Shown: positions 1 through 64,000 of the stretch, piece by piece | Layout: every line of letters starts with the position of its first letter | Position numbering within the stretch: the first letter of the stretch is position 1 | DNA from: Dictyostelium discoideum | Taxonomy: Eukaryota | Direction: 5' to 3' | DNA length: 64,000 nt | Assembly: GCA_000004695.1 (NCBI GenBank) | Contig: CM000153.2 | Location: 5,312,001 to 5,376,000 of the forward strand | The notes under the pieces: generated by a model | Database searches by the model: none | Seen by the model: the letters and a program-made list of their open reading frames with translations, nothing else | What the model was told of the DNA's origin: nothing | Program-made: the position numbers and the translations under genes

Positions 1-367
1 CATTTACTGATAAAACTAAGGCAATTTCAGCTGTGTACTCATTAACCATCCCATAACCCATATGTAGTGTTTTAATAACCAATAATATAATACGTCTTTC
101 ATTATCAATAATTTTTTCAGTTTCTGTCATTGAGTACTTATCAAGACCACTATTAAGGAAATGCATACCATTTAATCTAAATTGAATTGGCTTCCAACCT
201 GAAAATGGGAAAATACTTTCATCACCTGTAATCCACCATAGATCAGTCTCTGTATTATTAAATATCTTTGAATTTATTTCTTTATCTACATAATTTTTTT
301 TATTAAAAAATTGAATAAATGAATTGGCCACTTCATTTAGGTTTAAATTATTATTATTTTTATCCAT
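1..367 (-). CDS. NTF2/SnoaL-like small protein, paralog 1 of 3 (C-terminus cut by window start; ATG = complement of 365..367)
   Basis: rc translation [67 protein letters not shown]... is collinear with the 1189..1680 and 2330..2800 ORFs (FxQFFN, DQWWxSGDxNxYPF, GYDKYS motifs). Confidence 0.5.
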
Positions 368-809
368 TTTTTATATATATATATTTTATTAATTTTTTTT
401 TTTTTTTTTTATACAAACAAAAATAAAAATACAATACAAATTTAATTTTTTTTTTTTTATATCTAAAAATTCAAAAAAACAAAACAAAACAACATGAATA
501 CATTATGAATAACAAATAATTTATAATAATTAATATGTGTAAAAAGACAAAAATTTATGAACTTTTTTATTATTACAAATTTATAATATTAATATATTTA
601 TAGAAATATATTATTTACATACGTTAAATTAAATAATAGATATTACAAAAACAATTAGACTAAAAGTATTATATTTTATTAATTTTTTATGTATTTTTTT
701 TTTATTTTAAATAATAAAAGTTGTGTGGTGAATTTTAATTTTTTAGTTATTGGTTTTTTTATTAATCACTTTATAATTTATGAATATGAATTTTTAAGTT
801 TGTTTATAA

Positions 810-880
810 ATTAAATATGATATAGTTATTAAATACAACAACAAAATTAAATATGATATAGTTATTAAATACAACAGTAA
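810..880. repeat. Tandem duplication (2 x ~36 bp: attaaatatgatatagttattaaatacaaca..)
   Basis: Identical 31-bp core at 810..840 and 846..876, about 70-130 bp upstream of the tRNA gene. Confidence 0.8.
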
Positions 881-946
881 AAATTTAGTAATTTAAAACA
901 TTTCATTGAATCCTATTGTAGTAATAAAGTTATATATTTCATAAAG

Positions 947-1029
947 CCGGCTTTGGCGCAATGGTAGCGCGATTGACTGTAGTAACGAAAGTGATCAATC
1001 GGTTGCTAGTTCGAATCTGGCAAGCCGGA
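947..1029 (+). tRNA. tRNA-Tyr (anticodon GUA) with ~11-nt intron (about 984..994) 3' of the anticodon
   Basis: Acceptor stem CCGGCTT/AAGCCGG, D-arm GCGC-AATGGTA-GCGC (A-box TGGCGCAATGG), anticodon stem ATTGA/TCAAT with loop CTGTAGT (GTA), T-arm GCTAG-TTCGAAT-CTGGC (B-box), discriminator A, T6 terminator at 1031..1036. Confidence 0.85.
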
Positions 1030-1058
1030 CTTTTTTAAAACAAAAATAATATAGTCAC

Positions 1059-1072
1059 AGGTTCAATTCTCG
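1059..1072 (+). promoter_or_regulatory. External B-box (ex-B box) downstream of the tRNA gene
   Basis: aGGTTCAATTCTcg matches the B-box consensus GGTTCGANTCC and lies ~30 bp 3' of the tRNA, as is typical of Dictyostelium tRNA genes. Confidence 0.55.
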
Positions 1073-1188
1073 ATAAAAAATAACGATAATTCATATATGA
1101 ACCTATTAATTCCTTTAATAAACATTGATTAATATATAAAAAATTTAATTATTTTAAAAAAAATTTATTTGTTATTTAAATTGTTTTT

Positions 1189-1680
1189 TTAATCTCTTGA
1201 TGTTGGGGCAAAAGAATCTGGGAAAAAGTTTTTGAATATTCCTTGCAAAGATGGAGTACTTTGGGCCATTTTTAAATATGCACTTGGGTCAAAATATTCT
1301 TTAATTGCACAAATTTTACCATCTTCATTAACAGATATGATGAATGCATATTCATTAGAATATTCCTTTGTCATTCCGAATCCCATTGATACAGTTTTAC
1401 CAACAACTAACATAATTCTTCTTTCATGGTCAATAATTTGATCAATAAGAGTCATTGAATATTTGTCATAACCATTTTGAAGAGTTTGGAATCCATCTAA
1501 TCTTTTTTGAATAGAATCAGAACCAGCAAATGGGTAAACATTTTTATCACCAGATACCCACCATTGATCTGTTTCTGTGTTATTAAATAGTTTAGATTTA
1601 TTTTCATAATCTTTATTGTTAAAAAATTGAATAAATGCATTGGGAATTTCACATAGTGTTAGTTTTTTATTATTCTCCAT
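1189..1680 (-). CDS. NTF2/SnoaL-like small protein, paralog 2 of 3 (163 aa)
   Basis: Intact ORF; the C-terminal DGKICAIKEYFDPS-type motif is characteristic of the NTF2-like/SnoaL/ketosteroid-isomerase-like superfamily; family assignment is by eye only. Confidence 0.5.
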   Translation of the reverse strand: MENNKKLTLCEIPNAFIQFFNNKDYENKSKLFNNTETDQWWVSGDKNVYPFAGSDSIQKRLDGFQTLQNGYDKYSMTLIDQIIDHERRIMLVVGKTVSMGFGMTKEYSNEYAFIISVNEDGKICAIKEYFDPSAYLKMAQSTPSLQGIFKNFFPDSFAPTSRD

Positions 1681-2169
1681 TTTTTTTTATTTTAATTATT
1701 TCAATTTAGTTTCAATGAAAAAAAAAATAAAAAATTATAAACAATAAAAAAACTAGGTTATGCAAAAACAAATAAATTTAATTTAATTAATAATATTTAA
1801 TAAAAAATATTATTTTCTTATTATAAAAAATTATTAAAAAATAATATTTATAAAAATTTAAAATAAGTTTTTTTTATAATTAAAGATTTAAAAAATAAAT
1901 CTCTAATTAGGGGAATATTTATCTATTATTCAAAAAAAAAAAATTATTAATGTTTACTAATTAATTATAATATGCAATTTTAAAAAATTTGATTGTTGCA
2001 CCTAATTGTTTCATTATTTTTTCAGATCTATTAGGAAAAAGTTTATGGATTATTATAATTAAAAAAATAAATTATTATTTTATTTTTTCAAAAATTTGAA
2101 TTTTTATTGATATTTTTGGTAAAATAAATGATAGTGTTTGTTCATATAATAAAATGGAATATCAACATT

Positions 2170-2214
<45 letters not shown>

Positions 2215-2329
2215 GAGTTTATTTCCTAATACTTTTTTTTTTCCCACCGTCATAAATACCAATATAAAATAGTAGAATTTTATTATTTTTTTTAGACATT
2301 ATTTTAAAATATGATTTATTTTGTAAATA

Positions 2330-2800
2330 TTAAACTTTGTGATACAATTCTGTTAATTTTTTATTACTTAAAGAATACTTTAAAATTTCACTTGGATCAA
2401 AATATTCTTTAATTAAACAAATTTTTCCATCATTATTTACTGTTAAAAAGAAAGCATATTCATTTATGTAGATATTGTCTCCATAACCAACTGCACTTGT
2501 TCTTGCTTCCATAATTATTAAATTTTTTTCAATATTAAATGTTTTGTTTGATTCTGTAAATGAAAATTGATCATAACCATGAATTAATGGGATCATGTCG
2601 TTTAATCTTTTTTGAATTGGTTTCCAACCTGAAAATGGGTACATATTTTCATCTCCAGACATCCACCATTGGTCTGATTCTGGGTTATTAAAAATTTGGG
2701 ATATTAATTCTAAATTGTTAAATTCTCTATTATTAAAAAATTGAACAAATGAATCTGCAACTCTATTAAGTCTCAAAATGTTGTTTTCTTTACTTTCCAT
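2330..2800 (-). CDS. NTF2/SnoaL-like small protein, paralog 3 of 3 (156 aa)
   Basis: Intact ORF collinear with paralogs 1 and 2 ([48 protein letters not shown]). Confidence 0.5.
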   Translation of the reverse strand: MESKENNILRLNRVADSFVQFFNNREFNNLELISQIFNNPESDQWWMSGDENMYPFSGWKPIQKRLNDMIPLIHGYDQFSFTESNKTFNIEKNLIIMEARTSAVGYGDNIYINEYAFFLTVNNDGKICLIKEYFDPSEILKYSLSNKKLTELYHKV

Positions 2801-3240
2801 TTTATTTAAAAGTTTTTTATAAATTAATAAATTTCAATTGTTTTTATGCTTGTCTTTAATAAAAAAAAAAAAAAAAAAATTTCTGGTTAATTATGTTTAA
2901 AAATTTCTGTTTAATTATGTTTAAAAATATTTAAAGTTAATAAATTTCCATTAAAACAATTATTTTTAAAACAAAAATATACTACTAATTATTAATACTT
3001 TAAACTTCTATGGGGAGTTAATTTTTTTAAAAATTATTAATTATTACTTGTTTAAATATTAAATGATAACAGATGGAATGGTTTTTAATTTTTAAAATGT
3101 ACAAAATAATTAAAAACCAAAATAAGTAAATTTAATTTTCTGAATCTATTGGTAATATAAAGTTTTTTAAAAAATAAGTAATTATTAAACAAACGTTTCA
3201 AATATTTTTAAATTTTTAAATTTATATATTTATTTATTTA

Positions 3241-4431
3241 TCATTTATTATAATAATTATTTAGTGAGTTTATAAGCATTTCATTTGTAATTATATTTTC
3301 AATTGAATCAGATTTAGAACAATGATTTGATTCCGAAATTGATTTATTTGATAATAATAAAAGTTGTGAGAAAGAATTTTGATATCTTGTATATTCAATT
3401 TGAATTGGTAATAGCTTAATACAAGATTGGAAATTTGAAGATTGAATTAATGAAAACCATTCAATATATTCAACTTTTTCACAATTGAATTGTGATCCTA
3501 ATATATTATTAATATTCTCAATTTGTAATGGTTTTTCAACTCCAATATTGATAATATTAAAGCAACGATGTTGTTCTTGTATGTAGCTTTCAATATTAAT
3601 TAGACAATTTGAAATTGTTGTTGATAATGATGAAATTGGGGATGTTAAAAATGAGAATTCTATATTTGGATATGACTTGATTTCAATACATGATTGTAGA
3701 TATAATTGAACATAATCATTTGGATTTGAGAAAATTGAAGGGGTTCTTAATATAATTGTATTCAAATTGAATTTATCAGAAGCTTGTTTTAATAAATGTT
3801 CAGAGACTGCTTTAATTTGTAATGAACCATTTGAAAGTTGAGAAATTTTATCAACTGGTATTAAGGTTTCAAAATCTACAGTACTACTACTATTATTTCT
3901 ACCTAAATTAACATATAATGAAGATATCATTAAAATTTCTTTTATACCATTAGTGATTGAAAATTTAATAATTTCCTTTACAGTTTCGATTTTATATGAT
4001 TCATTTATATAGGTTGAATTTGTTGATTCTACTGCATCACTATCTTGATTAATAATTATTGAATTTACATTATTTGAAAGTATATTCAATTCATCAATTG
4101 GTAAACCAAAGTTATTCTTTGATGAATCACCAAAATAAACATGAATCTTTGAAATTTCAAATTCACTTAATTGTTCATAAAGTTTATATTGTTTAAAACT
4201 ATTTAAAATTTCATCATTTGAATTAATAGAATTAATTCTATCTTTTAATATATAATAAATATTTGAACAATTTGAATCTTTAACTAAATTAAATAATAAA
4301 TGAGTTCTTAAAATTCCAATTGAGCCAATTAATAAAATATTTTTGTTATTATTATCTAATTTTTGATGATGATTTTCATTGTTATTATTATTATTAATAT
4401 CTAATTTAATTTGATTCTCCCAAAATAGAAT
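3241..4431 (-). pseudogene. Detached 3' portion of the minus-strand PKS gene: C-terminal thioester-reductase (R, NAD-binding_4/SDR-type) release domain, separated from the ACP by a transposon insertion
   Basis: Reading frame open from 4431 to the stop at 3241; encodes ILFWENQIKLDINNNN..KNILLIGSIGILRTHLLFNL (TGxTGFLG-type Rossmann motif of terminal R domains). It joins in-frame to ...KYIAGGD at 7798 when the transposon plus one TSD copy is removed. Confidence 0.65.
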
Positions 4432-4436
4432 ATCAC

Positions 4437-4582
4437 TGTTGTAGGGAATTTTCCATAAAATTTCACTACAGTAGCGTAGTGAATTTTATTATTTAATTTC
4501 ACTACAGTAGCGTAGTGAAAAAAAAAAATCACTGACCTTAAATTTTTTTTTTTTTCAAAAAACAAATAAAGTTTATTAAATT
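4437..4582. repeat. Left terminal inverted repeat of the transposon (contains a twice-repeated near-palindromic TTCACTACAGTAGCGTAGTGAA motif)
   Basis: Reverse-complement match to 7652..7797 with only ~2 mismatches over 146 bp. Confidence 0.9.
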
Positions 4583-4639
4583 GAAATTTTATTTTTTGTT
4601 TTAATTATTATTTTATTTATTTTTATTATAATTATTGTT

Positions 4640-4672
<33 letters not shown>

Positions 4673-4813
4673 CAATTTTTTTTTTTTAAATTTTTTTCAA
4701 TTTTTATTTGTTTATTAAATTGTAATTTTATTTTTTGTTTTAATTATTATTTTATTTATTATTATTGTTAATTTTTTTTTTTTTTCAATTTTTTTTTTTT
4801 TAATTTATTTTTA

Positions 4814-6373
4814 TTAATTTATTTTTATTAACTCCCTGAGTTGTTCAATTGCTTGATTTACCATATCACTGTAAACACTGCACACAATTGAATTTTTTCT
4901 AGCTTTGTTACCTCTGGTGCATTTGATGTTTTTGCATTTTCCTTTGTATACAAAAAAGTCCAAATATAATTCGTTTTCTATTACAGTTTTTACACAATGT
5001 TGGTGAAATTGTTTTGATTTTAAGTGGAATGTTGGTAACATCATATTTGGATTTTTAACGATTAAAGCATCACCACTATTGACATATAGTACTTTGGGGG
5101 CTTTTTGGAGGAATTTAGTCAAATTTTCCTCTGAATCTAACTAATCTTCATTGCCATATTCAATGGATAAATTTTTTAAGAGTTGTATCGAATATATTAA
5201 TTAAGCGATCATTCTTTTTTTTTGAAATTTTTTTTTAATCAGATTTAGCAATTTTTTTTTTTTATCAAGTTTTTTCAATTTTTAATAAGTAATATTTTTT
5301 TTTATTTTTAATTATTTGTGTTAACAAATGTAATTTTTTTTTATTGATTTCAACACTTTGTTTTTATTTAATAATTTCCCCATACCCCCTTCTATTAATG
5401 CAACCAAATCAAGTTCTAATTTTTGTGTCCTTGTTGACTTTGTTTTTGCAACTTTTTTTGAAGGTATCACATTAACGATTTTTCCTATTGATGGTGATTT
5501 GGAAGGTGATTTAAATGGTGATTTAAATGGTGAATTGGAAGGTGATTTAAATGGTGAATTGGAAGGTGAAATGGATGGTGATTTGGAAGGTAATTTAAAT
5601 GGTGATTTGGAAGGTGATTTAAATGGTGATTTAAATGGTGAATTGGAAGGTGAAATGGATGTTGATTTGAGAGGTGATTTGGATGTTGATTTGAGAGGTG
5701 ATTTGGATGGTTTAGAATGTGATTTTAAAGGAGGTTTATTAACAATTGGTATCTTATGAGGACGGCCTCTGAGACGTTTAACAGTTGTTACTATACCACT
5801 ACCAGATTGTGGTATAGTATATGATGGTATTATTTGCACTTGAGGTATTGGTGGTACTATTTCTTTTAAATTCATATCCTTTCTCAAACAATTCATTAAA
5901 TTTGGCGCTGTTGGATTATTATTTAAAAATGGGAGTATTTCTTCTTGTTCCATTTCATTATTGAGTTTGTGTTGAAATGGATTATCGTTAATGATAGGTG
6001 GAATATTTGATGGATTGTTAAGAGCATCTTCCAAAACCCTAAATGGATCATTTTGTGTTACCAATTGATGCAAGTTGAAATTGGATAAATCCTTACCAAG
6101 ATTTTTAATAAACTGAACCAGAAATTCAATAACTTTCCCATCATTATTTAAATAAAGACCAGAAGTAAAAGAATCAATATCTTTTTGTATGTTTGGCGAT
6201 GTTCTAAAAATATCAACTGTTGATTGTTTATAAAGAACCAACTTGTTACCTCCTACAAAACCAGAGTATAAACCTTTTTTTTGAAGGCTATTGATTCCAT
6301 CTTCCAAAAATTCAAGTTTATAAAGTTGTTTAGTGTCTTCCTGTATTACCTTATGAATTTTACACAAAATCAA
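4814..6373 (-). CDS. Additional transposon-internal ORFs (350 aa with RGRP AT-hook and SPxK repeats; 102 aa Cys-rich)
   Basis: ORFs 5321..6373 and 4814..5122 lie on the same strand as the integrase fragments inside the TIR-bounded element; function unknown. Confidence 0.35.
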
Positions 6374-6443
6374 TATTTTCTATTAGAATTAAATATAAAA
6401 TTTGTTAATTATTACTGTTTCATATATTATTAATCTTTATGTT

Positions 6444-7287
6444 TTAATTACTTACATTATTTTTTTTAATTTCTAGAAAGAGTACAGTATCACCAACTTT
6501 CAATCCCTTTGGTGGTTTTGAATTCCATTGATTTTGGTAACTTGTGAGATTTTCAAGAATAATAGCTGTTATTTCTTCTTTTGAAACATCTGAAACACCA
6601 ATTGATTGAGAGTCTTGTTCTGATTGCACATTAATAAACAAAGGTACAATACCAACAGCTTGAGATGGTGTCATTTTAATTGTTCTTGTTTTTGTATTAT
6701 TGTAATCATACAAAGCTTGTTTTAATAGTTCAGAAAGAGACCTAGAAGTACCATCAAGAAAACTAAAATTTATTTATAAATGATTAATTAATAAACATAT
6801 CGATAATTTATATTGTTCAAAATATCATACTCTTGTTGTTTTAATTTTGAGATCCTCTCCTTGATAGTTCGATTCAATCTTTCTACCATACCTTGAGTTG
6901 TTGGTGTACGAGGAGCTCCATGTGCTGACTTGGAGCCTGGAAAAAGTTTTAGGAATTCTTTTTGGACTTTGTTTTTAAATTCACGTCCATTATCGCAGTG
7001 CCATACTTTCACAGAGTTTTAATATAAAAGTTACAAAACATCATATAAAAAATGATTGATACCAAACCTTTTATTCTATTTCGTTGGCAAATGTCACACG
7101 TATCTACTGCATCAGATACAAAAGAATACAATCCCATATTATAATATTTAGTCTTGTAGTTCCCATAGGTTGCATCTCTTCCTATATGACCTTTATGCAT
7201 TTCTTCCCAGAGTGATACCATTCTATAATCATTAATTACTTCTAAACACACTTCTTTTGATATATTTCTATCTCCGCCACAATTCAT
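6444..7287 (-). pseudogene. Transposon integrase-like ORF fragments (HHCC zinc finger, DDE core second Asp and Glu, C-terminal part) split over three frames
   Basis: 7287..7009 has HKGH...CDICQRN (HHCC). 7012..6788 has WHCDNGREF...HGAPRTPTTQGMVERLNRTIKE (second D and E of DD35E). No first catalytic Asp block is found between them, so the copy is probably deleted or degenerate. Confidence 0.7.
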
Positions 7288-7651
7288 GACTTTTTTTTCA
7301 ATTCTAAATAATTTTTCTTTTCTGTTTCTGTTTTTTATTGGTCAGAATTTAAAAAATGATTGTGTTATGGTAAGGAAAAATATTTACTCATCATGTAAAA
7401 ATTTATAATTTTTATGTTTAGTATTTTCAAAATTATTATCTTCAATAAATTTTAAATAATTTATCTTGTTTCATTTTGGGAAAATGAAAATAAAAAAAAA
7501 AAAAAAAAAAAAAAAAGTTTTGTTGGGGAAAAAAAAAAAAAATTTTGGCGCAAAAAAAAAAAAAAAAAATAAAATAAAAAAAAAAAAAAATAAAATAAAA
7601 AAAAAAAAATAAAAAAACTTAAATAGAACTAATAATCAAATAAAAGATAAT

Positions 7652-7797
7652 AATTTAATAAACTTTATTTGTTTTTTGAAAAAAAAAAAAATTTAGGGTC
7701 AGTGATTTTTTTTTTTCACTACGCTACTGTAGTGAAATTAAATAATAAAATTCACTACGCTACTGTAGTGAAATTTTATTGAAAATTCCCTACAACA
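7652..7797. repeat. Right terminal inverted repeat of the transposon
   Basis: Reverse complement of 4437..4582. Confidence 0.9.
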
Positions 7798-10700
7798 ATC
7801 ACCACCTGCAATATATTTATATTCAGTTTTATCATTTGGATCATTTTTTGTTGTTGTTGTTGTTTTTGCTGTTATTGGTAATAATTTTTCATCCATTTCT
7901 TTTTTCTTTTTATCTAATGAATCATTTATAATTTGATAAACCATACCAATTGAATTTGATTGAATTTGTTGAATTGTAATAAGATGTGGAGACCATTCTT
8001 TATCGACCCAATTCTTTAATTGTACTGTAATTAATGAATCAGCACCATAGTTTATCATTTTAATATTTGTATTAATTTTTGATGGATCAATTGAAAGAAG
8101 TTCAGAAACTTTGTTTAAAAATTTATTTTTTACATTTGTTGATGATGATGATTGATTGGTATCATTTTCCATTGATATTGAATTATCAACATTAATTGGA
8201 TTTAAAATGAAATCAAATTTTTGATGAAGTTTTTGTTTAAAACTTTTGAATAATGGCCAATTGAAATTATTAACAAATGCATTGGTTGGCATATTTGGAT
8301 TTTGAATTTGTAAATCTAAAGTACCCAATAATTGATTTGGTGATATTAATTCAACACCTTGACCACCTAGTACTGCTTCAACAAGTTTATGTCTTGAAAG
8401 ATAACCTCTATCACTTACACCACCAATGTTAATTGTAAATGATGGTAATCCAATTGATTTACGATATTGTGATAACGAATCCACTACACAACATGCTGAA
8501 ACATAACTACATTGATCAAATGAACCTAATACTGAAACTACTGATGATGCTAAAATGAAATTAATAATTTTCCAATCTCTTTTAATTGATAAATTATGTA
8601 AATTAACTGCACCAAACGTTTTTGCACTATGCGAAACATTTAAACTATTCATATCAATATCTTTAAGTTTTTTATTAATTTGTAAAGCTGCAAAATGAAA
8701 TATTGAATCAATATTTGTAATTGTTGGATTATCTTTTAAAACTTGATCAATTGTTTTATTAATTAAATTCCAATTACTAATATCACATTTTTTGAAATGA
8801 TATTTAATTTTATTGTTATTATTATTATTATTATTGTTGTTGTTATAATTCATTAAAAATTCTAATTCCCATTTTAATGATGATTTTGAAAGAATAATTA
8901 TATTTTCAACAGTTGAATTATATTTTGTTATCCATTTTAAAACTTCTAAAATTAAACCAGTTTGACCTGTAACCAATACATTTTTACCAAGATTTTTAAT
9001 TTTATAATCTGATTTTAATATTGAATAATCAATCATTGATTCTTTTTCAATTAATTTATCTATGATATCAGTATCATGTGAAATTACAATTTTACCAACA
9101 TGTTTTCTTTCTTTAATTGATTCAATTGATTTTTTAATATTTGAATTTGAAAATTCTGTAATTGGTATTAAAGCATTTAAAGTTTCATTTTCAATTGATT
9201 TTGAAATTGACTGTAATAATTTCTTAATTGTTGATTTTCCAACTTTTAAAATTTCAATACTATTATAACCAATATTATATCTATATCTACTATTATCAAT
9301 AAATTCATTTGGATTTAAATGAGTAGTTGTTAAATCTACAATTCTACCTTTTGGATTTAAACATTTAAAATTTGTATCCATAAATTCACTTGATAAAGTA
9401 TTAATAATTAAATCAACACCATGAGTTTCATAACCTAATTCAATTAATTTGTTTTTAATTTGTTTTTGATAATTTGTGTCTCTTGTTGAATAAATTCCAG
9501 TAATTAAATCACCATAGGTATTAATTAGATATTGTTTCTTTTCTTCTGATCCAACTGTAACAAATATTGGTGATGAATGATTATTTGATTTTAATATTTC
9601 CAATCCTGATAATCCAACACCACCAGATCCTGAATGAATTAATACTGATTCTTCATCTCTTAAATTACCAACATCATATAAACAATAAAGTGATGTTGAA
9701 TAAACTGCTGGAATTGAAGCTGCTTGAACATGTGTAATCTTTGATGGTTTATGACATGCTAATAATGAATCAATAATAATATGAGATGATGATGTTTCAT
9801 ATGCAATACCATAAACTTGATCACCAACTTTAAATTCTTTAGATGATTTAATTCCAACACGACTTACTACACCAGAAAAATCAAAACCAATACCAGCTTC
9901 ATTTACTTTTATCATTTCATTATATTTCAAATAATCTTTATAATTTATACCAGTTGCTTTAACTTTTACTTCAATTTCATATGGTTCTAAATCAATTTGT
10001 TTTGAATTTAATTGATATTCAAAATGTTCATCTAATTTTGAAACTAATTGATCTTGTTGTTTTGATAAATCATGATATGATTCAGATTTATAAGAATTCT
10101 TTAAATTTTTTAATTCTTTTTTATACATTTCAAAATAAACAGTACCACTATTTTTTATATAAAATTCTCTTTGAATATTATTTTTTGGATTAATTAAATA
10201 ATCAATGGTTTTGAATAAATCCAAATCATTTGTTAATGAATCTTTATCAAAATCCAATGTAAATAATTGTAAAGTTGGAATTTCATCAAAGTATCTTGCT
10301 GCACCTAAAACTGATGATGATAAATAATTACTTGATTGTGAATCACATGTAATTAAAACATGAGTACATTTTGATTTTAATTCATATAATTTTTGATTAA
10401 TTTGAACATATTCAAATGTTACTGATTTAAAGTTTTCCAATGTTAATTGTTCAATTGATTTAATAAAATAAATGATTGAATTATTTGTAATTGTTGTTGA
10501 TAATTTGTAAAATTCTTCAATTGTTGATACTTTTATTATTTTACAATTATTATAATGATTTTCAAATTTATTAATTAATTGTTGTTGTTGGAGTTGTTCA
10601 TCTTGATAACAATATAAAATTACTTGATCAAATGTGTTTATTGTTTTTGGTTGTAATTTTAATGATGGTTTTTGAGCTTGAATAATAATTGATTTAATAT

Positions 10701-10803
10701 CACTATCAGATATACTTGAAGATTTAATCATTATATCAGAATTGAAATTACAATTAACCAATAAGTTTTTCAATGATTCTTTATTATTTTCATTATTTAA
10801 TAG

Positions 10804-10868
<65 letters not shown>

Positions 10869-13800
10869 CATTTATTATTAAATAACCATTTGGTGTTAAA
10901 ATTTGATAAATTTGATTTAATGAATATTCAATATCTTTTGTTAAATTTGAAATATTTGAAACAATAATTAAATCATAATATGATGGATTTAATTTTTGTT
11001 TTTCTAATAATGAATTATCAACATCTAAACCTAATGAACGATAAAGAATACTTAAATAACCCTTATCTACTTTTGATAATTCTAATTTAGCATCTTTTAA
11101 AATTGATGAATTATTATCACTCCATGTATATTCAATATCAATTTCATAATGTGGATTTTCTTCGAGTAATGAATTGATTTCATTCAATAATAAAGTTGAT
11201 TTTGATAAATTATTACCACCAAATTCTAAAATTCTAAATTCCATCTTTCTATTAATTAATGGTTTAATAGTTTCTATAACAACATTTGGAATTAATAAAC
11301 CATCATCTACTTGATTATTTTGATAAATTGATTTAAATTCTAATGGTGATTGAATTTGTGAATCTTTTGATTGAAGATATGGTGTATAAATAAAATCAGA
11401 TGGAGTTTCAATTAATAATGGATCTTTAACTGGTGTTAATGATTTAACTACCAAGTTATCAACTTCAATGATAACAGTACCATCTTCTAACATAACAACG
11501 ATAGATGAAGAGAGTAAATCATCAGATGGAGATGATTTTAAAGTTGAATAAATAAAGATACTTGAATGTTCATCTCTATTTTTTGGAATATTTGAAGCAT
11601 AATATCTTAAACCTTCAACTTTATCTGTTACAATTTTACAATTCTTTTGAATGTATAGAATAACGGTACCATGGAAACAAGCATCAATGAGTGGACAATT
11701 GAAAAATGATTGTTCATCATGAAAGTTTTCAGGTAATTCTAAGGATATTTCAGTTAATGAACAATTATCACCAATATAACATTCAACTACTTTACTAAAA
11801 ATACCATAAAAGTTTGCACCCAATTGAGTTTTCATTAGTGAATAAAATTCATCCCATGGAATTGATGATAAATTACATTTTGTTTGTTTAATATCTTGAA
11901 TATCCAATTTTTGTTTTTCTTCATGATAATTATCATTACTATTTAAGTGGAAATTAGAATTTGAAGTATTTATCCATTGATTATTCATTTCATCTTTTAA
12001 ATGAAATTGTGCTCTATATTCACTTTTACCAGTTTGATAAACATTTGTTTGTAAACATTGCCCAATACCATCGGTTAATACAAATGGTACCTTAAATTCA
12101 ATTGAATTAATTGTTAAATCTTGATTTGGATATAATTTAAATATATTATCAATATAACCTGTTCCTGGGAAATAACATTTATCAGATACATTATGACCTT
12201 TTAAATATTTGAATGCATCTTTTCCAGTATCAATTATTGTTTGATATGATTTAATAAATGGATTTGAATCTTGCATTGAATTACCGAGAATTGAAATTGG
12301 TGGTCCAATTAAATTATTTTTATGTTCAATTGATTTATTTAACCAATAATGTTGATCATCCCATTGATATAATGGTAAATTAAAATTACTAATAGCCTCA
12401 ATATTGCTATTTATATTATTAAATTGACATTTAAAATTAATATCATAAGCATCATCACAAAATAATTGTGAAATTGATTTTTGAAATTCTTCAACATCAT
12501 TCTTTTTCTTGTGAAGTGTTGAATAAACTGATATTGATTCACCATTTCTAAAGTATTGTGATTGTTTTGGAATCATTTGTTTTAAATAAAATGATAATGT
12601 TGGATGTGGTGCAATTTCAATGAATACAATATTTGAACCGATTTGATTATCTTCAATATGTTTATATAAATTTGAAATTGTTTGAGTGAATGAAACTGGT
12701 TTTGAAATATTATCAAAGAAATATTCAGAATCAAAAATAGTTGATTCATTAAATAAATTTGATGTAACTGTTGAAAATGTTGGAATAACAGGTTGACTTG
12801 ATTGAATATTTAAATTTAAAATATCATCTTTAATTATATTTTGACTACTTGTATGAAAACTTGATAAACTTCCTAACATTGCTGAGAATATTTCTTTTTC
12901 TTTTAATTCTTTTGAAATTTCATTTAAAATTTGTTCATTACCTGCGATTACAATTGATGATGGTGAATTATAACATGCAATTTCAATAGTTGGGTAACGT
13001 GACATATAGTTAGTTTTATATTCATCTGAACTAATGTTAATTGATAACATTTTACCTGACCCATTTGTTCTTATTTGTAATGTTGATCTATGATAAATTA
13101 AATAACATAATTGGTCAATATCAATCATACCTGAACAATAAGCAGTTGTTACTTCACCAAGACTATGACCCAACATAAATGATGCTTTTATACCCCAATG
13201 TTTATAAAGTTCATATAATGATACTTGAATAATTACAGTTGATGGTTGTGCCATTGTTTGTTCATGAACTGAACATTTATCACTATCTTGAATTGCTCTT
13301 AATTTCTCTAAAATTGAATATCCAAAATAATTTTTCATTTTATTATCTAGCATATCCATCGAATTTCTAAATACTTTTTCATTTTTATATAATTCTAATG
13401 CCATTGTATTATATTGTGATCCTTGACCACAAAATACAAATACAGTTATTGGATTATTATTTTTATTTGTAATTGTAATATTTGAAGAAGTACTACTTGA
13501 AGTTTGATATTTAACTTGATTTTCAACATTATTAAAATCATTCCAATCTTTTGCAACAATTACTGATCTTTGATAAAGTGATGTTGATTTATTATAAATT
13601 TGATTTTTAACAAATTCTTCAAAACTATATTGTGATTCATATTCTTTATTTTCAATAATTAATGATTGATATTTTTTTAATGATTCAACTGAATTTGCTG
13701 AAAATGGAATTAAATAATTATTTATTTTTATATTATTATGATTATGATTATGATTATGATTATTATTATGATTATTTATATTATTATTTATAGTATTATA

Positions 13801-14489
13801 ATTAAATTGAGATAATACTAAACAACAATTTGAACCAGTTGCACCAAAATTATTAACAACCATTGAAGTATTTTTAAATTTATTAAATGGAATTGGTTCA
13901 GTTACAACTTTTAAATTCCATTCTTTAAATTTAATTGCTGGATTTGGTGTTTTAAAATGAATATTTGGTGCAAAACATTTGTTTTTATACATTAAACAAC
14001 ATTTGATTAATGAAGCAATACCAGAAGCAGCTTCACAATGACCAATATTTGATTTAAATGATCCAATTAATAATGGAGTATCAGTTGAACGAGTATCTTT
14101 AAAAACTTTTGAAATACCTTCAACTTCAATTGGATCACCAGTTGGTGTACCAGTGCCATGTGCTTCAACATAATCTATATCAGATGGTTTAACAGTTCCA
14201 TTGGTTGATTGAATTGCATTTTTTAAATTTTCAGATTGTGAAATTGATGATGGTGAATAGAAATTTGATTTATCAGAATAACCAATACCATCAACATTTG
14301 CACTTGCACCATTTATTGTACAATAAATTCTATTACCATCTTTAATTGCATCTTTTAAATTCTTTAAAACCACAACACCAATACATTCACTTCTTACATA
14401 ACCATCAGCTGATGCATCAAATGATTTACATCTACCATTTGATTTACTTAATATATTCAATGAAGAATATGCTTTAAAAAAGTAAGAGT
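7738..14489 (-). CDS. Type I iterative polyketide synthase, exon 2 (KS C-part, AT, DH, ER, KR, ACP); the reading frame now runs into the transposon TIR and stops at 7738
   Basis: Motifs GHSLGE (AT), HNVSDKCYFPG (DH), HSGSGGVG (ER), [10 protein letters not shown] (KR) and YGADSL (ACP). (CAA)26 poly-Gln tract at 10803..10867. The last 23 codons (DCCREFSIKFHYSSVVNFII*) are encoded by transposon TIR sequence. Confidence 0.85.
10803..10867 (-). repeat. (CAA)n microsatellite encoding a 26-Gln tract inside the minus-strand PKS
   Basis: (TTG)21 on the plus strand; the paralogous position in the plus-strand PKS reads NEQQPNNENNENNE. Confidence 0.9.
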
Positions 14490-14566
14490 CTAATAAAATT
14501 AAAAAATTTAATTAATAAATAAATATAAAGATAAAATTAAAAAAACTATTAAAAAAAAATACATAC

Positions 14567-15230
14567 CAAGTAATATATTAACACCACCAACAATTGACAT
14601 TTTTGATTTTTTATTTTTGATTGAATCATATCCTAATGCGATTGCATTTAAAGATGATGAACATGCAGTATCTAGAGTTATTGAATTACCATGAAGATCA
14701 TAACAATAGGAGATTCTATTTGAAATCGCATGATTTAAACTTGAGAATACATTTGATTTTACTTCATTTTTATTGATATTATGATAGTCACTTTCGGTAC
14801 AACCAATGAAAACCGAAGTATCTGTACCTTTGATTGAAATTGGATCAATTAATGAATCTTCTAATGCTTCCCATGTACATTTTAATAATAATCTTTGAAT
14901 TGGGTCAATGGTTGGTGCTTCATTTGGATTAATACCAAAAAAGAGTGGATCAAATGATTTAACTTCATCCAATGGTAATAGTCCTGAATAATTATTTGCA
15001 ATTTCATGATTTTTGAAAAAGTTATCATTGAATCTTTCTGATGTTTTCACTACACCATCGAAACCATTTATTAAATTATTCCATAATGTTTGAGGTGTAT
15101 TGTTTCTTTCATTTTCAATACTTCCACTTGGTAATCTAAAGCCAACACCAACAATTGCAACTAAATTTTCTTCAACATGTTTATCATCAACTTGTAAAAT
15201 TTCTGCTTTATTTATTTTATTTTGTTTCAT
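14567..15230 (-). CDS. Same PKS, exon 1 (KS N-terminus; ATG = complement of 15228..15230). Intron 14490..14566 (77 nt, GTATGT..AG, phase 1)
   Basis: [12 protein letters not shown]...[13 protein letters not shown]...[35 protein letters not shown] then GTATGT donor. Exon 2 resumes D-SYFFKAYSSLNILSKSNGRCKSFD, parallel to the plus-strand paralog. Confidence 0.75.
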
Positions 15231-15639
15231 TATTTTTTATAAATAAATTATTAATTAATTTTTATTTTAATTGAGTGAAGGCTTTTTAAATAATATAAAA
15301 TAAAATAAAATAAAAAGAAAAGCTACTATTTAATTTTAAAACCAAATACTCTTTTATTTTTATTTTTTTTTTTATTTTTTTTTTTTATAATAATATAGTA
15401 TAGTAATAATACAAACCTTGATCTTATCATAATTAATAATGATAACAAAAAAAAAAATTTTATAAAGATTGGAGATAATGGTTATTAATATTAATAGTTA
15501 AATAAAAAACACTATAAAAGGATCCTTTATTTTTTTAGATAATATGGTTGTGGGGTCGTAAAAAAAAAAAAAAAAAAATAAATTAATGAAAAATAAAAAA
15601 AAATAAAAATTAAGTATTTTTTCTATAACAATTTAATAA

Positions 15640-15702
<63 letters not shown>

Positions 15703-15780
15703 TGATTAATAGTTAAAATTACCTAAATTTAGATATCAATTACCTGTTAAATTATAAAATTCCTCGAACATCCATTATTT

Positions 15781-15837
<57 letters not shown>

Positions 15838-16049
15838 TTCCTATAAATATCTCATTATTTTTTTTTTTGATTAATAAATTGATTATATTTTAGTAATGTT
15901 TAAAATTTTAAATATTTTTTTTAAAAAAAAAAAAAAAAAAAAACAAAAATTATTCATCTTTTATTTAACAAATTTAAACATTTTAAATATTTTTTTAAAA
16001 AAAAAAAAAATTAATTTTTTTTGGATGGATTTAAAAAAAAATTTTAAAT

Positions 16050-16886
16050 TTAAAAATATTTTTTTTTTATTCTTAATAATGGAGTATTATTATTAATATT
16101 AATAATTCCATCAGTACCATTTTCATAAGAAATTTTAAAAATTCCATTTGTATAGTAATAGAAACCTTCGTCGAATTTTAAAAAAAATACAAGACCAGTT
16201 AATATATTTGAAAATTCTACGAAATAATTTGCAGAATATTTCAATTGACCAACTGAAATTGGATTTAAATTAAAAGAGAAAACATTTACAAAATCATTTA
16301 AAGAATTTGTTTTTTCTTGATATATTAAAACACCATTTTCAGTTTCACTTTCAATGATTCTATATATTTTTGTATTATTTGTTAATTTTGGAGATTGACC
16401 AATTTCATTGCCAATTTCAATTGGAAAATAACAAGATAGAAAAGTGAAACAAGCATCAACCAAGTATTTTTTATTCTTAAATTCCATTACATTGCAATAA
16501 TGAAGTCCGATATTTGGGTATACCAAATTCTCTCCACCGTCAATTGCTTTAATTAATTGAACTTTTATTCCAAATTCTTGTAATAACATACCAAATAATA
16601 TATTATGGTTTAAACAAATATTGCCAACCTCTTTCTCTATCATTGTTTCAACAATATAATCCATATCGATTGTTGGTCCATCTTTTAAAACGTCAATATT
16701 ATTATATGGAAAATGTTCTGCAAATTTCACCATTAACAATTCAAAATCATCCAAACAATTTAATTGAAAATCAATTTCTAAATTTAATTTTGGTAATATA
16801 ATTTCTTTAAAATTATATTTTTTATTTGCTAATTTTAATTCTTCATAACTGAAATGTAAAAAATAGTCTTTGTCATTAATTTCCAT
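16050..16886 (-). CDS. Arylamine N-acetyltransferase (NAT)-fold protein, 278 aa, in the spacer between the divergent PKS genes
   Basis: Catalytic-triad geometry matches NATs: Cys91 in VGNICLNHNILFG (cf. RGGYCFExN), His128 in GLHYCNV, Asp143 in YLVDACF (cf. YIVDAGFG). Cys-to-His spacing is 37 and His-to-Asp is 15, as in human and bacterial NATs. Confidence 0.65.
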   Translation of the reverse strand: MEINDKDYFLHFSYEELKLANKKYNFKEIILPKLNLEIDFQLNCLDDFELLMVKFAEHFPYNNIDVLKDGPTIDMDYIVETMIEKEVGNICLNHNILFGMLLQEFGIKVQLIKAIDGGENLVYPNIGLHYCNVMEFKNKKYLVDACFTFLSCYFPIEIGNEIGQSPKLTNNTKIYRIIESETENGVLIYQEKTNSLNDFVNVFSFNLNPISVGQLKYSANYFVEFSNILTGLVFFLKFDEGFYYYTNGIFKISYENGTDGIININNNTPLLRIKKKYF

Positions 16887-16896
16887 TTTTTTTATT

Positions 16897-16932
<36 letters not shown>

Positions 16933-17079
16933 CAAAGTATTGTTTATTTTAAATGAAATTATAATTAAATATAAAAATTAGAGGAATTAAATATATTTTA
17001 AGGGTATAATTTAATTTTTTAAAAATTAATTTATAAAAATTAATAATTTTTATAATAATACCCAAAATTATCTGTTGAT

Positions 17080-17121
<42 letters not shown>

Positions 17122-17407
17122 AACGAAAATCCCAAATTATTTATAAAAATGGTGTGTCATTGTTCGTGGATTCAGGACCCAAAAAATAAAATAATAAAAA
17201 AACAATTCAAGTTCCCATTGAGGAACTTGTTCTTAAATGGGTAATTTTTGAGAAAACTTTATTATTTTTATCAGATAATAGATATAATTTATCTTTTAAT
17301 TACTTTAATACCATTAAATTATTAATAATTTAAAAAAATAATATTATTTATTATTTCCTACACAATTTTAAAAATTAAAAAAACAATTATAAAAAAAAAA
17401 TTTTAAA

Positions 17408-17488
17408 AATAAAGAAGTGAGATTAATATTTTTCCACAACTTGGAATTCTAAAACCAATACAAATGTGCATTATCTCACTTCTTTATT
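17408..17488. repeat. 16-bp perfect inverted repeat (AATAAAGAAGTGAGAT ... ATCTCACTTCTTTATT) with 48-nt spacer
   Basis: Read directly; located in the divergent PKS intergenic region. Confidence 0.8.
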
Positions 17489-18550
17489 TTTAAAATTTTT
17501 TTTTTATATTTGCCATACCTTAATAATCTATTATTTTTTTTCATTTTCACAATTTTAATTAATTAAGCTATTTAATTTATCATTCATTTTTAAATTTTAA
17601 TTTTAATTAAACAAAATTTTTTTTTTTATTTTTAAAAATTTATTTTTGTTATTAGTATTTGTTTATAAATGATCTTTTTTTTTTAAAAAAATTAATTTAA
17701 ATCTTTGAATCTGTGTCTATTAATTTATTTTTATTTTTTTTTTTTTTTATAAAAAAAAAAAAATTTGATGTGCAAATCGGGTTAAAAAAAAAAAAAAAAA
17801 AAACAAATGGATTTGTTCTATCTAAATAGGGTTAATAGAAAAAAAATTTAGGTTTTCAAAAAAAAAAAGTTCTGTATTTGTTATTGTGGTAACTTTTTTT
17901 TTATAATTTTTCATTTTTTTTTTTTTTTCCATTCATTTACATTTTTAACACCACACCAAAAGTTTAAATATATACAAAGGTTTTTTTGAAATGTGGTGTA
18001 TTGTTGTGAGATTCAATGGTTAAGTGGATATTAAATTTTAATTTTAAAAAATTTTTAATAACCTAATAGTAATCAATAACTCAAATTTTAGAAAAAAAAA
18101 AGAAAAGTAGTATCAATAAAGTGGAAGAAAAAAAAAAAAAATTTTAAACCACCAATTTATAATTTCATATAAAAAATTATTAATGCTTAGTAAAAGAATA
18201 CAAAATTTTTTTGCTTCCCATTGAAACTTTCACTAGATAATCCAGTGATTTTTTTAACATGTAATCTAACACTTTAAAAGAGTAAAAATTATGTAAGCAA
18301 TACTATAAACACGTGATACAATTTATTTATTTATTATTAATAATAAGAAACAAACCACACCAAAATTTTTATTAATATAAGAAAAAACCACACCAAAATT
18401 TTTAAAGATAATATTAAAATATAATTTACTAATTTATATTAATATATTATTATTTTTTAAAAAAAAAAAAAAATAAAAATTGATTTAAAAACAAATTTTA
18501 TATATTTTTGATTTTATATATTTATCAAACCAATAAAACAATTTTTAATA

Positions 18551-19238
18551 ATGGATAATAGTTATTTAAATAATCCCCAATTTGATATTAATAATGGTAA
18601 TAAAGAAGTTACAGATGATGATAATAATAAAAATAATCAAGATAATTTAGTAGCAATTGTTGGTGTTGGTTTTAGATTACCAAGTGGTGAAAATGAAAGA
18701 AATAATACACCTCAAGCATTATGGAATAATTTAATAAATGGTTTCGATGGTGTAGTGAAAACATCGGAAAGATTCAATGATAACTTTTTCAAAAATCATG
18801 AAATAGCAAATAACTATTCAGGACTATTACCATTGGATGAAGTTAAATCATTTGATCCACTCTTTTTTGGTATTACTCCTAATGAAGCACAAACTATAGA
18901 TCCTCATCAAAGATTATTATTAAAATGTACATGGGAAGCATTAGAAGATTCATTAATTGATCCAATATCAATCAAAGGTACTGATACTTCTGTTTTCATT
19001 GGCTCTTCAACAAATGATTATCTTACATTAAATAGAAATGAAGTAAAATCAAATGTGTTTGGTAGTATGGCTCATTCAATTGCAAATAGAGTATCCTATT
19101 GTTATGATCTTCATGGTAATTCAATAACTCTAGATACTGCATGTTCATCATCTTTAAATGCAATCGCATTAGGATATGATTCAATCAAAAATAAAAAATC
19201 AAAAATGTCAATTGTTGGTGGTGTTAATATATTACTTG
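18551..19238 (+). CDS. Type I iterative PKS (plus strand), exon 1; intron 19239..19324 (GTATGT..AG, phase 1)
   Basis: [10 protein letters not shown]...[20 protein letters not shown]...GGVNILL then GTATGT donor; paralogous to minus-strand exon 1. Confidence 0.8.
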
Positions 19239-19324
19239 GTATGTATTATTTTTAAAATTTTTTATTATATTTTATTTTTTACAAAATTATTAATTAAAAT
19301 TATATTATTATTTTTTTTTAAAAG

Positions 19325-22300
19325 ACCCATATCCATATAAGGCATTCTCAATTTTGAATATGTTAAGTAAATCAAATGGTAGATGTAAATCATTTGATGC
19401 ATCAGCTGATGGATTTGTTAGAGGTGAATGTATTGGTGTTGTTATTTTAAAGAATTTAAAAGATGCAATTAAAGATGGTAATAGAATTTATTGTACAATA
19501 AATGGTGCAAGTGCAAATGTTGATGGTATTGGTTATTCTGATAAATCAAATTTCTATTCACCATCATCAATTTCACAATCTGAAAATTTAAAAAATGCAA
19601 TTCAATCAACCAATGGAACTGTTAAACCATCTGATATAGATTATGTTGAAGCACATGGCACTGGTACACCAAATGGTGATCCTGTAGAAACCGAAGGTAT
19701 ATCAAAAGTTTTTAAAGATACTCGTTCAACTGATACTCCATTATTAATTGGATCATTTAAATCAAATATTGGTCATTGTGAAGCTGCTTCTGGTATTGCT
19801 TCATTAATCAAATGTTGTTTAATGTATAAAAATAAATGTTTTGCACCAAATATTCATTTTAAAACACCAAATCCAGCAATTAAATTTAAAGAATGGAATT
19901 TAAAAGTTGTAACTGAACCAATTCCATTTAATGAAAATAAAAATACTTCAATGATTATTAATAACTTTGGTGTTACTGGTTCAAATTGTTGTTTAGTATT
20001 ATCTCAATTTAATAATACAAATAAACAAAAACAACAAATGAAAACAAAAATAAATAATTATTTAATTCCATTTTCAGCAAATTCAGTTGAATCATTAAAA
20101 AAATATCAATCATTAATTATAAATAGTAAAGAAAATGAATTAAAATATAGTTTTGAAGAATTTGTTAAAAACCAAGTATTTATTAAACCAACATCACTTT
20201 ATCAAAGATCTGTAATTGTTGCAAAAGATTGGAATGATTTTAATAATGTTGAAAATCAAGTTAAATATCAAACTTCAAGTAGTACTTCTTCAAATATTAC
20301 AATTACAAATAAAAATAATAATCCAATAACTGTATTTGTATTTTGTGGTCAAGGATCACAATATAATACAATGGCATTAGAATTATATAAAAATGAAAAA
20401 GTATTTAGAAATTCGATGGATATGCTAGATAATAAAATGAAAAATTATTTTGGATATTCAATTTTAGAGAAATTAAGAGCAATTCAAGATAGTGATAAAC
20501 GTTCAGTTCATGAACAAACAATGGCACAACCATCAACTGTAATTATTCAAGTATCATTATATGAACTTTATAAACATTGGGGTATAAAAGCATCATTTAT
20601 GTTGGGTCATAGTCTTGGTGAAGTAACAACTGCTTATTGTTCAGGTATGATTGATATTGACCAATTATGTTATTTAATTTATCATAGATCAACATTACAA
20701 ATAAGAACAAATGGGTTAGGTAAAATGTTATCAATTAACATTAGTTCAGATGAATATAAAACTAACTATATGTCACGTTATCCAACCATTGAAATTGCAT
20801 GTTATAATTCACCATCATCAATTGTAATCGCAGGTAATGAACAAATTTTAAATGAAATTTCAAAAGAATTAAAAGAAAAAGAAATTTTCTCAGCAATGTT
20901 AGGAAGTTTATCAAGTTTTCATACAAGTAGTCAAAATATAATTAAAGATGATATTTTAAATTTAAATATCCAATCAAGTCAACCTGTTATTCCAACATTT
21001 TCAACAGTTACATCAAATTTATTTAATGAATCAACTATTTTTGATTCTGAATATTTCTTTGATAATATTTCAAAACCAGTTTCATTCACTCAAACAATTT
21101 CAAATTTATATAAACATATTGAAGATAATCAAATCGGTTCAAATATTGTATTCATTGAAATTGCACCACATCCAACATTATCATTTTATTTAAAACAAAT
21201 GATTCCAAAACAATCACAATACTTTAGAAATGGTGAATCAATATCAGTTTATTCAACACTTCATAAGAAAAAGAATGATGTTGAAGAATTTCAAAAATCA
21301 ATTTCACAATTATTTTGTGATGATGCTTATGATATTAATTTTAAATGTCAATTTAATAATATAAATAGCAATATTGAGGCTATTAGTAATTTTAATTTAC
21401 CATTATATCAATGGGATGATCAACATTATTGGTTAAATAAATCAATTGAACATAAAAATAATTTAATTGGACCACCAATTTCAATTCTCGGTAATTCAAT
21501 GCAAGATTCAAATCCATTTATTAAATCATATCAAACAATAATTGATACTGGAAAAGATGCATTCAAATATTTAAAAGGTCATAATGTATCTGATAAATGT
21601 TATTTCCCAGGTGCAGGTTATATTGATAATCTTTTAAAATTATATCCAAATCAAGATTTAACAATTAATTCAATTGAATTTAAAACACCTTTAATATTAT
21701 CAGATGATAATGGTCAATTTTTACAAACAAATGTTTATCAAACTGGTAAAAGTGATTATAGAGCTCAATTTCATTTTAAAGATAATAGAACAAATGTATG
21801 GGTTCAAACATGTACTGCTAATTTTCAATTATATAATAATGGTAAAGTTGATAAATTAAATTTAGAAGAAATTAAATCAACAAAATGTAATTTATCATCA
21901 ATACCATGGGATAAATTTTATCCACATATAAAAAATAGAACTGGTTTAAACTATAAAGACAAATTTCAAAATACAATTGAATGCTATCTTGGTGATAATT
22001 GTTCATTAACTGAAATATCATTAGAATTACCAGAAAACTTTCATGATCAAGAATCATTTTTTAATACACCAATTTTAGATATTTGCTTCCATGGTTCAAT
22101 TGTTTTAATTAAGGATAATTGTAAACTTGTTTTGGATAAAATTGATGGTTTTAAATTATATACATCAAACATTCCAAAAAATAGATTTGATCATTTAAGT
22201 ATTTTTGTATATACAACTATGAAATCAACAAAATCAAATTCATACAATTCAACATACACAGTAATGTTAGAAGATGGTACTGTTATACTTGAAGTTGAAA

Positions 22301-25300
22301 ATTTAATATGTACATCATTAACACCAGTTAAAGATCCATTATTAATTGAAATTCCAACTGATATGTATTATACTCCATATCTTCAATCAAAAGATTCACA
22401 AATTCAATCACCATTAGAATTTAAATCAATTTATCAAAACAATCAAGATAATGATAGCTTATTAATTCCAAATGTTGTTTTAGAAACAATTAAACCATTA
22501 ATTAATGAGCAAATGGAATTTAGAATTTTAGAATTTGGTGGTAATAATTTATCAAATTCAACTTTATTATTGAATTCAATCAATTCATTACTTGAAGAAA
22601 ATCCACATTATGAAATTGATATTGAATATACATGGAGTGATAATAATTCATCAATTTTAAAAGATGCTAAATTAGAATTATCAAAAGTAGATAAAGGTTA
22701 TTTAAGTATTCTTTATCGTTCATTAGGTTTAGATGTTGATAATTCATTATTAGAAAAACAAAAATTAAATCCATCATATTATGATTTAATTATTGTTTCA
22801 AATATTTCAAATTTAACAAAAGATATTAAATATTCATTAAATCAAATTTATCAAATTTTAACACCAAATGGTAATTTAATAATAAATGAACAACAACCAA
22901 ACAATGAAAATAATGAAAATAATGAAGATTCATTGAAAAACTTATTGGTTAATTGTAATTTCAATTCTGATATAATGATGAAATCTTCAAGTGTATCTGA
23001 TAGTGATATTAAATCAATTATTATTCAAGCTCAAAAACCATCATTAAAATTACAACCAAAAACAATAAACACTTTTGATCAAGTCATTTTATATTGTAAT
23101 CAAGATGAACAATTCCAACAACAACAACAATTAATTAATAAATTTGAAAGTCATTATAATAATAATTGTAAAATAATAAAAGTATCAACAATTGAAGAAT
23201 TTTATAAATTATCAACAACAATTACAAATAATTCAATCATTTATTTTATAAAATCAATTGAACAATTAACATTGGAAAACTTTAAATCAATAACATTTGA
23301 ATATGTTCAAATTAATCAAAAATTATATGAATTTAAATCAAAATGTACTCACGTTTTAATTACATATGATTCTCAATCAAGTAATTATTTATCATCATCA
23401 ATTTTAGGTGCAGCAAGATACTTTGATGAAATTCCAACTTTACAATTATTTACATTTGATTTTGATAAAGATTCATTAATTAATTTAGACATTTCGGTTA
23501 TAGATCATTTGATAGATCCAAAACAAAATACATTGATTGAATTCTTTATTAAAAAAAATGGTAAAGTTTATTTTGAAAGATTTAAAAAAGGTTTAAAGAA
23601 AAATTCTTTTAAATCAGAATCATATCATCAAATTACAAATGAACAAGAAATTTTAATTTCAAAATTAGATGAAAATTTAGATTATCAATTAAAATCAAAA
23701 GATTCAATTTTAAAACCATATGATATTGAAGTAGAAATTAAAGCAACTGGTTTAAATTATAAAGATTATTTAGTATATAGTGGTTTAATAAAATTAAAAG
23801 GTGATAGTGTTGATTTTGGTCTTGATTTTTCTGGTAGAGTTAGTCGTGTTGGAATTAAATCATCAAAAGAATTTAAAGTTGGTGATGAAGTTTATGGTAT
23901 TGGACAATCAACATCATCATCTCATATTATTATTGATTCAATGCATGCATGTCATAAACCATCAAAGATTACACATGTTCAAGCAGCTTCAATTCCAGCA
24001 GTTTATGCAACTTCAATTCATTCTTTATATAATATTGGTAATTTAAGAGAAGGAGAATCAATTTTAATTCATTCAGGATCTGGTGGTGTTGGATTATCAG
24101 CATTGGAAATATTAAAATCAAATAATCATTCATCTCCAATATTTGTTACAGTTGGATCAGAAGAAAAGAAACAATATCTAATTAATACCTATGGTAATTT
24201 AATCACTGGAATTTATTCAACAAGAGATACAAATTATCAAAAACAAATTAAAAACAAATTAATTGAATTAGGTTATGAAACTCATGGTGTTGATTTAATT
24301 ATTAATACTTTATCAAGTGAATTTATGGATAGCAATTTCAAATGTTTAAATCCAGAAGGTAGAATTGTAGATTTAACAATTACTCATTTAAATCCAAATG
24401 AATTTATTGATAATAATAAATTTAAATATAATTTTGGTTATCATAATATTGAATTATATTATTGTGAAAAGCCAACAATTAAGAAACTATTACAGTCAAT
24501 TTCAAAATCAATTGAAAATAATACATTAAATTATTTAATTCCAATTACAGAATTTTCAAATTCAAATATTAAAAAAGCAATTGAATACATTAATGAACGT
24601 AAACATGTTGGAAAAATTGTAATTTCTCATGATACAGATATTACTAATAAATTAATTGAAAATCAACCTAAAATTGATTACTCTTTATTGAAATCAAATT
24701 ATAAAATTAAAAATCTTGGTAAAAATGTATTGGTTACAGGTCAAACTGGTCTAATTTTAGATATTATAAATTGGATTATGAAATATAATTCAACTGTTGA
24801 AAATATAATTATTCTTTCAAAATCATCAATGAAATGGGAAATGGAATTTTTAATTAACAACAATAAGACAAAAATTAAATTCTATTATAAAAGATGTGAT
24901 ATTGGTGGTGATTCAGATTCAATTAATAAAACATTTGATAAATTGTTTACAGAAAATCCAACAATTACAAACATTGATTCAATATTCCATTTTGCAGTTG
25001 TACAAATTACAAGAAAAGTAAAAGATATTGATATGAAATCATTAAATATTTCACATGATGCAAAAACAATTGGTGCAATTAATTTACATAATCAATCAAT
25101 TAAAAGAGATTGGAAATTAAGTAATTTCATATTAGCATCTTCAATTCTTTCAAAAGTTGGTTCATTAGATCAATGTGGATATGTTTCAGCATGTTGTGTA
25201 CTTGACTCATTTTCAAAATATCGTTTATCTATTGGATTACCTGCATTATCAATTAATATTGGTGCTATGGGTGGAAGTGGAATGGTTGCAAGAAGTGAAC

Positions 25301-25779
25301 TTGTTGAAACTGTACTTAATGGTCAAGGTTATAATTTAACCTCAACAAACCAACTATTAGGTACAATTGATTTATTAATTCAAAATCCTGGTCAAGAATC
25401 AAATAATTTAATGGTTGGTAATTTTAATTTCCCAGTTTTTAATAATTTCAAACAAAAGATTCATCAAAAATTTGATTTTATTTTTAATGCTCTTGATTCA
25501 AACTCTGAAAATGGTGATGGTAGTAATATCAAAAATTCAACAAATATTAAAGATAAATTTTTAAACAAAGTATCAGAATTTCTTTCAATTGATTCATCTA
25601 AAATTAATAATGATATTAAATTAATGAATTATGGTGCTGATTCATTAATTACTGTTCAATTAAAGAATTGGGTTGATAAAGAATGGTCTCCAAATTTAAT
25701 TACAATTCATCAAATTCAATCAAATTCAATTGGTATGGTTTGTCAAATTATAAATGATAATTTTGAAAAAAAAAAATAA
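19325..25779 (+). CDS. Type I iterative PKS (plus strand), exon 2: KS-AT-DH-ER-KR-ACP, ending 26 residues after the ACP with no release domain (total 2380 aa)
   Basis: Same motif order as the minus-strand PKS. Ends ...LMNYGADSLITVQLKNWVDKEWSPNLITIHQIQSNSIGMVCQIINDNFEKKK*. Confidence 0.85.
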
Positions 25780-25931
25780 ATTAAATAATCAAAATATCTA
25801 CCTTGTTTTTCAATCCCCTCTCTCTAATTTATCTTTCTTAAATTATTAAATAAAAAAAATAAAATAAAATAAGTTTAAAAAATGTTATTAAAACAAACAT
25901 CAATTATTGATTTATTTTTTGTTTTTTTAAT

Positions 25932-25967
<36 letters not shown>

Positions 25968-26337
25968 CTCACTGAGAAAATTATCAAACGTTATCAAATA
26001 AATAAGTTGATTTGATAATAACGTTTCTTTAAAGAAAAAATAATAAAAAAAAAAAAATCAATTATTATCAAATTATTAAGTTAATAAAAAGAAACGTTAG
26101 GTAACAAAATCATTCCCAAAGATATTTCAGATTTTTTTAATTCAACGAATTACAAATTTTTATTTTTTTAAATTTTTTTTTTCAATAAAAAAAAGAAAAA
26201 TCATCAAACAAAAAAACAAGATATTTTCCATGGTTTTTTTTTATTTTTTTTTTTTTTGCTTTTATATAAATAACGTTTATTTTTTTTTATTTTTTTTTAT
26301 TATTTTTTTATTTAAACTAAATAGTATAATAAAAAAA

Positions 26338-26401
26338 ATGGAACAAGAAAATAATAATAACAAAGACATAAAAACAATTGATAGTATCAATATCAATAAT
26401 G

Positions 26402-26472
<71 letters not shown>

Positions 26473-27834
26473 TTTGGTAGAAGGAACAGAAATAATAGAC
26501 CAAATGGTCAAAACCGTAGAGACTATGACGATAGAAGAAAGATTATATCTGAAAAACCAGAAAATCAACCAAGAAGTAATAATTATCATGGTAAAGGTAG
26601 AAGATACAATGATAGAAATAATTTAAATGTAGCTTCGTTGAATCAAAATGAATCCGTGGCAACTTCCAATACAACAACAACAACACCAACAACAACAACA
26701 CCAACAACAACACCAACAAACATAAATTCGAGTATAGAGAAAATTGAAAAAACTACATTATCAATAAAAGGATGGGGAGATAGATTACCAAAAATTGGAA
26801 AAACAATAACTTTTTTAAATTTTGAAAATTTAAGTATTCCAATTCCACAAGGTTATATACCAAATACAGTTACAAAAATTAAATTTGGTAGAATGTATAA
26901 TTGTGAATTATCGGTTGGTTCAATTCCAAATAGTGTTACCGATATACATTGGGGCAAAGGTGCAATTCCATTAGGAGGTGTGATACCAAATTCAGTTATA
27001 AATCTATCATTTAGTGATCAATTCTATCAAGATATAATACCAGGTAGTATTCCAAACTCTGTTAAATCAATTACCTTTGAAAATAGAATTGGTATTACTA
27101 AATTTGAAAGAGCCTATCATGGAAACCAAGTTAATAATGAAATCTCACCAAATGTTACACCAGTTTTACAAATTGGATCAATTCCATCATCAGTAACAAG
27201 TATTGAATTTGGTAGTTATAATTTTATTCCAAGTCCAGGTTTACTTCCAGATAGTATTAAATTATTGAAATTTGGTAAAGATTATACCCAAAAACTTTCA
27301 ATTGGATCAATACCAAACTCTGTAACAGATTTAGAACTTTCAAATAACAAATTCACATCAGAAATGATACCACCATCAGTAATAAATCTTTCATTTTATG
27401 AATGTTTTGGTGATTATGTTAATGTTGGCTCAATTCCAAATACAGTTAAATCAATTTCATTTGGTGCAAATTATAATAAACCAATCATTCAAGGAATGAT
27501 TCCACAATCAGTTGAAACAATAATATTTGGTAGAAATTTCAATAATACAATTTCACAAGATTCATTACCAAAAAATCTTAAAACATTAATATTTGGTAAT
27601 AGTCATAATCAAGTTTTTCAACCCAATGTATTACCACCATCATTAACAACTTTAGAATTTGGTGAAAGTCAAAGATTTAAAATTGATGAAAAATCATTAC
27701 CATCATTAAAAAACTTTAAATATAATAATAAAATATATGCTCAAGAAATTCCAAATCCGCCACCACTCCCAGAAGGTTCAGGTTATTTTTATTTGCAATT
27801 TAAACATTATAATGATAGAGGTTATAAAGATTAA
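26338..27834 (+). CDS. FNIP-repeat-containing protein (about 498 aa)
   Basis: About 12 tandem ~22-aa repeats of the form IPNSVTxLxFGxxFNQ (e.g. SIPNSVTDIHWGKGAIPLGGVIPNSVINLSFSDQF). N-terminal poly-Asn. The ORF-track start at 26230 is poly-T junk; the real ATG is at 26338. Confidence 0.8.
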
Positions 27835-27862
27835 AATAAAAAAAATAAAAAGTATATGGATT

Positions 27863-27899
<37 letters not shown>

Positions 27900-27910
27900 T
27901 ATTTTTATTA

Positions 27911-28579
27911 TTAATTTGTTAAATAAATTGGATTTAAAATTTTTGAATCTGATAAAGATAAATTTAATTTAATTACTTGACAATTATTTAATGGTAAATC
28001 ATGAGGTTGAGTAAAATAATAAAAGAAATCTGCATGACCAACTATAGCAATACTTGATTCAGGTCTAGTTAATAAGAATTGTTTAAATTGTTCAACACGT
28101 TTTAAAAGTGATGATTCAGATTCTCTAAATGGAATTTTCTTAAAGTATTGATCTGTATCAATTGAAAAATTTGTTTTTAATTCAATTAATTCTTCCATTT
28201 CTGGTATCCACCATCTTTGATCGTTAATTAATGAAAAATCAAATTCTGGATATTCATTCTCAATAATTGATTTAACTCTACCATTATCATCACTTGTTGT
28301 TAATAATTCTCTATGAATTGATGATACTAAACATTTGATTGATTTATCTTTAATTAATTGTAATAATGCAATTTTAGTTGTATCTAATGCTCTTGTTAAT
28401 GGTGATGTAATCACTAATTCAATATTATTTAATAAACTATTAACATTTTCTGATAATTGATTTGCTTGTTCCTTTCCAAGTTCTGTTAATCTTGCATCAA
28501 ATAAATATGGATCTTCAAATTCATTATAATTTTTATTAAATGTTGATTCACCATGTCTAATAATATATATTTCTTTCAT
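27911..28579 (-). CDS. Histidine phosphatase superfamily (phosphoglycerate-mutase-like) protein, 222 aa
   Basis: N-terminal IYIIRHGESTFN (RHGE catalytic His motif) and the downstream IAIVGHADFF second His block. Confidence 0.7.
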   Translation of the reverse strand: MKEIYIIRHGESTFNKNYNEFEDPYLFDARLTELGKEQANQLSENVNSLLNNIELVITSPLTRALDTTKIALLQLIKDKSIKCLVSSIHRELLTTSDDNGRVKSIIENEYPEFDFSLINDQRWWIPEMEELIELKTNFSIDTDQYFKKIPFRESESSLLKRVEQFKQFLLTRPESSIAIVGHADFFYYFTQPHDLPLNNCQVIKLNLSLSDSKILNPIYLTN

Positions 28580-28989
28580 TTTTTTATTATTTTTTTTTTT
28601 ATTTAATTAATATCATAATTAAATTTTTTTTTTTTTTTTTTTTTTTTTTTCAAAAAAAAAATATTATTTGTTTTTTCTCTATTTCCCTTTTTTTTTTTTT
28701 CTCTTTTTTTTTATTTTTTCTCTATTTCTCTCTTTTTTTTTACTCTTTTTTTTAAATTTTTTTTTTTTTTTTTTCAATTATTCAAGTTCTTAAAATAAAA
28801 ATAAAAAAAAAATAAAAAATAAAAAAAAAAAAATTGAAAATACGAAAATTAAAAATAAACACCGTCTTTTTTCAAGTTTTTATAAAAATCAAGATATTTT
28901 TTTTTTTTTTTATAAAAAACATTAATTATTAATAAAAACATTCAAATAAGAAAAAAAATAAAATAATAATAATAATCAAAAATATAATG

Positions 28990-29195
28990 ATCATTTATTT
29001 TATATTTTATCTTTTTGTGTATTTTGAGTGCTCTATTTTTGTATACTAAATTAATATTAAAAAAAATAAAAAAATAAAAAATAAAAAATAAAAAATAATA
29101 GAGTGATTACATTGATTTTTTTTATAATTTATATCATTTTGTGTATTTTTGAGTACTCTATTTATCTATACTGAATTTATATTAAAAATAATTAA
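28990..29195. repeat. Two direct copies of a ~65-bp element (..TTTTGTGTATTTTGAGTGCTCTATTT..TATACTAAATTAATATTAAAAA..) 240-440 bp upstream of the beta-helix gene A
   Basis: 28990..29065 and 29125..29195 are ~85% identical. Confidence 0.6.
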
Positions 29196-29429
29196 AAATA
29201 AATCATTTATTTATAAAAAAAAAAAAAAAAAAAAAAAATAATGAAAAGTAAAATGAAAAAAACAAAGGGGTTTGTGTTGTGAAAATATATTTTTTTTTTT
29301 ATTTTTTTATTTTTTTATTTTTTTATTTTTTTTTTTTTTTTTTTATTATCCAAGAGGCTTTCAATATTTTTTTTTTTTTCATTTTTTTTTTTTTTCAAAA
29401 CCAACAACAAAAAAAGATAGGATGTAATA

Positions 29430-29790
29430 ATGGGAAAAAATATTATAATTTTATTTATATTATTATATATATTTTCAATTATTAGACATAGCCACCAACA
29501 ATATACAAATAATGAAATCGATTTATATGTAAATAAAAATGGAAATGATACAAGTGGAGATGGTACAATAAATTCACCATTTTTCAGTATATGTAAAATA
29601 ATAAATGTAATAAATCAAACAATATCCTCTTCTTCTTTTTCTTCTTTTTCTTCTTCTTCTTCTTCTTCATCATCATCATCATCATACCAATCGATAATTG
29701 TTAATATTGGTATTGGTAATTATTCATGCTTGGGATGCCCAATTTATCAATTAAATAATTTTAATGAAATTATATTTCAACAATATTATT

Positions 29791-29861
<71 letters not shown>

Positions 29862-30876
29862 GAAGTTATAATTTTAGATTTAAATTTAATAGTATTAAAT
29901 TCAAAAATTATAATTAACGGTATTCAATTTTTATATGAAAATAATAAAGAAGAAAAGATTAATTTTTTAATTAAAGATGAATCAGAATTTATAATGAATA
30001 ATTCAAATATTTTTATAAAATCACATTATTTATCGTTTTATTTTCAAAATAATTCAAAATTAATTATTTTTAATGAATCAAAATTTCAACAAAGTGAATC
30101 TCTTCAAAGTGATTTATATTTTGAAAGTTCAATAATAATAGTTAATAATTCAATATTAGATAATCATTTATTTTTATTTAGTAATGATCAATATATTAAA
30201 ACAATTCAATTTTTAATTAGTGATTCAACATTTTATAATTCACATATTTATATAACTGGTAATTCAAAAGTTAATTTTTTAAATTCAAATTTTAGTGGTA
30301 CAATTGATTTATCATTATTTGGTTATAATTCAATTAATAATTATAATAATAATAATAATAAAGATTCAAATAATAATAATGAATTTAATATAATTAATTG
30401 TAATTTAAAATTTAAAAGAATTATTGGAAATATTGATGGTAAAAATATATTTCAAATTGGAGGTGGTATAATTTTTAAAATTATAAATTCATTTTTAGAA
30501 ATTGAAAAAGAAGAACAATTTATTGATCAAGCGATAATTGGAAATGAAAATTCAATGATTATATTAGATAATGTTGGATTTAGTGGATTCAATGTTTATG
30601 GATCATTTTTAATATTAAATCAAAGTAAATTAATAATGAATCAAATATCAGGTATTGATATTAAAGCCAAATCATTCATTAGAGTTTATTCAAATAGTGT
30701 TTTAGAATTAAATTCAATACATTTATTAAATTTTCAAGATTTTGAATTTATAGGTGAAGGAATTGAAAAGAATTTTGCATTAATTGATATTAGATCATCA
30801 TGTAATCTAACCATTTCAAATGTTAATTTTCATTTTAATGGTTTTCCAATTTTAATGAATAATGGTGGTGGTGAAT

Positions 30877-30934
<58 letters not shown>

Positions 30935-33932
30935 TCAAAGTATAATTAATGTTTTAAATTCAACATTTTCAAATATTCAAGGATTTAAATTTCATAATTC
31001 ATTAGTTTGGTTTAGTGATGTTTCAATTGAATCAATTAATAATGTTGAAAATTTAATTAAATTATTACAGGGTACAAATTTTCAATGTAAAAATTGTTTA
31101 TTTAAAAATCCAATACAAAGTAGTAATATTTATTTATTTTCAGTATCATCAGAATCAATAGTAAAGTTAACAAATTCAATAATTAGAAATTCATCATTAA
31201 TTGCATTAATTGATGAGAAATCAAATGTAACATTTGAAAATTGTACATTTTTAAATCTTTATTCAGCAAAAGGTGAAATTTTTAAATGTTTATCAAGTTC
31301 ATCATTAACATTTGAAAATTGTAATTTTAATCAAGTTTATTGTATAACAAATGGATTTATATTAATTTCAAATTATTCAATAATTAATATTTATTCATCA
31401 CAGCAACAACAAGGAGTGTTTAATAATGAATTTAAAAATTTTGGTATTGGTATGGAACCATTTGCAAAACTAATAAATAATAGTATTGGTACTATTAATG
31501 GTATTAATATGAGTACTACAGTATTTCAATCACAATTGTTTTTAATTGATGGTGAATCACAAATTGAGATTAATAATTCAAAATTTAAAGGATTATTTAA
31601 TTTTGGTGAAATGTTTACAGTGAATGGTAGATCAACTTTAAAATTTAAAGGTTGTTCATTTATTAGTAATAGATTTTCAATATTTATTTATTCCACTCAA
31701 TCAAATGTATTTATTAATGGTATTGAATATTTGGATAATTTGGGTACATTAATTTCAAGTGATAGAGATTATATTGAATTGAATTCAATTTTAATTGATA
31801 GTGAAAATAAATCAATTTATTTTAATTATTTATTTTATTTTTTTAAATCAAATATTGGAATTAGTAATGTAACCATTTCAAATAATTATTTTATGGGTAG
31901 TATTTTAGAATCCTATGATAGTACTATCAATTTTTTTGATTTTAATTTCATTTCAAATGAAAATTTATTAAATTTAAATGAAAAGAATAATGTTAGAGTT
32001 TCATCGACAATGTTATTTAAATCATCATTTATTACATTTAGAAATTGTGAAATTTCATTCAATATTCAAAATAGTGGTGATTTTTTAACAGTGATCGATA
32101 GTGGTGTCACTAAATTTATATCAACAAATATAACAAATAATCGAATTGAAATCAATGGTGGTTATTTAGTTAGAGTTAGTGATGGACCGATGGTTAGTTT
32201 TATTAATAGTTTAATTAGTTCAACCAATTCAATAACGGGTTTAATTGGTTTATTTATCAATTCAATGGTATCATTTGATAGTAGTATTTTTATAAATAAT
32301 TCAAATTCTTATCTTGGTGGTGTAACATATTTCGATAGAAGTTCAAGATATTATGAATTAACAAGATGTTCATTTCAATTGAATTCAGCTTCAGTTGGTG
32401 GTGTATTTTATACTGAAAATTTTATTTTTAATTTTTATCAAATTTTAAAAAATAATAAATTTTATCCATATAATAATTTCACTTTAAATAAAGCAATCTA
32501 TGGTGATTTTGTTGCATCATCACCAACTCTAATTAAAATTGAATTACCAGATTTAAATTCAAGTTTAACAAAACCAACAATTAAAATTCAAGATGATTAT
32601 TTAAATTTAGTTTCTGATAAAATTTATTTTGCAAATATTATAATTACAACTGTTTATTTTAATAATTCAAATTCAAATGAAGAAGCACAACAACAACAAC
32701 AACAACAAAATAAAACAAAATATGAACAAATTTTAATTAAAGGTGGTTTAGGTACATTTAATTATAATTTTAATGCACCAATAAGTGTTAAATATTTTGT
32801 AATTAATGTAACGATTATAGATGATGTAAATGAATTTCTTTCAATTGAAATTATAAAAAATAAAACTATTTGTAAAGATTATCAATTATATAATAGTGAA
32901 AATGGTGAATGTACAACATGTCAAGTTGGATTTTATAATTATCAAGGTTCATGTATAGCTTGTAATGAAAATTTAATTTGTATGGAAGGTGATATTCATT
33001 CAATTGATGGTTATTATTTAATTAATAAAATTAATTTTAATGATAATCAAACAAATGAAATTCATTATCAAGATAGTAGTGATGATGATAGTAGTGGTGA
33101 TAATGGTATTGGAAAATTAAAAGTTTATGAATGTCCAATTGGAATTTGTTTTGAAAATAATAAATGTCCAAATGATTTATATTATGGTATACTATGTTCA
33201 AGATGTATTAATGATACAGCGATTTGGGATAGAGATATTGATAGTTCATCAAATGGAAAGAATTTAATTAGATGTTGTAAAGAATTTAAACCAATTTTAT
33301 TAATACCTTTTATAATATTTTTAATTTTATTTGGACTTTTCATTTCATTATTTAAATATAATTTAACAACATTAATAATACCAATGATTTTAATGATTCA
33401 AATTAATTCAATAATTTTCATTTCATATCCTGCTATTTACATATTACCATTATCAAGATTCTCATTCGACTTTTTTAATGATATTTGTAGTTTTAGAATG
33501 GAATATATTTGGAAATCATTTTTATCAATGATATCAATGGTATTTGTATTTTTAATTGGTTGTTCAAATTTATCATTTATAACATTAACTACAATACCAT
33601 TTTTAAAATCATTTTCACAAAAAAGTAATATCATTAAAAATAATATCGAATTTCATTATAAATATTATTATGATAATTTTAATTTTAAAAGAAATTTAAA
33701 ATCAAAATTTAATATAATCATTTTATTATTTCAACCATTTTTATTCAATTTAATTTCAATGATAATTTCAAAAGAAATTAATTCAATTAATTATTTATTA
33801 ATTGATATTTCAATTTTATTTAAAAAATCATCATCACATTACTTTTTTTTTTGTTTTTATTTAATTTTATTAATTTTAATATTTTTAATTTTAATAATTT
33901 TAATTTTAAATTGTTTTTTTTATAAAATAATT

Positions 33933-33986
<54 letters not shown>

Positions 33987-34451
33987 TATAAGAAAAAATT
34001 TTATTTTATTTTTAAAATTATTTCAATTGGTTCAACTTATTTATTATTTAATAATAATAAAAGATCAATTGAATATAAAGATCAATTTAAATGGTGGGAT
34101 TTTATTATAATTTTAAAATCAATAATAATTATAATAATTTCAATTTCAATGTTATATAATTATAAATATTATCTTTTAGTATTATCAACTATTCAATTCA
34201 TTTTCTCTTATTTACAATTTGTAATTTATCCACAAAAGAAATCTTTTAATTATAAATTAAATAATTTATTAAATTTATTACAATTAATAATTTTAGTAAC
34301 TGTAGATTCAAATATTATTATTAAAAATTTATCACTTTATAATATTGGTTTATTTATCACAATCTTTACTTCATTTTCTTTAATTTTTTCTATAATTTAT
34401 TATAATTATTTTTTAAAAATTAATAAAAATAATAAAAATAAAAAAAATTAA
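29430..34451 (+). CDS. Large secreted/membrane protein A (1673 aa): signal peptide, ~1000-aa parallel beta-helix region with Pmp-like GGV[FY]/FxxN repeats, Cys-rich EGF/TNFR-like stalk, multipass (>=7 TM) C-terminal domain
   Basis: MGKNIIILFILLYIFSIIRHS signal peptide. Recurrent NSxF.NN..GG(V/A)(F/I)Y.. repeats (VGGVFYTENF, LGGVTYFDRS). CKDYQLYNSENGECTTCQVGFYNYQGSCIACNENLIC. Hydrophobic helices from LLIPFIIFLILFGLFISLF onward. Confidence 0.7.
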
Positions 34452-34714
34452 TATTAAATAATTATTATTATTATTATTCATATAAAAAGTTTTTTTTTTT
34501 ATTTTTTTTTTTTTTTTTTCGTAGTTGTATTCTTTTTTTAATATAATAAATTTATTTTGATCAGAAAAAATTTATTAAATTAAAAAAAATTTTTTTTTTT
34601 TTTTTTTTAAAAAAAATAATACAATTTCGGAAAAAAAAAATGATTGGTTTGTGATGTGTGGAAATGAAAACCCAAATAATCAAGTGACGTGTTCAAAAAA
34701 AATTAAATGTTACT

Positions 34715-34746
<32 letters not shown>

Positions 34747-34954
34747 AAATTAAAAAAAAAAAAAAAAAAAAAATATCTTGTTGACCTTTTTTTCATTTTT
34801 TTTTTTTTTTTTTCGTAACGTCTTTTCACAAAAAAAAAAAATAAAAAAAATAAAAAAAAAAAAAATAATAATAAACGTTGACAACAATAACAACAATACA
34901 TGAAAGGAATAATACTGATTTAAAATTTCCAAAAATAAATTATATAATAAATTA

Positions 34955-35054
34955 NNNNNNNNNNNNNNNNNNNNNNNNNNNNNNNNNNNNNNNNNNNNNN
35001 NNNNNNNNNNNNNNNNNNNNNNNNNNNNNNNNNNNNNNNNNNNNNNNNNNNNNN
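34955..35054. other. Assembly gap (100 N)
   Basis: Run of n characters. Confidence 1.
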
Positions 35055-35673
35055 AATAATAATAATAATATAATAACAAAAGATATAATAGATTATAATT
35101 TTAATAATCATATTAAAAATGATAATAGTAAATTTAATAATATTTTAAAAAAATACCAAATTAATAATAATACTTTTGAAAATGGTGCAATATTAGATTT
35201 AAATGATATTGGTAGTAATATTTTATATAAAAATGAAGATAAAGAAAAAGATGAAGAAGAATATTATTATTATAAAGAAAATCAAAATATATATAATAAA
35301 ATTGGTAATGATTTAAATTATAATTTTCAATATAATGAATATATTGAAAATAATGATTTCGAAAACAATCAACCAATTGATAATTTTAATGTAGAAGGTA
35401 GTGGTGGTGGTAAACAAATAATTTCTTATTATTTATCAAAGAATGGAAATGATACAACAGGAAATGGTACAATTAATTCACCATATCTTAGTATATGTAA
35501 AATTGTAAACATAATAAATAGTTATAATGGAATTAATATATTTAAAGTTTTTATTGAAATTGGAAATTATGAAGCAGTTGAAGGTTGTACATTAAATATT
35601 ATAAATAATTCAGTAGTTAGCTTAATTTACTTTACAAAAAATGAAATAATAAATAATAATAATAATAATAATT

Positions 35674-35719
<46 letters not shown>

Positions 35720-38127
35720 TAATTATAATAATAATAAATCAAATCTTATAATACCAAATATAATAAATTTAAATATAAATTTAAAAAATTCAACATTTTT
35801 TTTAAATTATATTAATTTACATTATTTTAATGAAAAAGTTATAAATATAACATATGGTATAAATACATTTCAATTTTTAATTGAAAATAGTAATTTACAT
35901 TGTGTAAATCCAAAATTACCATATTGTAATATTTTATTTAATAAATTAAATCAAAGTTTAATCATTAATGATGATAATGAAGCAATGATTTTAATAAAAA
36001 ATTCAAATATTATTAAATTTGATTTTTATTTTAATATTATTGAAATGAATGTAGAGAATTCAAATTTATATTTTACAAGTTTATATTCATTAATTAGTCA
36101 AAATTTAACATTTTCAAAATCATATTTTAATAATACATTAATTTATTTGGTTGAATATCAAGCAATAAATGTTTCAATTGATCATTGTAAAATGATTTAT
36201 GATTTTTCAAATAATATTCAAGTGTTTTTAATGGGAACAGGGAATATATTAACAATTTCAAATTCACAAATGGAAAGTACAGGTGAATTCTTTTCATCCT
36301 ATATCACTTGTAAGAATGCAAAAGTTCAATTGATGAATGTACAATTTATAAATTGGTATTTACTTAGACCATTTATAAATCTTAGTTTAAATTCAACATT
36401 AATTATGGAGAATGTTTTTGCAAGGAAAATGTATATACCAGCATTTATTGAAATTGGTAATAGTGAACTTATAATTGATACATTGGAAATTAGTGGTAAT
36501 AAATTGGTACTAATAATTATTGAAGGTCCATCAGTGATTTCAATTAGTTATTTGACATTAAAATATCAATCAGAACAAGGTTCACCAATTATGATGAATT
36601 TTCCAGGTGGTGGATTTGGAATGAAAACTATAATCAATATCACTTCTTCAAATTTTATAAATATCGATGGTTTCACATTAAAAGATGCTCAATTAACTTT
36701 ATTTAACGTTTCAATGCATAGTGATAGTATAAATAGTTTATTTGCATTATCATCAAGTCAACTATTTTCAAGTAAAAGTACATTTAGTAGTAGTTTAATC
36801 GTTGGTAGTTATTTTTTATTTTCATTAGATTTCACATCACTAGTTGATTTAGATCGTTGTATTCTTACAAATTCATCATCACTTTTTCAAGCAAATTCAT
36901 TTTCAAATATTACAATTACAAATTCATTAATTGATTCAGTATTCTCAAGATCGGTTGCAATTGAAATTCAAGGCGGTTCATCATTTACAATGATAAATTC
37001 AATTATTAATAAAACTTATGTTGTTAGTCAAAGTTTTATATATAGTTCTTCAAATTCTGATATCATAATTCATAAATGTAATTTCTTACAATTTGTAATG
37101 GGTTTAAAACCATTGGGTAATTTTTTAAATAGTAATGTTTTCATTGATCATTTGTTATTATATCAATCATTTTTTCAAAATCAAATTTTCGTTGCAACTT
37201 CATCAATTATGTATATTAGTGATACAAAGTTATTTAATAATTCAATATATGGTAGTGAAATGTTTTTATTAAATAATCAATCTTATCTATTAATGAATAA
37301 TTCTTTAATTTATGGTAATTCAATTTCAGTTTGTTTTTCAAGTTCTCATTCATTGGCAAATATTCATAATGTTACATTTCAAAATAATTCAGGTATTTTC
37401 TTATATAGTGTTGATAGTAAAATTAGTTTATCATTATTAGAATTTTCAAAGAATCCAATTTCATCATTATATTATTTATTTTATTTTACAAATTCATCTG
37501 CAACCTTTCAACAATTAACAATCGATTCAAATTATTTTATGGGTAGTGTAATTGAAGCTCATTTCTCTGAAATTTTATTTACAAATTTAATATTTTCATT
37601 AAATCAAAATGTTGATAATTTATTAAAGGATAGAGAATCACCATCATTAGTTTTCACTCATTCAAATGTTAAAATTATAAATTCAACAATTAATTCAAAT
37701 TCACAATGGTCTTTAGATTTAATTTGGTCACAAAAATCAATTTTAATAATTAAAAATAGTTTATTCAATTCAAATTCAATACCATATAATGGTTATTTAA
37801 TTAGATTAGAAACTTGTCATCTTTCTTTAGATCATTGTTTAATATTTGGTACTCAATCAATTGAAGGTACAATTGGTTCATTTAATTCAATAATTAATGC
37901 TACAAATAATTTATTCTTACAAAATAATGCTCTTGAAATGGGTGGTTGTTTTTTTCTTTCAAATTCTCAAATTTTATCATTTTCAAATAATTCATTTTTA
38001 AATAATACTGCTTCAATTGGTGCTGCAATCTTTACAAATGGCACTTTAATTAATAATACTTTAATTATTAAATCAAATAAATTTTTAAATAATAATGCAT
38101 ATGAATATGGTGATAATATTGGTTCAT
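35055..38127 (+). CDS. Beta-helix/Pmp-like membrane protein paralog B, 5' coding part; true start unknown because it is lost in or upstream of the gap; ends at a GTAAGT donor (phase 1)
   Basis: YLSKNGNDTTGNGTINSPYLSICKIVNIINS is collinear with YVNKNGNDTSGDGTINSPFFSICKIINVINQ in paralog A. GGCFFLSNS..IGAAIFTNG Pmp-like motifs. Confidence 0.55.
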
Positions 38128-38197
38128 GTAAGTTTTTTATTATTATTATTATTATTTTTTATTTTTCATTTTTAATTTAAAATATATATTAATCTAT

Positions 38198-38248
<51 letters not shown>

Positions 38249-38253
38249 AATAG

Positions 38254-40299
38254 ATCCAACTTGGATTAGTGTTGAATATCCAGAAGATTTTGATTCAACA
38301 ATAAATTATATTAGATTATATGATAATTATTCAAATTTAGTTGCAGATAATTTTTATACAGCAAATATAATAATTTATGATTCAAGAGTTAATGAAAATA
38401 TAAGTTTAACAACATTTATTAGAGGTGGTAGTGGTGATTTTAATTATTCATTTAATGTATTTTCAATTTATGATTTTCAAATTTCAATTAATATTATTGC
38501 AGATGGATTTAATATTAATTATCTTAAATATAAAAGTCCACCAAAATGTTTAAATTTTCAAACTAGTACATTATCTGATGGTTGTATATTTTGTCCAATT
38601 AATCAAGCTGCAACACCTGAAAAAGGTGAATGTACAAAATGTGATACAAATAAATTGGTTTGTTTAAATAATGATGTTCATACATTACAAGATTATTTTA
38701 TGATTAATAATGATGTTTCAAAAGTTTATCAATGTCCATTTGGTTTATGTTCTGGTCAAAATAATTGTAATAGTAATTTATTTTTATTATCAAGTTTACA
38801 AAGTCCATTATGTTCAAGGTGTTTAAATGATTATAATAATGAAAATGATGATGAAAATCAATTTAAATATAATAATAATGAAAATAGTGGTAGTAGTGGT
38901 AATAGTAATAATAATGAAAATAGTAATAGTAATAGTGATAGTAATAGTAATAGTAATAGTAATAGTAATAGTAATAGTAATAGTAATAGTAATAGTAATA
39001 GTAATAGTAATAGTAATAGTAATAGTAATAGTAATGAAAATAATTATAATGGTGGTGATGATGATGATGATGAAAAAAATATTAATAATTATAAACCATC
39101 AAAATCAAAGAATGGATTATATTGTTGTAATAAATTTCAACCATTATTATTAATACCATTTATTTTTTGGATTTTATTTTTTGGATTATTTTTATCATTA
39201 TTTAAAAATGTTATAACTGGTACAATGATTGGTCAAATTATATTATTTTTACAATTAAATTCAATTGTATTTTATCCATTACCAAATATTTATGGTTTAC
39301 AATTATTTAGAATGTCAATTGATTATTTTGATCGATATTGTTTATTTAAATTAGATTATATTGAAAAGATTTCAATTTCATTAATCTCAATATTTTTAAT
39401 TTATTTAATTGGTATTTCAGATGTAACATCAAGATTAATTTTATCAATTTTAAAAAGATCTTTAAAATTAAAGAAACTGATTCCATTGGTAATTGAAAAA
39501 CAACTTCGAAAATTTGAATATTATAAAATGAATAGAATTAATACAAGATTAAAATCAAATTGGAATATTTATTTAATGTTAATTCAACCATTATTTCATT
39601 GTTTAATATCATTAATTGTACCAAAATCAATTGGTTCAACAACTTATTTATCAATTGATTTAACAATACTATTCATTTCAACACCAATTCAAATTGTTTT
39701 CTTTTTTTCAAGTATTGTAATTTTATTTTTATTAGGTATAATCATTCCATTGATTATATTTGTNNNNNNNNNNNNNNNNNNNNNNNNNNNNNNNNNNNNN
39801 NNNNNNNNNNNNNNNNNNNNNNNNNNNNNNNNNNNNNNNNNNNNNNNNNNNNNNNNNNNNNNNAAATCATTATAGAAAAGAATTTAGATGGTGGGATTTA
39901 ATATTTGTTTTTAAAACTATACTATTCACTTCACTATCTGTAACTTTATTGTATAATCCACCCGTTTATTTTTCAGCTTTAGTAATTTGTCAAATTGTTT
40001 ACTCTTATTCACAATTTGCATTCTCACCACAAAGAAAAGATCATATGTATAGAGTTGAAAATTTATTAAATCTATTTCAACTTTCAATATTAATCGTAAT
40101 TAATACTTCAATAATTAGAAATTTATCTTTTAATTTAATTGGTATTTTATTTACTATTGTAATTTTCTCTTGTTCTTTAATAACAATAATTTATAAATTA
40201 TTCTTTTATAAAAAATTAAAAACTATTAAAAATCATAGACTTTTAAATTTAATTATAAATGTTGATGATAATAAAAAAAAAACAAATAAAAATAAATAA
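38254..40299 (+). CDS. Paralog B, 3' exon (Cys-rich stalk plus multipass TM domain), interrupted by a 100-N gap at 39764..39863
   Basis: Intron 38128..38253 (GTAAGT..TAG). The spliced ..GDNIGS-Y-PTWISVEYPED.. aligns with ..GDFVASSPTLIKIELPD.. in A, which has no intron at this site. (AGTAAT)n-encoded (SN)n tract. Confidence 0.6.
39764..39863. other. Assembly gap (100 N)
   Basis: Run of n characters. Confidence 1.
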
Positions 40300-40562
40300 A
40301 TAAATAAAAAAAAAAAAAACAATTATTTAAAAACAAATAAAATAAAATAAAATAAAATAAATATTTAAATAATAAAAAAAAAAAATTTATTTAAACTTTA
40401 TAATTAATTTTTAAAAAATAAACTATTAATAATGACAATGATTGTCACTCCATTGGCAATTTGATAAAACACAACTTAATTTACCTTTAATTGATTCACA
40501 AAACTCTTTAAAAGAAAAAAAAAAAAAAAAGTTAATAAAAGTTTTATATTAGTATTTAATTA

Positions 40563-40822
40563 TTATAAAAAAAAAGGAAAAATAATTCTTTTAAAATTCT
40601 TACTCTTTAAACTTTCTTGTTCACCTTCAACTTTATTACATGATTCATTTTCCCATTGACAACCATATTGTGAACTTTCATTACAAATTGATTCGGAAAG
40701 ATAAGAACAAACACTATTACCTTGGTATTCTTCAGTTACTTCAACTGCATTTTCAATTGCATCAAGAGCTGATTCTCTTCTAATTGTAACACAAGCAAAT
40801 TTATTATGACCTAAAGCTTTCC

Positions 40823-40824
<2 letters not shown>
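40563..40824 (-). CDS. Small secreted Cys-rich protein, exon 2 (the two-exon gene is ~126 aa total)
   Basis: ..WKALGHNKFACVTIRRESALDAIENAVEVTEEYQGNSVCSYLSESICNESSQYGCQWENESCNKVEGEQ..*. Joined to exon 1 through intron 40825..40954 (GTAAAT..AG, phase 2). Confidence 0.45.
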
Positions 40825-40859
<35 letters not shown>

Positions 40860-40954
40860 TTTTTAAATAATAAATAAAAAAGAAAAATTAGTATTGATGA
40901 TGATGGTGGTGATGACAAAGATAGAATGAAGATTTAATAGAATTAAATATTTAC

Positions 40955-41073
40955 AAGCATGGTGGAGAATTTAATGCACAATAAAATGCATTTCTATTTG
41001 ATGAACAGCTTGCAGCATTTGTAATACCAACAAATAATAATACAGCAACTAATAAAGATACAATGAATTTCAT
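40955..41073 (-). CDS. Small secreted Cys-rich protein, exon 1 (signal peptide)
   Basis: MKFIVSLLVAVLLFVGITNAASCSSNRNAFYCALNSPPC then GTAAAT donor. Not in the ORF track because it is split by an intron. Confidence 0.45.
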
Positions 41074-41823
41074 TTTTTATGAATAACTTTGATTTAATAA
41101 TTCTACAATAAAAAAAAAAAAAAAAAAAAAACAGCAAAGAAAACAAAAAAAAAAAAAAGTAAAAAAAAAATAAAAAAAATAAAATTTTGGTTTTATCCCA
41201 CCAGGCTATGAGATATTTTTTGAAACCCACAAAAAAAAATTTTTAAAAATTGATCAATTTTTTTTCGGCTTCAAATAATTTTATTTTAAAAATAAAAATT
41301 TCGTGGTATTCAAAATTGAATTGAAATTTGATTATTTAAAAATTTTATGTAATGCTTAATCTTTTATTTTATTTTTATTTTCTTAATCTTTTATTTTATT
41401 TTTATTTTCTTTTATTTTTTTTTTTTCTTTTTTTTTATTTTTTTTTTAATTATTATTTTTTTCTTTTAAAACCTTTATCAACGAGCAAAATTGTCAATTC
41501 TAAATTAAATAATAATAATAAAAATGACAGAAGCAACAATGATTGCACTTAAACAAATAATGCAAATTTAAAATTAAAAAAAAAAAAAAATTTAGTTTTA
41601 AAAAAATAATGGTAATAATTTAGTAAAAACAACAATTAATTTTTCAAATCTTTGTTTTATTGTTTCTTATTGAGTAACATTTAATGATGATTGTGGTTTA
41701 TAATTTACAAAAAGTTTTTTTTTTTCTTTATTTTAATCTTATCATTATTTTTGAAATAAAAGTTTTATTATATTATATAATTGTTGTTTTTACTAAATTT
41801 TCTTTTTATATATAAATATTTGT

Positions 41824-42075
41824 TTATTTCTTTTCATCTTTTGAATTATCTTTATCTCTAAACTCTGGTTTTAATTCATATAAATGATGGTAAGGTCCTC
41901 TTTTGTTTAAGATACAAACTTTCTCTAAAATTGTCTTTAAATGATTCTTTGGTTGTTCTGTAAATGATTCCAATGTTTTAAGATCTAAATGTTTCTCTGC
42001 TCTAAATGCACTGAAGATAAGATCAAGAACTTCATCTTCTGGTAATTTTTCTTTTTTGTCTGTAGATTTCTTTTT
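41824..42075 (-). CDS. gtf2f2: General transcription factor IIF subunit 2 (TFIIF-beta/RAP30), exon 3
   Basis: KKKSTDKKEKLPEDEVLDLIFSAFRAEKHLDLKTLESFTEQPKNHLKTILEKVCILNKRGPYHHLYELKPEFR (cf. human ..VLDMLFSAFEKHQYYNLKDLVDITKQPVVYLKEILKEIGVQNVKGIHKNTWELKPEYR). Confidence 0.75.
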   Translation of the reverse strand, partial: KKKSTDKKEKLPEDEVLDLIFSAFRAEKHLDLKTLESFTEQPKNHLKTILEKVCILNKRGPYHHLYELKPEFRDKDNSKDEKK

Positions 42076-42187
42076 CTTTATAGTTTTGATATAAAATGAG
42101 AATTAATAAAAATTTTTATTTATTTTTTTTAAAAAAAATAAAAAATAAAAAATAAAAAATAAAAATAAATAAATAAATAATACTTAC

Positions 42188-42502
42188 TTGAGTAATACCA
42201 ACAGTACTAACTTTAACTTTATTTGCATCGAAAAGTGTTGGAGTGAATAGTTCGGATTCATCAATGACTTGAGTCATTCTAGTTTTAGTATTATATTTAG
42301 TATGTCTTGATTTCATTAGATCTCTATATTGTGGTGATTCAACATCAATCTTTATATCACATCTTAACCCTATATTACCTTCCAATGCTAATGCACCATC
42401 TTTATCCTCTGAAAATATTTTTAATGGTTGATTATCTAATGTATTTGCTGTTGTAATTAATTGAAATTCTTGTCCAACATCTGGTCCATATGATAATGAT
42501 AT
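42188..42502 (-). CDS. gtf2f2: TFIIF-beta, exon 2 (introns 42076..42187 and 42503..42601)
   Basis: ISLSYGPDVGQEFQLITTANTLDNQPLKIFSEDKDGALALEGNIGLRCDIK... in frame between TATAG acceptor and GTAAGT donor. Confidence 0.7.
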
Positions 42503-42601
42503 CTATATAAAATAAATAAATAAATAATTAAATAAATAAAACTTTTATATATTTATATCTATACTATATATATATAAAGAAATAAAGAAATAAATTCTTA
42601 C

Positions 42602-42760
42602 ATTGTCACCACCTTTTATATGAATTTGACCAATTTCACCTTGACCAATCTTTTGCCAACTTTCTGATAAAAACTTTGGTACTTTAATTAACCAAACTTG
42701 ATTATCTGCATTATCTGTATTAACTTCACCTACTAAAGCATCATTCTTTTCTTCGCTCAT
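42602..42760 (-). CDS. gtf2f2: TFIIF-beta, exon 1
   Basis: MSEEKNDALVGEVNTDNADNQVWLIKVPKFLSESWQKIGQGEIGQIHIKGGDN (cf. human RAP30 GVWLVKVPKYLSQQWAKASGRGEVGKLRIAK); GTAAGA donor. Confidence 0.75.
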
Positions 42761-43377
42761 TATTTTCTATTTTAATATATATTTAAGTGTTTTTGTGGTG
42801 AAATTAAAATGAAAATAAAAATAAAAAAAAAAAATAAAAAAAAAAAATGAAAAAGTTGGGAATAAAAAAAAAATAAAAAAAATAAAAAATAAAAAAAAAA
42901 AATAAAAAAAATAAATTAAAAAAAAAAAATAATTACATTCAATTAAATTAGATTATTAAAAAGAAGATTATTTTATTTTTTTTTTATTTCAATTTTTTTA
43001 TTTATTTTTTTATATATTTTTTTTTTTTTTATTTTTGTTTTTTTTTAAAAAAAAAATAATTAATAATTTTTAAAAATATGGAGTTTATTATTTAATTTTT
43101 TTTTTTATACATAGATAATTAATTTAATAAAACCAATTAAATTTTATTTTTTATTTTTTTATAAATATATATAATACAATTAAATTAATTATATTTTTTT
43201 TTCTTTTTTTTTTTTTAATTAAATTAATTATTTATTTAATTAAAAAAAGTGGAAAGATTTTTTTTTTTTTTTTTGTTGGAAATTCGATTTCCAACAATTG
43301 TTGAAATTTTAAAATAAATATATACATATATATATAAATTGACATGAACCTTTTTGGAAAGAAAAAAAACTAATCAA

Positions 43378-45627
<2,250 letters not shown>

Positions 45628-45663
45628 TTTATTATTATTTAAATTTTAAAAAAATTTAAATTG

Positions 45664-45705
<42 letters not shown>

Positions 45706-46265
45706 TATTTAAATATTTTTTATTTATATAATTTACAAATGTAAAGATAGAATGAAGATAATTATTTTTATTTACAAATTTTACAATAATTTTAATTTAT
45801 AAAAAAAAAAAAAACAATAAAAAAAAATAAAAAAAAAGATATGTAATGTTGTTTGTGAAAAAAAAAAAGTTTAAAATAGATTTTTTGATTGAAAAAAAAA
45901 AAAAATTAATAAAAAATTTAATTAAATCTTTTGATATTGTAAATTTAACTTTAATTGGTGGAGTTTTTTTATTTTTATTTTTTTTTTTTTTTTTTATTTT
46001 TTTGAAATTTTATGAAAAAAAAAAAATAAAAAAAATAAAAAAAATAAAAAAAAATAAAGATATATATAATTGGTTGAAATTATGTGTTGAATTGTTTTTA
46101 TTTACAGATATATTGTAATTTTACAGTAATTAATTTTTTTTTTTTTTTTTTTTTTAATGATGAGAAAAAAGGAATTTAATTTTTTTATTTAATTTTTTTA
46201 TTTAATTTTATTTATTTTTTTATTTTTTTTTTTTTTTTTTGTTATTTTATTTTTAAAATTATTTT

Positions 46266-46301
<36 letters not shown>

Positions 46302-47560
46302 CAAAAATTTGATCACCCCCAATTTTTTTTTTTACCTTTATTATCAAAAAAAATATTGTTACTCATTCAATGTGGTTTCAAATATAAACACATTGTTTTG
46401 TGGTGGTGTGGGGTTATTAATATAATTTTTTAAAAAAAAAAAAAAATAATAAAAAAAAATAAAAATATTGGCCTCAACCAAATCACAAATAGAATTGAGT
46501 GTTTGTTTTCAAATTATAGTGTGAACCTTTTATGAAAATAAATTAAAATTGTTTTTATCACCACTAAATCCTTGAATCAAAAAAAAAAAGATTAAGTTAT
46601 TTTTAGCATATCAAAAAAAAAAAAAAAAAAAAAAAATTATAAAAATAAATAAATTAAAAAAAATAAAAATAATAAAAAAAGATATAAAAAGAAAAAAAAA
46701 AAAATTAAAATTATTAATATGGAATTACCATTTTTGTTGCAAAGCTTTATTTTGAAAATATTTTAAAAAAAAAAAAAAAAAAAATTATATGATGATATTT
46801 TTAGTAAGATTAATTGAGATTTTTTTTTTTTTAAAAAATATCTATATTTTTTTTTTAAAAGATCCAATGAATTGAAAATTTTAAATATTTTTTTTATTAA
46901 AAAAAAAAGATATTAAAGTGGATTTTTAAATTATCAAATAACTAAATAGGGTAAAATCTTTAAAAAATAATCTCAATTCAGTGTTTTTTTTTTTTTTTTT
47001 TTGCCATTTAAATTAAAATAACAATTGACTAGATTTTTATACCAATTATTTAATTTTAAATCTATCCAATTGATTTTTTTTTTAATTAAGGCTAAAAATT
47101 TAAAATTATCCATTTTTTTTTTTTTTTTTTTTTCCTTTTTAAATATAGGCTTTAAAAAATTGTTAAAATAATAAATAAAAAAAATAAAAAAAATAAAAAT
47201 AAAAAAAATAAAAAAAATAAAAAATTTGATATACAATTAAATAACAAAAAACTTGTTTTTTTGAACTTAATATCTATTTTTATATAAAAAAATAAATAAA
47301 TAATTATTAAAAAGAAAATGTGGTTTTGAAAAAAAAAAAAAAATAAAAAAAAAAAATAGTCCAAATCAGGTGGTTTGGATAATTTTATTTTTTTTATTTT
47401 TTTTTTATTTTTTTTTTATTTTTTTAATAAAAAAATAAGAAAATGATTTTTTTTTATTTTTTTTTATTTTTTATTTTTTTTTTATACATAAAATTTTTTA
47501 TATTTTTTTTCTCAACAAATAATAAAAAACAAATAAAAAAAAAAATTAAAAATTAAAGAA

Positions 47561-48251
47561 ATGATATTATTATATAATAATCATTTTGATGAAAACGAGA
47601 TAGAAAAAGGAATGAAAGAAATCAATAATAATAATAATATTAATATTAATAATAATATAAATAATAATAATAAATCACAAAATATAAAAAATGAAATGTA
47701 TACAATTAAAAAAAAAGAAATTATTGATATTAAATTAATAAATGATGATAATAATAACAATAATAATAATAATAGTAATTGTAGTTGTAGTAAAGAATCA
47801 TCAACTTCTTCAACATCAATTATATCACTGTCATCATTTTTTTCAAGTATAAATAATATTTATGATGAAGATGAAATTGAAAGAGCAATTGGTTTAAAAA
47901 AAAGTAATAAAATTTATAATAATACAATTATTTATAGATCAACAAGTCAACATAAAAATTTAATACCATTATATGAACATTATTATAAAGTTTCAAAATC
48001 AACTAAATTAATTTTTACAACAGATCAATTCGACCCAAAAGTTGATATAGATAATGATAATTTAATTGTATTTGCCAAAGGATTAGAACCTTTAATTCAA
48101 GAGAATTTTGAATTTTATTGTTCAGAATTAATTCATCTCTTTGAAATTTTAAAAAAACATAATGCAAATAATATGAAAATTTTATTATTATCATTAAATT
48201 CACAATATAATTCATTTTTAAATTCATCATTAATTGGTTTAATTAAATATT

Positions 48252-48316
<65 letters not shown>

Positions 48317-48712
48317 CAATTCATTTCAATTGATTTCGATAATAATTCATATTATAATAATAATATTTTCAATAATATTGAATTAATTATGACGAATTTT
48401 ATTAATTATAATAATATAAATAATAATAATATAAATAATAATAATAATATAATTCAAATTATAAATAATAAAATATTTAAAGAATATAATCAAATGATTG
48501 ATGAAAATTTTAATAATAAAAATAAAATCGATAAGGAAGATGATAAATTTGGTAAGACAGTATTAATTACGGGTCAAGAAGGTTTATCATTACAATTTTT
48601 AAAATGGATTATAAATAAAAGAAATACCAATATAAAAGATATAATTGTTGTATCAAAATCATCAATTGATTGGGAAATTGAAAAATTAATTGAATATTGC
48701 ACCACCAATAAT

Positions 48713-48786
<74 letters not shown>

Positions 48787-48928
48787 CGATAATCAAATTA
48801 CAATTCATTTCAAAAATTTAGATATTTCAAAAATGTATTCAATTAAAAATTTATTAAATCAAATTTATAAAGATAATAATATATCACCCGTTGAATCTAT
48901 ATTTCATTTCTCTAATAATAACAATATA

Positions 48929-49012
<84 letters not shown>

Positions 49013-49255
49013 TTTAAGAAATTTCATGATTGTAGTTCAAATGGTTCATTAAATCTACATCAAATATCAATTGAAATGAAATGGAATTTAAAAACATTTT
49101 TATTAAATGGTATGAATATTAGCAACAACAATAATAATAATCTTGGTGAAATTAGTTCAAATGAAGTTTTAGAATCATTAAATAATTACAGAAAATCAAT
49201 TGGATTATCATCAAGTTTAATAAAATGGTCACCATCAAATATTTATGATAGTAAC

Positions 49256-49289
<34 letters not shown>

Positions 49290-49351
49290 TTGAAATTATT
49301 GAATTTTTAATTAATAATAAAGAAAATTATTCAAATATTAGTATTTTGTAA
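47561..49351 (+). CDS. Stand-alone PKS-derived KR-like fragment gene (or pseudogene), extremely Asn-rich, 596-aa ORF
   Basis: KFGKTVLITGQEGLSLQFLKWIINKRNTNIKDIIVVSKSSIDWEIEKL ... ISPVESIFHFSNN and NLHQISIEMKWNLKTFLL..NNYRKSIGLSSS are collinear with PKS KR segments ([77 protein letters not shown]). Confidence 0.55.
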
Positions 49352-49509
49352 ATAATAAAAATAAAATAAATTTTTGTAAATTAAAATATTCTTTTTATTT
49401 ATTTAATAAAATAATAATAATAAATTGATTATAAATTTTGTTTTTTTTTTTTTTAATTTTGTTTTTTTTTTTATTTATTTTCTTTTACGAAGATTATTAT
49501 TATTATTTA

Positions 49510-49591
<82 letters not shown>

Positions 49592-49881
49592 TGATTTTGA
49601 AATAAGTAAAGACATTAAACTTGAAAAAGAATCACTCTTATTATTTAATAATTCAATTGCATAATTATAAGATTCATCTTTTGAAACACCAAATGCTTTT
49701 GAAACTTCTGTCGAACCTGTTTTTATAATGGTTGAATAAAGTGGAAAATCATTTTTTGGTGGGATTGTTCTTTTTTAAAAAAAATAAAAAAAAAAAAAAA
49801 AAATTATAATAATAATAATATTAATATTGTTTTTTTTTTTTTTTTTTTTTTTTCTCATGTATATTTTTAAAAATTTAATAA

Positions 49882-50514
49882 TTACTTTATAATTGGTGGT
49901 TCTAATTTAAAATTTGAAAAATTTTTAATTAAAATTGATTCAGGTTTATTTAATATAAAAGATTCTAAAGATTGTTGGGGTTGTCTTAAGATTTGAGTAT
50001 GAATGAAATTACGAACAGTTTTAAAATCAGTTTCTAAATAAAGTGCACCAATGAATTTAATTAAACAACGATATGAATAATGACTAAAATAAATTGATTT
50101 ATAAAATGAATTTGAATTAATTTGAAAACGAATAAATTCTGATAAACCAATATCTTTACAACGTTCTCTTAAAAAGTAAGAACTTTTAATTGATTCTCTA
50201 AACTCTTCAAATATTGATTGATCATTAAATGAAAATTCTGAATCTGAAATTGAATGTCTATAACATAATTCTCCAAAAAATCTTAATTTATTTTGTTCTG
50301 CTTCATTTTGTAAACTTGGACAATGTGTTAAACTATCAATTATAATTTTTGGAATTTCAAAGTCATCATTGCCATTTTTTGAAAATTTAATATTTAAATC
50401 TTTTAATAATTTTAATAAACTTGGTTTAAATTCTGTTTCCATATCTTCATTAACTTTTTTACCATATAATTCAGAGGTGGTGGTGGTTGTTGTTGTTATT
50501 GTTTTATCAATTTG

Positions 50515-50547
<33 letters not shown>

Positions 50548-50787
50548 TCCATTCGTTATTGTTATAACTTTTGAATCATTTATATCAATACCTTCAACAT
50601 CTAAATATAATGGTTCTAAATCATCAAATTGTTCGGTTGTTTTTATTATATTTTGAGTTTTTAAACGAATAAATCTTTTATTATTATTATTAAAATTATT
50701 AAAATTATAAAATATATTTTTATTTTCAATAAATAAATTTTTCCTAATATTACAATTATTTGTAATTTTAATAATATTTTTAATCAT
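49882..50787 (-). CDS. RNase III-domain-like protein (degenerate signature; possibly a mitochondrial ribosomal protein L44/L3-type)
   Basis: NKLRFFGELCYRHSISD (cf. ERLEFLGDA) and IKFIGALYLETD (cf. FEALIGAIYLD); basic N-terminus MIKNIIKITNNCNIRKNLF. Confidence 0.35.
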
Positions 50788-51023
50788 TTTATTTTTTTTT
50801 TTTTTTTATTTTTTTTTTTTTTTTAATTAAATATAACTTTTTTTTAAAAAATCTGTAAAAAAAAAAAATATAAAAAAAAAAAAAAAGGCAAAAAAAAAAA
50901 AAAATATAAAAAATAAAAAAAAAAATTATGAAAAAACGTAAAAAAACGAATCTCTGTTTTTTTTATTTTTTTTTTTTTTTTTATTTTAAATTAACTATAG
51001 TTTTTTTTTTAAATTTATTTTAT

Positions 51024-51512
51024 TTATTTTAATTTTTTATTATTATTTTGATTTTGATTTTGGTTTTGATTTTTTTTTGAAAAAATTATTAATTTAATAA
51101 ATAAAAATATATTTATAAAGAAACCTAATGTTAATACAAAGATTCCAAAAAATATGAAAACATATTTAAGTAAACAAAAGTTTGAACCAAAATAAATAAA
51201 AGTATCAATTGATGATGATGGATAATTTTTTAAAATTTGATAATGACAATAATTTTCAAGTTCATCAAAAATTAAACCTAAAATTGGTATTAAATTATAA
51301 AGGTCACTAAATGATTTTTGATTTTCATAACCCAAGATTGGGTATGTTTTTGATAACATTGAAATTACAATAATTGCTAAAAGAATTGGAAATATAATAT
51401 CATAATAACTTGTATACATTGTCATATATAAATCTCTACCTTTTGGTCCTAATAATTCTAATGTTTGAATTGCTTGAGTCTTTGTATAACCTATTAAATA
51501 TGAATCTAATAA
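51024..51512 (-). CDS. Multipass membrane protein of unknown function, exon 2 (gene ~207 aa)
   Basis: Frame open upstream of the ORF-track Met: LLDSYLIGYTKTQAIQTLELLGPKGRDLYMTMYTSYYDIIFPILLAIIVISML...; several hydrophobic helices. Confidence 0.45.
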   Translation of the reverse strand, partial: LLDSYLIGYTKTQAIQTLELLGPKGRDLYMTMYTSYYDIIFPILLAIIVISMLSKTYPILGYENQKSFSDLYNLIPILGLIFDELENYCHYQILKNYPSSSIDTFIYFGSNFCLLKYVFIFFGIFVLTLGFFINIFLFIKLIIFSKKNQNQNQNQNNNKKLK

Positions 51513-51615
51513 CTTTTTTTTTTTTTTTTTTTTTTTTTTATTATTTAATATTTTTAATAATAATAATAAGAAAATATAAATAATTTTTTAAAAATAAAAA
51601 ACACTCAATACTTAC

Positions 51616-51750
51616 ATTAATACTTAATTGTGACATAATTTTTGTTGACATTAAATTGAAAATAAAAAATGCCAAAACTAATGTAGGAAATAATACATAT
51701 GGTGAACCTGTTAAATTTCTTAACTTGTTTGATAAACTTCTTAAAAACAT
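51616..51750 (-). CDS. Same membrane protein, exon 1; intron 51513..51615 (GTAAGT..AG)
   Basis: MFLRSLSNKLRNLTGSPYVLFPTLVLAFFIFNLMSTKIMSQLSIN then GTAAGT. Confidence 0.4.
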
Positions 51751-52282
51751 TTTATTTTTACTTTTATTATTATTATATATAAATATATAAAACCATACAA
51801 TTAAAAAAAGAGTGAAAAAATAAAAAAACTAAAAAAAAATGAATTTGGTTTTTTTTTTTTTTTTTTTTTTTATAAAAATAAAAAAATTTTCCATTTTTTT
51901 TTTTTTTTAATTATTTTTTATCATTATTTGATTATTAAATAAATCAATAATAAATCAAATTAATAATAAAAACTTTATATTATGTCTCATTTAGAAATTA
52001 TAATTTCCTTTTTTTTTTATAAAATAATTAAAAACAAATATTAATTTTTTTTTTGGAAATATTATTAAACAACCAAAATATTCAATTTAGATAATAATAA
52101 AAAAAACATGATTAATTAAAAAATTAAAATTTTAGATTTTATAAAAATAAATTATTTTATTTAATATTTTTTTTAAAATATAAAAAAAAAACCCCACAAA
52201 GCTAATTAAATAATAAAAAAATACTAATGTTAGAAACTAATTTAGAAATATTATTTAATATTTAATTTATAAATATTTAAAT

Positions 52283-52375
52283 GGTTATTATCAGACAAAA
52301 ATTTTGTACACGTAATGTTTCTATCCGCAAATAAAACTCAGTCCGCTCGTCAAGGGTTCACATCATTAAATAACC
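52283..52375 (-). ncRNA. Box C/D snoRNA (1 of 3)
   Basis: Minus strand reads GGTTATTtaATGATGTgaaccc..gcggaCTGAg..ttgtCTGAtAATAACC: terminal stem GGTTATT/AATAACC, C box AUGAUGU, D' CUGA, D box CUGA 4 nt before the 3' stem; ~93 nt. Confidence 0.6.
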
Positions 52376-52570
52376 AAATAAATCAATACTAATTAAAAAT
52401 TATAAAAAAGAAATTAACATACCAATTAAAATGCAGTTATATAGCAAGACTTTAAAACAAAGAGCTAGTTATTTTTTTATTTGTACAGGTTCTAAATTTT
52501 AAATTAAAAAATAATATTAATAACTGATTTTTTTTTTAAAAAAAAAAAAAAATAGAAAATTATTAAAGGA

Positions 52571-52660
52571 CCAATTGATAAATCAGACGTGTTAAAAAAG
52601 ATGTCCTCATTTTACAATCAGACATATGCTTGTATGAAAATCATCATATCTATCAATTGG
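52571..52660 (-). ncRNA. Box C/D snoRNA (2 of 3)
   Basis: Minus strand reads CCAATTGATAgatATGATGAttttcatacaagcatatgTCTGAttgtaaaatgaggacatcttttttaacacgTCTGAtTTATCAATTGG: perfect 10-bp terminal stem, C box, D' and D boxes. Confidence 0.65.
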
Positions 52661-52884
52661 TTCGAATAATTGTAATTTAATTCTTACCTTTATTTCATGA
52701 GGGGAAAAAAAAGTTTTTAAAAACTAATTTTTTTTTTTGGAGGCATCTGCATACCAAGAATTAAACTGAACTATTAAACAAGGCAATTTTCTAGAAATAA
52801 ATAATAAAAATAATATGTTAATAATTTAATCTTTTTTTTTTTATAAAAAAAAATGATTTATTTAAATAATTATTTTTTTTGAGA

Positions 52885-52980
52885 TATTTTGTCAGATGTT
52901 ATAGAAGAAGTAATGTTTTTATTTCATCATTCTCTTTAAGATGTCCCTAACAGGTTTTCATCATATAAATAATCCCAAAA
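52885..52980 (-). ncRNA. Box C/D snoRNA (3 of 3)
   Basis: Minus strand reads TTTTGggattatttatATGATGAaaacctgttagggacatcttaaagagaATGATGAaat..ctataacatCTGACAAAAtatctc: C box, internal C' box, D box with a 5-bp terminal stem. Shares the GGACATCTT element with snoRNA 2. Confidence 0.5.
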
Positions 52981-53261
52981 ATAAATTATTCTTTAAAAAA
53001 AAAAAAATATATTTTAAAACTTACTCTTAACCTTAAGACATTTTATTGGTGCACCACAACAAATTGATTTGAATGAATTTTATTTTTTTTTTTTTTTCTT
53101 TTATAAAAAAAAGTGGAACGAAAAAAAAATTTGAAAAAAAAATTTGAAAAAAAAAAGTAAAAAAAAAGAAAAGTAAAAAAAAATAACGTTAAATTCGAAA
53201 AAAAAAAAAAACGTAGTTCTTAAAAATAAAATTAAGCCAAAATTTCCTCATTTTTTTTGTC

Positions 53262-53300
<39 letters not shown>

Positions 53301-55031
53301 TATTATTAACTTTTACAGAAATATTTCAATAAACACAAATAAAACTCAATCAAATGGTATATAGAAGTAATTTATTTAATTTTTTATTTTTTATTTTTTT
53401 TTTTCTCTTTTAAATTGTTCTATGTAACAAAAGCATCACTTTATCACTTTAAATATTTAAGTAAAATCCATTAAAAATTCTTTTCCTTTTTTTTCTTTTT
53501 AATTTTTTTTTTTTTTTTTTTTTTTTATTAATTATAAATTTTTTAAAATAATAATCTTTTTATAATGTTTTAAAAGTAGATTAAAATAATAATAGTTTCA
53601 AATGATTCAAGTAATTCGACCAATGTAAATAATAATTGAAATAATTCTTGAAATAATAGTAATAAAGGTCCAAATTTTTATTGATTATTTTATTAATTAT
53701 TGTGATTTTGAAATTGAATATCCAAAACCAATAGTTTATACTATTGGAGGGAATTTAACAGTCTAATAACTTTTATATTATATTTCAAATATTACAATAG
53801 AGGTTAATAATCAATTACAAAGTAATAATATTTAATTTATAAATTTAACAACAATAACATGTAATTTACCATCAATTAATGAAACAAGTCAATCATCAAT
53901 AATAAACATCTACTGCCAAAAAACACTATAACCACAATTTTTAGAAAAAAGTTATTATTAAAAATAGCATTTGAAAGTAAATCATGGAGTGGATATATTT
54001 TTCAATATTCTAAAGATGAAATTCTGTATAATAAAAGTTATAATTCAAGTGATAAATCTTTTAATTAATAGCACAAATAATAATAATAATAAACAAAACA
54101 AGGAAAATGGAATTAATATATAAGTACAAAAGCACAATTGTGTTAATTTGTACCTTTGTGCCTTCAAGTATAGCTATAATAGTATATTTGATAAAGATTT
54201 TCTTAATAAGAAAAAGAACAAATAAATTATTACATAAATCTTAAAAAAAGAAATTATTTATCACAAGAACAAAAAAGAAATAGGTCGTGCAAAAGTAAAA
54301 GAAGTTGACGAAAAAGATCCAAGAAACAAAATTTGAAAATAAACGTTTAATGCTTCAATATGCTACCAGGAATGCAAAATATAGAAGCACTGTAGCATGG
54401 ATGGAAAAAGAGTTTGAAAAACAAGAGTTTGAAAAATAAGAGTTTGAAAAACAACAAAATCAATCAAAAAATGATAATATTGAATGTTCAAGTAGTGGCC
54501 AAAGCCAACAACAAGATTTTGAAAATAAAAATGAAACAACGTCTCAATTACCACCATCACAACTACCACCACAGCTACCCTCATCACCACCACCATCACA
54601 ACTACCACTACCACAGCTACCCTCATCACCACCATCACCACAGCCACCATCATCATCACCACCACCTACCTTCATCACCACCATCACCACCATCACCACC
54701 ATCACCACCATCACCACCATCACCACCATCATCATTATCATCACCATAAAATAATTCTGAAATTAAAAATAAAATAAAATAAAATAAAAAATAAATTAAA
54801 TAATCCCATTTATTATTTTAATATATATATTTGTTTTATTTTGATTGGTTTGAAATTCTACTTGTTGTATTGTACCATATGACGTTCTACAAATTTGAAT
54901 GTAAATCTATTTTGAAATTCAATTGATTTAAAAGTAACATCTGTATATTGATATAAATTAATTTTAACTTATAAAATTCTACCTGTACCTATGGTTCTAT
55001 TTTGAGCGCTACTGATCTATGGTATGTAAAT

Positions 55032-55245
55032 CCATTTGAAGAATTTCCTTGGCTCTGGTACACCGAGTGGAACGAATTCTAGATCCATTTGATCATAATG
55101 AGTATCAAGAGCTTGCATATATTTGGAGAAAGAAATTAACCAATTGATGGATGGGAAATGTTTACGTTGTGCTAATTTTTTATCTAAACCCCAGAATACT
55201 TGGACGATACCTAAAGTGGCAGCAGTGACTGGATCAGCAAAATCT
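55032..55245 (-). pseudogene. 214-bp duplicated fragment of the vatA coding region (copy of 58722..58933), embedded in a 110-aa ORF
   Basis: Nearly identical to 58722..58933 apart from a 2-bp indel; encodes [54 protein letters not shown]. Confidence 0.8.
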
Positions 55246-56601
55246 ATATTATAAAAATTAATAAAATTAGTAAAATATTCAAATTTTTTCAAAGTTGCCA
55301 TCTTAAAAATTTTGGCATACCTCCACCAGAGGTTTAACTGCACCGACAACTTTAACGTGAAACAAGTTATAAATTAATTAATTAATATTAAAAAATATTA
55401 ATTGTAAATGCAACTTGCATTTACAAATAAATAATTTTTTTTTTTTTCTTTTTTTTTTTTTTCCTTTTTATTCTTTTTGTAAGTTTAATTATAAAAAATA
55501 AAAAAATAGAAATACCTTAAAATTTTATTTTTATTTTATTTTATTTTTTTATTTTATTTTATTTATTAATTTTTTTTTAAAACTAAAATATGGAAAAAGA
55601 AAAAAAAAATAATTTCAATATAAAAATAAACCCTCAATTGAATTTTAAAAAAATAAACCCTCAATTAAATCTTAATAAAATGGTAAAGGGTTATTTTTTT
55701 TTTTAAGGTGTTTTTGACTATTCAAGAATTTTACCACATTATTCAAAAAAAGAAATTAAGTTATGACATAGTTATTTAAATTGATATATCATTCATTCAA
55801 ATGAGAAGAAAAGATGGTAATACCTAAAATCAAGGAAAAGAATCGAGATTGGATATCTAACAGGTAATAAACATATTCAAACATATCGATTACTTGCAAA
55901 AATTTTTTAAAAAAAAAAAAAAAAAAAGATGATGATTAAATAAATAATAATGGTTAATCATAATAAGACATTCCTATTTTTTTAATTTTTAATTTTTTAT
56001 TTTTTTTTTATTTATTTTTTTTTGTTTAAAGATTAAAATTTTTTAAATAAGGAAGTTACACTTTTTATACTAAAAATAATAAATCCAAAAATTAATCTAA
56101 AATTCTTTTTTTTATTTTTTTTTTTTTTTTCTAAAATTTTTTTCACCAAATTTCTTGGAAGTGTTTTCAAAAATCTGTATTTGGAATTTTTTTTTTTTTT
56201 TTTTATTTTTTTTTTTTTTTTTATTTTTTTTATTTTTTTTTTTAATTTAATATATTTTTTTTTATTATTTTTATTTTTTTTTTAGTTTTAATATGATTAT
56301 TTATAGAAATGATGGCCGTTTTAAATATTTACCAGGCCGCTGAAATTATGAATGCTACATTGGTTATATAATATCAAATAATTTGGAATAAAAAGTTAAT
56401 TAAAGAAACAATGCAATTACAATTTGAATATTGTGAAAAAGTGTCAAGAAGACTTTCAATTAAATGGTTTAGAAAATTTTTTTATAAATTACATTTGCAC
56501 CAAAGGTGATGATTCAATTATATCGGGCAAACTGTTCCAACTTTTGATCTTAGACTTAAAGGCATGAAAATCCTACAACTGGTTGTTTAAAGGTTAGAGC
56601 T

Positions 56602-57403
56602 ATGATGGCAGTTTCCAACATATACTATGCAGAAATTATGAATGCATGCATAGGTTCTTTGATGGCAAATAGTTTAGAATCAGATTTAATTAAAGAAACC
56701 AATGCAATTACAAATTTGAATATGTCATCAGGTCCAATTAATACTTTGGCTGTAAAATCGAATTTATTTAGAAAGTATCACAGCAAATCCTATAAAACTC
56801 AAACTGTTAAATATGGTGATCTCTTTTGGTCCAAAAATGATGATGAAACAATTAAAGGATTTGAGAAAGTTTTGGAAACTGAAAGTTTATTAATTGGTCC
56901 ACATTTAATTATGCATAGTGAATATTATAAATTTCGTGAAAAAAATAACGATCCAATTAAATTTGTTCAAAATCCAACTATTTAATATAAAAACACATGT
57001 AAGAATGATATTTTTTCAAGATAGAGCAGTAATACCACTTCAAAACAAAACAAATCCATCATACAAAAAAACTAATTCAAGGAATATCGGTGAAGATTTA
57101 CCAAAATCCTTTACATTTGAAATTGATAAAAATTTAAAAATAGGAGCAATGGCCTATATGTACAAACATCTTATAGATTCACTTGGAAATGATGTCGAAA
57201 TTATTAAAAAGTACCTCCAACCCTATTATAAAACAAAAATTGAAACCAAAGAGGAATTTAAATCTTATGTAGGCAAACTTATAATGATGGTAATACAAAA
57301 AGAACATGGAAACTGTATTATAGGAGAAGATACAGACTTAAAAATAAAGGGATTGGTTAATGAATATCTTTTGAAAAAAGGTATTTTACAAAAAAAAAAT
57401 TAA
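56602..57403 (+). CDS. Hypothetical protein; two overlapping ORFs in different frames (127 and 161 aa), so possibly frameshifted or a pseudogene
   Basis: ORFs 56602..56985 and 56918..57403. No canonical intron of plausible length joins them. A decayed copy of the first ~120 nt lies at 56310..56430. Confidence 0.3.
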
Positions 57404-58323
57404 AGTTGAAAAAGTGGTTGGTTAAGCAAAATCTTTAAAACTTTACAATCATTATTTATTCTAACTAATAATCTAAAATAAAAAAATAAAAAAAACACTT
57501 TTAAATAGTACATTCCTTCTTTTTTATTTAATATTTATTCAAAGATTAGTAATGACAGACGAATTAACCGAGTCGAAAATATTTAAATTGAATCTATTAA
57601 TTTTTTTTAATAACTATTATATTAATTTTTTTTTTTTTTTTTTCTAATTTATTATTTTTTTTTTTAATCAATATATATCTAAATTATTATTAAAATTATT
57701 TATATATTTATTTTTTTTTTTTTCTTTATTTATATTTACCTTATTTACTTTACTATTTATATACTCTTATATTTATATATTTTATTTATTTCTTTATTAT
57801 ATTAAAATAATTTTTTTTTTAGGACAGTCATTCGTAGTGATAAACACTAACAAGACGGGATATTCACTAATTTTTATTATGTTTATCAAACAAGAATATG
57901 AATTGAATTTTTTTTTTTTTAATTAAATAACCTACCAAAGAAAATGCTAACTAAAAAGTATGGATAAATTAAATATATATATTCTTTATTGATATTTCGA
58001 AGATATCAAACACTATATAAATTATATTTAAAAGCTAAAATGCAAAATCACGTTTACAAACAATTCGTTGTAAATTAAAAAGAGGTATCAATCAAGCTGC
58101 TCCTCTTAATAAATGAGTACACCACCATAATCTCCTCTATCATGCTAAATAATAAAAATAAAAATAATAATAAAAAATACAGCAAACACAACCTGAGAGG
58201 AATCTTTAAAAAAAAAAAAAAAAAATGATGCAAAGTATAATTATTGTTTTGGTTTAGATTACTTTTTTTATTTTTTTATTTACTATTATATATTTATATT
58301 ATTTTTTATTAATATCATTTATT

Positions 58324-59966
58324 TTAAACTAAATCACTAAAGTTTCTGAAAGCAGTAATGATATCTTCATTGAGAGTTGAGAAATGAGCAGTTAAAGTTT
58401 GTTCACCGTCAGTTGGATCTTGGAATTTCATTGAAGTAATTCTGTGAATGATTTCTTTTAATTCATTTTTAATTTGATTCCAAGTAACTTTATTATCAGC
58501 GGTACTTGATTCAACAGCTTTTTGTGCTAAATTGTAGAAAGTCATCATATTCTTTAACATCCAAACGGTCTTGAAGAATGGACAACATTTATCGTATGGA
58601 GAGAAACCATTTTGTTGAAGGAAATCATCACGAATAATACGAGCGACTTCAATGGTAATCTTTTCAGATTCACCTAAAGAATCTTGACCGACCAATTGGA
58701 CGATTTCAGAGAGATCTTCTTCCATTTGAAGAATTTCCTTGGCTCTGGTACGGAGTGGAACGAATTCTGGATCCATTTGATCATAATGAGTATCAAGAGC
58801 TTGCATATATTTGGAGAAAGAAATTAACCAATTGATGGATGGGAAATGTTTACGTTGTGCTAATTTTTTATCTAAACCCCAGAATACTTGGACGATACCT
58901 AAAGTGGCAGCAGTGACTGGATCAGCAAAATCTCCACCTGGGGGAGAGACTGCACCGACAATTGTAACTGAACCAATACGAGTTGGATGACCAATACATG
59001 ATACACGACCAGCTCTTTCATAGAAAGATGCAAGACGAGCACCCAAGTAAGCTGGATAACCAGAATCTGCTGGCATTTCAGCTAAACGACCAGAAATTTC
59101 ACGAAGAGCTTCAGCCCAACGAGAGGTAGAATCAGCCATCATAGCAACATTTAAACCCATATCACGGAAATATTCTGCCAATGTAATACCAGTGTAGATA
59201 GAAGCTTCACGAGCAGCTACTGGCATATTTGAAGTGTTGGCAACTAAACAAGTACGTTGCATAATTGGTTCTTCTTTATCACCGACTTTAGTATGGAGTT
59301 CTGGGAATTCCATAAGTACTTCAGCCATTTCATTACCACGTTCACCACAACCTACGTAAACAATTGCATCAGAGTTGGAGAATTTAGAGAGAGATTGAGA
59401 AATTACAGTCTTACCACAACCAAAAGCACCTGGAATAGCACATGTACCACCTTGTACGCATGGGAAAAGTGAATCAAGTACACGTTGACCAGTTAATAAT
59501 GGATAATTACATGGAAGTTTTTCAATGACTGGACGTGCACTACGTACTGGCCAATTGTGAACCATAGTTAATTGTTTACGTTTACCATCGAATTCAATGG
59601 TTAAAAGTGCATGATCCAAAGTGTATTCACCAGCTGGTGCAATCTCTACGATGGTACCCATTTCCTTTGGTGGAACCATAATCTTATGGATGATTAAATT
59701 ATTTTCAACAACTTGACCAAAAATATCACCACCACTAACATTGTCACCAACTTTTAATTTGGTATCTGGTTGATATGGCCATTTAATAGTTCTATTTAAT
59801 GATGGAGTATTAATACCTCTTGGAATATAAATACCTTTTGTAATCTCTGCAATTGCATTTAATGGACGTTGAATACCATCAAAAATATTATTCATAATAC
59901 CTGGACCTAATTCAACTGTTAATGGTTTATGAGTTCTTAATACTGGATCACCAACAGTTAAACCAG
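58324..59966 (-). CDS. vatA: V-type proton ATPase catalytic subunit A, exon 3
   Basis: ..[36 protein letters not shown] ... GAFGCGKTV (Walker A) ... [30 protein letters not shown] ... [12 protein letters not shown]. Acceptor TAAG at 59967..59970. Confidence 0.9.
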
Positions 59967-60065
59967 CTTATTAAATAAAAAATTAAAAAATATATATATT
60001 AATATTATTTTATTATTAATATAAATATATATATTATATATTTTATTTTTTTTAATTGTACTTAC

Positions 60066-60276
60066 AAGTTTCTTCGTAAACTTGAATTGTGGCAGTATCT
60101 TCTTCTAATCTAATAATTTCACCAACTAATTGATTGTGACCTACACGAACCAACTCGTACATAGCAGCACCAGCTAATTGATTAGCAATTACGACTGGAC
60201 CTGATACTGATAATACAAAACCTTGTGAATTATCAGCTTCAGTTGAAGCGAATGATGGTAAACCTGAATTTTTTGA
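60066..60276 (-). CDS. vatA: vatA exon 2 (introns 59967..60065 and 60277..60640)
   Basis: [70 protein letters not shown] then GTAAGT donor; preceded by TAG acceptor. Confidence 0.8.
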
Positions 60277-60640
60277 CTAAATATTATTATTTTTTGGAAA
60301 AAAAAATTATGATTAATATTAAATTATTATTATTATTATTATTAATCTAAACAAACAAAATAAATAATTATTTGGTGTGTGTGTATATATATATTATTGT
60401 GAGTGAATGAATGATCGTAAATTGTGTGAAGTATGTTTTTATTTTTAATTTATGATTTAGCATGCAATGAAAATATAATCAATCATTTGGTTTAAAAAAA
60501 AATTTTAATCATTTGATCTTTATAAATATATTGATATATCATCATTTAATAAAAAAAATTATATTATTTTATTGTTATTTTTAATTTTTCCTTTAAAAGG
60601 AAATTAAATAAAAATATATTTTTTTTTGGTTGGTTCTTAC

Positions 60641-60643
60641 CAT
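60641..60643 (-). CDS. vatA: vatA exon 1 consisting only of the ATG codon (caaaATG|GTAAGAacc)
   Basis: The only ATG immediately followed by a consensus GTAAGA donor upstream of exon 2, which starts directly after a TAG acceptor and has no in-frame Met. Total 1+70+1+546 = 618 codons. Confidence 0.55.
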
Positions 60644-61500
60644 TTTGTATGTTTTATGTTACAAAAAGTTTTATTAAAAATAAAAAAAAAAAAAATAAAA
60701 AAAAAAATAAAATAAAAAAAACTTTGTGAATAAAAAAAAAATTAGATTTTCTGTAAAAAAAAAAAAAAAAAAATTACAAAGAAAAAAAAAAAAAATTTAA
60801 AAAAAAAAAAAAAAATTCTAAACCCTGGTTGGGGAAATAACGAATGAAAAAAAAAAAAAAAAAAAATGGTTTGAGCCTGTAATTGTTGACAAGTTTTATG
60901 ATCGATTTGGAAACTAAACAATTAAACATTTAATTATCTAATTTCCTCTTTTTTTTTTTTTCTTTTTTTTTTTTTTTGGTGAAATTTTGTTTAGAAAAAT
61001 AAAAATATCCTTTTTGTGTGGGCAATAGATTATTTTGAATTGTTTATTTATATTTTTATTTTTTTTATTTTCATTTTTATTTTTATTTTTTTTTTTTTTT
61101 TTGTGGAAATGAAAAAAAAGGTAATAAAAATAAAAATTTTGTGTGTATATATGATATTAAGTTTTAGTTTTTTTAACATACCATTATTTTTTATAGTTTT
61201 TTTTTTTTTTCTTTAAAAAAAATATATATAAATAATAAATAAATAATAATTAAATAATGGGAAAAAAAAAAAAAAACTTTGTTTCTTTTATAACAATGAA
61301 TTTAAAACAATTTTAATTTATGCTTTTTTTTTTTTTTTTTTTAATTTAAAAAAAAAATTTTAAAAAAAAATTTGGAAAATTTTTCCAGCCCGGTTTAATT
61401 TTCCCCCGGGGTTTTTTTTTTTAAATTTAAAATTTTTAAAATTTTTTTTTTTTTTTGAGCGTTTATTTTAAACAGAAAAAATGGTGATTTGACTCTGTTT

Positions 61501-61561
<61 letters not shown>

Positions 61562-61705
61562 AAACAAATTCCAAAACTTTTTTTTTTTTTTTTATAAACT
61601 TTTTTTTTCTTTTTTTTTTTTTTTTTTTTATTTTTATTTTTTTTTTTTATTTCATAATTAAAAATCTTTGAGTTTTGAAGTTAATTATTTATTTTAAACC
61701 AGCCC

Positions 61706-61737
<32 letters not shown>

Positions 61738-61749
61738 TCAATTAATTAA

Positions 61750-61789
<40 letters not shown>

Positions 61790-62000
61790 TTATTTTTTTT
61801 TTCTAAAAATAAAAATATGAATTTTTTAATTATAGAAGTTCGTCGTTAGTTTTTTTTTTTTTTTTAATTTTTTTTTATTTTTTTATTTTTTTTAATTTTT
61901 TTTTTTTTTTTTTTTTTTTAAAAATTTTTTTTATTTTTCGTCAAAATTTTTTTTTTTTTTTTTTTTTTTATTTTTTTTTATATATATAAATTAAAAAAAA

Positions 62001-63464
62001 ATGAATAAAGAAATTTTTAATTCAAAATTATTTGAAAAATTAGATAAAGATAATTTAATTGAAAATTCAAGAGAATGGAGTAATGAAATTGATTCAACAT
62101 GGAATTATAATGATGTTGTTGGAATTTTAAAAAGTTGGGAATCATTAAATACAATTAGTTTAGAATATATTGATTCAATTGTAAATTGTTTAACAGAAAC
62201 TGGTAAAGATATTTTAATTAATGGATCACCAGAAGCAAAATTATATAATATTTTAACAGAACAAGGTATGTCACCAGCTGATGCCAATAAACAATTTGGT
62301 GCAACAGCATTTGGATCAGCCAAAAATAAAGGTTGGATTGAAGTTAAAGCTGGTAAAATCTTTAAAAAAGTTGAATCAATTAATGATATTGTTAAATCTG
62401 ATCTTTCAATTCCAGACCTAAGTAAATTGGATTCGAAAACCTTAGAACAATATAAGAAATCAAGATTTATTGAAGAAAAGAAATTATCATATTATCGTGT
62501 TACCAAAGGTGAACAATATAATAAACGTTCAAAGGAATTATCAGATTTAACAATTGAAATGTTAAAAGATGATTCATGGGAAAAAGAATCATTCAAAGTC
62601 AATATCAATGCAATGGGTGTTGTACCAGAACAAGGTTATCGTCATCCATTGAATAAAGTAAAGAATGAATTTAAACAAATCTTTTTAGATATGGGTTTTG
62701 AAGAGATGCCAACTTTTAATTTCGTAGAGAATGGATTTTGGAATTTCGATGCTCTCTTTCAACCACAACAACATCCAGCTCGTGAACTTCAAGATACATT
62801 TTTCATAAAGGATCCAAAGACAAGTCATGATTTCTCTGATGAATATTGTGAACGTGTTAAACAAGTTCATAGTGTTGGTGGTTATGGTTCATTGGGTTGG
62901 ATTTATGATTGGAAACTTGAAGAAGCTGAAAAGAATATTCTTCGTACTCATACCACTGCTGTTAGTGCTCGTATGTTATATAAATTGGCTCAAAATGGTT
63001 TTAAACCAAAGAAATACTTTTCAATTGATCGTGTTTTCCGTAATGAAACTTTGGATGCAACTCATTTAGCCGAATTTCATCAAGTCGAAGGTGTTATTGC
63101 TGATGTTGACATTTCTTTAGGTCATTTAATTGGTGTTATCTCGGAATTCTTTAAACGTCTTGGTATTGATAATGTTCGTTTTAAACCAGCTTTCAATCCA
63201 TATACTGAACCATCAATGGAGATTTTCGGTTATCATCCAATTCTTAAACGTTGGGTTGAATTGGGTAATTCTGGTATCTTTAGACCTGAACTTTTATTAC
63301 CAATGGGTATTCCTGAAAATGTTAGAGTTGCTGCTTGGGGTTTATCACTTGAACGTCCAACTATGATTAAATATGGTTTAGATAATATTCGTGCAATCTT
63401 TGGTAATAGTATTAATGTAAACTTTATTAAAAATAATCCAATTTGTATGTTTGAATCAAAATAA
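62001..63464 (+). CDS. phesA: Phenylalanine--tRNA ligase alpha subunit (cytoplasmic), 487 aa
   Basis: Class II aaRS motifs FRNETLDATHLAEFHQVEGV and GLSLERPTMIKYGLDNIR. FWNFDALFQPQQHPAR is identical to the human FARSA block. Confidence 0.9.
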   Translation: MNKEIFNSKLFEKLDKDNLIENSREWSNEIDSTWNYNDVVGILKSWESLNTISLEYIDSIVNCLTETGKDILINGSPEAKLYNILTEQGMSPADANKQFGATAFGSAKNKGWIEVKAGKIFKKVESINDIVKSDLSIPDLSKLDSKTLEQYKKSRFIEEKKLSYYRVTKGEQYNKRSKELSDLTIEMLKDDSWEKESFKVNINAMGVVPEQGYRHPLNKVKNEFKQIFLDMGFEEMPTFNFVENGFWNFDALFQPQQHPARELQDTFFIKDPKTSHDFSDEYCERVKQVHSVGGYGSLGWIYDWKLEEAEKNILRTHTTAVSARMLYKLAQNGFKPKKYFSIDRVFRNETLDATHLAEFHQVEGVIADVDISLGHLIGVISEFFKRLGIDNVRFKPAFNPYTEPSMEIFGYHPILKRWVELGNSGIFRPELLLPMGIPENVRVAAWGLSLERPTMIKYGLDNIRAIFGNSINVNFIKNNPICMFESK

Positions 63465-63778
63465 AAAAAAAAAAAAAAATAAAAAAAAAAAAAATAAAAT
63501 AATTAATTTATTATTATTATTTAAAATAAAAAAATAAAATTAAATAAAATTAAATTAAATAAAATAAATTTTAAAAAATATTTAAATAATTTATTTTTCA
63601 AAATTTTTTTGATTATTTTTTTTTTTTTTTTTTTTGAAATACAATTTTATATCTAAAATTTGATGGTTTTTATTTTTTTTTAAAAATAATATTATTAGAT
63701 TTAAAGTTTTTTAAGCGAAAAATGAAATTATTAACCCCACCAATTAAAAAGATTTTTATAATTTTATTTCGAATTCTA

Positions 63779-63821
<43 letters not shown>

Positions 63822-64000
63822 ATTTTCCTTTTAAAAAACTCAAATATCCAATAATATGGTTGTTTTAATAAAAAAAAAAAAAAAAAAAAAAAATGAAAAT
63901 ATCTGATTTGGATTATTTTAATCTGATACTATCTTTAATAGTATTTTCTTTAAAATCGTAGCTTGAAATATATTATAATCAATTGAAATGTTTGGTGTTT

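Follow-up and report, generated by a model that had tools for sequence, protein, structure and literature searches.

The DNA analysed here (the window, 64,000 nucleotides) derives from chromosome 4 of Dictyostelium discoideum AX4, as identified by exact-sequence match, and carries the already annotated genes pks24, nat4, pks25 and three UPF0523 genes. Along the minus strand the order is pks25 (divergent), nat4, pks24, U523C, U523B, U523A and cyp513B1, with cyp513B1 and the 3′ part of U523A lying just beyond the window start. Genes for the non-homologous PKS, NAT and NTF2-like enzymes all fall inside 26 kb, and the P450 gene is found shortly beyond the window edge. No gene for a transporter or a pathway-specific transcription factor was seen in the window. 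With start codons at 15230 (pks24) and 18551 (pks25), the two genes are transcribed divergently from a spacer of 3,320 bp (15231–18550), which is not one simple shared promoter because nat4 sits inside it. Of the approximately 45 PKS genes of D. discoideum, only a few have known products.

The pks25 gene (DDB_G0287095; 18551–25779, plus strand; exact database match, 2380 aa) comprises two exons (18551–19238 and 19325–25779) separated by an intron (19239–19324) and encodes a KS-AT-DH-(MT-like)-ER-KR-ACP synthase. The KS-AT-DH-(degenerate MT-like)-ER-KR-ACP part of pks24 (DDB_G0287119) occupies 7798–15230 on the minus strand, as defined by Pfam, translation and motifs; exon 1 (15230–14567) and an intron (14566–14490) are followed by exon 2, which in AX4 extends from 14489 to 7738. 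Pfam recognizes KS, AT, PS-DH, ADH_N/ADH_zinc_N_2 (ER), KR and ACP domains in both proteins, and the motifs DTACSS, HGTGT, NIGH, GHSLG, HNVSDKCYFP, GSGGVG, TGQTGL and GADSL are intact in both. The divergent pair with a spacer of about 3.3 kb described in the first-pass annotation is therefore real, and pks24 and pks25 are predicted to be differentiated paralogous highly reducing iterative type I PKSs with intact catalytic motifs. They differ at their C-termini: Pks25 terminates right after the ACP, and native Pks24 has a C-terminal reductase-like domain. Mosaic gene conversion between the two genes is new here. Single and double knock-outs of pks24 and pks25 have been made in strain AX2, and a joint pathway and a common promoter region were proposed (Günther et al., 2025, PMC12625978). 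In that work a common set of metabolite features disappears in the pks24-, pks25- and double mutants; these were annotated computationally as a polyprenylated cyclic polyketide and a chlorinated polyaromatic amine, their structures being unsolved. The gene pair is identical to ours, but the main text of that study is without nat4, the UPF0523 genes, cyp513B1, the stalk-specific co-expression and the transposon-disrupted AX4 allele.

This disruption is caused by a DNA transposon of 3,361 bp (4437–7797) inside the pks24 coding sequence, recognized by its target-site duplication, terminal inverted repeats and integrase fragments. The element is flanked by a 5-bp target-site duplication (GTGAT at 4432–4436 and 7798–7802), has terminal inverted repeats of 269 nt that are 84% complementary, and ends in TGTTG termini (TGTTGTAGG.../...CCTACAACA). 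ORF fragments at 6788–7287 match Integrase_H2C2 (E 6e-9) and rve_3 (E 2e-4). We assigned it to the Tdd-4/Tdd-5 (Ginger2) type by published criteria (PMC2836005), and all of these are present: a 5-bp target-site duplication, TGT termini, long terminal inverted repeats (approximately 260–297 bp in Tdd-4 and Tdd-5) and a Gypsy-integrase-like transposase, with ORFs for an integrase-like H2C2 plus DDE. Unlike Tdd-4 and Tdd-5, which measure 3,839 and 3,783 bp, the copy in pks24 is shorter and its integrase frame is fragmented. Dictyostelium citrinum and two further D. discoideum assemblies have an empty site at this position.

In AX4 the pks24 ORF continues into transposon sequence as far as a stop at 7738, giving 2471 aa; with the transposon removed it reaches 2848 aa and gains an NAD_binding_4 domain (Pfam, E 3e-16). 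Synthase sizes of about 2400–2850 aa had been given earlier; the upper value applies only to pks24 without the transposon. The displaced 3′ end, encoding the C-terminal reductase-like domain, lies at 3241–4431 on the minus strand, is in frame (396 codons and a stop) and is collinear with the tail of D. citrinum pks24. The transposon thus cuts pks24 off from its C-terminal reductase-like domain in AX4, which is new here. Alignment to MxaA (4u7w) places a Ser at the position of the catalytic Tyr, so that the domain appears to be a Tyr-less reductase-like domain, a further new feature. Its dN/dS of 0.17 indicates purifying selection. Because the transposon separates this putative release domain from the synthase, AX4 probably makes a truncated Pks24, and the native product may be absent from the strain.

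The nat4 gene (DDB_G0287121; 16050–16886, minus strand; Pfam and exact match) lies upstream of pks24, shares its strand and encodes an arylamine N-acetyltransferase-fold enzyme. The protein matches Pfam Acetyltransf_2 (PF00797) over profile positions 2–231 of 240 (E 2.3e-18; 67.3 bits against a cut-off of 22.8), and Cys91, His129 and Asp144 align to the triad of Mesorhizobium NAT1 (2bsz) and are invariant across seven NAT4 orthologues. The spacer-encoded Cys-His-Asp enzyme of the first-pass annotation, including its triad, is upheld by these alignments; the AF2 model (pLDDT 47) is too poor for triad geometry. At 278 aa, the AX4 ORF is shorter than that of all other strains and species (285–298 aa), and the 3′ end of the reference nat4 looks erroneous. 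(DICDI)NAT4 had already been flagged as a possible BGC member in a 2024 NAT survey (PMC11213898). As in the RifF-type amide synthases of actinobacterial ansamycin clusters (PMC11213898), a Cys-His-Asp NAT-fold gene adjoins a PKS, and one neighbouring PKS (Pks25) is without its own release domain. Ansamycin clusters, however, have modular PKSs, a NAT gene directly downstream and AHBA genes; here the PKSs are iterative, NAT4 is encoded in the divergent spacer upstream of pks24, and no AHBA-type arylamine-precursor genes are present among the window ORFs. An amide-synthase role is putative, and the term “amide synthase” is a label at the level of fold, not of activity.

NAT4 could instead be a conventional xenobiotic-detoxifying arylamine N-acetyltransferase located in the spacer by chance, so that only the two PKSs, perhaps with the UPF0523 genes and the P450, would be linked. 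Its ordinary triad and Acetyltransf_2 match fit such an enzyme, as does a window without arylamine-precursor genes such as those for AHBA, and antiSMASH-style “in a BGC” calls rest on proximity alone. Yet growing, feeding amoebae, in which detoxification would be expected, do not express nat4; it is on only at 20–24 h in the stalk, along with the PKSs. The gene keeps its place between the two synthase genes in three species, and D. cf. discoideum retains a second pks25-like/NAT pair. The gene is also under strong purifying selection (dN/dS 0.07). We regard the detoxification reading as very unlikely.

Three paralogous UPF0523 genes follow on the minus strand. The window holds the N-terminal ~110 codons of UPF0523 A (DDB_G0287089; 2–334, tblastn), the remainder lying beyond its start, and the complete UPF0523 B (staE, DDB_G0287091; 1189–1680, 163 aa, NTF2-like/SnoaL_2 fold) and UPF0523 C (DDB_G0287093; 2330–2800, 156 aa), both exact matches. 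U523C is a paralog of U523B with 45% identity, and U523A has 49–56% identity to the two (tblastn, E 1e-31 to 1e-39); in D. citrinum its orthologue forms an ORF of its own, 158 aa long, with a P450 gene after it. Three copies bearing a DGKIC.IKEYFDPS signature had been reported in the first-pass annotation: there are indeed three, but the signature (DGKIC[AL]IKEYFDPS) is visible in U523B and U523C only, the C-terminus of the third copy falling outside the window. They had been placed five to twelve kb away; counted from the AX4 pks24 stop the nearest copy lies at 4.9 kb, but a mere 441 bp separate it from where the displaced reductase-like segment ends.

Neither U523B nor U523C matches any Pfam family directly at E ≤ 0.1, SnoaL_2, SnoaL and DUF4440 included, and the proposed NTF2-like/SnoaL fold was recovered in three ways, by profile search, AlphaFold modelling and Foldseek. 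A UPF0523-only profile retrieves 29 proteins at E ≤ 1e-3 (E 5e-9 to 1e-3); the alignment made from them has 25 sequences, U523B and U523C among them, and 21 of the 25 are Pfam SnoaL_2. The best solved relatives by sequence are Dcr3 (E 2.2e-4) and AtoB; SnoaL-type entries are weak profile matches (E 0.008–0.009). The AF2 model of U523B (pLDDT 79.5) finds AusH, Trt14, PrhC, AtoB, NsrQ, Dcr3, TerC and BvnE, all natural-product NTF2-like enzymes, as its best Foldseek matches in the PDB, with a probability of 1.00 and TM values of 0.5–0.77 to many NTF2-like structures. Homologues in Heterostelium album and Dictyostelium purpureum carry the UniRef name “SnoaL-like domain-containing”. The UPF0523 proteins thus fall into the NTF2-like/SnoaL_2 superfamily with its alpha+beta cone fold, closest to tailoring enzymes of fungal polyketide and meroterpenoid pathways. 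Isomerases and an aldolase, rather than SnoaL, are the nearest characterized relatives, and “SnoaL polyketide cyclase” likewise names a fold and not an activity. Both complete genes are under purifying selection (dN/dS 0.10 for U523B and 0.20 for U523C). U523B, as staE, is a published stalk marker, stalk-specific by promoter-lacZ, and has so far been listed as “function unknown, no domains”. One fungal UPF0523 homologue is flanked by an HR-PKS and an NRPS.

D. citrinum has the identical gene order and strands with the tight spacing kept, U523C starting 377 bp past the pks24 stop. In Dictyostelium dimigraforme, pks25, the NAT gene and pks24 are in common, and only the start of one U523C-like gene is seen.

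RNA-seq values came from Kin et al. (2018, supplementary file 5), using the sheet of 757 genes that we took as stalk-specific. In this presumed stalk-specific sheet cyp513B1, U523A, U523B, U523C, pks24, nat4 and pks25 occupy consecutive rows; the flanking genes DDB_G0287083 and DDB_G0287097-101 are not among the rows listed from the file. All seven genes are silent until 16 h and reach their maximum at 20–24 h, with 80–100% of the time-course signal falling at 20–24 h and 87–95% of the cell-type signal in the stalk. Pairwise correlations are 0.85–1.00, and these published data contradict uncorrelated expression, which the first-pass annotation had proposed checking. The seven genes include three that arose by tandem duplication and two by inverted duplication. 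Since duplicates have duplicated promoters in common, only about four independent co-expressed units remain; the chance expectation of such a stalk-specific run per genome is ~0.16 for four units and ~0.01 for five. A search for GC-containing promoter k-mers gave none in common.

Such a run could represent a co-expressed neighbourhood rather than a pathway, with the PKS pair being one of many locally duplicated Dictyostelium PKS arrays, nat4, the UPF0523 genes and cyp513B1 being unrelated late stalk genes with a common chromatin domain or duplicated promoters, and U523B/staE being an abundant stalk protein such as a small-molecule binder. The small number of independent units agrees with this, as does the next gene, DDB_G0287085, which is stalk-enriched with a different time course and indicates that stalk genes cluster here beyond any single pathway. 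U523B reaches 5,650 TPM in mature stalk compared with 3–13 TPM for the PKSs, an unusual level among tailoring enzymes that would also suit a structural or binding protein. Moreover, within 10 kb of the closest UPF0523 homologues found in D. purpureum and H. album there is no PKS, NAT or P450 gene, so that the linkage is young and could be incidental. Against a mere neighbourhood stand the tightly correlated profiles with their common late onset, and the arrangement kept in D. citrinum and, for pks25-NAT-pks24 and the U523C-like start, in D. dimigraforme. PKS, acyltransferase, NTF2-like and P450 are also families typical of PKS clusters, and the closest structural kin of the UPF0523 proteins are PKS and meroterpenoid tailoring enzymes. 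We consider an incidental neighbourhood possible but rather doubtful. On balance, the region is probably the central part of a polyketide biosynthetic gene cluster that is specific to stalk cells and under developmental control, seen so far in the D. discoideum species complex only.

All seven genes are switched on jointly at culmination (16–24 h) in stalk cells. The two synthases might contribute to one product, or to two joined chains, like two-PKS fungal pathways. The active-site Cys of NAT4 could move an acyl group onto an amine, this group being either acetyl or the ACP-bound chain of Pks25 (itself lacking a release domain), and the NTF2-like proteins and the P450 may isomerize, cyclize or oxidize the scaffold. 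Mutant metabolomics concerns pks24 and pks25 only; a part of nat4, the UPF0523 genes and cyp513B1 in forming the pks24/25 product is putative. Fungal two-PKS and HR-PKS clusters with NTF2-like enzymes (the meroterpenoid isomerases Trt14/AusH/PrhC, the xanthone isomerases NsrQ/Dcr3 and the aldolase AtoB) resemble the locus in their iterative type I KS-AT-DH-ER-KR-ACP synthases and in the small, co-regulated NTF2-like and P450 genes alongside, and these same enzymes are the best U523 matches among solved structures. In contrast, the host here is amoebozoan, expression is bound to one terminal cell type, and U523 is only 14–19% identical to the fungal enzymes, the likeness being at the fold and sequence-profile level.

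The first-pass reading of a biosynthetic gene cluster is accordingly retained as to the genes, triad, fold, co-expression and collinearity, but not as “previously undescribed”, given the earlier knock-outs of both synthases (PMC12625978) and the BGC flag on NAT4 (PMC11213898). Nor is metabolic clustering unexpected in an amoebozoan genome, as had been supposed: the DdTPS8-CYP521A1 cluster, also with a P450, is already documented in D. discoideum (PMC6524965). That cluster is terpenoid and has two genes; the present candidate has seven, and they represent four or five enzyme families.

The analysis proposes nat4, three NTF2-like genes and cyp513B1 as co-regulated partners of pks24 and pks25, for which the 2025 study named no tailoring genes, and thereby offers a concrete, testable gene set and a target for compound searches, the stalk at 20–24 h. 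Because pks24 is split and the 3′ end of nat4 is apparently erroneous in AX4, results and gene models from this strain may not transfer to AX2 or wild strains. In its strongest form, which we hold to be unlikely, the locus would be a true seven-gene BGC for a stalk-specific amine-containing polyketide: NAT4 would be a eukaryotic counterpart of RifF-type enzymes that unloads or transfers the Pks25 chain onto an amine, Pks24 would release its chain by a redox-incompetent (Tyr-less) R*-like domain, and the UPF0523 proteins and CYP513B1 would shape the rings. If true, this would be the largest BGC so far in Amoebozoa, and AX4 would be a natural pks24 release-domain mutant.

Exact protein look-ups placed the window (about 20% GC) on chromosome 4 of D. 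discoideum AX4, and each element of the polyketide gene cluster proposed in the first-pass annotation is an already annotated gene. The polyketide synthase (PKS) genes pks24 (7798–15230, reverse strand) and pks25 (DDB_G0287095; 18551..25779, forward strand) are divergent, with 3,320 bp between their start codons, and nat4 (DDB_G0287121, “arylamine N-acetyltransferase 4”; 16050..16886, reverse strand) lies in the spacer. The three small paralogs described alongside them belong to UPF0523 and are all present on the reverse strand, but only two are complete in the window: UPF0523 B (DDB_G0287091; 1189..1680) and C (DDB_G0287093; 2330..2800), the third (2..334) being cut by the window start. An ARAGORN “tRNA-???” call between UPF0523 A and B (947–1030, forward strand) has a four-base anticodon, lies in AT-rich DNA and is probably a false positive. 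Each PKS gene contains one phase-1 intron; spliced pks25 encodes 2380 residues and has an exact database match, and spliced pks24, as it stands in AX4, encodes 2471. PKS domains by Pfam, the NAT triad and the gene positions bear out the earlier description of the locus, and the observed gene set is confirmed.

Pks24 and Pks25 both carry KS, AT, PS-DH, ER, KR and ACP domains (Pfam) with all diagnostic motifs intact, and in both a degenerate methyltransferase-like segment (ILEFGG), for which Pfam gave no match, lies between DH and ER. The two genes were compared in a six-sequence alignment of pks24 and pks25 from each of three species. In alignment windows 1000–3000 (C-terminal part of KS, linker and AT) and 4000–5000, pks24 and pks25 of the same species are 94–99% identical in all three species, above the 85–92% between orthologues across species; in the remaining windows the paralogs are 73–87% identical, mostly below the orthologues there (83–92%). 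Such a mosaic pattern is the signature of recurrent gene conversion across part of pks24/pks25, with the DH and ER-KR-ACP parts kept distinct; the pair is differentiated, not redundant. Separately, a stand-alone, Asn-run-rich ORF of 596 residues (47561–49351, forward strand), some 22 kb past pks25 and with unrelated genes in between, contains a PKS-type KR-like segment (Pfam KR, E = 1.3e-6; 28% identity with the pks25 KR; GKTVLITGQEGL motif).

The AX4 pks24 reading frame diverges from its orthologues past ...KYIAGGD and reaches a stop 19 codons on, at 7738, and the tail of D. citrinum pks24 resumes in the window at 4431..3241. Between the two parts sits a 3,361-bp element (4437..7797) with 269-nt terminal inverted repeats (ends TGTTGTAGG.../...CCTACAACA), a 5-bp target duplication (GTGAT) and ORF fragments matching Integrase_H2C2 and rve_3. 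Inverted repeats, a 5-bp duplication and integrase-like ORFs are hallmarks of the Dictyostelium Tdd-4/Tdd-5 (Ginger2) DNA transposons (PMC2836005), and we assign the element to this type. An LTR-retrotransposon remnant, considered for the integrase-like ORFs at 6444..7287, was rejected because the terminal repeats are long and inverted, not direct, and the duplication is 5 bp; among the remaining ORFs scanned in it there was no Pfam match, to reverse transcriptase or otherwise, which also counts against a retrotransposon. A weak match to AtaL (ORF 4814..5122, E = 0.078) lies inside the transposon and was set aside. No insertion is present at this site in D. citrinum, in assembly GCA_054883475.1, which is otherwise 99.5–100% identical to the window, or in a wild isolate of D. 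discoideum, where Pks24 has 2852 residues including NAD_binding_4. In-silico excision of the element and one copy of the duplication yields a Pks24 of 2848 residues, identical to the protein spliced from GCA_054883475.1, where the annotated model is also 2848 residues long. Because excision restores this protein and the site is empty elsewhere, native Pks24 has the order KS-AT-DH-ER-KR-ACP-R; the AX4 reference pks24 is a disrupted allele, which is a new structural finding. Neither the 2471-residue AX4 model nor the 2848-residue transposon-free one has an exact match in the protein collection.

The restored C-terminal reductase-like segment (3241–4431) has Ser in place of the catalytic Tyr of SDR enzymes (GSLQIK vs GYAQSK in an alignment with the reductase domain of MxaA, 4u7w) and a degenerate NAD(P)-binding glycine-rich motif, IGSIGILR. 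The D. citrinum domain has the same residues at both positions, and a dN/dS of 0.17 against that species indicates purifying selection. Release by the redox-incompetent R* domains of fungal PKS-NRPSs, in which the Tyr is likewise missing, is non-reductive; by analogy, a comparable non-redox release role is possible for the Pks24 domain.

NAT4 matches Acetyltransf_2 (Pfam, E = 2.3e-18), and Cys91, His129 and Asp144, which are invariant in seven orthologues, line up with the catalytic residues of a bacterial NAT of solved structure, so the NAT-fold enzyme with a Cys-His-Asp triad is as had been claimed. An AlphaFold model built from seven close orthologues was unusable (pLDDT 47), and a word-indexed homologue search with NAT4 and the UPF0523 proteins returned near-identical orthologues only, to which an alignment query added Heterostelium album and two fungal proteins. 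Over about 19 kb the window and GCA_054883475.1 show 21 mismatches, of which 17, all base substitutions, are crowded into 150 bp at the 3′ end of nat4 (16013–16162). The AX4 protein is shortened to 278 residues with an altered C-terminus; in every other strain and species NAT4 has 285–298 residues and ends ...KYFKI.NIDLKSI.... An error in the AX4 reference sequence is the probable cause, and it has been passed into the (DICDI)NAT4 entries.

UPF0523 B, published as the stalk marker staE, has been listed as “unknown function, no domains”, and a direct Pfam scan of UPF0523 B and C gave no match at E ≤ 0.1, so a profile search and a structure model were needed to arrive at the fold. A UPF0523-only profile scanned against 1.8 billion representatives returned 29 proteins at E ≤ 1e-3. 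SnoaL_2 was found by Pfam in 21 of 25 aligned sequences, 15 of them also with SnoaL, in an alignment that was made from these proteins and includes UPF0523 B and C. The AlphaFold model (pLDDT 79.5) has an alpha+beta cone topology and matches many NTF2-like structures in the PDB with a Foldseek probability of 1.00, the best being the fungal meroterpenoid isomerases AusH, Trt14 and PrhC, the aldolase AtoB, the xanthone-pathway isomerases NsrQ and Dcr3, and TerC and BvnE; on sequence only, Dcr3 (E = 2.2e-4) is the best solved relative of the profile, with AtoB next. Profile, model and Foldseek, as independent lines, all lead to the NTF2-like/SnoaL_2 superfamily, and the guess of a SnoaL/NTF2-like fold was right. 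The label “polyketide cyclase” is not established for these proteins, since the characterised proteins closest to them are isomerases and an aldolase.

In D. citrinum the order is pks25 (reverse), NAT and pks24 (forward), UPF0523 C, B and A, and a P450 gene (forward), with 377 bp from the pks24 stop to the UPF0523 C start. In D. dimigraforme a UPF0523 C-like start comes after pks25-NAT-pks24, and the wild D. discoideum isolate and the near-isogenic assembly share the pks25, NAT, pks24 arrangement within the fetched loci, the latter also with the UPF0523 C start. The 625-residue “P450” model of D. citrinum (11455–14333 of that locus) consists of the UPF0523 A ORF, with its own stop at 11931, fused to the P450, and looks like an annotation merge; the 620-residue D. 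dimigraforme model at the UPF0523 C-like start (from 20769 of its locus) is probably a merge of the same kind. Values of dN/dS against D. citrinum are 0.07 for nat4, 0.10 for UPF0523 B and 0.20 for UPF0523 C. A second divergent pair of pks25-like and NAT genes, itself diverged in sequence (DNA identity to the window 92.6% and 87%), is present in D. cf. discoideum (GCA_054859235.1); it adjoins no pks24 or UPF0523 gene and is followed by a CfaA_B_C-domain gene. Deep conservation of the linkage is not borne out in D. purpureum and H. album: the closest UPF0523 homologues found there (DICPUDRAFT_87219 and PPL_10458, respectively) are without a PKS, NAT or P450 gene within 10 kb. A Xylariales homologue is flanked by an HR-PKS gene on one side and an NRPS gene on the other; one from Ilyonectria is not so placed.

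Expression values come from Kin et al. 2018 (PMC6198379; supplementary file 5), where the Parikh 2010 time course is tabulated together with RNA-seq data for purified cell types. Eight genes, DDB_G0287085, cyp513B1 (DDB_G0287087; just outside the window), UPF0523 A, B and C, pks25, pks24 and nat4, are consecutive in the presumed stalk-specific sheet, an assignment inferred from the sheet order of the file and from stalk values being the highest. All but DDB_G0287085 are near zero at 0–12 h and rise at 16 h, with 80–100% of the time-course signal at 20–24 h and 87–95% of the cell-type signal in stalk. The correlation by which the first-pass annotation had proposed to check the cluster is present among these seven (pairwise r = 0.85–1.00); DDB_G0287085 is on from 8 h and correlates more weakly (r = 0.44–0.81). 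The flanking genes DDB_G0287083 and DDB_G0287097–101 are absent among the matches listed as stalk-specific. Beyond pks25 follow genes for an FNIP-repeat protein (26230–27834, forward strand), a histidine-phosphatase/PGAM-family protein (27911–28579, reverse strand), V-ATPase subunit A (vatA; 58324–59895, reverse strand), which accounts for a 34% GC peak, and a PheRS subunit (62001–63464, forward strand). We place the cluster boundary at pks25 because these neighbours are ordinary genes, because the first two genes past it (DDB_G0287097 and DDB_G0287099, not matched to individual ORFs) are not among the stalk-specific matches listed, and because vatA is in the cup-specific list. A search for shared GC-containing k-mers (6–10 nt) in five upstream regions of the co-expressed genes gave nothing convincing.

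With 757 genes in the stalk list and a genome taken as about 12,700 genes, a run of seven stalk genes would be very unlikely if genes were independent. Paralogs among the seven bring the honest count to four or five independent units, for which 0.16 to 0.01 chance runs are expected per genome, and the run statistic is suggestive, not overwhelming. The main rival reading, a neighbourhood of co-expressed stalk genes that share no common pathway, is to be weighed here: a modest run statistic and unlinked homologues in D. purpureum and H. album leave it room, co-expression and short-range synteny speak for a biosynthetic cluster, and we regard it as rather unlikely, if a serious contender.

Clustering of this kind had been called unexpected and undescribed in Amoebozoa, which was overstated and leaves the novelty claim only partly valid. 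Günther et al. 2025 (PMC12625978) made single and double mutants of pks24 and pks25 in AX2, state that the two genes share a promoter region, and give “initial evidence” for a common pathway. One candidate feature is annotated there as a polyprenylated cyclic polyketide, another as a chlorinated polyaromatic amine; in the main text there is no mention of an N-acetyltransferase, tailoring genes or adjacent genes. A 2024 survey of the NAT family (PMC11213898), which also covers the RifF-type amide synthases and acyltransferase NATs of bacterial clusters, singled out (DICDI)NAT4 as the one NAT among those of protists that “could reside in a BGC”, and D. discoideum has a documented TPS-P450 cluster (PMC6524965). 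No description of the seven-gene unit, its stalk-specific co-regulation or the UPF0523/staE fold was found in the literature searched.

The locus holds two differentiated HR-PKSs, only one with a terminal release-type domain, and both are co-expressed in stalk cells at culmination with a Cys-His-Asp acyl-transfer enzyme, three NTF2-like proteins and a P450. The two PKSs might make a single scaffold or two joined chains, NAT4 could acylate an amine from acetyl-CoA or a Pks25-bound chain, and the UPF0523 proteins and CYP513B1 may isomerise, cyclise and oxidise the scaffold. The computed annotations of a pks24/25-dependent “polyaromatic amine” and of a “meroterpenoid-like” compound fit a NAT and Trt14/AusH-like proteins, as weak evidence. 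On the basis of co-expression and short-range synteny, the reading as a biosynthetic gene cluster is plausible, and we lean towards a genuine common pathway that would include at least some of the accessory genes.

Follow-up and report, generated by a model that had tools for sequence, protein, structure and literature searches.

Three tandem NTF2/SnoaL-like paralogs within a stalk-specific polyketide synthase gene block of Dictyostelium discoideum

Three head-to-tail genes next to an interrupted polyketide synthase

The window analyzed here, a 64,000-nucleotide stretch of the D. discoideum AX4 genome, opens with three small minus-strand genes arranged head to tail. Paralog B (DDB_G0287091, UPF0523 protein B; 1189..1680) and paralog C (DDB_G0287093, UPF0523 protein C; 2330..2800) are single-exon open reading frames of 163 and 156 amino acids, respectively, with C being the copy nearest the polyketide synthase (PKS). 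Paralog A (DDB_G0287089, UPF0523 protein A; 1..367) is cut by the window edge. Translation from the ATG at position 367 yields the N-terminal 122 of its 162 codons and matches the AX4 protein, while the C-terminal ~40 residues lie beyond the edge; the full-length A (SGKIFSIKEYLDP) was taken from other assemblies. An exact-sequence look-up returned DDB_G0287091 and DDB_G0287093 for B and C, the portion of A inside the window corresponds to DDB_G0287089, and sequence identity to UniProt entries Q54KU9, Q54KU8, and Q54KU7 places the trio in UPF0523. All three genes are therefore already annotated in AX4, and B is a published marker of stalk or mature soma under the name staE (PMC6198379, PMC9117722, PMC8808424), with an entry that reads “function unknown, no domains” (PMC9117722). 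A full-text literature search for UPF0523, the neighboring locus tags, and cyp513B1 found nothing.

Pairwise BLASTP identities are 55% for A and B (E 2e-48), 50% for A and C (E 1e-39), and 45% for B and C (E 4e-47). Similarity of this degree is well above chance and, at the sequence level, marks A, B, and C as paralogs. A first-pass annotation of this DNA had described three same-strand paralogs with ~45–55% identity and shared FxQFFNN, DQWWxSGDxNxYPF, and DGKIC.IKEYFDP blocks. Each of these points is borne out, with all three open reading frames present on what proves to be the minus strand; the annotation itself had said only “same-strand”. The first motif occurs in the trio as F(I/V)QFFN(N/K), the second is found with A carrying its own version, and DGKICxIKEYFDP is found in B and C. 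Ratios of dN/dS against D. citrinum (0.12 for A, 0.18 for C, and within 0.12–0.18 for each paralog) indicate purifying selection on every copy.

Paralog C begins 440 bp downstream of, and on the same strand as, the C-terminal thioester-reductase-like (R-like) domain of pks24 (3241..4431, minus strand; TIGR01746 7e-13, PF07993 2e-17). The open reading frame of this domain lacks its own start codon, its glycine motif is degenerate, and its catalytic Tyr is replaced by Ser in an alignment to MxaA. The body of pks24 (7798..15230, minus strand) carries Pfam domains in the order KS-AT-DH-(MT)-ER-KR-ACP, and splice reconstruction places exon 1 at 15230..14567 and the start of exon 2 at 14489. The 2471-aa model of the truncated protein has no identical entry in the protein collection searched, and the assignment to DDB_G0287119 therefore rests on elimination and on the gene order of Kin 2018.

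Between the body and the R-like domain lies a 3361-bp cut-and-paste DNA transposon of the Tdd-4/5 type (Ginger2/Tdd; 4437..7797, integrase open reading frames on the minus strand). A search for terminal inverted repeats and target-site duplications found repeats of ~145 bp and a 5-bp duplication, GTGAT, at 4432..4436 and 7798..7802, a length typical of TDD-4/5 (PMC2836005). The element encodes Integrase_H2C2 (3.8e-9). The pks24 frame enters the transposon and terminates at 7738; when the element is removed in silico, the frame continues into the R-like domain (2848 aa for intact pks24), and the exact empty site is seen in a 99%-identical assembly. In this AX4 sequence, the transposon parts pks24 from its R-like end domain. 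The first-pass annotation had put the trio immediately downstream of the R-domain end of the PKS, which is accurate for the R-like domain, but that domain is here detached from the synthase.

Upstream of pks24, nat4, encoding arylamine N-acetyltransferase 4 (DDB_G0287121; 16050..16886, minus strand; PF00797 2e-18, exact look-up), sits between pks24 and the divergently transcribed pks25 (DDB_G0287095; 18551..25779, plus strand). The two exons of pks25 (18551..19238 and 19325..25779) give a spliced product of 2380 aa identical to XP_637427.1/Q54KU3, with the Pfam domain order KS-AT-DH-ER-KR-ACP and no R domain in the Pfam domain scan. Knockouts of pks24 and pks25, along with MS-level product candidates, were published in 2025 (PMC12625978).

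An NTF2-like fold related to SnoaL_2 proteins

The AF2 model of B (pLDDT 82.8) is NTF2-like, in which three N-terminal helices and a strongly curved antiparallel sheet of 5–6 strands form an alpha+beta cone. Its best Foldseek matches are AtoB, NsrQ, Trt14, PrhC, AusH, TerC, Dcr3, and BvnE, and tailoring enzymes of polyketide or meroterpenoid pathways greatly predominate among the structural neighbors. Direct family scans gave little: Pfam returned no family at E ≤ 1 for A and C and only spurious matches for B, NCBIfam gave no meaningful match to A, B, or C, and none of the three reached the 27-bit gathering threshold of SnoaL_2 (PF12680) in the Pfam scan. The Heterostelium album ortholog, which like that of D. 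purpureum is automatically named “SnoaL-like domain-containing protein”, scores 17.7 bits against SnoaL_2, again under the threshold. A single-sequence search of PDB sequences produced only sub-threshold matches, with AtoB at 0.23, a match that nonetheless pointed in the correct direction.

Profile methods are more informative. An exhaustive hmmsearch of 1.84 billion proteins returned 23 matches, and the non-dictyostelid matches, when scanned against Pfam, mostly lie above the SnoaL_2 gathering score. Comparison of the UPF0523 profile with those SnoaL_2 proteins by hhalign gave a 99.6% probability (E 5.5e-24) over 131 aligned columns. A profile built from UPF0523 only reaches Dcr3, a xanthone-pathway isomerase, at E 1.7e-4 and AtoB, an aldolase, at E 0.018. 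Among proteins of solved structure, those nearest in sequence are thus tailoring enzymes, and the fungal NTF2-like tailoring enzymes are both detectably similar in sequence and nearest in structure. A, B, and C are NTF2/SnoaL-fold proteins, homologous to SnoaL_2 proteins and joined to the NTF2-like superfamily by a significant profile relationship. The NTF2/SnoaL-like label of the first-pass annotation, which a predicted fold of another kind would have overturned, was upheld by the AF2 model and Foldseek, and the profile searches that it proposed led to SnoaL_2 relatives.

Trt14, PrhC, AusH, and BvnE, together with NsrQ, Dcr3, and AtoB, make up “cluster 2” of Ma et al. 2024 (PMC11485096). UPF0523 proteins have in common with these fungal enzymes the motif G..Y.NE..F....N..GKI..I.EY.D, a conserved Tyr and Glu matching AtoB Tyr114 and Glu136, a length of ~140–160 aa, cofactor independence, and genes beside a PKS. 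They differ in being just 14–20% identical, in their amoebozoan host, and in their occurrence as three tandem paralogs; moreover, the fungal enzymes serve meroterpenoid or xanthone pathways, whereas the neighbor of the UPF0523 genes is a highly reducing PKS that ends in an R-like domain. With SnoaL_2 proteins (e.g., PDB 3fgy) they share the WW.xG...P.aG and DGKI..i.EY.D motifs; UPF0523 additionally has an FxQFFNN helix at the N-terminus and ~25 extra, helical residues at the C-terminus. The similarity to SnoaL and AknH (PF07366) lies in the NTF2-like cone and in cofactor-free acid/base polyketide ring closure, the job proposed for the trio. Here, however, SnoL and AclR are reached at non-significant E-values only, even by a broad profile, and the partner synthase belongs to the iterative, highly reducing type I PKSs and not to the type II aromatic ones. 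Membership in the SnoaL-type cyclases was rejected because the Pfam scan of A, B, and C returned no PF07366 match.

Three polar residues (Y107, E128, and D131 in gene B numbering) are invariant across 20 distant relatives and are predicted to line the pocket. Profile alignment sets Y107 on AtoB Tyr114 and E128 on AtoB Glu136, with an inferred numbering offset of +10. In AtoB, Arg59 and Tyr114 form the catalytic acid-base pair and Glu136 binds substrate (PMC11485096). AtoB Arg59 falls outside the aligned stretch; R60, at most a possible counterpart, is invariant in the UPF0523 family. Two of the paralogs depart from the conserved pattern: A reads YTAEI rather than YSNEY and so has lost the near-invariant Asn109 and Tyr111, and no Glu is present in B at the position of AtoB Glu143.

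Co-expression in stalk and conservation of gene order

Published RNA-seq data (Kin 2018, supplement 5) list eight adjacent genes as stalk-specific, namely an SDR gene (DDB_G0287085), cyp513B1, A, B, C, pks24, nat4, and pks25, while the flanks of this block are sparsely represented in the same list. Seven of the eight go up jointly at 20–24 h, with the SDR gene up from 8 h. The trio is thus both adjacent to a core synthase and co-expressed with it, and the block as a whole is co-regulated, late, and stalk-enriched. Transcript levels within the block are very uneven. In mature stalk, mRNA for A, B, and C stands at 879, 5651, and 1640 TPM versus 3 and 13 TPM for pks24 and pks25, a 100- to 1000-fold excess that one would not usually expect of a partner whose role is catalytic alone.

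D. citrinum and wild D. discoideum share the order NAT-PKS-C-B-A-P450, and the trio stays linked to a PKS in three further D. discoideum-group assemblies as well as in D. citrinum. As D. discoideum and D. citrinum are closely related, the conserved order carries little evidential weight. No PKS lies within 10 kb of the single homolog of D. purpureum or of that of H. album, which suggests that the PKS linkage is young. The dictyostelid synteny proposed as a check in the first-pass annotation gives a mixed picture, with linkage in D. citrinum and none at these two single homologs.

Candidate roles in polyketide tailoring

The co-expressed block and the gene order kept in D. citrinum make a role in polyketide tailoring likely. 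Our leading reading, held at about even confidence, is that A, B, and C are NTF2-like proteins of a stalk-specific cluster that most likely act as post-PKS tailoring enzymes. The same role had been suggested in the initial annotation; co-expression, gene order, and the relatives Dcr3 and AtoB speak for it, and the D. purpureum and H. album homologs, which are not PKS-linked, speak against it. Further points against are the absence of direct Pfam and NCBIfam matches, the excess of the trio's mRNA over that of the synthases, the residues lost in A and B, and, in this strain, an R-like domain that is detached from the PKS and lacks the catalytic Tyr.

From these data we infer an enzymatic activity, a substrate, and catalytic residues for the trio. 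A, B, and C would be small cytosolic proteins of 18 kDa with an NTF2-like (SnoaL_2-related) cone fold, each binding in its cone-shaped pocket a hydrophobic intermediate released by pks24 and/or pks25. Cofactor-free acid/base chemistry in the pocket could then bring about cyclization, aldol-type ring closure, isomerization, or rearrangement, with Tyr107 and Glu128 as putative catalytic residues and Asp131 and Arg60 possibly assisting. The three diverged copies may work on successive or on different intermediates. Of the roughly 40 PKS genes of Dictyostelium, very few have a known product, and multi-gene clusters that include dedicated tailoring enzymes are, to our knowledge, scarcely documented in Amoebozoa. 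The analysis supplies candidate tailoring genes for the orphan synthases pks24 and pks25, and it gives the stalk marker staE a superfamily and a testable hypothesis within the pks24/pks25-nat4-cyp513B1 block.

The transcript ratios could instead reflect abundant, non-catalytic binders that act in stoichiometric amounts to carry or sequester a lipophilic stalk metabolite, or to protect the cell from it, the ligand possibly being the polyketide, DIF-type compounds, or sterols. An excess of staE mRNA over the PKS genes as large as that in stalk would suit such a role, as would the loss of conserved motif residues in A and the many NTF2-fold matches that are pure binders, designed steroid and drug binders included; the superfamily is known to have both catalytic and non-catalytic roles (PMC11485096). 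We nonetheless consider this explanation unlikely, given that the polar, predicted pocket-lining residues are invariant in very distant relatives, that two of those three align with functional AtoB residues, and that the nearest sequence relatives are enzymes. Furthermore, the mRNA of dying stalk cells tells little of protein stoichiometry. Decidedly unlikely, in our estimate, is that the trio are NTF2-like enzymes acting on a substrate unrelated to pks24 and pks25, their adjacency being a product of tandem duplication within a late, stalk-specific chromatin domain. No PKS adjoins the ancestral single-copy gene of D. purpureum and H. album, the trio peaks at 24 h and in mature stalk as compared to 20 h for pks24 and pks25, and staE resembles other mature-soma genes in its synergistic induction by DIF-1 and c-di-GMP. 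Against this stand the joint induction of eight neighboring genes of classically biosynthetic function (those for two PKS, three NTF2-like proteins, a NAT, a P450, and an SDR) but not of their flanks, as well as the predominance of polyketide and meroterpenoid tailoring enzymes among the structural neighbors.

Within tailoring itself, the trio might be epoxide hydrolases or cyclases of the limonene-1,2-epoxide hydrolase (LEH) type, comparable to the polyether epoxide hydrolases MonB and Lsd19, which would open an epoxide introduced into the polyketide by a P450. E128 does align with the catalytic Asp132 of LEH (KEYFD versus RDYFD), and a P450 gene adjoins A. This sub-case is very improbable: nothing conserved corresponds to the Asp101-Arg99 pair (A and B read ERRIML, C reads EKNLII), the position of LEH Tyr53 is occupied by Trp40, Asn55 is likewise not conserved, and LEH is not reached by the UPF0523-only profile. 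Lack of conservation in the catalytic triad led us to reject an LEH-type mechanism; among the triad, Tyr53, and Asn55, only the Asp132 position is acidic here.

A fuller version of the tailoring reading is possible, if on balance doubtful when its parts are taken jointly. The AX4 block would be a true social-amoeba biosynthetic cluster, in which the trio, staE included, act as successive cofactor-free cyclases or isomerases to make a cyclic polyketide from the pks24/pks25 chain. Such a cluster might be active exclusively in stalk and soma cells undergoing terminal differentiation, through DIF-1 together with c-di-GMP, and its product might serve stalk maturation or defense of the fruiting body. 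That product may have been missed, or seen only as shunt products, because in AX4 a transposon cuts pks24 off from its release domain. With the element present in AX4 pks24 and absent from a 99%-identical assembly, the choice of strain matters for metabolite work.

The three UPF0523 paralogs and their fold

Three intron-less ORFs lie on the minus strand at the left end of the window (Dictyostelium discoideum, G+C ~20%): gene C (2330..2800, 156 aa), gene B (1189..1680, 163 aa) and gene A, whose ATG is at 367 and which exits the left window edge with 122 of its 162 codons inside. Pairwise BLASTP gave 45% identity for B and C (E 4e-47), 55% for A and B (E 2e-48) and 50% for A and C (E 1e-39), and the motif blocks quoted in the first-pass annotation, which had described three same-strand paralogs here, are all present in the translations. 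The existence of these genes and their paralogy are certain. An exact-sequence look-up matched them to the AX4 annotated genes DDB_G0287089 (A), DDB_G0287091 (B, staE) and DDB_G0287093 (C), named UPF0523 proteins A, B and C in UniProt. Orthologs in the same order occur in D. citrinum and several D. discoideum-group assemblies. Nei-Gojobori dN/dS values between AX4 and D. citrinum (A 0.12, B 0.18, C 0.18) show that each copy is under purifying selection. Between A and B, on the opposite strand, is an intron-containing tRNA gene (947..1029, +; Rfam 57.8 bits) whose anticodon is GUA (tRNA-Tyr) and whose anticodon loop carries 14 inserted nt; ARAGORN assigned it no type.

Pfam and NCBIfam returned no direct match for A, B or C. 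B was modelled with AlphaFold2 from a family alignment of 11 sequences (mean pLDDT 82.8, pTM 0.75); the chain begins helix-helix-strand-strand-helix and continues with four long strands and short, lower-confidence C-terminal helices. Foldseek against the PDB returned solely NTF2-like proteins (E 1e-7 to 1e-5, TM 0.55-0.77), led by the AtoB aldolase, NsrQ, Trt14, PrhC, AusH, TerC, Dcr3 and BvnE, with LEH-type epoxide hydrolases ranking below this group.

When 1.84 billion representatives were searched exhaustively with an HMM, 23 proteins scored E <= 1e-3. D. purpureum and Heterostelium album each contribute one UPF0523 homolog (E 1e-35 and 2e-20), both auto-named "SnoaL-like domain-containing protein". 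The other matches are fungal where a source is named and otherwise come from sequencing or metagenome assemblies; they are 107-276 aa long, mostly 130-143 aa. Eight of the non-dictyostelid matches were scanned against Pfam: seven exceeded the SnoaL_2 gathering score and one, at 22.9 bits, missed it narrowly. In a non-circular test with hhalign, a UPF0523-only profile aligned to a profile of 17 of the SnoaL_2 proteins over 131 columns (probability 99.6%, E 5.5e-24). The NTF2/SnoaL-like assignment proposed in the first pass thus held up in structure prediction and in profile searches alike, and both fold and homology are very well supported.

No new genes were discovered: all three already had annotations, and one of them was in use as a named marker. 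B is staE, which cell-type RNA-seq and promoter-lacZ work introduced as a stalk marker (Kin et al. 2018, PMC6198379). A later paper moved it to the class "all mature soma", gave its conservation as "group 4", its function as "unknown" and its domains as "none", and reported synergistic induction by DIF-1 plus c-di-GMP (PMC9117722); a further study used it as a stalk read-out (PMC8808424). A full-text literature search found no main-text mention of UPF0523 or the neighbouring locus tags. New against the searchable literature are the fold assignment, the link to a clade of fungal tailoring enzymes and the cluster context.

Gene order and co-expression

C is directly preceded, on its own strand, by a thioester-reductase-like (R-like) domain without a start codon (3241..4431, -; TIGR01746 7e-13, PF07993 2e-17) and, further upstream, by a highly reducing PKS with KS-AT-DH-(MT)-ER-KR-ACP organization (15230..7798, -). 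By elimination and gene order this PKS is pks24 (DDB_G0287119); since the trio is on the minus strand, its earlier placement downstream of the PKS is correct in the transcriptional sense. Beyond pks24 lies nat4, an arylamine N-acetyltransferase (exact match). The divergently transcribed pks25 (18551..25779, +), whose spliced product equals Q54KU3 exactly, terminates at its ACP without an R domain. Past A, other assemblies carry a P450 (cyp513B1) and then an SDR/epimerase, both beyond this window. Published products for these PKSs are MS-level candidates only, a cyclic polyprenylated polyketide and a chlorinated aromatic amine (PMC12625978).

Co-expression is the strongest evidence for the trio's place in a co-regulated biosynthetic block. 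In the stalk-specific list of Kin et al. 2018 (supplement 5, PMC6198379), DDB_G0287085 (SDR), cyp513B1, A, B, C, pks25, pks24 and nat4 form eight consecutive entries, and entries neighbouring this run are sparse. Transcripts of the trio are at ~0 until 12-16 h; A then reads 134 at 20 h and 185 at 24 h, B 77 and 214, and C 26 and 39, with 879, 5651 and 1640 TPM, respectively, in mature stalk. The corresponding values at 20 h, 24 h and in mature stalk (TPM) are 134, 145 and 751 for cyp513B1; 71, 56 and 13 for pks25; 48, 36 and 3 for pks24; and 22, 44 and 90 for nat4. The SDR is the exception in timing, being up from 8 h already. Membership of the trio in a co-regulated pks24/pks25 cluster is well supported.

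The synteny across dictyostelids that the first pass had named as a check is found in part. D. citrinum, with a PKS of 2829 aa, and a divergent strain of D. discoideum, with one of 2843 aa, keep the order NAT-PKS-C-B-A-P450, a limited argument given that these are close relatives, but no PKS lies within 10 kb of the single homolog in D. purpureum or H. album. The UPF0523 family is therefore older than its PKS association; the gene was triplicated and became linked to the PKS in the D. discoideum/citrinum lineage or shortly before it.

Overall, the paralogs pks24 and pks25 are 81% identical, as against 98-99% over residues 616-1015 (AT to DH region), which suggests recent gene conversion between them. 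A run of 22 glutamines occurs in pks24. Elsewhere in the window, an ORF of 596 aa (47561..49351, +) matches the KR domain weakly (E 1.3e-6), and several further long ORFs lack a Pfam match, including 29430..38180 (+) and 43378..45627 (-).

A candidate acid/base site

Among solved structures, the UPF0523-only profile ranks Dcr3 (E 1.7e-4), an isomerase in fungal dimeric xanthone biosynthesis, as the closest in sequence, followed by AtoB (E 0.018). In 20 sequences covering the full detectable breadth of the family, G53, Y107, E128 and D131 (gene B numbering) are invariant and W40, G44, N109, G121 and K122 nearly so. In the HMMER alignment, Y107 falls on the Tyr of AtoB "VYHNEF" and E128 on the Glu of "AEYVD"; with a +10 offset, under which the three AtoB residues described in print all line up, they correspond to Tyr114 and Glu136. 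In AtoB the former makes up the catalytic acid-base pair together with Arg59, the latter is a substrate-binding residue, and fungal NTF2-like enzymes generally begin their diverse reactions with such a pair (PMC11485096). R60, invariant in the family, is a candidate counterpart of Arg59. This alignment leads us to propose that the trio would perform cofactor-free acid/base chemistry inside the cone, with Y107 and E128 as the central residues. E128 also aligns with LEH Asp132; an LEH-type mechanism was rejected, the LEH Arg99/Asp101 pair and Tyr53 not being conserved.

Both in its window part and in full-length copies from other assemblies, A reads Y-T-A-E-I at the conserved Y-x-N-E-Y motif and SGKIF for DGKIC, and the Glu shared by A, C and AtoB (Glu143) is Ala in B. 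The three paralogs have thus diverged at positions that are candidates for the active site.

Enzymatic tailoring of the polyketide is the best explanation for the trio, although we would give it about an even chance. The main oddity is that trio transcripts stand 100- to 1000-fold above those of the PKSs in mature stalk, an excess that keeps alive the rival that A, B and C are stoichiometric binders rather than enzymes; the alignment of Y107 and E128 with AtoB residues speaks for catalysis.

The release end of pks24

The nature of the R-like domain bears on what substrate would reach the downstream NTF2-like proteins. Aligned to the MxaA reductase domain (4u7w), its catalytic Tyr is replaced by Ser (NGSLQIK for GGYAQSK) and the glycine-rich nucleotide-binding motif GATGFLG is degenerate, reading GSIGILR. 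Both substitutions are kept in D. citrinum and a wild strain, which suggests that the domain may be a conserved but non-redox release or cyclisation domain.

Between ACP and R-like domain, the pks24 frame enters a 3361-bp element (4437..7797) with terminal inverted repeats of ~145 bp (2 mismatches), a 5-bp target-site duplication (GTGAT, 4432..4436 and 7798..7802), integrase H2C2/rve fragments and a low-complexity SPSK-repeat ORF. It matches the Tdd-4/5-type (Ginger2/Tdd) DNA transposons, whose features in Dictyostelium it fits (PMC2836005). Deleting the element and one duplication copy restores an unbroken 2848-aa KS...ACP-R ORF. An exact empty site is found in the D. discoideum assembly GCA_054883475.1 (99.3-99.9% identical, PKS called at 2848 aa), in the wild strain and in D. 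citrinum, with the PKS intact at 2829-2848 aa across all empty-site assemblies. The insertion is thus very recent and strain-specific, and the pks24 protein of the sequenced strain is expected to lack its release domain. Inside the transposon, a 350-aa ORF (5321..6373, -) combines an AT-hook-like RGRPHK with a long repeat of SPSKSPFK type, and the opposite strand holds a mirror GDLEGDLNG repeat ORF; the 350-aa product is probably an accessory protein of the element.

Follow-up and report, generated by a model that had tools for sequence, protein, structure and literature searches.

A conserved reductase-like domain lacking reductase residues, separated from a Dictyostelium discoideum polyketide synthase by a transposon

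The minus strand of the window (the whole stretch of 64,000 nucleotides analysed here, with a G+C content of about 20%) contains a detached open frame at positions 4431..3241. A sequence-only reading had proposed that this frame is the detached C-terminal thioester-reductase (R) domain of an iterative polyketide synthase (PKS), from which the product would be released as an aldehyde or an alcohol. The locus thus raises two questions: from which gene does this segment originate, and does the domain that it encodes catalyse a reductive release?

Identity of the detached open frame

The segment is composed of 396 open codons and a closing TGA (3241-3243), without any in-frame stop. When its bases were shuffled 20,000 times, the mean number of stops was 37.5 and the minimum 16, and the five other frames of the segment contain 22-70 stops each. 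No in-frame ATG, GTG or TTG was found in the segment upstream of position 4089, and the first Met of the translation is localized near residue 169, so that the segment is not translatable alone as a whole domain. The ACP-encoding ORF (7738-14460) sits 3.4 kb from the segment, and the gap is occupied by a transposon bordered by a 5-bp target site duplication (TSD). The segment is therefore detached in the proper sense.

The profile PF07993 (NAD_binding_4) recognises the translated segment with a score of 63.7 bits (E 2e-17), above its gathering cutoff of 20.1. The profile TIGR01746 is matched over positions 1-364 of 371 with 78.2 bits, under its curated cutoff of 213.35. Of the two profile matches anticipated by the earlier reading, the first was thus obtained above its cutoff and the second only below it. 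The canonical R domains of dictyostelids are likewise placed under the cutoff of TIGR01746 (161-174 bits), so that this cutoff, taken by itself, settles little; the score of the segment, lower by a factor of two, is nonetheless informative.

The only solved structure matched by the sequence of the segment is the terminal R domain of the myxalamid enzyme MxaA (4U7W). A model of the segment was calculated with AlphaFold2 (AF2; pLDDT 84.2, pTM 0.85) and used as query with Foldseek. The top matches in the PDB are 4U7W, 8V1X, 4DQV and 5MSU (TM 0.65-0.72, E values down to 3e-16), all of them terminal reductase domains, including the R domains of CAR. 8V1X is the TR domain of a PKS of S. coelicolor. 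The model and its matches display the R-domain fold, with a Rossmann subdomain and a C-terminal substrate subdomain. By profile and by fold, the segment is a homologue of the terminal thioester-reductase (R/TR) domains; the assignment to an SDR/NAD-binding_4-type terminal R domain was right, and its coordinates were exact. As its motifs depart from those of the family (see below), we refer to it as the R-like domain.

The interrupted synthase, its transposon and its paralogue

The gene to which the segment belonged is encoded on the minus strand. Exon 1 (14567..15230, ATG at 15228-15230) codes for the N-terminal part of the KS domain. It is followed by an intron of 77 nt with GT..AG borders (14490-14566), the removal of which reproduces the annotated product of 2,848 aa. 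The 5' part of exon 2 (7798..14489) codes for the C-terminal part of KS, for the domains AT-DH-MT-ER-KR-ACP (Pfam) and for the ACP-R linker, and the detached 3' part of the same exon (3241..4431) accounts for residues 2453-2848 of the uninterrupted protein. The intact product of 2,848 aa has the organisation KS-AT-DH-MT-ER-KR-ACP-R-like, without C, A or T domains. In the intact alleles described below, the Ser of ACP is residue 2373 and the R-like domain begins at residue 2453 of the same polypeptide.

Between the two parts of exon 2 is inserted a DNA transposon of the TDD-4/TDD-5 type (Ginger2/Tdd) of 3,361 bp (4437..7797, minus strand). Its terminal inverted repeats (TIRs; 4437-4705 and 7529-7797) have a length of 269 nt and are identical at 84%, their outermost 124 nt differing at 2 positions, and have TGTTG termini; within the window, the terminal 47-mer is found only at the two ends of the element. 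The TSD is represented by the copies 4432..4436 (ATCAC on the plus strand, GTGAT on the minus strand) and 7798..7802 (ATCAC on the plus strand). The H2C2 finger of the integrase is detected with 34-36 bits, above its cutoff, and rve_3 with 25.1 bits, just under its cutoff of 26.5, a part of the core being covered. The assignment was made by features described for TDD-4 and TDD-5 of D. discoideum, which have a TSD of 5 bp, TIRs with a length of 260-297 bp, and ends of the type TGTNR (PMC2836005). The present element shares with TDD-4/TDD-5 the 5-bp TSD, the TIRs of about 270 bp, the TGTNR termini and a coding region divided into several short open segments; it also has a Gypsy-integrase-like H2C2 finger and a candidate for part of the rve core. 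It differs from them by its length (3,361 bp against the 3.8 kb published, about 480 bp shorter) and by a DDE core that is only partly detectable. From the length of 3.36 kb and the incomplete DDE core, the element is probably an internally deleted copy.

The insertion point is localized in the codons of the ACP-R linker (GGD|ILFW). Excision of the transposon and of one copy of the TSD restores a single ORF, whereas offsets of 0, 3, 4 or 6 bases fail. In the interrupted gene, translation reads through into the repeat of the transposon for 19 foreign codons, CCREFSIKFHYSSVVNFII, followed by a stop (7738..7797, minus strand). The product, of 2,471 aa, is devoid of the R-like domain. Twelve in-frame GT..AG combinations span the transposon on paper, by which the element would be spliced out as a very long intron and the full-length protein would still be made. 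We regard this explanation as extremely improbable: an intron of about 3.4 kb would be needed, whereas the genuine introns of this locus measure 77-101 nt, and the donors are unlike the GTATGT type of real introns. Furthermore, ten of the twelve combinations delete the conserved domain start ILFWENQIKLD and the two others swap the first residues of the domain for transposon-derived sequence.

Exact look-ups of the 2,848-aa product, of the 2,471-aa product and of the upstream N-acetyltransferase ORF gave no match in the protein collection. The ORF 2330-2800 (minus strand) is an exact match to DDB_G0287093 (AX4). The look-up of a neighbouring protein of 156 aa led to a chromosome of the assembly GCA_054883475.1 (locus L001), which aligns to the window positions 16206-7798 and 4436-1. 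In L001, exactly 5 bp are common to the two aligned blocks, and the TSD sequence is thus present there once. The gene annotated at this locus (2,848 aa) is identical to the window gene minus the transposon at 8,624 of 8,624 nt, and the segment is 100% identical to its 3' end. Four further loci were recovered through the orthologues of the neighbouring gene: D. discoideum ACTFIW (L005), D. discoideum ACTFIR (L006), D. cf. discoideum ACTFIZ (L007) and D. citrinum ACTFIV (L008). The transposon is absent from all five loci, and the five orthologous genes code for an uninterrupted PKS of 2,829-2,852 aa. Given the empty site and the identity over 8,624 nt in L001, the insertion is polymorphic and very recent. 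The restored frame and the empty site bear out the proposal that the segment was part of the minus-strand iterative PKS before the insertion.

A second PKS is encoded on the plus strand (18551..25779, exons 18551-19238 and 19325-25779), with the organisation KS-AT-DH-MT-ER-KR-ACP and no R domain. Splicing at the homologous donor gives a protein of 2,380 aa that corresponds exactly to Q54KU3, annotated as "Probable polyketide synthase 25" (pks25, DDB_G0287095). Over its whole length to the final residue, this protein shares 80.7% identity with the interrupted PKS. Its stop codon is placed just past ACP, and the DNA homology between the two genes ends at this codon. No other R-like segment was detected by tblastn in the window. 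These observations agree with the earlier description of a plus-strand paralogue without R domain. We also considered whether the remains of an R domain persist downstream of pks25; this was rejected, as tblastn detected none and the DNA homology ends at the stop. The cluster mates of pks25 in other strains have lengths of 2,384-2,390 aa.

The interrupted PKS and pks25 are arranged head-to-head and diverge from the interval 15.2-18.6 kb. This arrangement fits the promoter region that pks24 and pks25 have been published to share, the two genes likely belonging to one pathway. From this position, from the literature context and from a 2,471-aa entry of UniProt that would correspond to pks24, we infer that the interrupted gene is pks24.

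Motif losses and conservation of the R-like domain

The segment was aligned with 131 relatives obtained by an index-free HMMER search. In these relatives, the nucleotide-binding motif TGxTGFLG is represented by T35 (120/131), G36 (131/131), T38 (107/131), G39 (130/131), F40 (105/131), L41 (107/131) and G42 (128/131). The translation of the segment (4306..4329, minus strand) has the degenerate motif IGSIGILR at these positions, with the substitutions T35I, T38I, F40I and G42R. The match to TGxTGFLG announced by the sequence-only reading therefore concerns, in NILLIGSIGILRTHLL, only three of the seven positions that the motif specifies (G, G and L); the four others do not match. With regard to the glycine-rich NAD(P)H motif TGxxGxxG, both Thr are replaced by Ile and the third Gly by Arg. 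Further substitutions affect the beta2 Arg (R in 129/131; R63K), the H-x-x-A motif (H in 85% and A in 89% of the relatives; H129Q and A132D), position 140 (Y in 92%; Y140T) and the Asn of the NV-GT motif (N in 92%; N147K). The only stretch of the model with a pLDDT below 50 corresponds to the replacement of the HxxA cofactor-contact motif.

The catalytic motif YxxxK is represented by SLQIK (3811..3825, minus strand). The catalytic Tyr, present in 129 of the 131 relatives, is a Ser in the segment (Y203S), and the Lys is kept (Lys207; K in 130/131). The substitution is seen independently in the alignments to MxaA (4U7W) and to P0003, a fragment of a D. citrinum PKS with a canonical R domain. Ser170 is also present (S in 129/131), so that only the Tyr is missing from the triad Ser/Thr-Tyr-Lys. 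No Tyr is found near the SxxxK of the segment; a Tyr is localized three residues past the catalytic Ser (SSLYV) and is common to the orthologues. Of the 34 columns conserved at 80% or more, 20 are retained in the segment as a whole, and 31 in the median relative. Among the retained features are GxxG, the Ser/Thr position, Lys207, Asp102 and Arg229.

The nearest full-length relatives, P0004 and P0010, have the organisation KS-AT-MT-ER-KR-ACP-R and a composition that is dictyostelid-like. They score 170 and 159 bits with PF07993 (64 for the segment), and 168 and 174 bits with TIGR01746 (78 for the segment). P0004 is identical to the interrupted PKS at 53% in KS-ACP and at 38% in R. The ratio of R to body identity is 0.71 with the nearest canonical relative, against 0.79-0.84 for canonical pairs; on these values, the R-like domain has diverged only moderately faster than the body of the PKS. 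When the R segment was used as query in a word-indexed search of proteins, no match at E <= 1e-5 was obtained, apparently because words of low complexity dominated; P0003 was missed in this way, although it aligns to the segment with an E value of 9e-34. With the index-free search, no relative above 36% identity was found in the library. Since an orthologue identical at 96% exists in the NCBI assemblies, this lack of close matches in the library is no evidence of absence.

The motifs of the segment are shared by its orthologues, in which we observe the common sequences L(I/V)GS(I/M)G(I/M)LR, ILKDR, INQDSD and NGSLQIK. The last one is invariant in the five orthologues, and the nucleotide motif of D. 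citrinum is VGSMGMLR. Decay after the insertion was considered as the source of these unusual motifs and rejected: the intact allele is identical, and the changes are fixed in the uninterrupted orthologues of three species.

Selection was estimated by dN/dS with the Nei-Gojobori method. Between D. discoideum and D. citrinum, the dN/dS of the R-like domain is 0.21 (interval 0.14-0.31), and that of the rest of the PKS is 0.19. Between D. cf. discoideum and D. citrinum, the values are 0.16 (interval 0.11-0.23) and 0.19, respectively, and between D. discoideum and D. cf. discoideum, 0.34 and 0.26. Equality of the non-synonymous and synonymous rates is rejected for the three pairs, in the same order, with p = 9e-17, 5e-23 (Fisher) and 1e-4. 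At a dS of about 0.38, the R-like domains of D. discoideum and D. citrinum have 84% of their amino acids in common. None of the six alleles examined has an interrupted frame in this domain, whereas chance would give about 37 stops in 396 codons. The R-like domain is under purifying selection as strong as that of the catalytic domains, its variant residues included.

These values bear on another explanation, namely that the R domain was already dispensable and is a functionless, decaying relic, its unusual motifs being the result of neutral drift. The degeneration of the hallmark motifs would be expected in this case, the segment is now orphaned in the window genome, and pks25, which has no such domain, is nevertheless retained with 2,380-2,390 aa in several strains. 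However, a decaying sequence is hardly compatible with the frame open in every allele, with a dN/dS (0.16-0.34) equal to that of the catalytic domains, with the amino-acid identity kept between D. discoideum and D. citrinum, or with the conservation of the variant motifs themselves. The explanation by a relic is largely refuted by the selection analysis, and we consider it very improbable.

Candidate role and comparison with known systems

All TR domains that have been characterised depend critically on the Tyr, and the atypical TR domains also keep it (bioRxiv 10.1101/2023.05.23.541938). In the R* domain of the fungal CpaS, a Leu occupies the place of the Tyr; according to PMC3202784, which summarises Liu and Walsh (2009), this domain is non-reducing and its product is released without NADPH. 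The loss of the catalytic Tyr and of the other motifs, the published requirement for the Tyr and the non-reducing R* of CpaS together make a reductive release unlikely. Maintained by selection without the reductase residues, the R-like domain probably does not release an aldehyde or an alcohol. The release proposed by the earlier reading is not supported, in view of the changes of Tyr203 to Ser, of G42 to Arg and of R63 to Lys and of those in H-x-x-A and at Tyr140 and Asn147, all fixed in the uninterrupted orthologues of three species. We therefore favour, as the likely reading of the locus, an R-like domain of pks24 that was orphaned by a recent transposon, that is maintained, that probably does not work as a thioester reductase with NAD(P)H and that more likely has a non-redox role.

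In line with the earlier reading, it could be argued that the domain functions as an NAD(P)H-dependent thioester reductase, or did so until the insertion took place, with an unusual active site, for example with a relocated Tyr in SSLYV or with NADH in place of NADPH. The R-domain profiles and the fold are those of reductases, the closest relatives are canonical TR domains, the purifying selection indicates that the domain does something, and GxxG, the Ser/Thr position and the Lys are retained. Moreover, an apicomplexan TR domain with an atypical triad is active and specific of NADH, although the atypical apicomplexan TR domains still have the Tyr (bioRxiv 10.1101/2023.05.23.541938). Against such a reductase stand the Ser found in place of a Tyr that nearly all relatives possess, with no Tyr in the SxxxK region, the Arg at the third Gly and the Lys at the beta2 Arg, the loss of HxxA, Tyr140 and Asn147, and the poorly predicted loop (pLDDT <50 there only) that replaces the cofactor contacts. 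The Tyr of SSLYV might conceivably stand in for the catalytic Tyr, and with the residues retained (GxxG, Ser/Thr position, Lys207, Asp102 and Arg229) the domain may bind some nucleotide. A working reductase nevertheless seems decidedly unlikely to us.

In the window genome, a cut-and-paste transposon of the TDD-4/5 type has inserted into the codons of the ACP-R linker with a duplication of 5 bp; the gene now ends in the transposon, and the R-like segment is left as an orphan without a start codon. Under the preferred reading, the R-like domain of the intact enzyme would act, without reduction, on the chain bound to ACP or in its surroundings. It could release or cyclise the chain in the manner of the fungal R* domains, or it could serve for the docking of ACP or for a hand-over in the pathway shared with Pks25. 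The truncated allele, which has the same set of domains as Pks25, may still build its chain and release it differently.

The general idea of a C-terminal TR domain on Dictyostelium PKSs is already known, and the headline of the earlier reading was not new in this respect: offloading enzymes have been reported for 21 of the 40 PKSs of D. discoideum, two of them chalcone synthases and the rest "most likely" TR domains, with probable C-terminal TR domains on 19 of the 40 (PMC12828403). In the literature searched, we found no report of an R-like domain on the intact alleles of the inferred pks24, of the window allele as a transposon truncation, or of the R-like domain as a conserved variant without Tyr. 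The gene model of the window genome, with 2,471 aa and without an offloading domain, represents an allele truncated by a transposon, and other D. discoideum strains and the sister species code for the 2,848-aa enzyme with the extra domain. The truncation alters the count and the models of the offloading domains of Dictyostelium PKSs, and it is relevant to the comparison of pks24 phenotypes and metabolomes across laboratory strains; metabolomic features that depend on pks24/pks25 have been reported (PMC12625978). The interrupted and intact alleles, identical over the 8.6-kb gene and differing only by the presence of the R-like domain, constitute a natural experiment. A domain without the Tyr and the cofactor motif that evolves as slowly as KS or AT is a candidate for a non-reductive chain release, which would bear on the many orphan PKSs of amoebae.

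With the R/TR domains of PKSs and NRPSs, the R-like domain shares the fold, the layout in two subdomains and the position directly after the carrier domain. It differs from the canonical ones by the catalytic Tyr, the Asn, TGxTGFLG, the beta2 Arg and the HxxA/Tyr motif, all changed in the segment, and canonical dictyostelid R domains have profile scores over twice as high. With the R* domain of the fungal PKS-NRPS CpaS, the R-like domain has in common the R fold, the replacement of the catalytic Tyr, the retention of GxxG and a sequence that is conserved and not decayed. It differs from this R* by the nature of the substitution (Tyr to Leu in CpaS, Tyr to Ser in the segment) and by a more degenerate cofactor motif.

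The catalytic Asp and His of CpaS are D3803 and H3843, and the known chemistry of R* requires a beta-ketoacyl-aminoacyl substrate delivered by an NRPS module. The R-like domain is placed behind the ACP in a highly reducing PKS without a C-A-T module, and no substrate for a tetramate-forming Dieckmann reaction is available. Because this module is absent, the R-like domain was not filed as a member of R*. That it might represent the first amoebozoan counterpart of the fungal R*, catalysing release or cyclisation without a cofactor on a highly reducing PKS devoid of an NRPS module, maybe through Ser170, Ser203 and Lys207, is a tentative and rather unlikely extension; if true, the reference-type genome would be a natural transposon knockout of the R-like domain beside an isogenic intact allele. 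More generally, the conservation of the domain with a replaced Tyr, which it shares with R*, implies that it has a task other than reduction at the thioester bound to the carrier.

Mosaic identity of the paralogues and the methyltransferase region

The interrupted PKS (minus strand, exons 14567-15230 and 7798-14489) and its divergent paralogue pks25 (plus strand, 18551-25779) were compared in blocks of 100 residues. The comparison reveals a mosaic identity: the AT region (residues ~600-1000) is 98-100% identical between the two proteins whereas other blocks display 60-70% identity. This mosaic suggests that the two inverted duplicates recently underwent gene conversion with each other. The methyltransferase (MT) region of the interrupted PKS corresponds to residues ~1338-1471 of the 2,848-aa product (minus strand, approximately 10.1-10.2 kb of the window). 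Its Pfam scores are under the cutoffs, it contains a run of ~23 glutamines and its dN/dS values (0.38-0.63) are the highest among all the domains. Such an MT may be inactive.

Low-complexity segments of the R-like domain leader and of the transposon

The N-rich leader of the R-like domain contains, immediately ahead of the Rossmann strand, a poly-Asn tract that is ~25-30 residues longer in D. cf. discoideum ACTFIZ (L007) than in the other orthologues. This tract is a length-variable low-complexity linker. Within the transposon, the 350-aa ORF (5321-6373, minus strand) has no Pfam match and includes a long Ser/Pro/Lys repeat composed of the units SKSPLKS and SNSPFKSP.

Differences between the window and the uninterrupted allele

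The window and L001, the locus with the empty site (GCA_054883475.1), are otherwise identical, all their differences being confined to positions 15676-16162. A cluster of 18 substitutions and a 1-nt gap (16013-16162) lies around the N-acetyltransferase ORF's 3' end, a single further substitution is found at 15839 and the length of poly-T differs at two places. The N-acetyltransferase gene encodes 291 aa in L001; the 278-aa product of the ORF in the window had no match by exact look-up. These differences could be genuine variation, or one of the two assemblies could contain a sequence error.

Genes flanking the PKS pair

Directly after pks25 are localized a FNIP-repeat protein gene (26230-27834, plus strand) and a histidine-phosphatase-family ORF (27911-28579, minus strand). 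Directly downstream of the interrupted PKS, there are three small tandem ORFs of 156, 163 and 162 aa (minus strand, 1189-1680 and 2330-2800 in the window; 10001-12918 in L001), the 156-aa ORF being annotated as "UPF0523 protein C". In L001, in the D. discoideum loci L005 and L006 (ACTFIW and ACTFIR) and in L007, a P450 and an epimerase-family gene come after these small ORFs. In D. citrinum ACTFIV (L008), the P450 is present and no epimerase-family gene is called. This arrangement may represent a biosynthetic neighbourhood.

Follow-up and report, generated by a model that had tools for sequence, protein, structure and literature searches.

A defective copy of the DNA transposon Tdd-4 has inserted into a polyketide synthase (PKS) gene of Dictyostelium discoideum AX4, very probably pks24, in the linker between the ACP and a C-terminal reductase-like (R-like) domain, truncating the encoded protein. 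We put the probability of this reading, with the insertion being derived and recent, at about 0.92. The element occupies 4437..7797 (3,361 bp) of the window, by which we mean the whole 64-kb stretch of DNA that was analysed, and carries its transposase gene on the minus strand, in the orientation of pks24.

Boundaries of the element and structure of the host gene

The element is bounded by terminal inverted repeats (TIRs) of 146 nt, one at its 3' end (4437..4582, plus strand) and one at its 5' end (7652..7797, minus strand), both opening with TGTTGTAGGG, and by a direct copy of the target site on either side, ATCAC at 4432..4436 next to the R-like domain and again at 7798..7802 next to the ACP (GTGAT in gene orientation). 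These repeats and flanks had been described in an earlier interpretation made from the letters of the DNA (the sequence-only reading) and were recovered unchanged, the TIRs being identical at 144 of 146 positions. The two mismatches are end-specific variants common to other copies (the 3' TIR variants CCAT and CCTT recur in the 3' TIR of the copy L012) and do not represent decay, while a looser inverted repeat reaches 269 nt at 84% identity. The element ends are intact: the 47-nt terminus is found at two sites only in the 64-kb window, namely these ends (0 expected by chance), and the termini read TGTTG, fitting the TGTNR pattern. Each TIR contains two 23-nt subterminal repeats, TTTCACTACAGTAGCGTAGTGAA, each forming a palindrome with an 8-bp stem, at 4461-4483 and 4497-4519 (span 4461..4519, plus strand) and at 7715-7737 and 7751-7773, respectively. 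These four copies are the only ones in the window (0 expected by chance) and they are conserved in other Tdd-4 copies; their position and conservation suggest that they are likely binding sites for the transposase.

The host gene is read from the minus strand. Its upstream part (7798..15230) comprises exon 1 (14567-15230), an intron (14490-14566) and exon 2 down to 7798, together covering codons 1-2452 and the domains KS-AT-DH-MT-ER-KR-ACP, and the detached 3' part (3241..4436) covers codons 2453-2848 and the stop codon, with the NAD_binding_4 (R-like) domain. In silico removal of 4437-7802 joins ...KYIAGGD to ILFWENQ... in frame, as had been proposed, and reconstructs a gene of 2,848 codons with a 77-nt intron after nt 664; the underlying sum (664+6692+1191) is correct, and the intact product at the corresponding locus of another genome (L008, see below) likewise has 2,848 aa. 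Pfam places the ACP (ACP_SdgA_C) at residues 2332-2423 of the 2,848-aa protein and NAD_binding_4 at 2488-2690 (59.8 bits, cutoff 20.1; 63.7 bits for the detached 3' part), with the insertion point, right after codon 2452, in the linker between the two. In AX4 the truncated ORF reads nineteen codons into the TIR (CCREFSIKFHYSSVVNFII; 7738..7797, minus strand) and stops, giving a protein of 2,471 aa without the last domain. The predicted AX4 protein ends in ...KYIAGGDCCREFSIKFHYSSVVNFII.

The published lengths of the AX4 proteins are 2,471 aa for pks24 and 2,380 aa for pks25, and these lengths, with the neighbouring DDB_G numbers, make it very probable that the host gene is pks24 (DDB_G0287119), on AX4 chromosome 4. 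Proteins of the window are identical to AX4 DDB_G0287091, DDB_G0287093, DDB_G0287121 and PheRS-alpha. In a protein collection that seemingly contains no long proteins, the matches to a search for PKS orthologues were all below about 1,250 aa in length and 33-59% identical, and neither the 2,848-aa and 2,471-aa products nor four ORFs of the element had an exact match.

Empty sites and age of the insertion

Empty sites in other strains, a possibility raised by the sequence-only reading, were found by genome sequence comparison: in three other Dictyostelium genomes (L008, L014 and L015) GTGAT stands just once at this position, and the PKS products are uninterrupted, at 2,848, 2,843 and 2,849 aa, respectively. 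The AX4 flanks are 99.3-99.9% identical to those of L008 (GCA_054883475.1); residues 1-2,452 of pks24 are identical to the L008 protein throughout, and the detached 3' fragment shows 0 differences from the intact L008 allele over the 1,194 nt covering its codons. The other two empty-site genomes are more diverged (95% and 93% identity) and have the same empty site, so that empty is the ancestral state. Given its absence from three genomes, one of them with nearly identical flanks, the insertion is, on this sequence comparison, derived and recent. The short Logan contigs L009-L011 end 141 bp before the insertion site and are silent on its occupancy.

Since Tdd-4 is a cut-and-paste element, the empty site of GCA_054883475.1 could in principle have been produced by precise excision, in which case the insertion would be old and lost in that strain. 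We consider this very improbable: after excision both copies of the target, or a footprint, usually stay behind, whereas exactly one GTGAT and a perfect ORF are seen here, and the ancestral empty state indicated by the two more diverged genomes speaks against an old insertion. Even less credence can be given to the 3.4-kb segment being a large intron or normal part of the gene, or an artefact of the AX4 assembly. The AX4 reference does seem locally faulty nearby, as 16013-16162 shows a cluster of 18 differences from two other genomes that concur there, but misassembly would not produce a target-site duplication, and the segment boundaries are TG...CA, unlike the GT...AG of introns. Also against these explanations are the perfect 5-bp duplication, the 146-bp TIRs, the integrase coding sequence and the three empty alleles with exactly one target copy each. 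With three such genomes and a continuous ORF across the single target copy, the earlier view of a clean transposon insertion rather than an intron is upheld.

Family assignment and coding content of the element

Tdd-4 is a cut-and-paste DNA transposon of D. discoideum, belonging to the Ginger2/TDD group and encoding a retroviral-integrase-like transposase with H2C2 and DDE motifs (PMC2836005); the AX4 annotation counts nineteen Tdd-4 ORFs (PMC3386910). The TDD4 protein (XP_629668), taken from the alignment in Additional file 1 of Bao et al., 2010 (PMC2836005), matches the window at 7212-7060, 7012-6827 and 6761-6624 with 96-98% identity (tblastn; residues 1-51, 150-211 and 211-256), so that the retained integrase segments confirm the identity with Tdd-4 proposed earlier. 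The Tdd-4 ORF of dictyBase (DDB_G0282919) shows about 90-96% identity over the aligned segments. A contig look-up for P0004, the Tdd-4 ORF of AX4, gave no match. Further genomic copies, which had been anticipated together with similarity to a known element such as this TDD4 match, are found in GCA_054883475.1 at 94-98% DNA identity, dispersed over three other contigs or chromosomes (L001, L012 and L013). Five-bp target-site duplications and TGTNR termini are described for TDD-4 and TDD-5, a TIR of 260 nt is listed for TDD-4 (Table 2), and the absence of GPY/F and YPYY motifs serves as a TDD criterion (Bao et al., 2010; PMC2836005); the sense-strand frames of the element contain neither of them.

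Relative to the Tdd-4 reference copy (AAFI02000006.1:352615-356458; quoted length 3,839 bp), the window copy is alike in host species, 5-bp target-site duplication, TGTTG termini, long TIRs and the presence of H2C2 and integrase core, but it is shorter, has no first-Asp exon and has a frameshifted exon 1. The likeness to Tdd-4 drawn in the sequence-only reading consequently stands for the target-site duplication and the TIR length (Wells in 1999 reportedly gave about 145 nt) and fails for the size, which at 3.36 kb against 3.8 kb is that of an internally deleted copy. Adding a 395-bp internal deletion (see below) to the 3,361 bp gives 3,756 bp, as against 3,839 bp. Together with an 11-nt deletion, one 36-bp TIR unit fewer than in L013 and homopolymer differences, this deletion explains most of the shortfall; the last ~80 bp we attribute to differences in homopolymers and repeat number. 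L013, itself interrupted further downstream, was the basis of the deletion map. Two other copies were considered as references and set aside, L001 being rearranged past the first-Asp exon and thus unable to define the deletion, and L012 carrying internal deletions of its own.

Another member of the Ginger2/TDD group, either Tdd-5 or an undescribed relative, would share much of this organization: Tdd-5 (AF298206) belongs to the same superfamily and has a 5-bp target-site duplication, a similar size and the same domain order, and the 16-nt terminus TGTTGTAGGGAATTTT also ends a different element in L001 (position 8971), so that the family cannot be identified by its termini alone. The proteins, however, leave next to no room for such an assignment. 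In the published alignment TDD5 stands well apart, departing at many positions (HWDEMHKGHIGRDATYQKFKSMYFCTGMW...), and the TDD5-like proteins P0001 and P0005 are merely 44-70% identical to the window element, as opposed to the 96-98% by tblastn for TDD4.

All coding segments of this Tdd-4 copy lie on the minus strand. Exon 1 (7388..7474, ATG at 7474; from the alignment to L013 and the protein model P0019) is frameshifted by the 11-nt deletion, which in the alignment to L013 consists of 10 nt at 7463/7462 and 1 nt near 7456. The exon with the H2C2 zinc-binding motif (7068..7327; ...HKGH...CDICQRNRIKG), to which TDD4 residues 1-51 map, is recognized by Pfam as PF17921 Integrase_H2C2 (E=3.4e-8, 33.9 bits versus a cutoff of 25.5). 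What remains of the catalytic-core exon (6831..7012; VKVWHCDNGREF...QGMVERLN...KLKQQ; TDD4 residues 150-211, 97%) retains the second Asp (HCDNGREF) and the Glu (MVERLN) of the DDE triad and scores 21.7 bits with Pfam rve_3, under the cutoff of 26.5, the first Asp (LVYDLTS) having gone. The integrase motifs reported earlier on this strand are thus borne out for H2C2 and the D..E part, and not for the first Asp, whose exon is deleted. Compared with the fuller copy L013, 395 bp are missing (L013 positions 6474-6868), and the junction at 7012..7020 (minus strand, break 7013/7012) joins TTAAAACTCT to GTGAAAGTATGGCAC with a 2-bp CT microhomology; TDD4 residues 52-149, including LVYDLTS, have no tblastn match anywhere in the window. 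The protein segment lost with this deletion is ITKDF...FGKP. Downstream follow the exon after the catalytic core (6456..6762; DFLDGTSRSLSELLKQALYDYNNTKTRTIK...EIKKNN; TDD4 residues 211-256, P0017 residues 90-191; splice sites read), a large C-terminal exon (5321..6379) with an AT-hook core, RGRP, near 5770 and, at 5455-5742, ten KSP repeats of 12-nt period, and the last coding segment (4814..5137; ...EENLTKFLQKAPKVLYVNSGDALIVKN...; tblastn match of P0009 residues 212-245).

The incomplete DDE core marks a deleted copy of Tdd-4 and not a separate family. As the 395-bp deletion removes the first-Asp exon and the 11-nt deletion frameshifts exon 1, the copy at 4437-7797 cannot encode an active transposase or move by itself, and hence is a non-autonomous derivative. 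Internally deleted derivatives that keep their ends and are supplied with transposase in trans are familiar from Ds, which derives from Ac, and from deleted P elements. The window copy resembles these in keeping its ends and presumed binding sites and in the short microhomology at its internal-deletion junction; unlike theirs, its mobilization in trans is something that we only infer.

Tdd-4 entered pks24 after codon 2452, duplicating the 5-bp target GTGAT, and we suggest that it did so either as an already defective copy for which a full-length Tdd-4 supplied the transposase in trans, or as a full copy that was later shortened by faulty gap repair; the result is a 2,471-aa KS-AT-DH-MT-ER-KR-ACP protein with its last domain cut off. 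Insertion of a full-length autonomous element, with both deletions arising later in place and no defective copy mobilized in trans, seems to us the unlikelier course, if one to be taken seriously. The element could, for instance, have been excised and then only partly restored when gap repair off the sister chromatid was interrupted. When gap repair of a DNA transposon is aborted, the junctions typically show short microhomology, and the one here has just 2 bp; furthermore, the same 395-bp deletion was seen in none of the four other copies examined, and a contig look-up for a 92-aa ORF diagnostic of the junction gave no match. The missing donor copy is nevertheless weak evidence, given that only these four copies, all from one different strain, were inspected, and deletion in place requires at least three events (the insertion, the 395-bp and the 11-nt deletion) despite flanks 99.3-99.9% identical to an empty-site genome.

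The R-like domain and the history of the strains

The sequence-only reading had the insertion separating a reductase release domain from its synthase. This is accurate insofar as the detached domain falls in the reductase family (NAD_binding_4) and directly follows the ACP in the intact 2,848-aa protein, but the catalytic Tyr of such a reductase is missing. In its order of domains, KS-AT-DH-MT-ER-KR-ACP and then NAD_binding_4, intact pks24 resembles highly reducing iterative type I PKSs with a C-terminal thioester reductase domain, and its own C-terminal domain can be aligned to one such domain, the R domain of MxaA (PDB 4u7w). Unlike the latter, it has IGSIGILR in place of the canonical nucleotide-binding motif TGxTGFLG, and Ser in place of the catalytic Tyr with the Lys kept (NGSLQIK versus GGYAQSK). 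Both substitutions recur in three other genomes, and with a dN/dS of 0.24-0.32 between strains the domain has been kept under purifying selection; it is therefore probably not a canonical reductase.

The divergent paralogue pks25 (18551..25779, plus strand; exon 2 81% identical to pks24) ends naturally 4 residues after its ACP and has no R-like domain, and one of its splice models gives 2,380 aa, equal to the published length. R-like remnants downstream of pks25 were considered, and none was found. As this adjoining paralogue ends right after the ACP, losing the R-like domain need not abolish product formation in pks24. Metabolite features dependent on pks24/pks25 have been described in AX2, with no release mechanism reported (PMC12625978).

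From its near-identity to AX4, and from the genome paper placing wild isolates as diverged from AX4, GCA_054883475.1 is probably AX2-214. We give even odds to the insertion having arisen in the laboratory history of the NC4-derived axenic strains. If the genome is that of AX2-214, pks24 would have received its defective copy through Tdd-4 transposase in the AX3/AX4 lineage, over no more than a few decades; the pks24 protein of the AX4 reference (2,471 aa, with nineteen transposon-encoded C-terminal residues) would be a truncation born in the laboratory, and the full 2,848-aa enzyme would be made by AX2, in which pks24/pks25 knockouts were recently studied by metabolomics, so that AX2 and AX4 could differ in pks24-dependent chemistry.

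Tdd-4 and its superfamily have been described before, the window belongs to the AX4 reference genome, and the findings are of no new kind; what they modestly add is the polymorphism between strains and the nineteen residues of transposon origin at the end of the reference pks24 protein. The absence of the insertion from a genome with matching flanks provides direct evidence of very recent Tdd-4 movement, with the copy moved or left behind being a defective one. The reference pks24 appears to be truncated by a transposon, and domain predictions based on AX4 would miss a conserved C-terminal domain of other strains. Comparisons of polyketides between AX2 and AX4, or AX2 data mapped to AX4 (PMC12625978), should allow for this difference at the locus.

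An insertion between the ACP and the C-terminal domain of pks24

A 3,361-bp element (window 4437-7797, minus strand) divides the polyketide synthase gene pks24. It is bounded by terminal inverted repeats (TIRs) of 146 nt: window 4437-4582 matches the reverse-complemented 7652-7797 at all but two positions (144/146), and each repeat starts with TGTTGTAGGG. A looser match gives an inverted repeat of 269 nt at 84%. The 47-nt terminus has two sites in the 64-kb window, both of them element ends, against a chance expectation of 0, and ATCAC directly abuts the element on each side (4432-4436 and 7798-7802). In-silico removal of 4437-7802 fuses ...KYIAGGD with ILFWENQIKLD... in frame, and the reconstructed ORF has 2,848 codons, given a 77-nt intron after nucleotide 664. 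The repeats, the flanking duplication and the in-frame fusion had all been described in the sequence-only reading and were recovered here; its ORF sum also arrives at the same count with the intron in place.

Orthologous loci in three other assemblies were reached via a neighbouring gene. In GCA_054883475.1 (D. discoideum, locus tags ACTFIT; locus L008), window 16206-7798 and 4436-1 align to adjacent segments (flank identity to the window 99.3% and 99.9%) whose overlap is precisely the 5 bp GTGAT, and the PKS is called at 2,848 aa. The same site is empty, with one GTGAT each, in GCA_054859385.1 (D. discoideum, ACTFIR; locus L014; PKS identity about 95%, called at 2,843 aa) and in GCA_054859235.1 (D. 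cf. discoideum, ACTFIZ; locus L015; about 93%, 2,849 aa). With a single GTGAT at all three sites, the empty state is ancestral, and in AX4 the 5-bp repeat is genuinely a target-site duplication (TSD). On this comparison the element is an insertion and not an intron, as had been proposed from the sequence alone.

Window ORFs are identical to four D. discoideum AX4 proteins (DDB_G0287091, DDB_G0287093, PheRS-alpha and DDB_G0287121), and the 278-aa form of DDB_G0287121 is recorded for AX4 only, which places the window on chromosome 4 of AX4. Pfam placed the following domains on the reconstructed, element-free protein: KS (residues 24-400), AT (571-898), DH (979-1242), MT (about 1338-1451), ER (1724-2024), KR (2059-2247), ACP (2332-2423) and NAD_binding_4 (2488-2690). 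The insertion point lies just past codon 2452, within the linker that joins the ACP to NAD_binding_4. From there the interrupted ORF continues through 19 TIR codons (CCREFSIKFHYSSVVNFII) to a stop at 7738-7740, giving a product of 2,471 aa with the predicted C-terminal end ...KYIAGGDCCREFSIKFHYSSVVNFII. This is the exact length listed for AX4 pks24 (DDB_G0287119; Table S6, Sucgang et al. 2011), and we strongly infer that the interrupted gene is pks24, named by product length and not by direct protein match. The reference C-terminus of pks24 is likely mis-modelled in AX4.

An internally deleted copy of Tdd-4

The integrase-like ORFs of the element match Dictyostelium proteins only. Residues 1-51, 150-211 and 211-256 of the TDD4 transposase (XP_629668), which Bao, Kapitonov and Jurka 2010 (PMC2836005) include in their supplementary alignment, match window 7212-7060, 7012-6827 and 6761-6624 at 96-98%, whereas TDD5 in that alignment is clearly different from TDD4. 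DDB_G0282919, labelled Tdd-4 in dictyBase, is about 90-96% identical to the element over aligned segments, and other Tdd-4 copies on three GCA_054883475.1 contigs have the same termini and 94-98% DNA identity. [quoted passage not shown] The likeness to Tdd-4 first noticed thus extends, through the TDD4 segments at 96-98%, to an assignment: judged by these matches, the element is a Tdd-4 copy.

The two TIR mismatches are end-specific variants, with the 5' variants present in the 5' TIRs of two other copies in GCA_054883475.1 (L001 and L013) and the 3' variants in the 3' TIR of a third (L012). By this distribution they are features of the Tdd-4 family and not decay, and the element ends look fully functional. 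A 23-nt palindromic unit, TTTCACTACAGTAGCGTAGTGAA, occurs four times in the window, twice within each TIR; these subterminal repeats are putative transposase binding sites. The 5' TIR of L013 (5642-5800) has three 36-bp units (23-nt palindromic repeat plus 13-nt spacer) against two in the window copy (7652-7797), so that the presumed binding-site number differs among Tdd-4 copies. A different element at L001 8971-9306 has a 16-nt terminus, TGTTGTAGGGAATTTT, in common with Tdd-4, is divergent beyond it (~67% identity) and could be a Tdd-5-like relative with the same end sequence.

TDD4 residues 52-149 (ITKDFAPIVDTEEYSRLVYDLTS to ...FGKP), with the first catalytic Asp, are matched nowhere in the window. 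Relative to L013, a fuller copy, the window copy is without 395 bp (L013 6474-6868), with the break between window 7013 and 7012, a 2-bp CT microhomology and the junction sequence TTATATTAAAACTCTGTGAAAGTATGGCACTGCG. The missing stretch takes in the final 25 nt of one intron, the first-Asp exon in full, the intron after it and 66 nt of the following exon, and exon 1 is frameshifted by an additional 11-nt deletion, between 7463 and 7462 and near 7456. Of the transposase, only the H2C2 motif (Pfam E=3.4e-8) and, within the core, the D..E portion are left; of the integrase motifs reported earlier these two stand, but with the first Asp deleted only two of three catalytic residues are encoded. Given the 395-bp deletion and the frameshift, the copy cannot supply transposase, and its sequence marks it as an internally deleted, non-autonomous Tdd-4. 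Its C-terminal exon (window 5455-5770, minus strand) encodes an RGRP AT-hook core and then ten KSP repeats (12-nt period), which are similar to minor-groove-binding motifs of the SPKK type and would suit AT-rich DNA; the C-terminal part has deletions of differing extent in other Tdd-4 copies.

The intact ends, the staggered 5-bp target duplication, the integrase-type protein family and the disrupted transposase gene are shown by the sequence. In the most likely mechanism, transposase would bind the 23-nt subterminal repeats and would be supplied in trans by full-length Tdd-4. AX4 has nineteen annotated Tdd-4 ORFs, for which transcription is reported, with strong de-repression in rblA mutants (PMC3386910).

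The C-terminal domain of pks24 and the neighbour pks25

The domain cut off by the insertion (window 3241-4436, minus strand) belongs to the reductase family and aligns to the MxaA R domain (PDB 4u7w). However, its nucleotide-binding motif is IGSIGILR as opposed to TGxTGFLG, with the third Gly missing, and Ser occupies the catalytic Tyr position. These changed residues are common to all four genomes (AX4, L008, L014 and L015), and dN/dS of the domain between strains is 0.24-0.32; it is therefore functional in some way. The release domain of the sequence-only reading is thus retained as a member of the NAD_binding_4 family, but with Ser for the catalytic Tyr it is probably not a canonical reductase.

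The divergently transcribed neighbour pks25 (window 18551-25779, plus strand) shares its promoter region with pks24, and its second exon is 81% identical to pks24 (2,141 aa). Under one splice model its product is 2,380 aa long, as listed for pks25 (DDB_G0287095; Table S6, Sucgang et al. 2011). The product stops 4 residues past the ACP (…QIINDNFEKKK and stop), without an R-like domain, and no remnant of such a domain was found downstream of pks25. Since an ACP-terminated enzyme can exist in the family, the AX4 truncation of pks24 may change what is formed without putting an end to product formation. Knockouts of pks24 and pks25 were made in AX2, with data mapped to AX4, and share metabolite features; a transposon or truncation at pks24 is not mentioned there (PMC12625978).

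Just downstream of pks24 lie the UPF0523 tandem paralogues DDB_G0287091 and DDB_G0287093 (1189-1680 and 2330-2800, minus strand), and in the other genomes a third copy, a P450 and a gene of the epimerase/dehydratase family come after the pair; the surroundings of pks24 and pks25 may be a biosynthetic gene cluster. An ARAGORN 'tRNA-???' call with a 4-nt anticodon (947-1030, plus strand) is probably a spurious hit in AT-rich sequence.

Age of the insertion and strain history

Over 1,194 nt, the 3' fragment cut off from pks24 shows 0 differences from the intact allele, and AX4 and L008 also have the same 2,452 residues upstream. With homopolymer runs and two small difference clusters excluded, a single position in about 12.6 kb separates AX4 from ACTFIT. 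The first cluster (window 16013-16162) has 18 differences from GCA_054883475.1 in 150 bp of otherwise identical sequence, at the 3' end of DDB_G0287121 (arylamine N-acetyltransferase 4), whose product is 278 aa in AX4 versus 291 aa in two other genomes. Here ACTFIZ, although more distant, agrees with ACTFIT against AX4, and the cluster is probably a local AX4 reference error or an AX4-private change. The second (window 61358-61705) has about 25 substitutions relative to the same assembly and is intergenic, between vatA and the PheRS-alpha gene; the surrounding genes are identical.

The 395-bp deletion could have preceded the insertion, in which case a defective copy would have been mobilised, or have arisen afterwards by interrupted gap repair. 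Because the latter route requires several events in a very short time, we consider the earlier deletion roughly twice as probable.

The genome paper behind these assemblies describes wild isolates diverged from AX4 and also sequenced AX2-214. Among the assemblies ACTFIT alone shares exact proteins with AX4 at this locus, and it is therefore probably AX2-214. If so, the laboratory lineage descended from NC4 is where the insertion arose or was segregating. The element is a known one and the genome a reference; the useful by-products are a strain polymorphism at pks24 and evidence for very recent Tdd-4 activity.

Follow-up and report, generated by a model that had tools for sequence, protein, structure and literature searches.

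Interlocus gene conversion acts on young duplicates such as the primate red and green opsin genes and RHD/RHCE, in which islands of divergence are maintained by selection, and the theory of such islands under conversion is reportedly due to Innan and Teshima. In the ampliconic palindromes of the human Y chromosome, conversion runs from arm to arm and the arms are >99.9% identical over their whole length. For bacterial modular polyketide synthase (PKS) clusters, conversion has been invoked to homogenize KS and AT domains while other parts vary, and the same authors asked if Dictyostelium PKS clusters use this strategy (Jenke-Kodama et al. 2006, PMC1592344). The Dictyostelium discoideum genes pks24 and pks25 are known to be adjacent and to have a common promoter region, and are suspected of acting in one pathway; single knockouts and a double knockout have been made (PMC12625978). 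The literature that we searched makes no mention of gene conversion or concerted evolution in Dictyostelium PKS genes, or of a transposon in pks24.

The window, the whole 64,000-nucleotide stretch of DNA that we analyzed, is of the D. discoideum AX4 type and contains the two large, inverted sets of PKS open reading frames pointed out in an initial annotation (Table 1). Each set represents one gene with one phase 1 intron, and the two genes diverge head-to-head from a spacer of about 3.3 kb, as annotated (start codons 3,320 bp apart). The spliced pks24 model translates without stops and is 93% identical to the homologous protein P0005, while its frame in the window continues into a transposon and stops at 7738; the spliced pks25 protein is exactly that of DDB_G0287095 ("Probable polyketide synthase 25"). 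Pfam matches place KS-AT-DH-ER-KR-ACP in this order on one polypeptide in both proteins, as in type I PKSs, although the DH family matches (PF14765 and PF21089) are weak: neither reaches the curated cut-off in pks24, and in pks25 PF14765 alone does. A motif search located the KS cysteine and histidine, AT GHSxG, the DH histidine, ACP DSL and the glycine-rich nucleotide motifs of KR and ER, and on the basis of domain order and catalytic motifs we predict that both enzymes are reducing type I iterative PKSs. Both genes appear to be maintained, as judged from orthologue dN/dS (0.03-0.45) and the intact catalytic motifs. The spacer holds an arylamine N-acetyltransferase-family gene just upstream of pks24 and on the same strand, whose position and orientation are unchanged in loci L001-L007. 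The arrangement had been regarded as recombinogenic and the spacer as prone to inversion, but no inverted spacer was seen among the six genomes in which we looked for it.

Table 1. Features of the pks24/pks25 locus, in window coordinates; blocks are termed converted or escaping according to the gene conversion proposed in the text
Feature	Position	Strand	Description
pks24 open reading frames	7738-15230	-	one gene, one phase 1 intron
pks24 exon 1	14567..15230	-	start codon at 15230; read from sequence
pks24 intron	14490..14566	-	GTATGT...TAG, phase 1
pks24 exon 2 to transposon edge	7798..14489	-	KS C-half, AT, DH, DH-ER interdomain region, ER, KR, ACP (Pfam; junction mapping)
pks25 open reading frames	18551-25779	+	one gene, one phase 1 intron
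pks25 exon 1	18551..19238	+	
pks25 intron	19239..19324	+	phase 1
pks25 exon 2	19325..25779	+	protein ends after ACP, without reductase domain
Arylamine N-acetyltransferase-family gene	16050..16886	-	spacer; PF00797, E=2e-18
Smaller converted block	pks24 13870-14293 / pks25 19521-19944	- (pks24)	KS C-half
Converted block I	pks24 12169..13837 / pks25 19977-21606	- (pks24)	KS-AT linker, AT, DH to catalytic His motif
Youngest tract	pks24 12164..13563 / pks25 20212-21611	- (pks24)	1,400 bp, 7 differences
Escaping block no. 1	pks24 11391..12162 / pks25 21613-22366	- (pks24)	rest of DH
Converted block II	pks24 10300..11370 / pks25 22387-23412	- (pks24)	between DH and ER; degenerate methyltransferase-like motif and poly-Q run
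Escaping block no. 2	pks24 9885..10255 / pks25 23457-23821	- (pks24)	ER N-terminal part
Converted block III	pks24 9301..9646 / pks25 24060-24405	- (pks24)	ER nucleotide-binding part
Escaping block no. 3	pks24 7906..8944 / pks25 24762-25773	- (pks24)	KR and ACP
Tdd-4/Tdd-5-like (Ginger2/Tdd) DNA transposon	4437..7797	-	3,361 bp; between pks24 ACP and terminal reductase
Detached pks24 3' end, terminal reductase	3241..4431	-	NAD_binding_4 (PF07993) match; frame still open

The inverted similarity is not limited to the 2 x 3 kb of the initial annotation but spans the full genes (7900-15123 vs 18682-25779), giving 2 x ~7.2 kb at 89.5% nucleotide identity. Whether identity is uniform along the genes had been set beforehand as the test of conversion, and both sliding-window identity and dS proved strongly uneven: the longest identical run measures 347 nt, compared to a maximum of 145 in 5,000 permutations, and at synonymous sites alone 187 codons compared to a permutation maximum of 175. 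Along the two 7-kb arms, similarity is distributed as a mosaic of several blocks rather than as a homogenized 5' half followed by a diverged 3' half, with ~45% of the arm homogenized and three escaping blocks that are 74-82% identical. The landmark proposed for the 3' end of the near-identity, ...KYLKGHNVSDKCYFPG (pks24 aa 982-997), does mark a sharp boundary, with 0 differences in the 347 nt before it and ~25% difference from 12163 on. Within the 5' half, however, near-identity is confined to aa ~531-1010, exon 1 and early KS being 83-89% identical (dS 0.2-0.39) and the KS-AT linker 88%, and the 3' half contains two blocks at 96-99% identity, blocks II (1.07 kb) and III (0.35 kb). Low-complexity insertions, cited earlier as marks of 3' divergence, do not follow the split either, since the HNHNHN run lies in the 5' half (pks24 aa 466-473) and the poly-Q run (aa 1430-1450) within a homogenized block.

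Using five distinct genomes (the pks24 sequence being truncated in three of them, so that fewer taxa cover the last ~0.8-1.5 kb), we compared divergence between paralogues with that between orthologues. Paralogue dS is 0.03-0.08 in late KS, AT and DH start, the DH-ER region and mid-ER, and 0.32-0.47 in the rest of DH, early ER and KR-ACP, so that homogenization is present at silent sites and not in the protein alone; orthologue dS (AX4 vs D. citrinum) is roughly even along the gene at 0.28-0.52 in all blocks, and therefore neither mutation rate nor constraint accounts for the mosaic. In the quartet of AX4 and D. citrinum genes, 323 informative sites are concerted, 323 orthologous and 17 other, and they fall into 71 runs compared to at least 278 in 10,000 shuffles. 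The topology of neighbor-joining trees switches along the arm: separation by gene receives 100% bootstrap support in all three escaping blocks and 0% in blocks I-III, and in the converted blocks most, though not all, pairs of paralogues cluster by genome, at 92-100%. The introns are too AT-rich to be aligned and hence provide no neutral check, and GC content is not raised in the converted blocks, so the GC-biased signature common with conversion is absent.

Block I contains 135 concerted and 0 orthologous sites, its paralogue pairs group by genome at 93-100% bootstrap, and paralogue dS is 0.034-0.051 compared to 0.36 for orthologues; identity between the two copies within a genome (AX4, D. citrinum) is 98-99.7%, and between orthologues ~90%. 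Block II (83 concerted, 3 orthologous; dS 0.073 for paralogues vs 0.28-0.36 for orthologues) groups by genome at 92-100% bootstrap in three of four genomes, the AX4 pair reaching only 14%, and block III (17 concerted, 1 orthologous) does so at 96-100% for D. citrinum and D. cf. discoideum and at 28% for AX4. The escaping blocks all split into pks24 and pks25 at 100% bootstrap, with 8 concerted and 106 orthologous sites in no. 1 (~77% nucleotide identity in each genome compared), 1 and 51 in no. 2, and 7 and 80 in no. 3 when compared to D. citrinum (paralogue dS 0.32-0.46); against D. cf. discoideum, KR-ACP has 4 concerted and 198 orthologous sites, in a longer orthology segment (pks24 9351-7906).

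The youngest tract is private to the AX4 lineage, in which its two copies are 0.995 identical compared to 0.955-0.960 in the D. discoideum strains DdR and DdW, and the event is thus recent and polymorphic. Painting of diagnostic sites revealed that AX4 pks25 carries pks24-type alleles only inside this tract, where AX4 pks24 retains its own, and the donor test gave 41 vs 12-18 and 30 vs 3 sites. Exchange was non-reciprocal, from pks24 as donor to pks25 as recipient, with a minority of misfitting sites: 12-18 of ~55 are of the pks25 type, which implies older short patches or polymorphism among strains.

Grouping by genome in the converted blocks and by gene in the escaping ones argues for conversion that recurred in separate lineages, and we consider it very probable, on evidence that is comparative throughout, that pks24 and pks25 have undergone recurrent, lineage-specific and non-reciprocal interlocus gene conversion, or concerted evolution, within boundaries common between species. 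Recent conversion, as suggested initially, is strongly supported by dS, informative-site runs and topology switches; what has to be given up is the simple 5'/3' geometry and the idea of one event, as conversion appears to be recurrent and independent in several lineages. The alternative of a partial re-duplication adds nothing, because replacing a segment in place is gene conversion.

Could the mosaic have arisen otherwise? If, since one old duplication, purifying selection had been stronger on AT, late KS and the remaining similar blocks and constraint weaker elsewhere, conversion would be dispensable. The most similar blocks do include catalytic cores (AT, KS C-half) with orthologue dN/dS of 0.06-0.19, but the effect is seen at synonymous sites, orthologue dS is even along the gene, and constraint alone cannot make paralogues resemble each other more than their orthologues and cluster by genome; we regard this as extremely unlikely. 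It is also improbable, if slightly less so, that the diverged blocks came from elsewhere, with domain-sized parts of a third PKS gene replacing DH-C, ER-N and KR-ACP in one copy. Dictyostelium offers ~40 PKS genes as potential donors (PMC12625978), and paralogue amino acid identity in these blocks (57-65%) is little above that to other PKSs (45-54%); yet among the 124 Dictyostelium PKSs collected, pks24 and pks25 are mutually the closest non-orthologous relatives in each diverged block, their dS there (0.32-0.47) is far below saturation, and grouping by genome in the remaining blocks would be left unexplained. Hardest to credit is an assembly artefact, in which false near-identity would result from collapsing or cross-assembling the reads of two similar genes: the AX4 reference was assembled long ago from shotgun reads of a genome rich in AT and in repeats, and the 1.4-kb tract exceeds Sanger read length, but the independent chromosome-level assembly GCA_054883475.1 has an identical pks25 protein and, after transposon removal, an identical pks24 (8,624/8,624 nt), and four other assemblies share the block structure but differ in their tract states.

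Compared with both D. citrinum and D. cf. discoideum, block edges lie at alignment columns ~3200, ~3998, ~5140 and ~5755, and with strain DdR those at ~3200 and ~5140-5160 recur while block II starts later (~4195). Two reasons may underlie such fixed edges: the ~25% divergence of the escaping blocks may halt heteroduplex extension, or selection may remove conversions that erase functional differences between the enzymes. In the escaping blocks, dN/dS between the paralogues is 0.5-0.7, which is compatible with adaptive or relaxed divergence. Conversion could also be real and its edges purely mechanical, set by a homology threshold or mismatch-repair rejection at ~25% with no role for selection on enzyme function. 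The sharpness of the edges (no differences over 347 nt, then ~25%) and the recurrence of most of them at the same columns across lineages speak for this, and blocks once diverged would perpetuate themselves. Mechanics alone would, however, leave the initial escape unexplained while the flanks underwent conversion; moreover, the escaping blocks are substrate-handling parts (DH past the His motif, the GroES-like part of ER, KR and ACP) that evolve under purifying selection, with dN/dS of 0.03-0.30 in each line of orthologues, and the same dip at aa ~1100-1300 occurs in other neighboring Dictyostelium PKS pairs. We thus view purely mechanical edges as possible but rather unlikely.

The different C-termini noted initially are real but do not reflect ordinary divergence, because the reductase-coding tail of pks24 has been severed by the transposon. 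This element has TGTTG...CAACA termini, terminal inverted repeats of ~269 nt (4437-4705 / 7529-7797, 84% complementary) and a 5-bp target-site duplication, GTGAT, at 7798-7802 and 4432-4436, and locus L007 of an independent assembly has the empty site with a single GTGAT. Its integrase open reading frames are broken; Integrase_H2C2 matches above the curated cut-off (E=6e-9), and the rve_3 match, to frames in pieces, is weak (E=2e-4, 21.4 bits, below the 26.5-bit cut-off). Tdd-4/Tdd-5 transposons have a 5-bp target-site duplication, long terminal inverted repeats (260-297 bp), TG...CA ends and a Gypsy-integrase-like transposase with an H2C2 zinc finger and a DDE core, TDD-4 itself being 3,839 bp long (PMC2836005), and based on these published features we classify the 3,361-bp element as putatively Tdd-4/Tdd-5-like. 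The detached reductase was located by tblastn with P0005 aa 2402-2820, and removal of 4432-7797 in silico restores a 2,848-aa open reading frame, which matches the intact L007 gene with 100% identity over 8,624 nt. Ancestral pks24 carried the terminal reductase that the transposon cuts off in the window.

We propose that a reducing type I PKS was duplicated before the split of D. discoideum and D. citrinum, giving rise to the inverted paralogues, and that DNA repair then repeatedly templated one arm on the other by non-reciprocal, non-allelic conversion without crossover, the repair pathway being inferred. The same blocks (late KS, AT and DH start, the DH-ER region and mid-ER) would have been re-homogenized again and again, and the rest of DH, early ER and KR-ACP would never have been overwritten, retaining separate gene histories. 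The latest event in the AX4 lineage copied ~1.4 kb of pks24 into pks25, after which the Tdd-4-like transposon severed the pks24 reductase domain.

The mechanism is ordinary and known; pks24/pks25 is a new, well-resolved case with unusually clean, domain-sized pieces, and the conversion mosaic and the transposon are added here to the published description of the locus (PMC12625978). As in bacterial PKS clusters (PMC1592344), PKS domains are homogenized and other parts vary, but the partners are two separate iterative eukaryotic genes rather than modules of one assembly line, and dS anchored by orthologues and polymorphism among strains form part of the evidence. The locus resembles the Y palindromes in having inverted arms around a spacer, kept alike by intrachromosomal non-reciprocal exchange, and is partly palindrome-like in its working; we rejected a palindrome of that type, as the arms are not near-identical throughout (~45% homogenized, 89.5% identical overall, 74-82% in three blocks). 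With the opsin and RHD/RHCE genes it has in common tract homogenization, grouping by genome, recurrent lineage-specific events and short conversion-resistant regions that would keep the copies functionally distinct, whereas its units are domain-sized pieces of a 7-kb multidomain enzyme, encoded by inverted genes with a common promoter region in a haploid amoeba.

Two polyketide synthase (PKS) genes, pks24 and pks25, diverge head to head from a spacer that separates their start codons by 3,320 bp, in a window whose overall G+C content is ~20%. The 2,380-aa product of the spliced pks25 model matches DDB_G0287095, 'Probable polyketide synthase 25' of Dictyostelium discoideum AX4, at every residue, and we assigned the minus-strand gene as pks24 because its closest relatives are the genes adjoining pks25 in other Dictyostelium genomes. 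A Pfam search returned the domain order KS-AT-DH-ER-KR-ACP for both proteins, with two DH family matches that are weak and mostly under Pfam's curated cut-offs, and a motif search found the catalytic motifs of both intact at the sequence level. In all genomes checked, an arylamine N-acetyltransferase-family gene lies directly upstream of pks24; since some bacterial PKS pathways use homologues of this enzyme to release their product as an amide, the gene could be a member of the pks24/pks25 pathway. The two PKS genes were described in 2025 as a pair with a common promoter region, probably belonging to one pathway (PMC12625978). The sole match between the arms within the spacer and promoter sequence (101 nt, 72%, AT-rich) was treated as chance.

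Features of the pks24/pks25 locus in window positions; for converted (homogenised) blocks and for escaping blocks, which are kept different between the two genes, the last column gives the AX4/D. citrinum sites that group paralogues by genome (concerted) and those that group the same gene across genomes (orthologous)
Feature	Position	Strand	Content	Concerted : orthologous
pks25 exons	18551-19238, 19325-25779	+	spliced model	
pks24 exons	15230-14567, 14489 downward	-	spliced model	
Arylamine N-acetyltransferase-family gene (PF00797)	16050-16886	-	in the spacer/shared promoter region	
KS C-half (converted)	pks24 14293-13870	-	late KS	26 : 2
Block I (converted)	pks24 13837-12169 (pks25 19977-21606)	-	linker, AT, DH to His motif	135 : 0
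Escaping 1	pks24 12162-11391	-	rest of DH	8 : 106
Block II (converted)	pks24 11370-10300	-	between DH and ER	83 : 3
Escaping 2	pks24 10255-9885	-	ER N-part	1 : 51
Block III (converted)	pks24 9646-9301	-	ER nucleotide-binding part	17 : 1
Escaping 3	pks24 8944 to end	-	KR, ACP	7 : 80
Tdd-4/Tdd-5-like DNA transposon	4437-7797 (3,361 bp)		between ACP and terminal reductase of pks24	
Detached reductase-coding sequence of pks24	4431-3241	-	cut off from ACP by 3,361 bp	

The inverted similarity that the initial annotation placed in two arms of about 3 kb is real, but it extends over the whole genes (7900-15123 against 18682-25779), which are 89.5% identical at the nucleotide level and 83% at the protein level. 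Identity along the genes is indeed far from uniform, with 60-codon windows ranging from 100% with dS = 0 down to 71% with dS >0.8. A perfect match extends for up to 347 nt, compared to a maximum of 145 in 5,000 permutations of the differences, and when synonymous differences alone are counted, up to 187 consecutive codons are free of them, compared to a permutation maximum of 175. The landmark proposed as the 3' limit of homogenisation marks a sharp and true boundary: right after ...KYLKGHNVSDKCYFPG the genes pass from 0 differences in 347 nt to about 1 in 4. The accompanying division into a homogenised 5' half and a diverged 3' half did not hold up, as exon 1 and the early KS are just 83-89% identical and the KS-AT linker 88%, and two more blocks at 96-99% identity lie in the 3' half. 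The HNHNHN run assigned to the 3' half is located in the KS-AT linker, and the poly-Q run, taken as a mark of the diverged half, sits within one of the 96-99% identical 3'-half blocks, indicating that such length changes arise faster than conversion erases them. The poly-Q run (10870-10930 region, pks24 aa 1430-1450), the HN repeat (aa 466-473) and a poly-N run (aa 2104-2114) are present in pks24 only.

We aligned the same locus from four other genomes, those of the D. discoideum strains DdR and DdW, D. cf. discoideum and D. citrinum, with that of AX4, the reference strain of the window. The informative sites between AX4 and D. citrinum comprise 323 concerted, 323 orthologous and 17 that are neither, and they lie in 71 runs, compared to at least 278 in 10,000 shuffles. 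In block I, the paralogues are 98-99.7% identical within AX4 and within D. citrinum, and the orthologues of these two genomes only ~90%. Neighbour-joining of escaping blocks 1-3 separated all pks24 from all pks25 sequences with 100% bootstrap support, whereas in blocks I-III this by-gene split received 0% and most, though not all, paralogue pairs joined by genome at 92-100% (the AX4 pair reached 14% in block II and 28% in block III). Uneven constraint as the cause of the mosaic is ruled out by synonymous divergence: dS between AX4 and D. citrinum orthologues is 0.28-0.52 in every block, whereas the paralogues differ by a dS of 0.03-0.08 within converted and 0.32-0.47 within escaping blocks. 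From the block-wise sites, trees and dS we conclude that gene conversion has recurred after an old duplication, with independent events in the lineages of at least D. citrinum, D. cf. discoideum and AX4. The initial annotation thus named the right kind of process, but the shape that it proposed was too simple, a multi-block mosaic taking the place of the 5'/3' split. Import of the escaping blocks from a third PKS was rejected, pks24 and pks25 remaining mutual nearest non-orthologous relatives in each of these blocks among 124 collected Dictyostelium PKSs. Nor were the converted blocks found to be enriched in GC (0.205-0.278 vs 0.194-0.256 in escaping blocks), which leaves GC-biased conversion unsupported. 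The pks24 and pks25 introns, considered as a neutral check, proved AT-rich, of low complexity and unalignable.

The block edges fall at the same columns of the alignment (about 3200, 3998, 5140 and 5755) when AX4 is compared to D. citrinum and to D. cf. discoideum; against DdR, the edges at ~3200 and 5140-5160 recur and block II starts later, at ~4195. The escaping blocks are ~75-82% identical between paralogues in every genome. Orthologue dN/dS of 0.03-0.45 indicates purifying selection on both genes in all blocks, whereas paralogue dN/dS in the escaping blocks is 0.5-0.7, which means faster protein divergence just after duplication. The divergence of the escaping blocks may have been begun and kept by selection for different substrate handling, and conversion tracts would end at points where the two genes are too diverged for strands to exchange.

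The youngest tract (13563-12164 in pks24, 20212-21611 in pks25) differs between the AX4 paralogues at 7 of 1,400 positions, whereas the same stretch is 95.5-96.0% identical between paralogues in DdR and DdW, indicating that it is polymorphic within D. discoideum. Painting with diagnostic sites, those at which DdR and DdW both tell pks24 from pks25, showed AX4 pks24 to be pks24-type throughout and AX4 pks25 to be pks25-type except in this tract, where its alleles are pks24-type; the transfer was therefore non-reciprocal, from pks24 to pks25. Between 12 and 18 of the ~55 sites do not fit this donor direction, suggesting short patches of earlier date. If the arms crossed over, the N-acetyltransferase gene and the 5' end of pks24 would come to adjoin the pks25 3' end with its FNIP and His_Phos_1 neighbours. 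Such an inversion of the spacer, anticipated from the recombinogenic layout, was not found in any of six genomes, in each of which the reductase-bearing PKS has the N-acetyltransferase gene directly upstream and pks25 is followed by the FNIP and His_Phos_1 side, indicating that those exchanges which became fixed were non-crossover conversions.

Orthologues of pks24, 2,803-2,852 aa long, carry a terminal reductase (NAD_binding_4) domain at the C-terminus. In the window, the pks24 frame runs into an insert and reaches a stop at 7738, so that the predicted protein retains the ACP and lacks the reductase; this read-through model of 2,471 aa had no exact match in the protein collection searched. 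The insert ends in TGTTG...CAACA, has terminal inverted repeats of ~269 nt, is flanked by a 5-bp target duplication (GTGAT, at 4432-4436 and 7798-7802) and contains broken integrase-like ORFs. The termini, repeats and target duplication fit the Tdd-4/Tdd-5 elements of Dictyostelium, which are 3.8 kb long with 260-297-bp repeats and 5-bp duplications (PMC2836005), and we classify it as a Tdd-4/Tdd-5-like DNA transposon. Within it, 16 tandem copies of a 12-nt unit (5455-5742) encode a repetitive SPSKSPFK-like stretch, part of a 350-aa ORF (5321-6373) with no Pfam match. Taking out the element together with one GTGAT in silico gives back an open pks24 frame of 2,848 aa. An independent near-identical assembly, GCA_054883475.1, has an empty site with a single GTGAT and a pks24 identical at 8,624 of 8,624 positions, indicating a very recent insertion that is confined to the window's own lineage. 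Over the aligned 16206-7798, that assembly shows 18 mismatches, 0 of them inside pks24; they sit in the ~1-kb upstream stretch (15231-16206), which covers some of the spacer and some of the N-acetyltransferase gene. The element is also absent from D. cf. discoideum, and full-length proteins (2,803-2,852 aa) are encoded in D. citrinum and the remaining strains. The pks25 protein lacks the reductase in all species and probably lost it after duplication, as judged from more distant PKS relatives of ~2,780-2,860 aa that carry it.

Elsewhere in the window, a stand-alone 596-aa ORF (47561-49351, +) matches the KR domain weakly (PF08659, E=1e-6), and tblastn aligns it with the KR region of the PKSs at ~30% identity. 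Two very large ORFs on the plus strand (29430-34451 and 34878-38180) have no Pfam match and are annotated in other assemblies as one 3,333-3,484-aa gene downstream of the His_Phos_1 gene. A G+C spike at 58000-60000 (0.34 vs ~0.2) lies over the gene for the V-type ATPase catalytic subunit (58324-59895, -), which is followed by the phenylalanyl-tRNA synthetase alpha gene (62001-63464).

The two enzymes have an essentially identical loading and extension core and differ in their dehydratase, enoyl-reductase, ketoreductase and carrier regions as well as in how the chain is released, the reductase domain being on pks24 only. This narrows where a difference in chemistry would originate, and it agrees with the hint of one pathway (PMC12625978). 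Trees based on KS or AT, the usual practice, will mis-date the pks24/pks25 duplication and may mis-date other Dictyostelium PKS pairs. The reference sequence carries two private changes, the converted AT region of pks25 and the transposon that removes the pks24 reductase domain; since the transposon is missing from a near-identical strain, laboratory strains may differ in pks24 product release, which bears on the mapping of AX2 knockout and metabolomics data to the AX4 genome.

A quick protein-level comparison of eight other neighbouring PKS pairs, from D. discoideum, D. firmibasis, D. purpureum and D. dimigraforme, revealed similar block mosaics, with 100% blocks adjoining 59-68% blocks in P0019/P0021, P0020/P0025/P0031, P0036/P0040, P0097/P0098 and others (numbers denote collected Dictyostelium PKS proteins), and aa ~1100-1300, the later DH, was repeatedly the least similar region. 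At the protein level, these mosaics with their common dip hint at a wider rule. We regard it as a tentative and rather doubtful proposition that block-limited conversion is general in Dictyostelium PKS clusters, such that a chain-building scaffold (KS-C, AT, interdomain and ER cofactor part) would evolve in concert across adjacent genes, and selection would keep apart the pieces that handle the substrate (DH beyond the His motif, ER N-part, KR and ACP). If true, such a rule would amount to natural, continuing domain-level combinatorics and help explain the ~40 distinct PKSs in the genus.

Clustered, very similar PKS genes were reportedly noted by Zucko et al. in 2007; the literature that we searched, which did not cover that work, yielded no report of conversion among Dictyostelium PKS genes or of the transposon in pks24. 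Gene conversion has been proposed for KS and AT domains in the modular PKS clusters of bacteria, by authors who put the same question for Dictyostelium (PMC1592344), and on the question of whether the PKS clusters of eukaryotes, like those of bacteria, evolve by recombination, the locus offers a concrete answer that can be tested. The inverted layout resembles that of palindromes with arm-to-arm conversion, but the pks24/pks25 arms are far from uniformly identical and so are not of that type. At work here is ordinary interlocus gene conversion that leaves resistant islands, as in other young duplicates, and the locus is a clean multi-genome example of this known process.

Follow-up and report, generated by a model that had tools for sequence, protein, structure and literature searches.

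An arylamine N-acetyltransferase-family enzyme in the pks24/pks25 cluster of Dictyostelium discoideum and its possible part in polyketide acyl transfer

Dictyostelium discoideum encodes about 40 iterative polyketide synthases (PKSs), very few of which have assigned products. In the shared promoter gap of two of them, pks24 and pks25, lies a gene of the arylamine N-acetyltransferase (NAT) family, which was overlooked despite knockouts and metabolomics (PMC12625978). This raises the question of which role, if any, the enzyme plays in the pathway of its neighbours. A preliminary description of the window (the whole stretch of 64,000 nucleotides analysed here) had read it as a trans-acting chain-release enzyme of the RifF type, lodged between two PKSs without release domains. 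This interpretation is partly supported.

A NAT-fold enzyme with an intact triad and an altered P-loop

The gene and its catalytic codons are located as follows:

16050–16886, minus strand: coding sequence of NAT4 (DDB_G0287121), 278 amino acids, intronless, defined by its open reading frame and an exact match to the AX4 protein
16614–16616, minus strand: codon of Cys91
16500–16502, minus strand: codon of His129
16455–16457, minus strand: codon of Asp144

The translated reading frame is identical to the D. discoideum AX4 protein DDB_G0287121 (UniProt Q54KU4). The entry name is 'Arylamine N-acetyltransferase 4', and the gene, (DICDI)NAT4, is thus already annotated. A 2024 survey also remarked that NAT4 'could reside in a BGC', and no mention of it was found in the published pks24/25 papers. 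Residues 45–278 of the 278 match Pfam family PF00797 with 67.3 bits (E = 2e-18; gathering cut-off 22.8 bits). The AlphaFold2 model (pLDDT 90.4, pTM 0.91) displays the three-domain NAT fold, and its best 40 matches in the PDB are NAT-family structures throughout, with TM values up to 0.77 and E = 1e-15. Membership of the NAT family, which had been claimed together with the suggestion to check it by structure prediction, is far above chance.

The catalytic triad consists of Cys91, His129 and Asp144, each of which aligns with a catalytic residue of M. loti NAT1. None of 79 homologues deviates at Cys91 or His129, and Asp144 is nearly invariant among them. The preliminary description had recognised the triad, but had placed histidine and aspartate one residue off, at positions 128 and 143. 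With canonical NATs (M. loti NAT1, 4nv7/2bsz; the Salmonella enzyme, 1e2t; human NAT1 and NAT2) NAT4 has in common PF00797, the three-domain fold (TM 0.74–0.77), the triad spacing of 38 and 15 residues and an interdomain helix, which in NAT4 is predicted. However, identity to these enzymes is 16–19%, VGNIC takes the place of RGGYC and DACFTF that of DVGFG, the N-terminus is extended by about 25 residues, a feature common to the dictyostelid paralogues, and the gene is located in a PKS cluster.

The change in the CoA P-loop is a property of the whole orthologous group. The VDVGFG region reads VDACFTF in seven of seven NAT4 orthologues, so that the P-loop glycines (D-V-G-F-G in other NATs) are replaced by D-A-C-F-T-F, whereas the paralogues NAT5 and NAT6 retain G-x-G. 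Since RGGYC and VDVGFG are only semi-conserved among NATs, the deviation does not bar NAT4 from the family. Judged from the alignment, it suggests altered donor binding.

The nearest relatives of NAT4 are the dictyostelid paralogues NAT6 (DDB_G0277549; E = 3e-52) and NAT5 (E = 3e-44), which by sequence comparison makes it a member of a dictyostelid NAT expansion. These paralogues were found by exhaustive HMM search; a word-index search with NAT4 only returned orthologues alone, and a mixed-profile word-index search was dominated by bacterial NATs. Between D. discoideum, D. citrinum and D. dimigraforme, dN/dS of NAT4 amounts to 0.07–0.14 at a dS of 0.64–0.81, which is purifying selection, strong between species.

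The AX4 copy itself contains clusters of non-synonymous changes and an early stop, and its 3' end (16050–16170) is aberrant; wild-type NAT4 comprises 291 amino acids. Relaxed constraint or reference-sequence errors could be the cause.

Two divergent PKS genes with different ends

The flanking genes and the elements within and between them are:

18551–25779, plus strand: pks25 (DDB_G0287095), 2380 amino acids, KS-AT-DH-cMT-ER-KR-ACP, intron at 19239–19324
16887–18550: divergent intergenic/promoter region from the NAT4 ATG to the pks25 ATG, analysed by sequence, motif count and inverted repeat
15231–16049: intergenic region from the NAT4 stop codon to the pks24 ATG, NAT4 being upstream of and co-directional with pks24
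7738–15230, minus strand: pks24 (DDB_G0287119) in its AX4-truncated form, KS-AT-DH-cMT-ER-KR-ACP by splicing, translation and Pfam (intron 14490–14566; ACP at residues 2332–2423)
4437–7797: DNA transposon of 3361 bp that splits pks24 between its ACP and its reductase-like domain
3241–4436, minus strand: orphaned, intact reductase-like (NAD_binding_4) domain of pks24, identified by alignment, Pfam and structure

NAT4 sits between the 5' ends, and thus the promoters, of the divergent genes pks24 (minus strand) and pks25 (plus strand), and not between their ACP ends. It is the sole open reading frame of at least 100 amino acids between the two start codons and, as had been stated, the only enzyme gene there. 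The interval was also screened for a hidden RNA gene, with no tRNA or Rfam match.

The Pfam domains of both PKSs agree with the reported ACP ends. In pks25 the ACP (residues 2297–2380) is the final domain, and a release domain was found on this gene neither in AX4 nor in another D. discoideum strain, D. citrinum, D. dimigraforme or D. cf. discoideum. In pks24 it is the transposon that produces this end, as the preliminary description had recognised. Past ...YIAGGD the AX4 frame enters the transposon and acquires a short unrelated tail, and the alignment with the D. citrinum orthologue breaks off at window position 7798. The element is bounded by imperfect terminal inverted repeats of 269 nucleotides (4437–4705 and 7529–7797; TGTTGTAGGGAATTTTC...), carries integrase-type reading frame fragments (H2C2 zinc domain and rve core by Pfam) and is accompanied by a 5-bp target duplication, ATCAC. 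In D. discoideum strain GCA_054883475.1 the site is empty, with flanks 99.5–100% identical, and the insertion is likewise missing from D. citrinum and D. dimigraforme.

Undisrupted pks24 encodes 2803–2848 amino acids in the other D. discoideum strain, D. citrinum and D. dimigraforme, and carries a C-terminal NAD_binding_4 (reductase-like) domain in all genomes without the insertion. The orphaned domain of AX4 is 80% identical to the tail of the D. citrinum PKS, free of stop codons and matches PF07993 with 63.7 bits; the pks24 domain aligns to the terminal reductase of MxaA (4u7w). The end of pks24 at the ACP is an AX4-specific accident, and the native gene has its own predicted reductase-like off-loading domain. 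The view that the absence of a release domain is native to both PKSs was rejected on this account: it is correct for pks25 in all genomes examined and for pks24 in AX4 only.

A conserved cluster induced late in development

The order pks25 ← NAT4 → pks24 is the same in three species and several strains, although such synteny is expected anyway among species this close. D. cf. discoideum has a second NAT4 copy (85% identical, triad intact, dN/dS 0.29), which lies divergent to a pks25 copy, with pks24 absent within 10 kb. NAT5, the paralogue covered by the comparison of neighbourhoods, and two D. purpureum homologues have ordinary neighbour genes and no PKS within 10 kb. With rough figures of about 40 PKSs in a total of about 12,300 genes, and six or more NAT paralogues, the chance of one NAT adjoining a PKS is about 4%, which is low but not negligible.

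Downstream of pks24 follow further genes of the same orientation, two of which lie in the window:

2330–2800, minus strand: UPF0523 protein C (DDB_G0287093), 156 amino acids, NTF2/SnoaL-like (AlphaFold2 pLDDT 82)
1189–1680, minus strand: UPF0523 paralogue, 163 amino acids (DDB_G0287091 by gene order)

DDB_G0287093 is the first of three tandem UPF0523 paralogues. Its top Foldseek matches are AtoB, NsrQ/Dcr3, AusH/PrhC/Trt14 and SnoaL2, and the NTF2-like fold thus resembles that of polyketide and meroterpenoid isomerases/cyclases. The third paralogue, the P450 gene cyp513B1 and an SDR/epimerase gene are situated past the start of the window. NAT4 stands at the head of this co-directional array, which comprises NAT4, pks24, the three NTF2/SnoaL-like genes, cyp513B1 and the SDR gene. 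Inspection of the cluster revealed no amine-forming enzyme, and neither AHBA-type nor aminotransferase genes were detected near NAT4.

Promoter elements shared between NAT4 and the PKS genes, which had been proposed as a check, were not demonstrated by k-mer footprinting in AX4, D. citrinum and D. dimigraforme. The NAT4/pks25 intergenic region yielded no conserved block, and AAGATTGGAGAT near 15465 is the only GC-containing block of 15231–16049 conserved in the three species. Three exact copies of CCACACCAAAA occur in 16887–18550, at 17951, 18355 and 18388 (with one mismatch allowed, 4 observed against 1.2 expected). This triplet is restricted to the pks25-proximal side and missing from the pks24 promoter. 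The same gap contains a hairpin of 129 nucleotides (17384–17512), formed by an inverted repeat of 40 nucleotides with 98% complementarity.

In the AX4 developmental time course pks24, pks25, the UPF0523 genes A–C and cyp513B1 are co-induced at 18–20 h, and the cluster is real and co-regulated with its three NTF2/SnoaL-like genes and P450. NAT4, however, appears in none of the differential-expression lists that hold these six genes (FDR ≤ 0.01 within 1–4 h windows). [quoted passage not shown] These two sources report membership of lists and detection above a limit instead of raw values. A full-text literature search for expression of DDB_G0287121 returned nothing. The preliminary description had named expression apart from the PKSs as evidence against its proposal, and the available data do argue against NAT4 as a chain-release enzyme. 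Short Logan contigs spanning NAT4 and UPF0523 were considered as transcripts, but include intergenic DNA and were judged genomic.

These observations bear on the possibility that NAT4 is an ordinary N-acetyltransferase for xenobiotics or endogenous amines without a role in the pathway, a paralogue of the dictyostelid expansion that came to lie between the PKSs by genomic accident, trapped by an inverted duplication of pks24/pks25. Its absence from lists in which the other cluster genes are co-induced fits this explanation, as do its canonical NAT fold, its descent alongside NAT6 and NAT5, the unremarkable neighbourhoods of NAT5 and the D. purpureum homologues, and the irregular AX4 copy, should that reflect relaxed constraint and not reference errors. 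However, strong purifying selection between species, retention beside pks25 at a second locus and the position at the head of the cluster array speak against an accident, and an enzyme that simply uses acetyl-CoA would not be expected to show the conserved, clade-specific replacement of the CoA P-loop glycines. We regard this explanation as rather unlikely, yet as a serious competitor.

Candidate acyl-transfer steps

The reading favoured here, with a probability of roughly 0.45, is that NAT4 is a catalytically competent NAT acyltransferase kept in the pks24/pks25 cluster, most likely for one acyl-transfer step on the cluster metabolite. For a role in the cluster speak the conserved position, the low dN/dS, the lost P-loop glycines and the second NAT4–pks25 pair. 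NAT4 is a real, conserved NAT-fold Cys-His-Asp protein of a late-development polyketide cluster, and catalysis is predicted from its sequence and model. As in the rest of the family, the reaction would follow a ping-pong scheme: a thioester donor would acylate Cys91, activated by His129 and Asp144, and the acyl group would then move to an amine or hydroxyl acceptor. We infer the link to the polyketide pathway as well as donor and acceptor. The donor could be an acyl-CoA, which would make this an ordinary tailoring step, or it could be the chain that Pks25 holds on its pantetheine arm; that side chain would be off-loaded onto a Pks24-derived core or an amine.

A precedent for the second option is lovastatin, which is built by two highly reducing iterative PKSs. 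One of them, LovF (KS-AT-DH-MT-ER-KR-ACP), has no release domain and is off-loaded by the discrete acyltransferase LovD, which esterifies the LovF chain onto the product of the other PKS. Hypothetically, the NAT4/PKS pair matches this logic, although LovD has a different, esterase/beta-lactamase-like fold with a serine nucleophile. A partner PKS without release domain is present in pks25, but not in undisrupted pks24. Co-localisation is conserved in three species, in strains and at the second locus, but not in the D. purpureum homologues, and co-expression with the partner PKS is not seen for NAT4 in the list-type data. By analogy, an off-loading role of NAT4 is plausible. A further eukaryotic comparison is NAT1 (FDB2) of Fusarium verticillioides, a cluster-encoded microbial N-malonyltransferase with a non-acetyl donor, whose structure (7qi3) fits the NAT4 model with a TMq of 0.69. 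It is, however, a larger protein which uses a CoA donor and belongs to a detoxification cluster, not to a PKS cluster.

In the form originally proposed, NAT4 would act as a trans-acting release enzyme that takes the chain from the ACP of Pks25 (in AX4 also from truncated Pks24) onto Cys91 and frees it either hydrolytically or by forming an amide or ester. The persistent ACP end of pks25, the divergent NAT4–pks25 pair that exists without pks24 and the P-loop glycines missing from all NAT4 orthologues are consistent with such a function. Moreover, knockouts of pks24 and of pks25 lose the same candidate features, one of which is annotated as a chlorinated polyaromatic amine (PMC12625978). Pks24 and Pks25 thus appear to act in one pathway, and two chains must be joined somewhere. 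A precedent is GdmF, which binds pantetheine and SNAC thioesters, not acetyl-CoA, and cleaves them at its cysteine (PMC11903869); a case has been made, from the non-canonical P-loop of the ansamycin amide synthases, against CoA as their donor (PMC11903869). However, the authors of that work rank ACP-bound substrates of GdmF below esters of CoA or pantetheine. An off-loading domain is absent from 19 of the 40 D. discoideum PKSs (PMC12828403), and none of the others among these has a reported NAT neighbour, so a missing thioesterase does not call for a NAT. The pair of release-less PKSs dissolves with the reductase-like domain of undisrupted pks24, and NAT4 is absent from the co-induction lists and the proteome table. 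The unlinked homologues likewise count against chain release, which we consider improbable. The same applies to the more specific proposition of a first eukaryotic NAT-fold off-loader of an iterative PKS, which would move the chain from the Pks25 pantetheine via Cys91 into an amide or ester with a Pks24-derived core or amine; its odds appear low.

As to the kind of NAT, the label 'RifF-type' was rejected. RifF, GdmF and Asm9 resemble NAT4 in the NAT fold, the PKS-adjacent gene and a non-canonical P-loop (D-A-C-F-T-F in NAT4), and load a polyketide thioester onto their catalytic cysteine (PMC11903869, PMC11213898). However, their genes are located downstream of modular PKSs and accompanied by AHBA genes, whereas NAT4 adjoins iterative highly reducing PKSs; they cyclise an aniline-terminated seco-acid, and AHBA-type genes are missing from the surroundings of NAT4. 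The match of NAT4 to GdmF (E = 0.05, TMq 0.65) is weaker than those to M. loti NAT1 by sequence (E = 0.003) and to the xenobiotic NATs by structure (TMq 0.74–0.76), and a helix is predicted in the interdomain region (residues 212–229) where the lid of GdmF is disordered. NAT4 stands outside that clade, with dictyostelid relatives and closer to the xenobiotic NATs.

Besides RifF/GdmF, bacterial NAT homologues that make amides with polyketide chains include AsuC2/ColC2 (PMC11213898). AsuC2, ColC2 and PtmC catalyse an intermolecular coupling of an arylamine with a long acyl chain of polyketide or terpenoid origin, and would be the best functional analogy if NAT4 formed an amide. The NAT-family arylamine N-acyltransferase of Streptomyces aureus, solved with acyl-SNAC (8k51/8k56), superimposes on the NAT4 model with a TMq of 0.67–0.70, which is in line with release chemistry. 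Sequence similarity to the manumycin-family and platensimycin N-acyltransferases, however, is marginal (E = 0.37), and these bacterial clusters supply the arylamine (3,4-AHBA, ADHBA), a supply not seen near NAT4.

The joint pathway of Pks24 and Pks25 would also be served if NAT4 shuttled an acyl chain from the Pks25 ACP to the KS or ACP of Pks24 as a starter unit, its triad mimicking the Cys-His dyad of fungal SAT (starter-unit:ACP transacylase) domains. Neither PKS has a SAT-like domain by Pfam, and NAT chemistry, from thioester to cysteine to nucleophile, may be compatible with such a transfer. However, we know of no NAT with a thiol acceptor, and the expression objections to a release enzyme apply here as well. 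This idea is very improbable.

Should NAT4 stand outside the pathway, it is just an ordinary annotated paralogue. The AX4 reference contains a transposon-split pks24 and an aberrant 3' end of NAT4, and studies of this cluster should therefore establish which allele their laboratory strain carries. If NAT4 off-loads Pks25, it would provide one concrete answer to the question of how product release works in Dictyostelium PKSs with a terminal ACP. If it joins or releases chains, this would account for the loss of the same features in both single knockouts, aid the prediction of a product that contains nitrogen or is acylated, and extend the bacterial theme of NAT-fold amide synthases and acyltransferases to eukaryotes.

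Fold and family of NAT4

The window (about 20% G+C) contains on its minus strand the ORF 16050–16886, whose 278-residue translation is identical to DDB_G0287121 of D. discoideum AX4. Given this exact identity to a named UniProt entry, the gene was already annotated, as (DICDI)NAT4; the UniProt name 'Arylamine N-acetyltransferase 4' is taken from the third-party annotation CBL43359.1. No function for NAT4 is proposed in PMC11213898; its possible residence in a biosynthetic gene cluster has already been noted.

Residues 45–278 match Pfam family PF00797 (67 bits, cut-off 22.8), and an AlphaFold2 model built from 79 homologues reached a pLDDT of 90.4 and a pTM of 0.91. All of the best 40 Foldseek matches in the PDB belong to the NAT family, with canonical Mesorhizobium loti NAT1 at the top (E = 1e-15, TM 0.74–0.77); beyond the NAT matches the E-value jumps to 9e-3. 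NAT4 is thus a NAT-family protein, and the NAT fold for which the preliminary description had proposed a structural comparison is borne out. Alignment to the M. loti NAT1 triad identifies Cys91, His129 and Asp144 as catalytic residues; Cys91 had been assigned correctly, whereas the histidine and aspartate had each been numbered one too low (His128, Asp143). The homologue alignment shows no variation at Cys91 or His129 and almost none at Asp144.

In sequence, NAT4 has nevertheless diverged strongly. Only 10 proteins fell below E = 1e-10 when 1.84 billion representatives were searched exhaustively with an HMM; besides the NAT4 orthologue representative, all are dictyostelid: NAT6 and NAT5 of D. 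discoideum together with the orthologues of both in D. dimigraforme and D. citrinum, additional paralogues from D. dimigraforme and D. cf. discoideum, three proteins from D. purpureum and one from P. violaceum. NAT4 therefore belongs to a dictyostelid NAT expansion and is not kin to the amide synthase RifF. No PKS was found within 10 kb of NAT5 or of two D. purpureum homologues. NAT5 (DDB_G0276993; locus L003) appears in the UP_Hr11_gradual list (PMC4403905, supplementary file 7), so that at least one dictyostelid NAT is developmentally regulated, with a timing unlike that of the PKS cluster.

The last approximately 40 codons of AX4 NAT4 (window 16050–16170) are unlike those of all other strains and species, with clustered non-synonymous changes and a stop codon 13 codons early; against an otherwise 99.5%-identical strain, dN is 0.013 versus a dS of 0.003. 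At this 3' end, either the reference sequence is wrong in an A/T-rich stretch or the gene has begun to decay in the AX4 lineage.

Flanking synthases and the intergenic region

The reported position of a NAT-type ORF between two PKSs is real:

Plus strand, DDB_G0287095: pks25
Minus strand, DDB_G0287119: pks24
4437–7797 (3361 bp): DNA transposon with terminal inverted repeats (TIR) in pks24, 5-bp target duplication ATCAC

Removal of introns 14490–14566 and 19239–19324 yields a minus-strand PKS of 2471 and a plus-strand PKS of 2380 amino acids, respectively, which share the domain order KS-AT-DH-cMT-ER-KR-ACP. Since both genes are transcribed divergently, NAT4 lies between two start codons; it shares the direction of pks24, whose ATG lies 820 bp downstream, and runs opposite to pks25 (ATG-to-ATG distance 1664 bp). 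The cMT region of pks24 contains a run of 22 glutamines (…INEQQQQQQ…LLNNENN; window about 10900–11000), and the homologous place in pks25 has no glutamine tract.

As had been described, the plus-strand PKS stops at its ACP, the pks25 terminus falling inside the ACP profile (residues 2297–2380), and the minus-strand PKS is cut after its ACP by the transposon: AX4 pks24 matches its orthologues through ...YIAGGD and is foreign thereafter. The element, which presumably resembles Tdd-4/DDT-A, has imperfect terminal inverted repeats of 269 nt starting TGTTGTAGGG, with the termini TGTTGTAGGGAATTTTC, and holds integrase-type ORF fragments (H2C2, rve). It is inserted between the ACP and a reductase-like domain; the site is empty in D. 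discoideum GCA_054883475.1, with both flanks 99.5–100% identical, and the insertion is polymorphic. The absence of release domains from both PKSs consequently holds for the AX4 allele only, since pks24 of GCA_054883475.1, D. citrinum and D. dimigraforme encodes 2803–2848 amino acids with a C-terminal NAD_binding_4 domain, which AX4 keeps intact at 3241–4436 (minus strand).

In one pairwise alignment with MxaA, the terminal reductase of myxalamid, this domain displays a serine at the catalytic tyrosine position ('NGSLQIK' vs 'GGYAQSK') and a degenerate Rossmann motif ('IGSIGILR'), and the same residues are found in D. citrinum and D. dimigraforme. The domain may thus not function as a genuine reductase, and it may be a non-redox, cyclising (R*-type) release domain. 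Of the 40 PKSs of D. discoideum, all covered by a structural survey (PMC12828403), 21 were found to have an off-loading domain following the ACP, two of chalcone-synthase type and the others probably thioester reductases, which leaves 19 ending at the ACP. An absent release domain is not unusual in a D. discoideum PKS; no NAT neighbour is reported for the other ACP-ending synthases.

Between NAT4 and pks25, three exact copies of CCACACCAAAA (window 17951, 18355 and 18388) fall within a 450-bp stretch upstream of pks25 and are the only ones in the 64 kb, and the corresponding D. citrinum region has GGTGTGG-type boxes too. The motif is possibly a CA-rich/G-box regulatory element; as regards the promoter elements that NAT4 and the PKS genes might share, it is not common to the pks24 promoter. 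The same intergenic region holds a near-perfect 129-nt hairpin (window 17384–17512; 40-nt arms, 98% complementary; RNA fold -44.7 kcal/mol), which both D. discoideum strains have and which is missing from the loci of D. citrinum, D. dimigraforme and D. cf. discoideum; it has no match in Rfam.

Gene cluster, conservation and expression

The position of NAT4 is alike in D. discoideum, D. citrinum and D. dimigraforme, and dN/dS values of 0.07–0.14 at dS 0.64–0.81 indicate purifying selection. Moreover, D. cf. discoideum GCA_054859235.1 has, beside a standard NAT4 (ACTFIZ_011431), a second pair:

L015 (second NAT4-like locus), 1852–10858: NAT4-like gene and pks25 copy, divergent

This NAT4-like copy is 85% identical with an intact triad, a 6-residue deletion within the interdomain helix and a dN/dS of 0.29 versus D. 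discoideum; the pks25 copy is 90–97% identical to that of AX4. Neither pks24 nor the reductase-like domain was found within 10 kb, so that NAT4 and pks25 travelled, or stayed, as a unit.

In the undisrupted strain, pks25 points away from a series consisting of NAT4, pks24, three UPF0523 genes, cyp513B1 (P450) and an epimerase/SDR gene. The tandem UPF0523 genes (DDB_G0287093/091/089; 156–163 amino acids) are located at:

2330–2800, minus strand
1189–1680, minus strand
L011 (locus of the third gene), 12430–12918

UPF0523 has no Pfam match, and homologues were found in the D. discoideum/citrinum complex only. Its model (pLDDT 82) adopts an NTF2/SnoaL-like fold, with secondary-metabolism enzymes as best structural matches (AtoB, NsrQ/Dcr3, the meroterpenoid isomerases AusH/PrhC/Trt14, TerC, SdnG and SnoaL2); the predicted fold comes nearest to isomerases, cyclases and aldolases of polyketide and meroterpenoid pathways. 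Genes for arylamine precursors or for an aminotransferase were not found in the cluster, and no biosynthetic genes were seen beyond pks25, where an FNIP-repeat protein, a histidine phosphatase, large Pfam-less proteins, V-ATPase subunit A and PheRS are encoded. About 22 kb from pks25, a 596-residue ORF (47561–49351, plus strand) with a weak KR-domain match (E = 1e-6, under the per-stretch threshold) could represent either a fragment of a PKS or a diverged SDR. Each single PKS knockout and the double knockout lose candidate features whose annotations are a polyprenylated cyclic polyketide and a chlorinated polyaromatic amine (PMC12625978, where the NAT gene goes unmentioned).

In an RNA-seq time course of AX4 development on filters (PMC4403905; lists at FDR <= 0.01 within 1–4 h windows), UP_Hr20_gradual contains the six consecutive entries DDB_G0287119, 287095, 287093, 287091, 287089 and 287087, the last four of which recur in UP_Hr18_rapid; the UPF0523 genes are thus co-induced with pks24 and pks25 at 18–20 h. 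DDB_G0287121 was not found in the accessible parts of the eight supplementary files, an absence that depends on list thresholds. In the AX2 proteome (PMC12821622), Pks24, Pks25 and Cyp513B1 were quantified in the last (fruiting-body) stage only; in the accessible part of the accession-sorted table XP_637425 is directly followed by XP_637427, so that NAT4 (XP_637426), a small protein of possibly limited detectability, is unlisted. With these caveats, both sources point away from co-regulation of NAT4 with the late PKSs.

Possible role in acyl transfer

All NAT4 orthologues carry D144-A-C-F-T-F in place of the usual D-V-G-F-G, whose glycines are kept in NAT5 and NAT6. This region is the phosphate-binding P-loop for CoA, and its non-canonical form in ansamycin amide synthases has been read as CoA not being the donor; acetyl-CoA is not bound by GdmF, which does bind pantetheine and SNAC (PMC11903869). 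However, the NAT4 model is less similar to GdmF than to canonical NATs, and has an interdomain helix (212–229) where GdmF has a disordered lid.

From family membership, ping-pong catalysis would be expected, in which a thioester donor would acylate Cys91 and the acyl group would then pass to an amine or hydroxyl acceptor. The best single reading, at a probability of roughly 0.45, is that NAT4 performs a cluster-associated acyl-transfer step; conserved position, purifying selection, the second pair and the P-loop change are counted as evidence for its cluster membership. A serious rival, albeit a rather unlikely one, is that NAT4 is a xenobiotic-type NAT with no tie to the cluster, caught between inverted PKS paralogues; the expression data lean towards it. 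A rough estimate, taking 40 PKSs among about 12,300 genes and six or more NATs, puts the chance of one NAT–PKS adjacency at about 4%.

Within the cluster-associated acyl-transfer reading, direct off-loading of the Pks25 ACP is an attractive but improbable version. It would resemble lovastatin biosynthesis, where a separate acyltransferase, LovD, off-loads the PKS LovF, and would likewise parallel AsuC2/ColC2 of the manumycins. The proposed release function is only partly supported, by the conserved pks25 pairing and the P-loop change, while expression, the unlikeness to GdmF, the PKS-free surroundings of NAT5 and two D. purpureum homologues, the lack of arylamine-precursor or aminotransferase genes in the cluster and the pks24 domain speak against it. 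Since PKS knockouts and metabolomics data already exist, the hypothesis of NAT4 as a release enzyme is well-posed and cheap to test.
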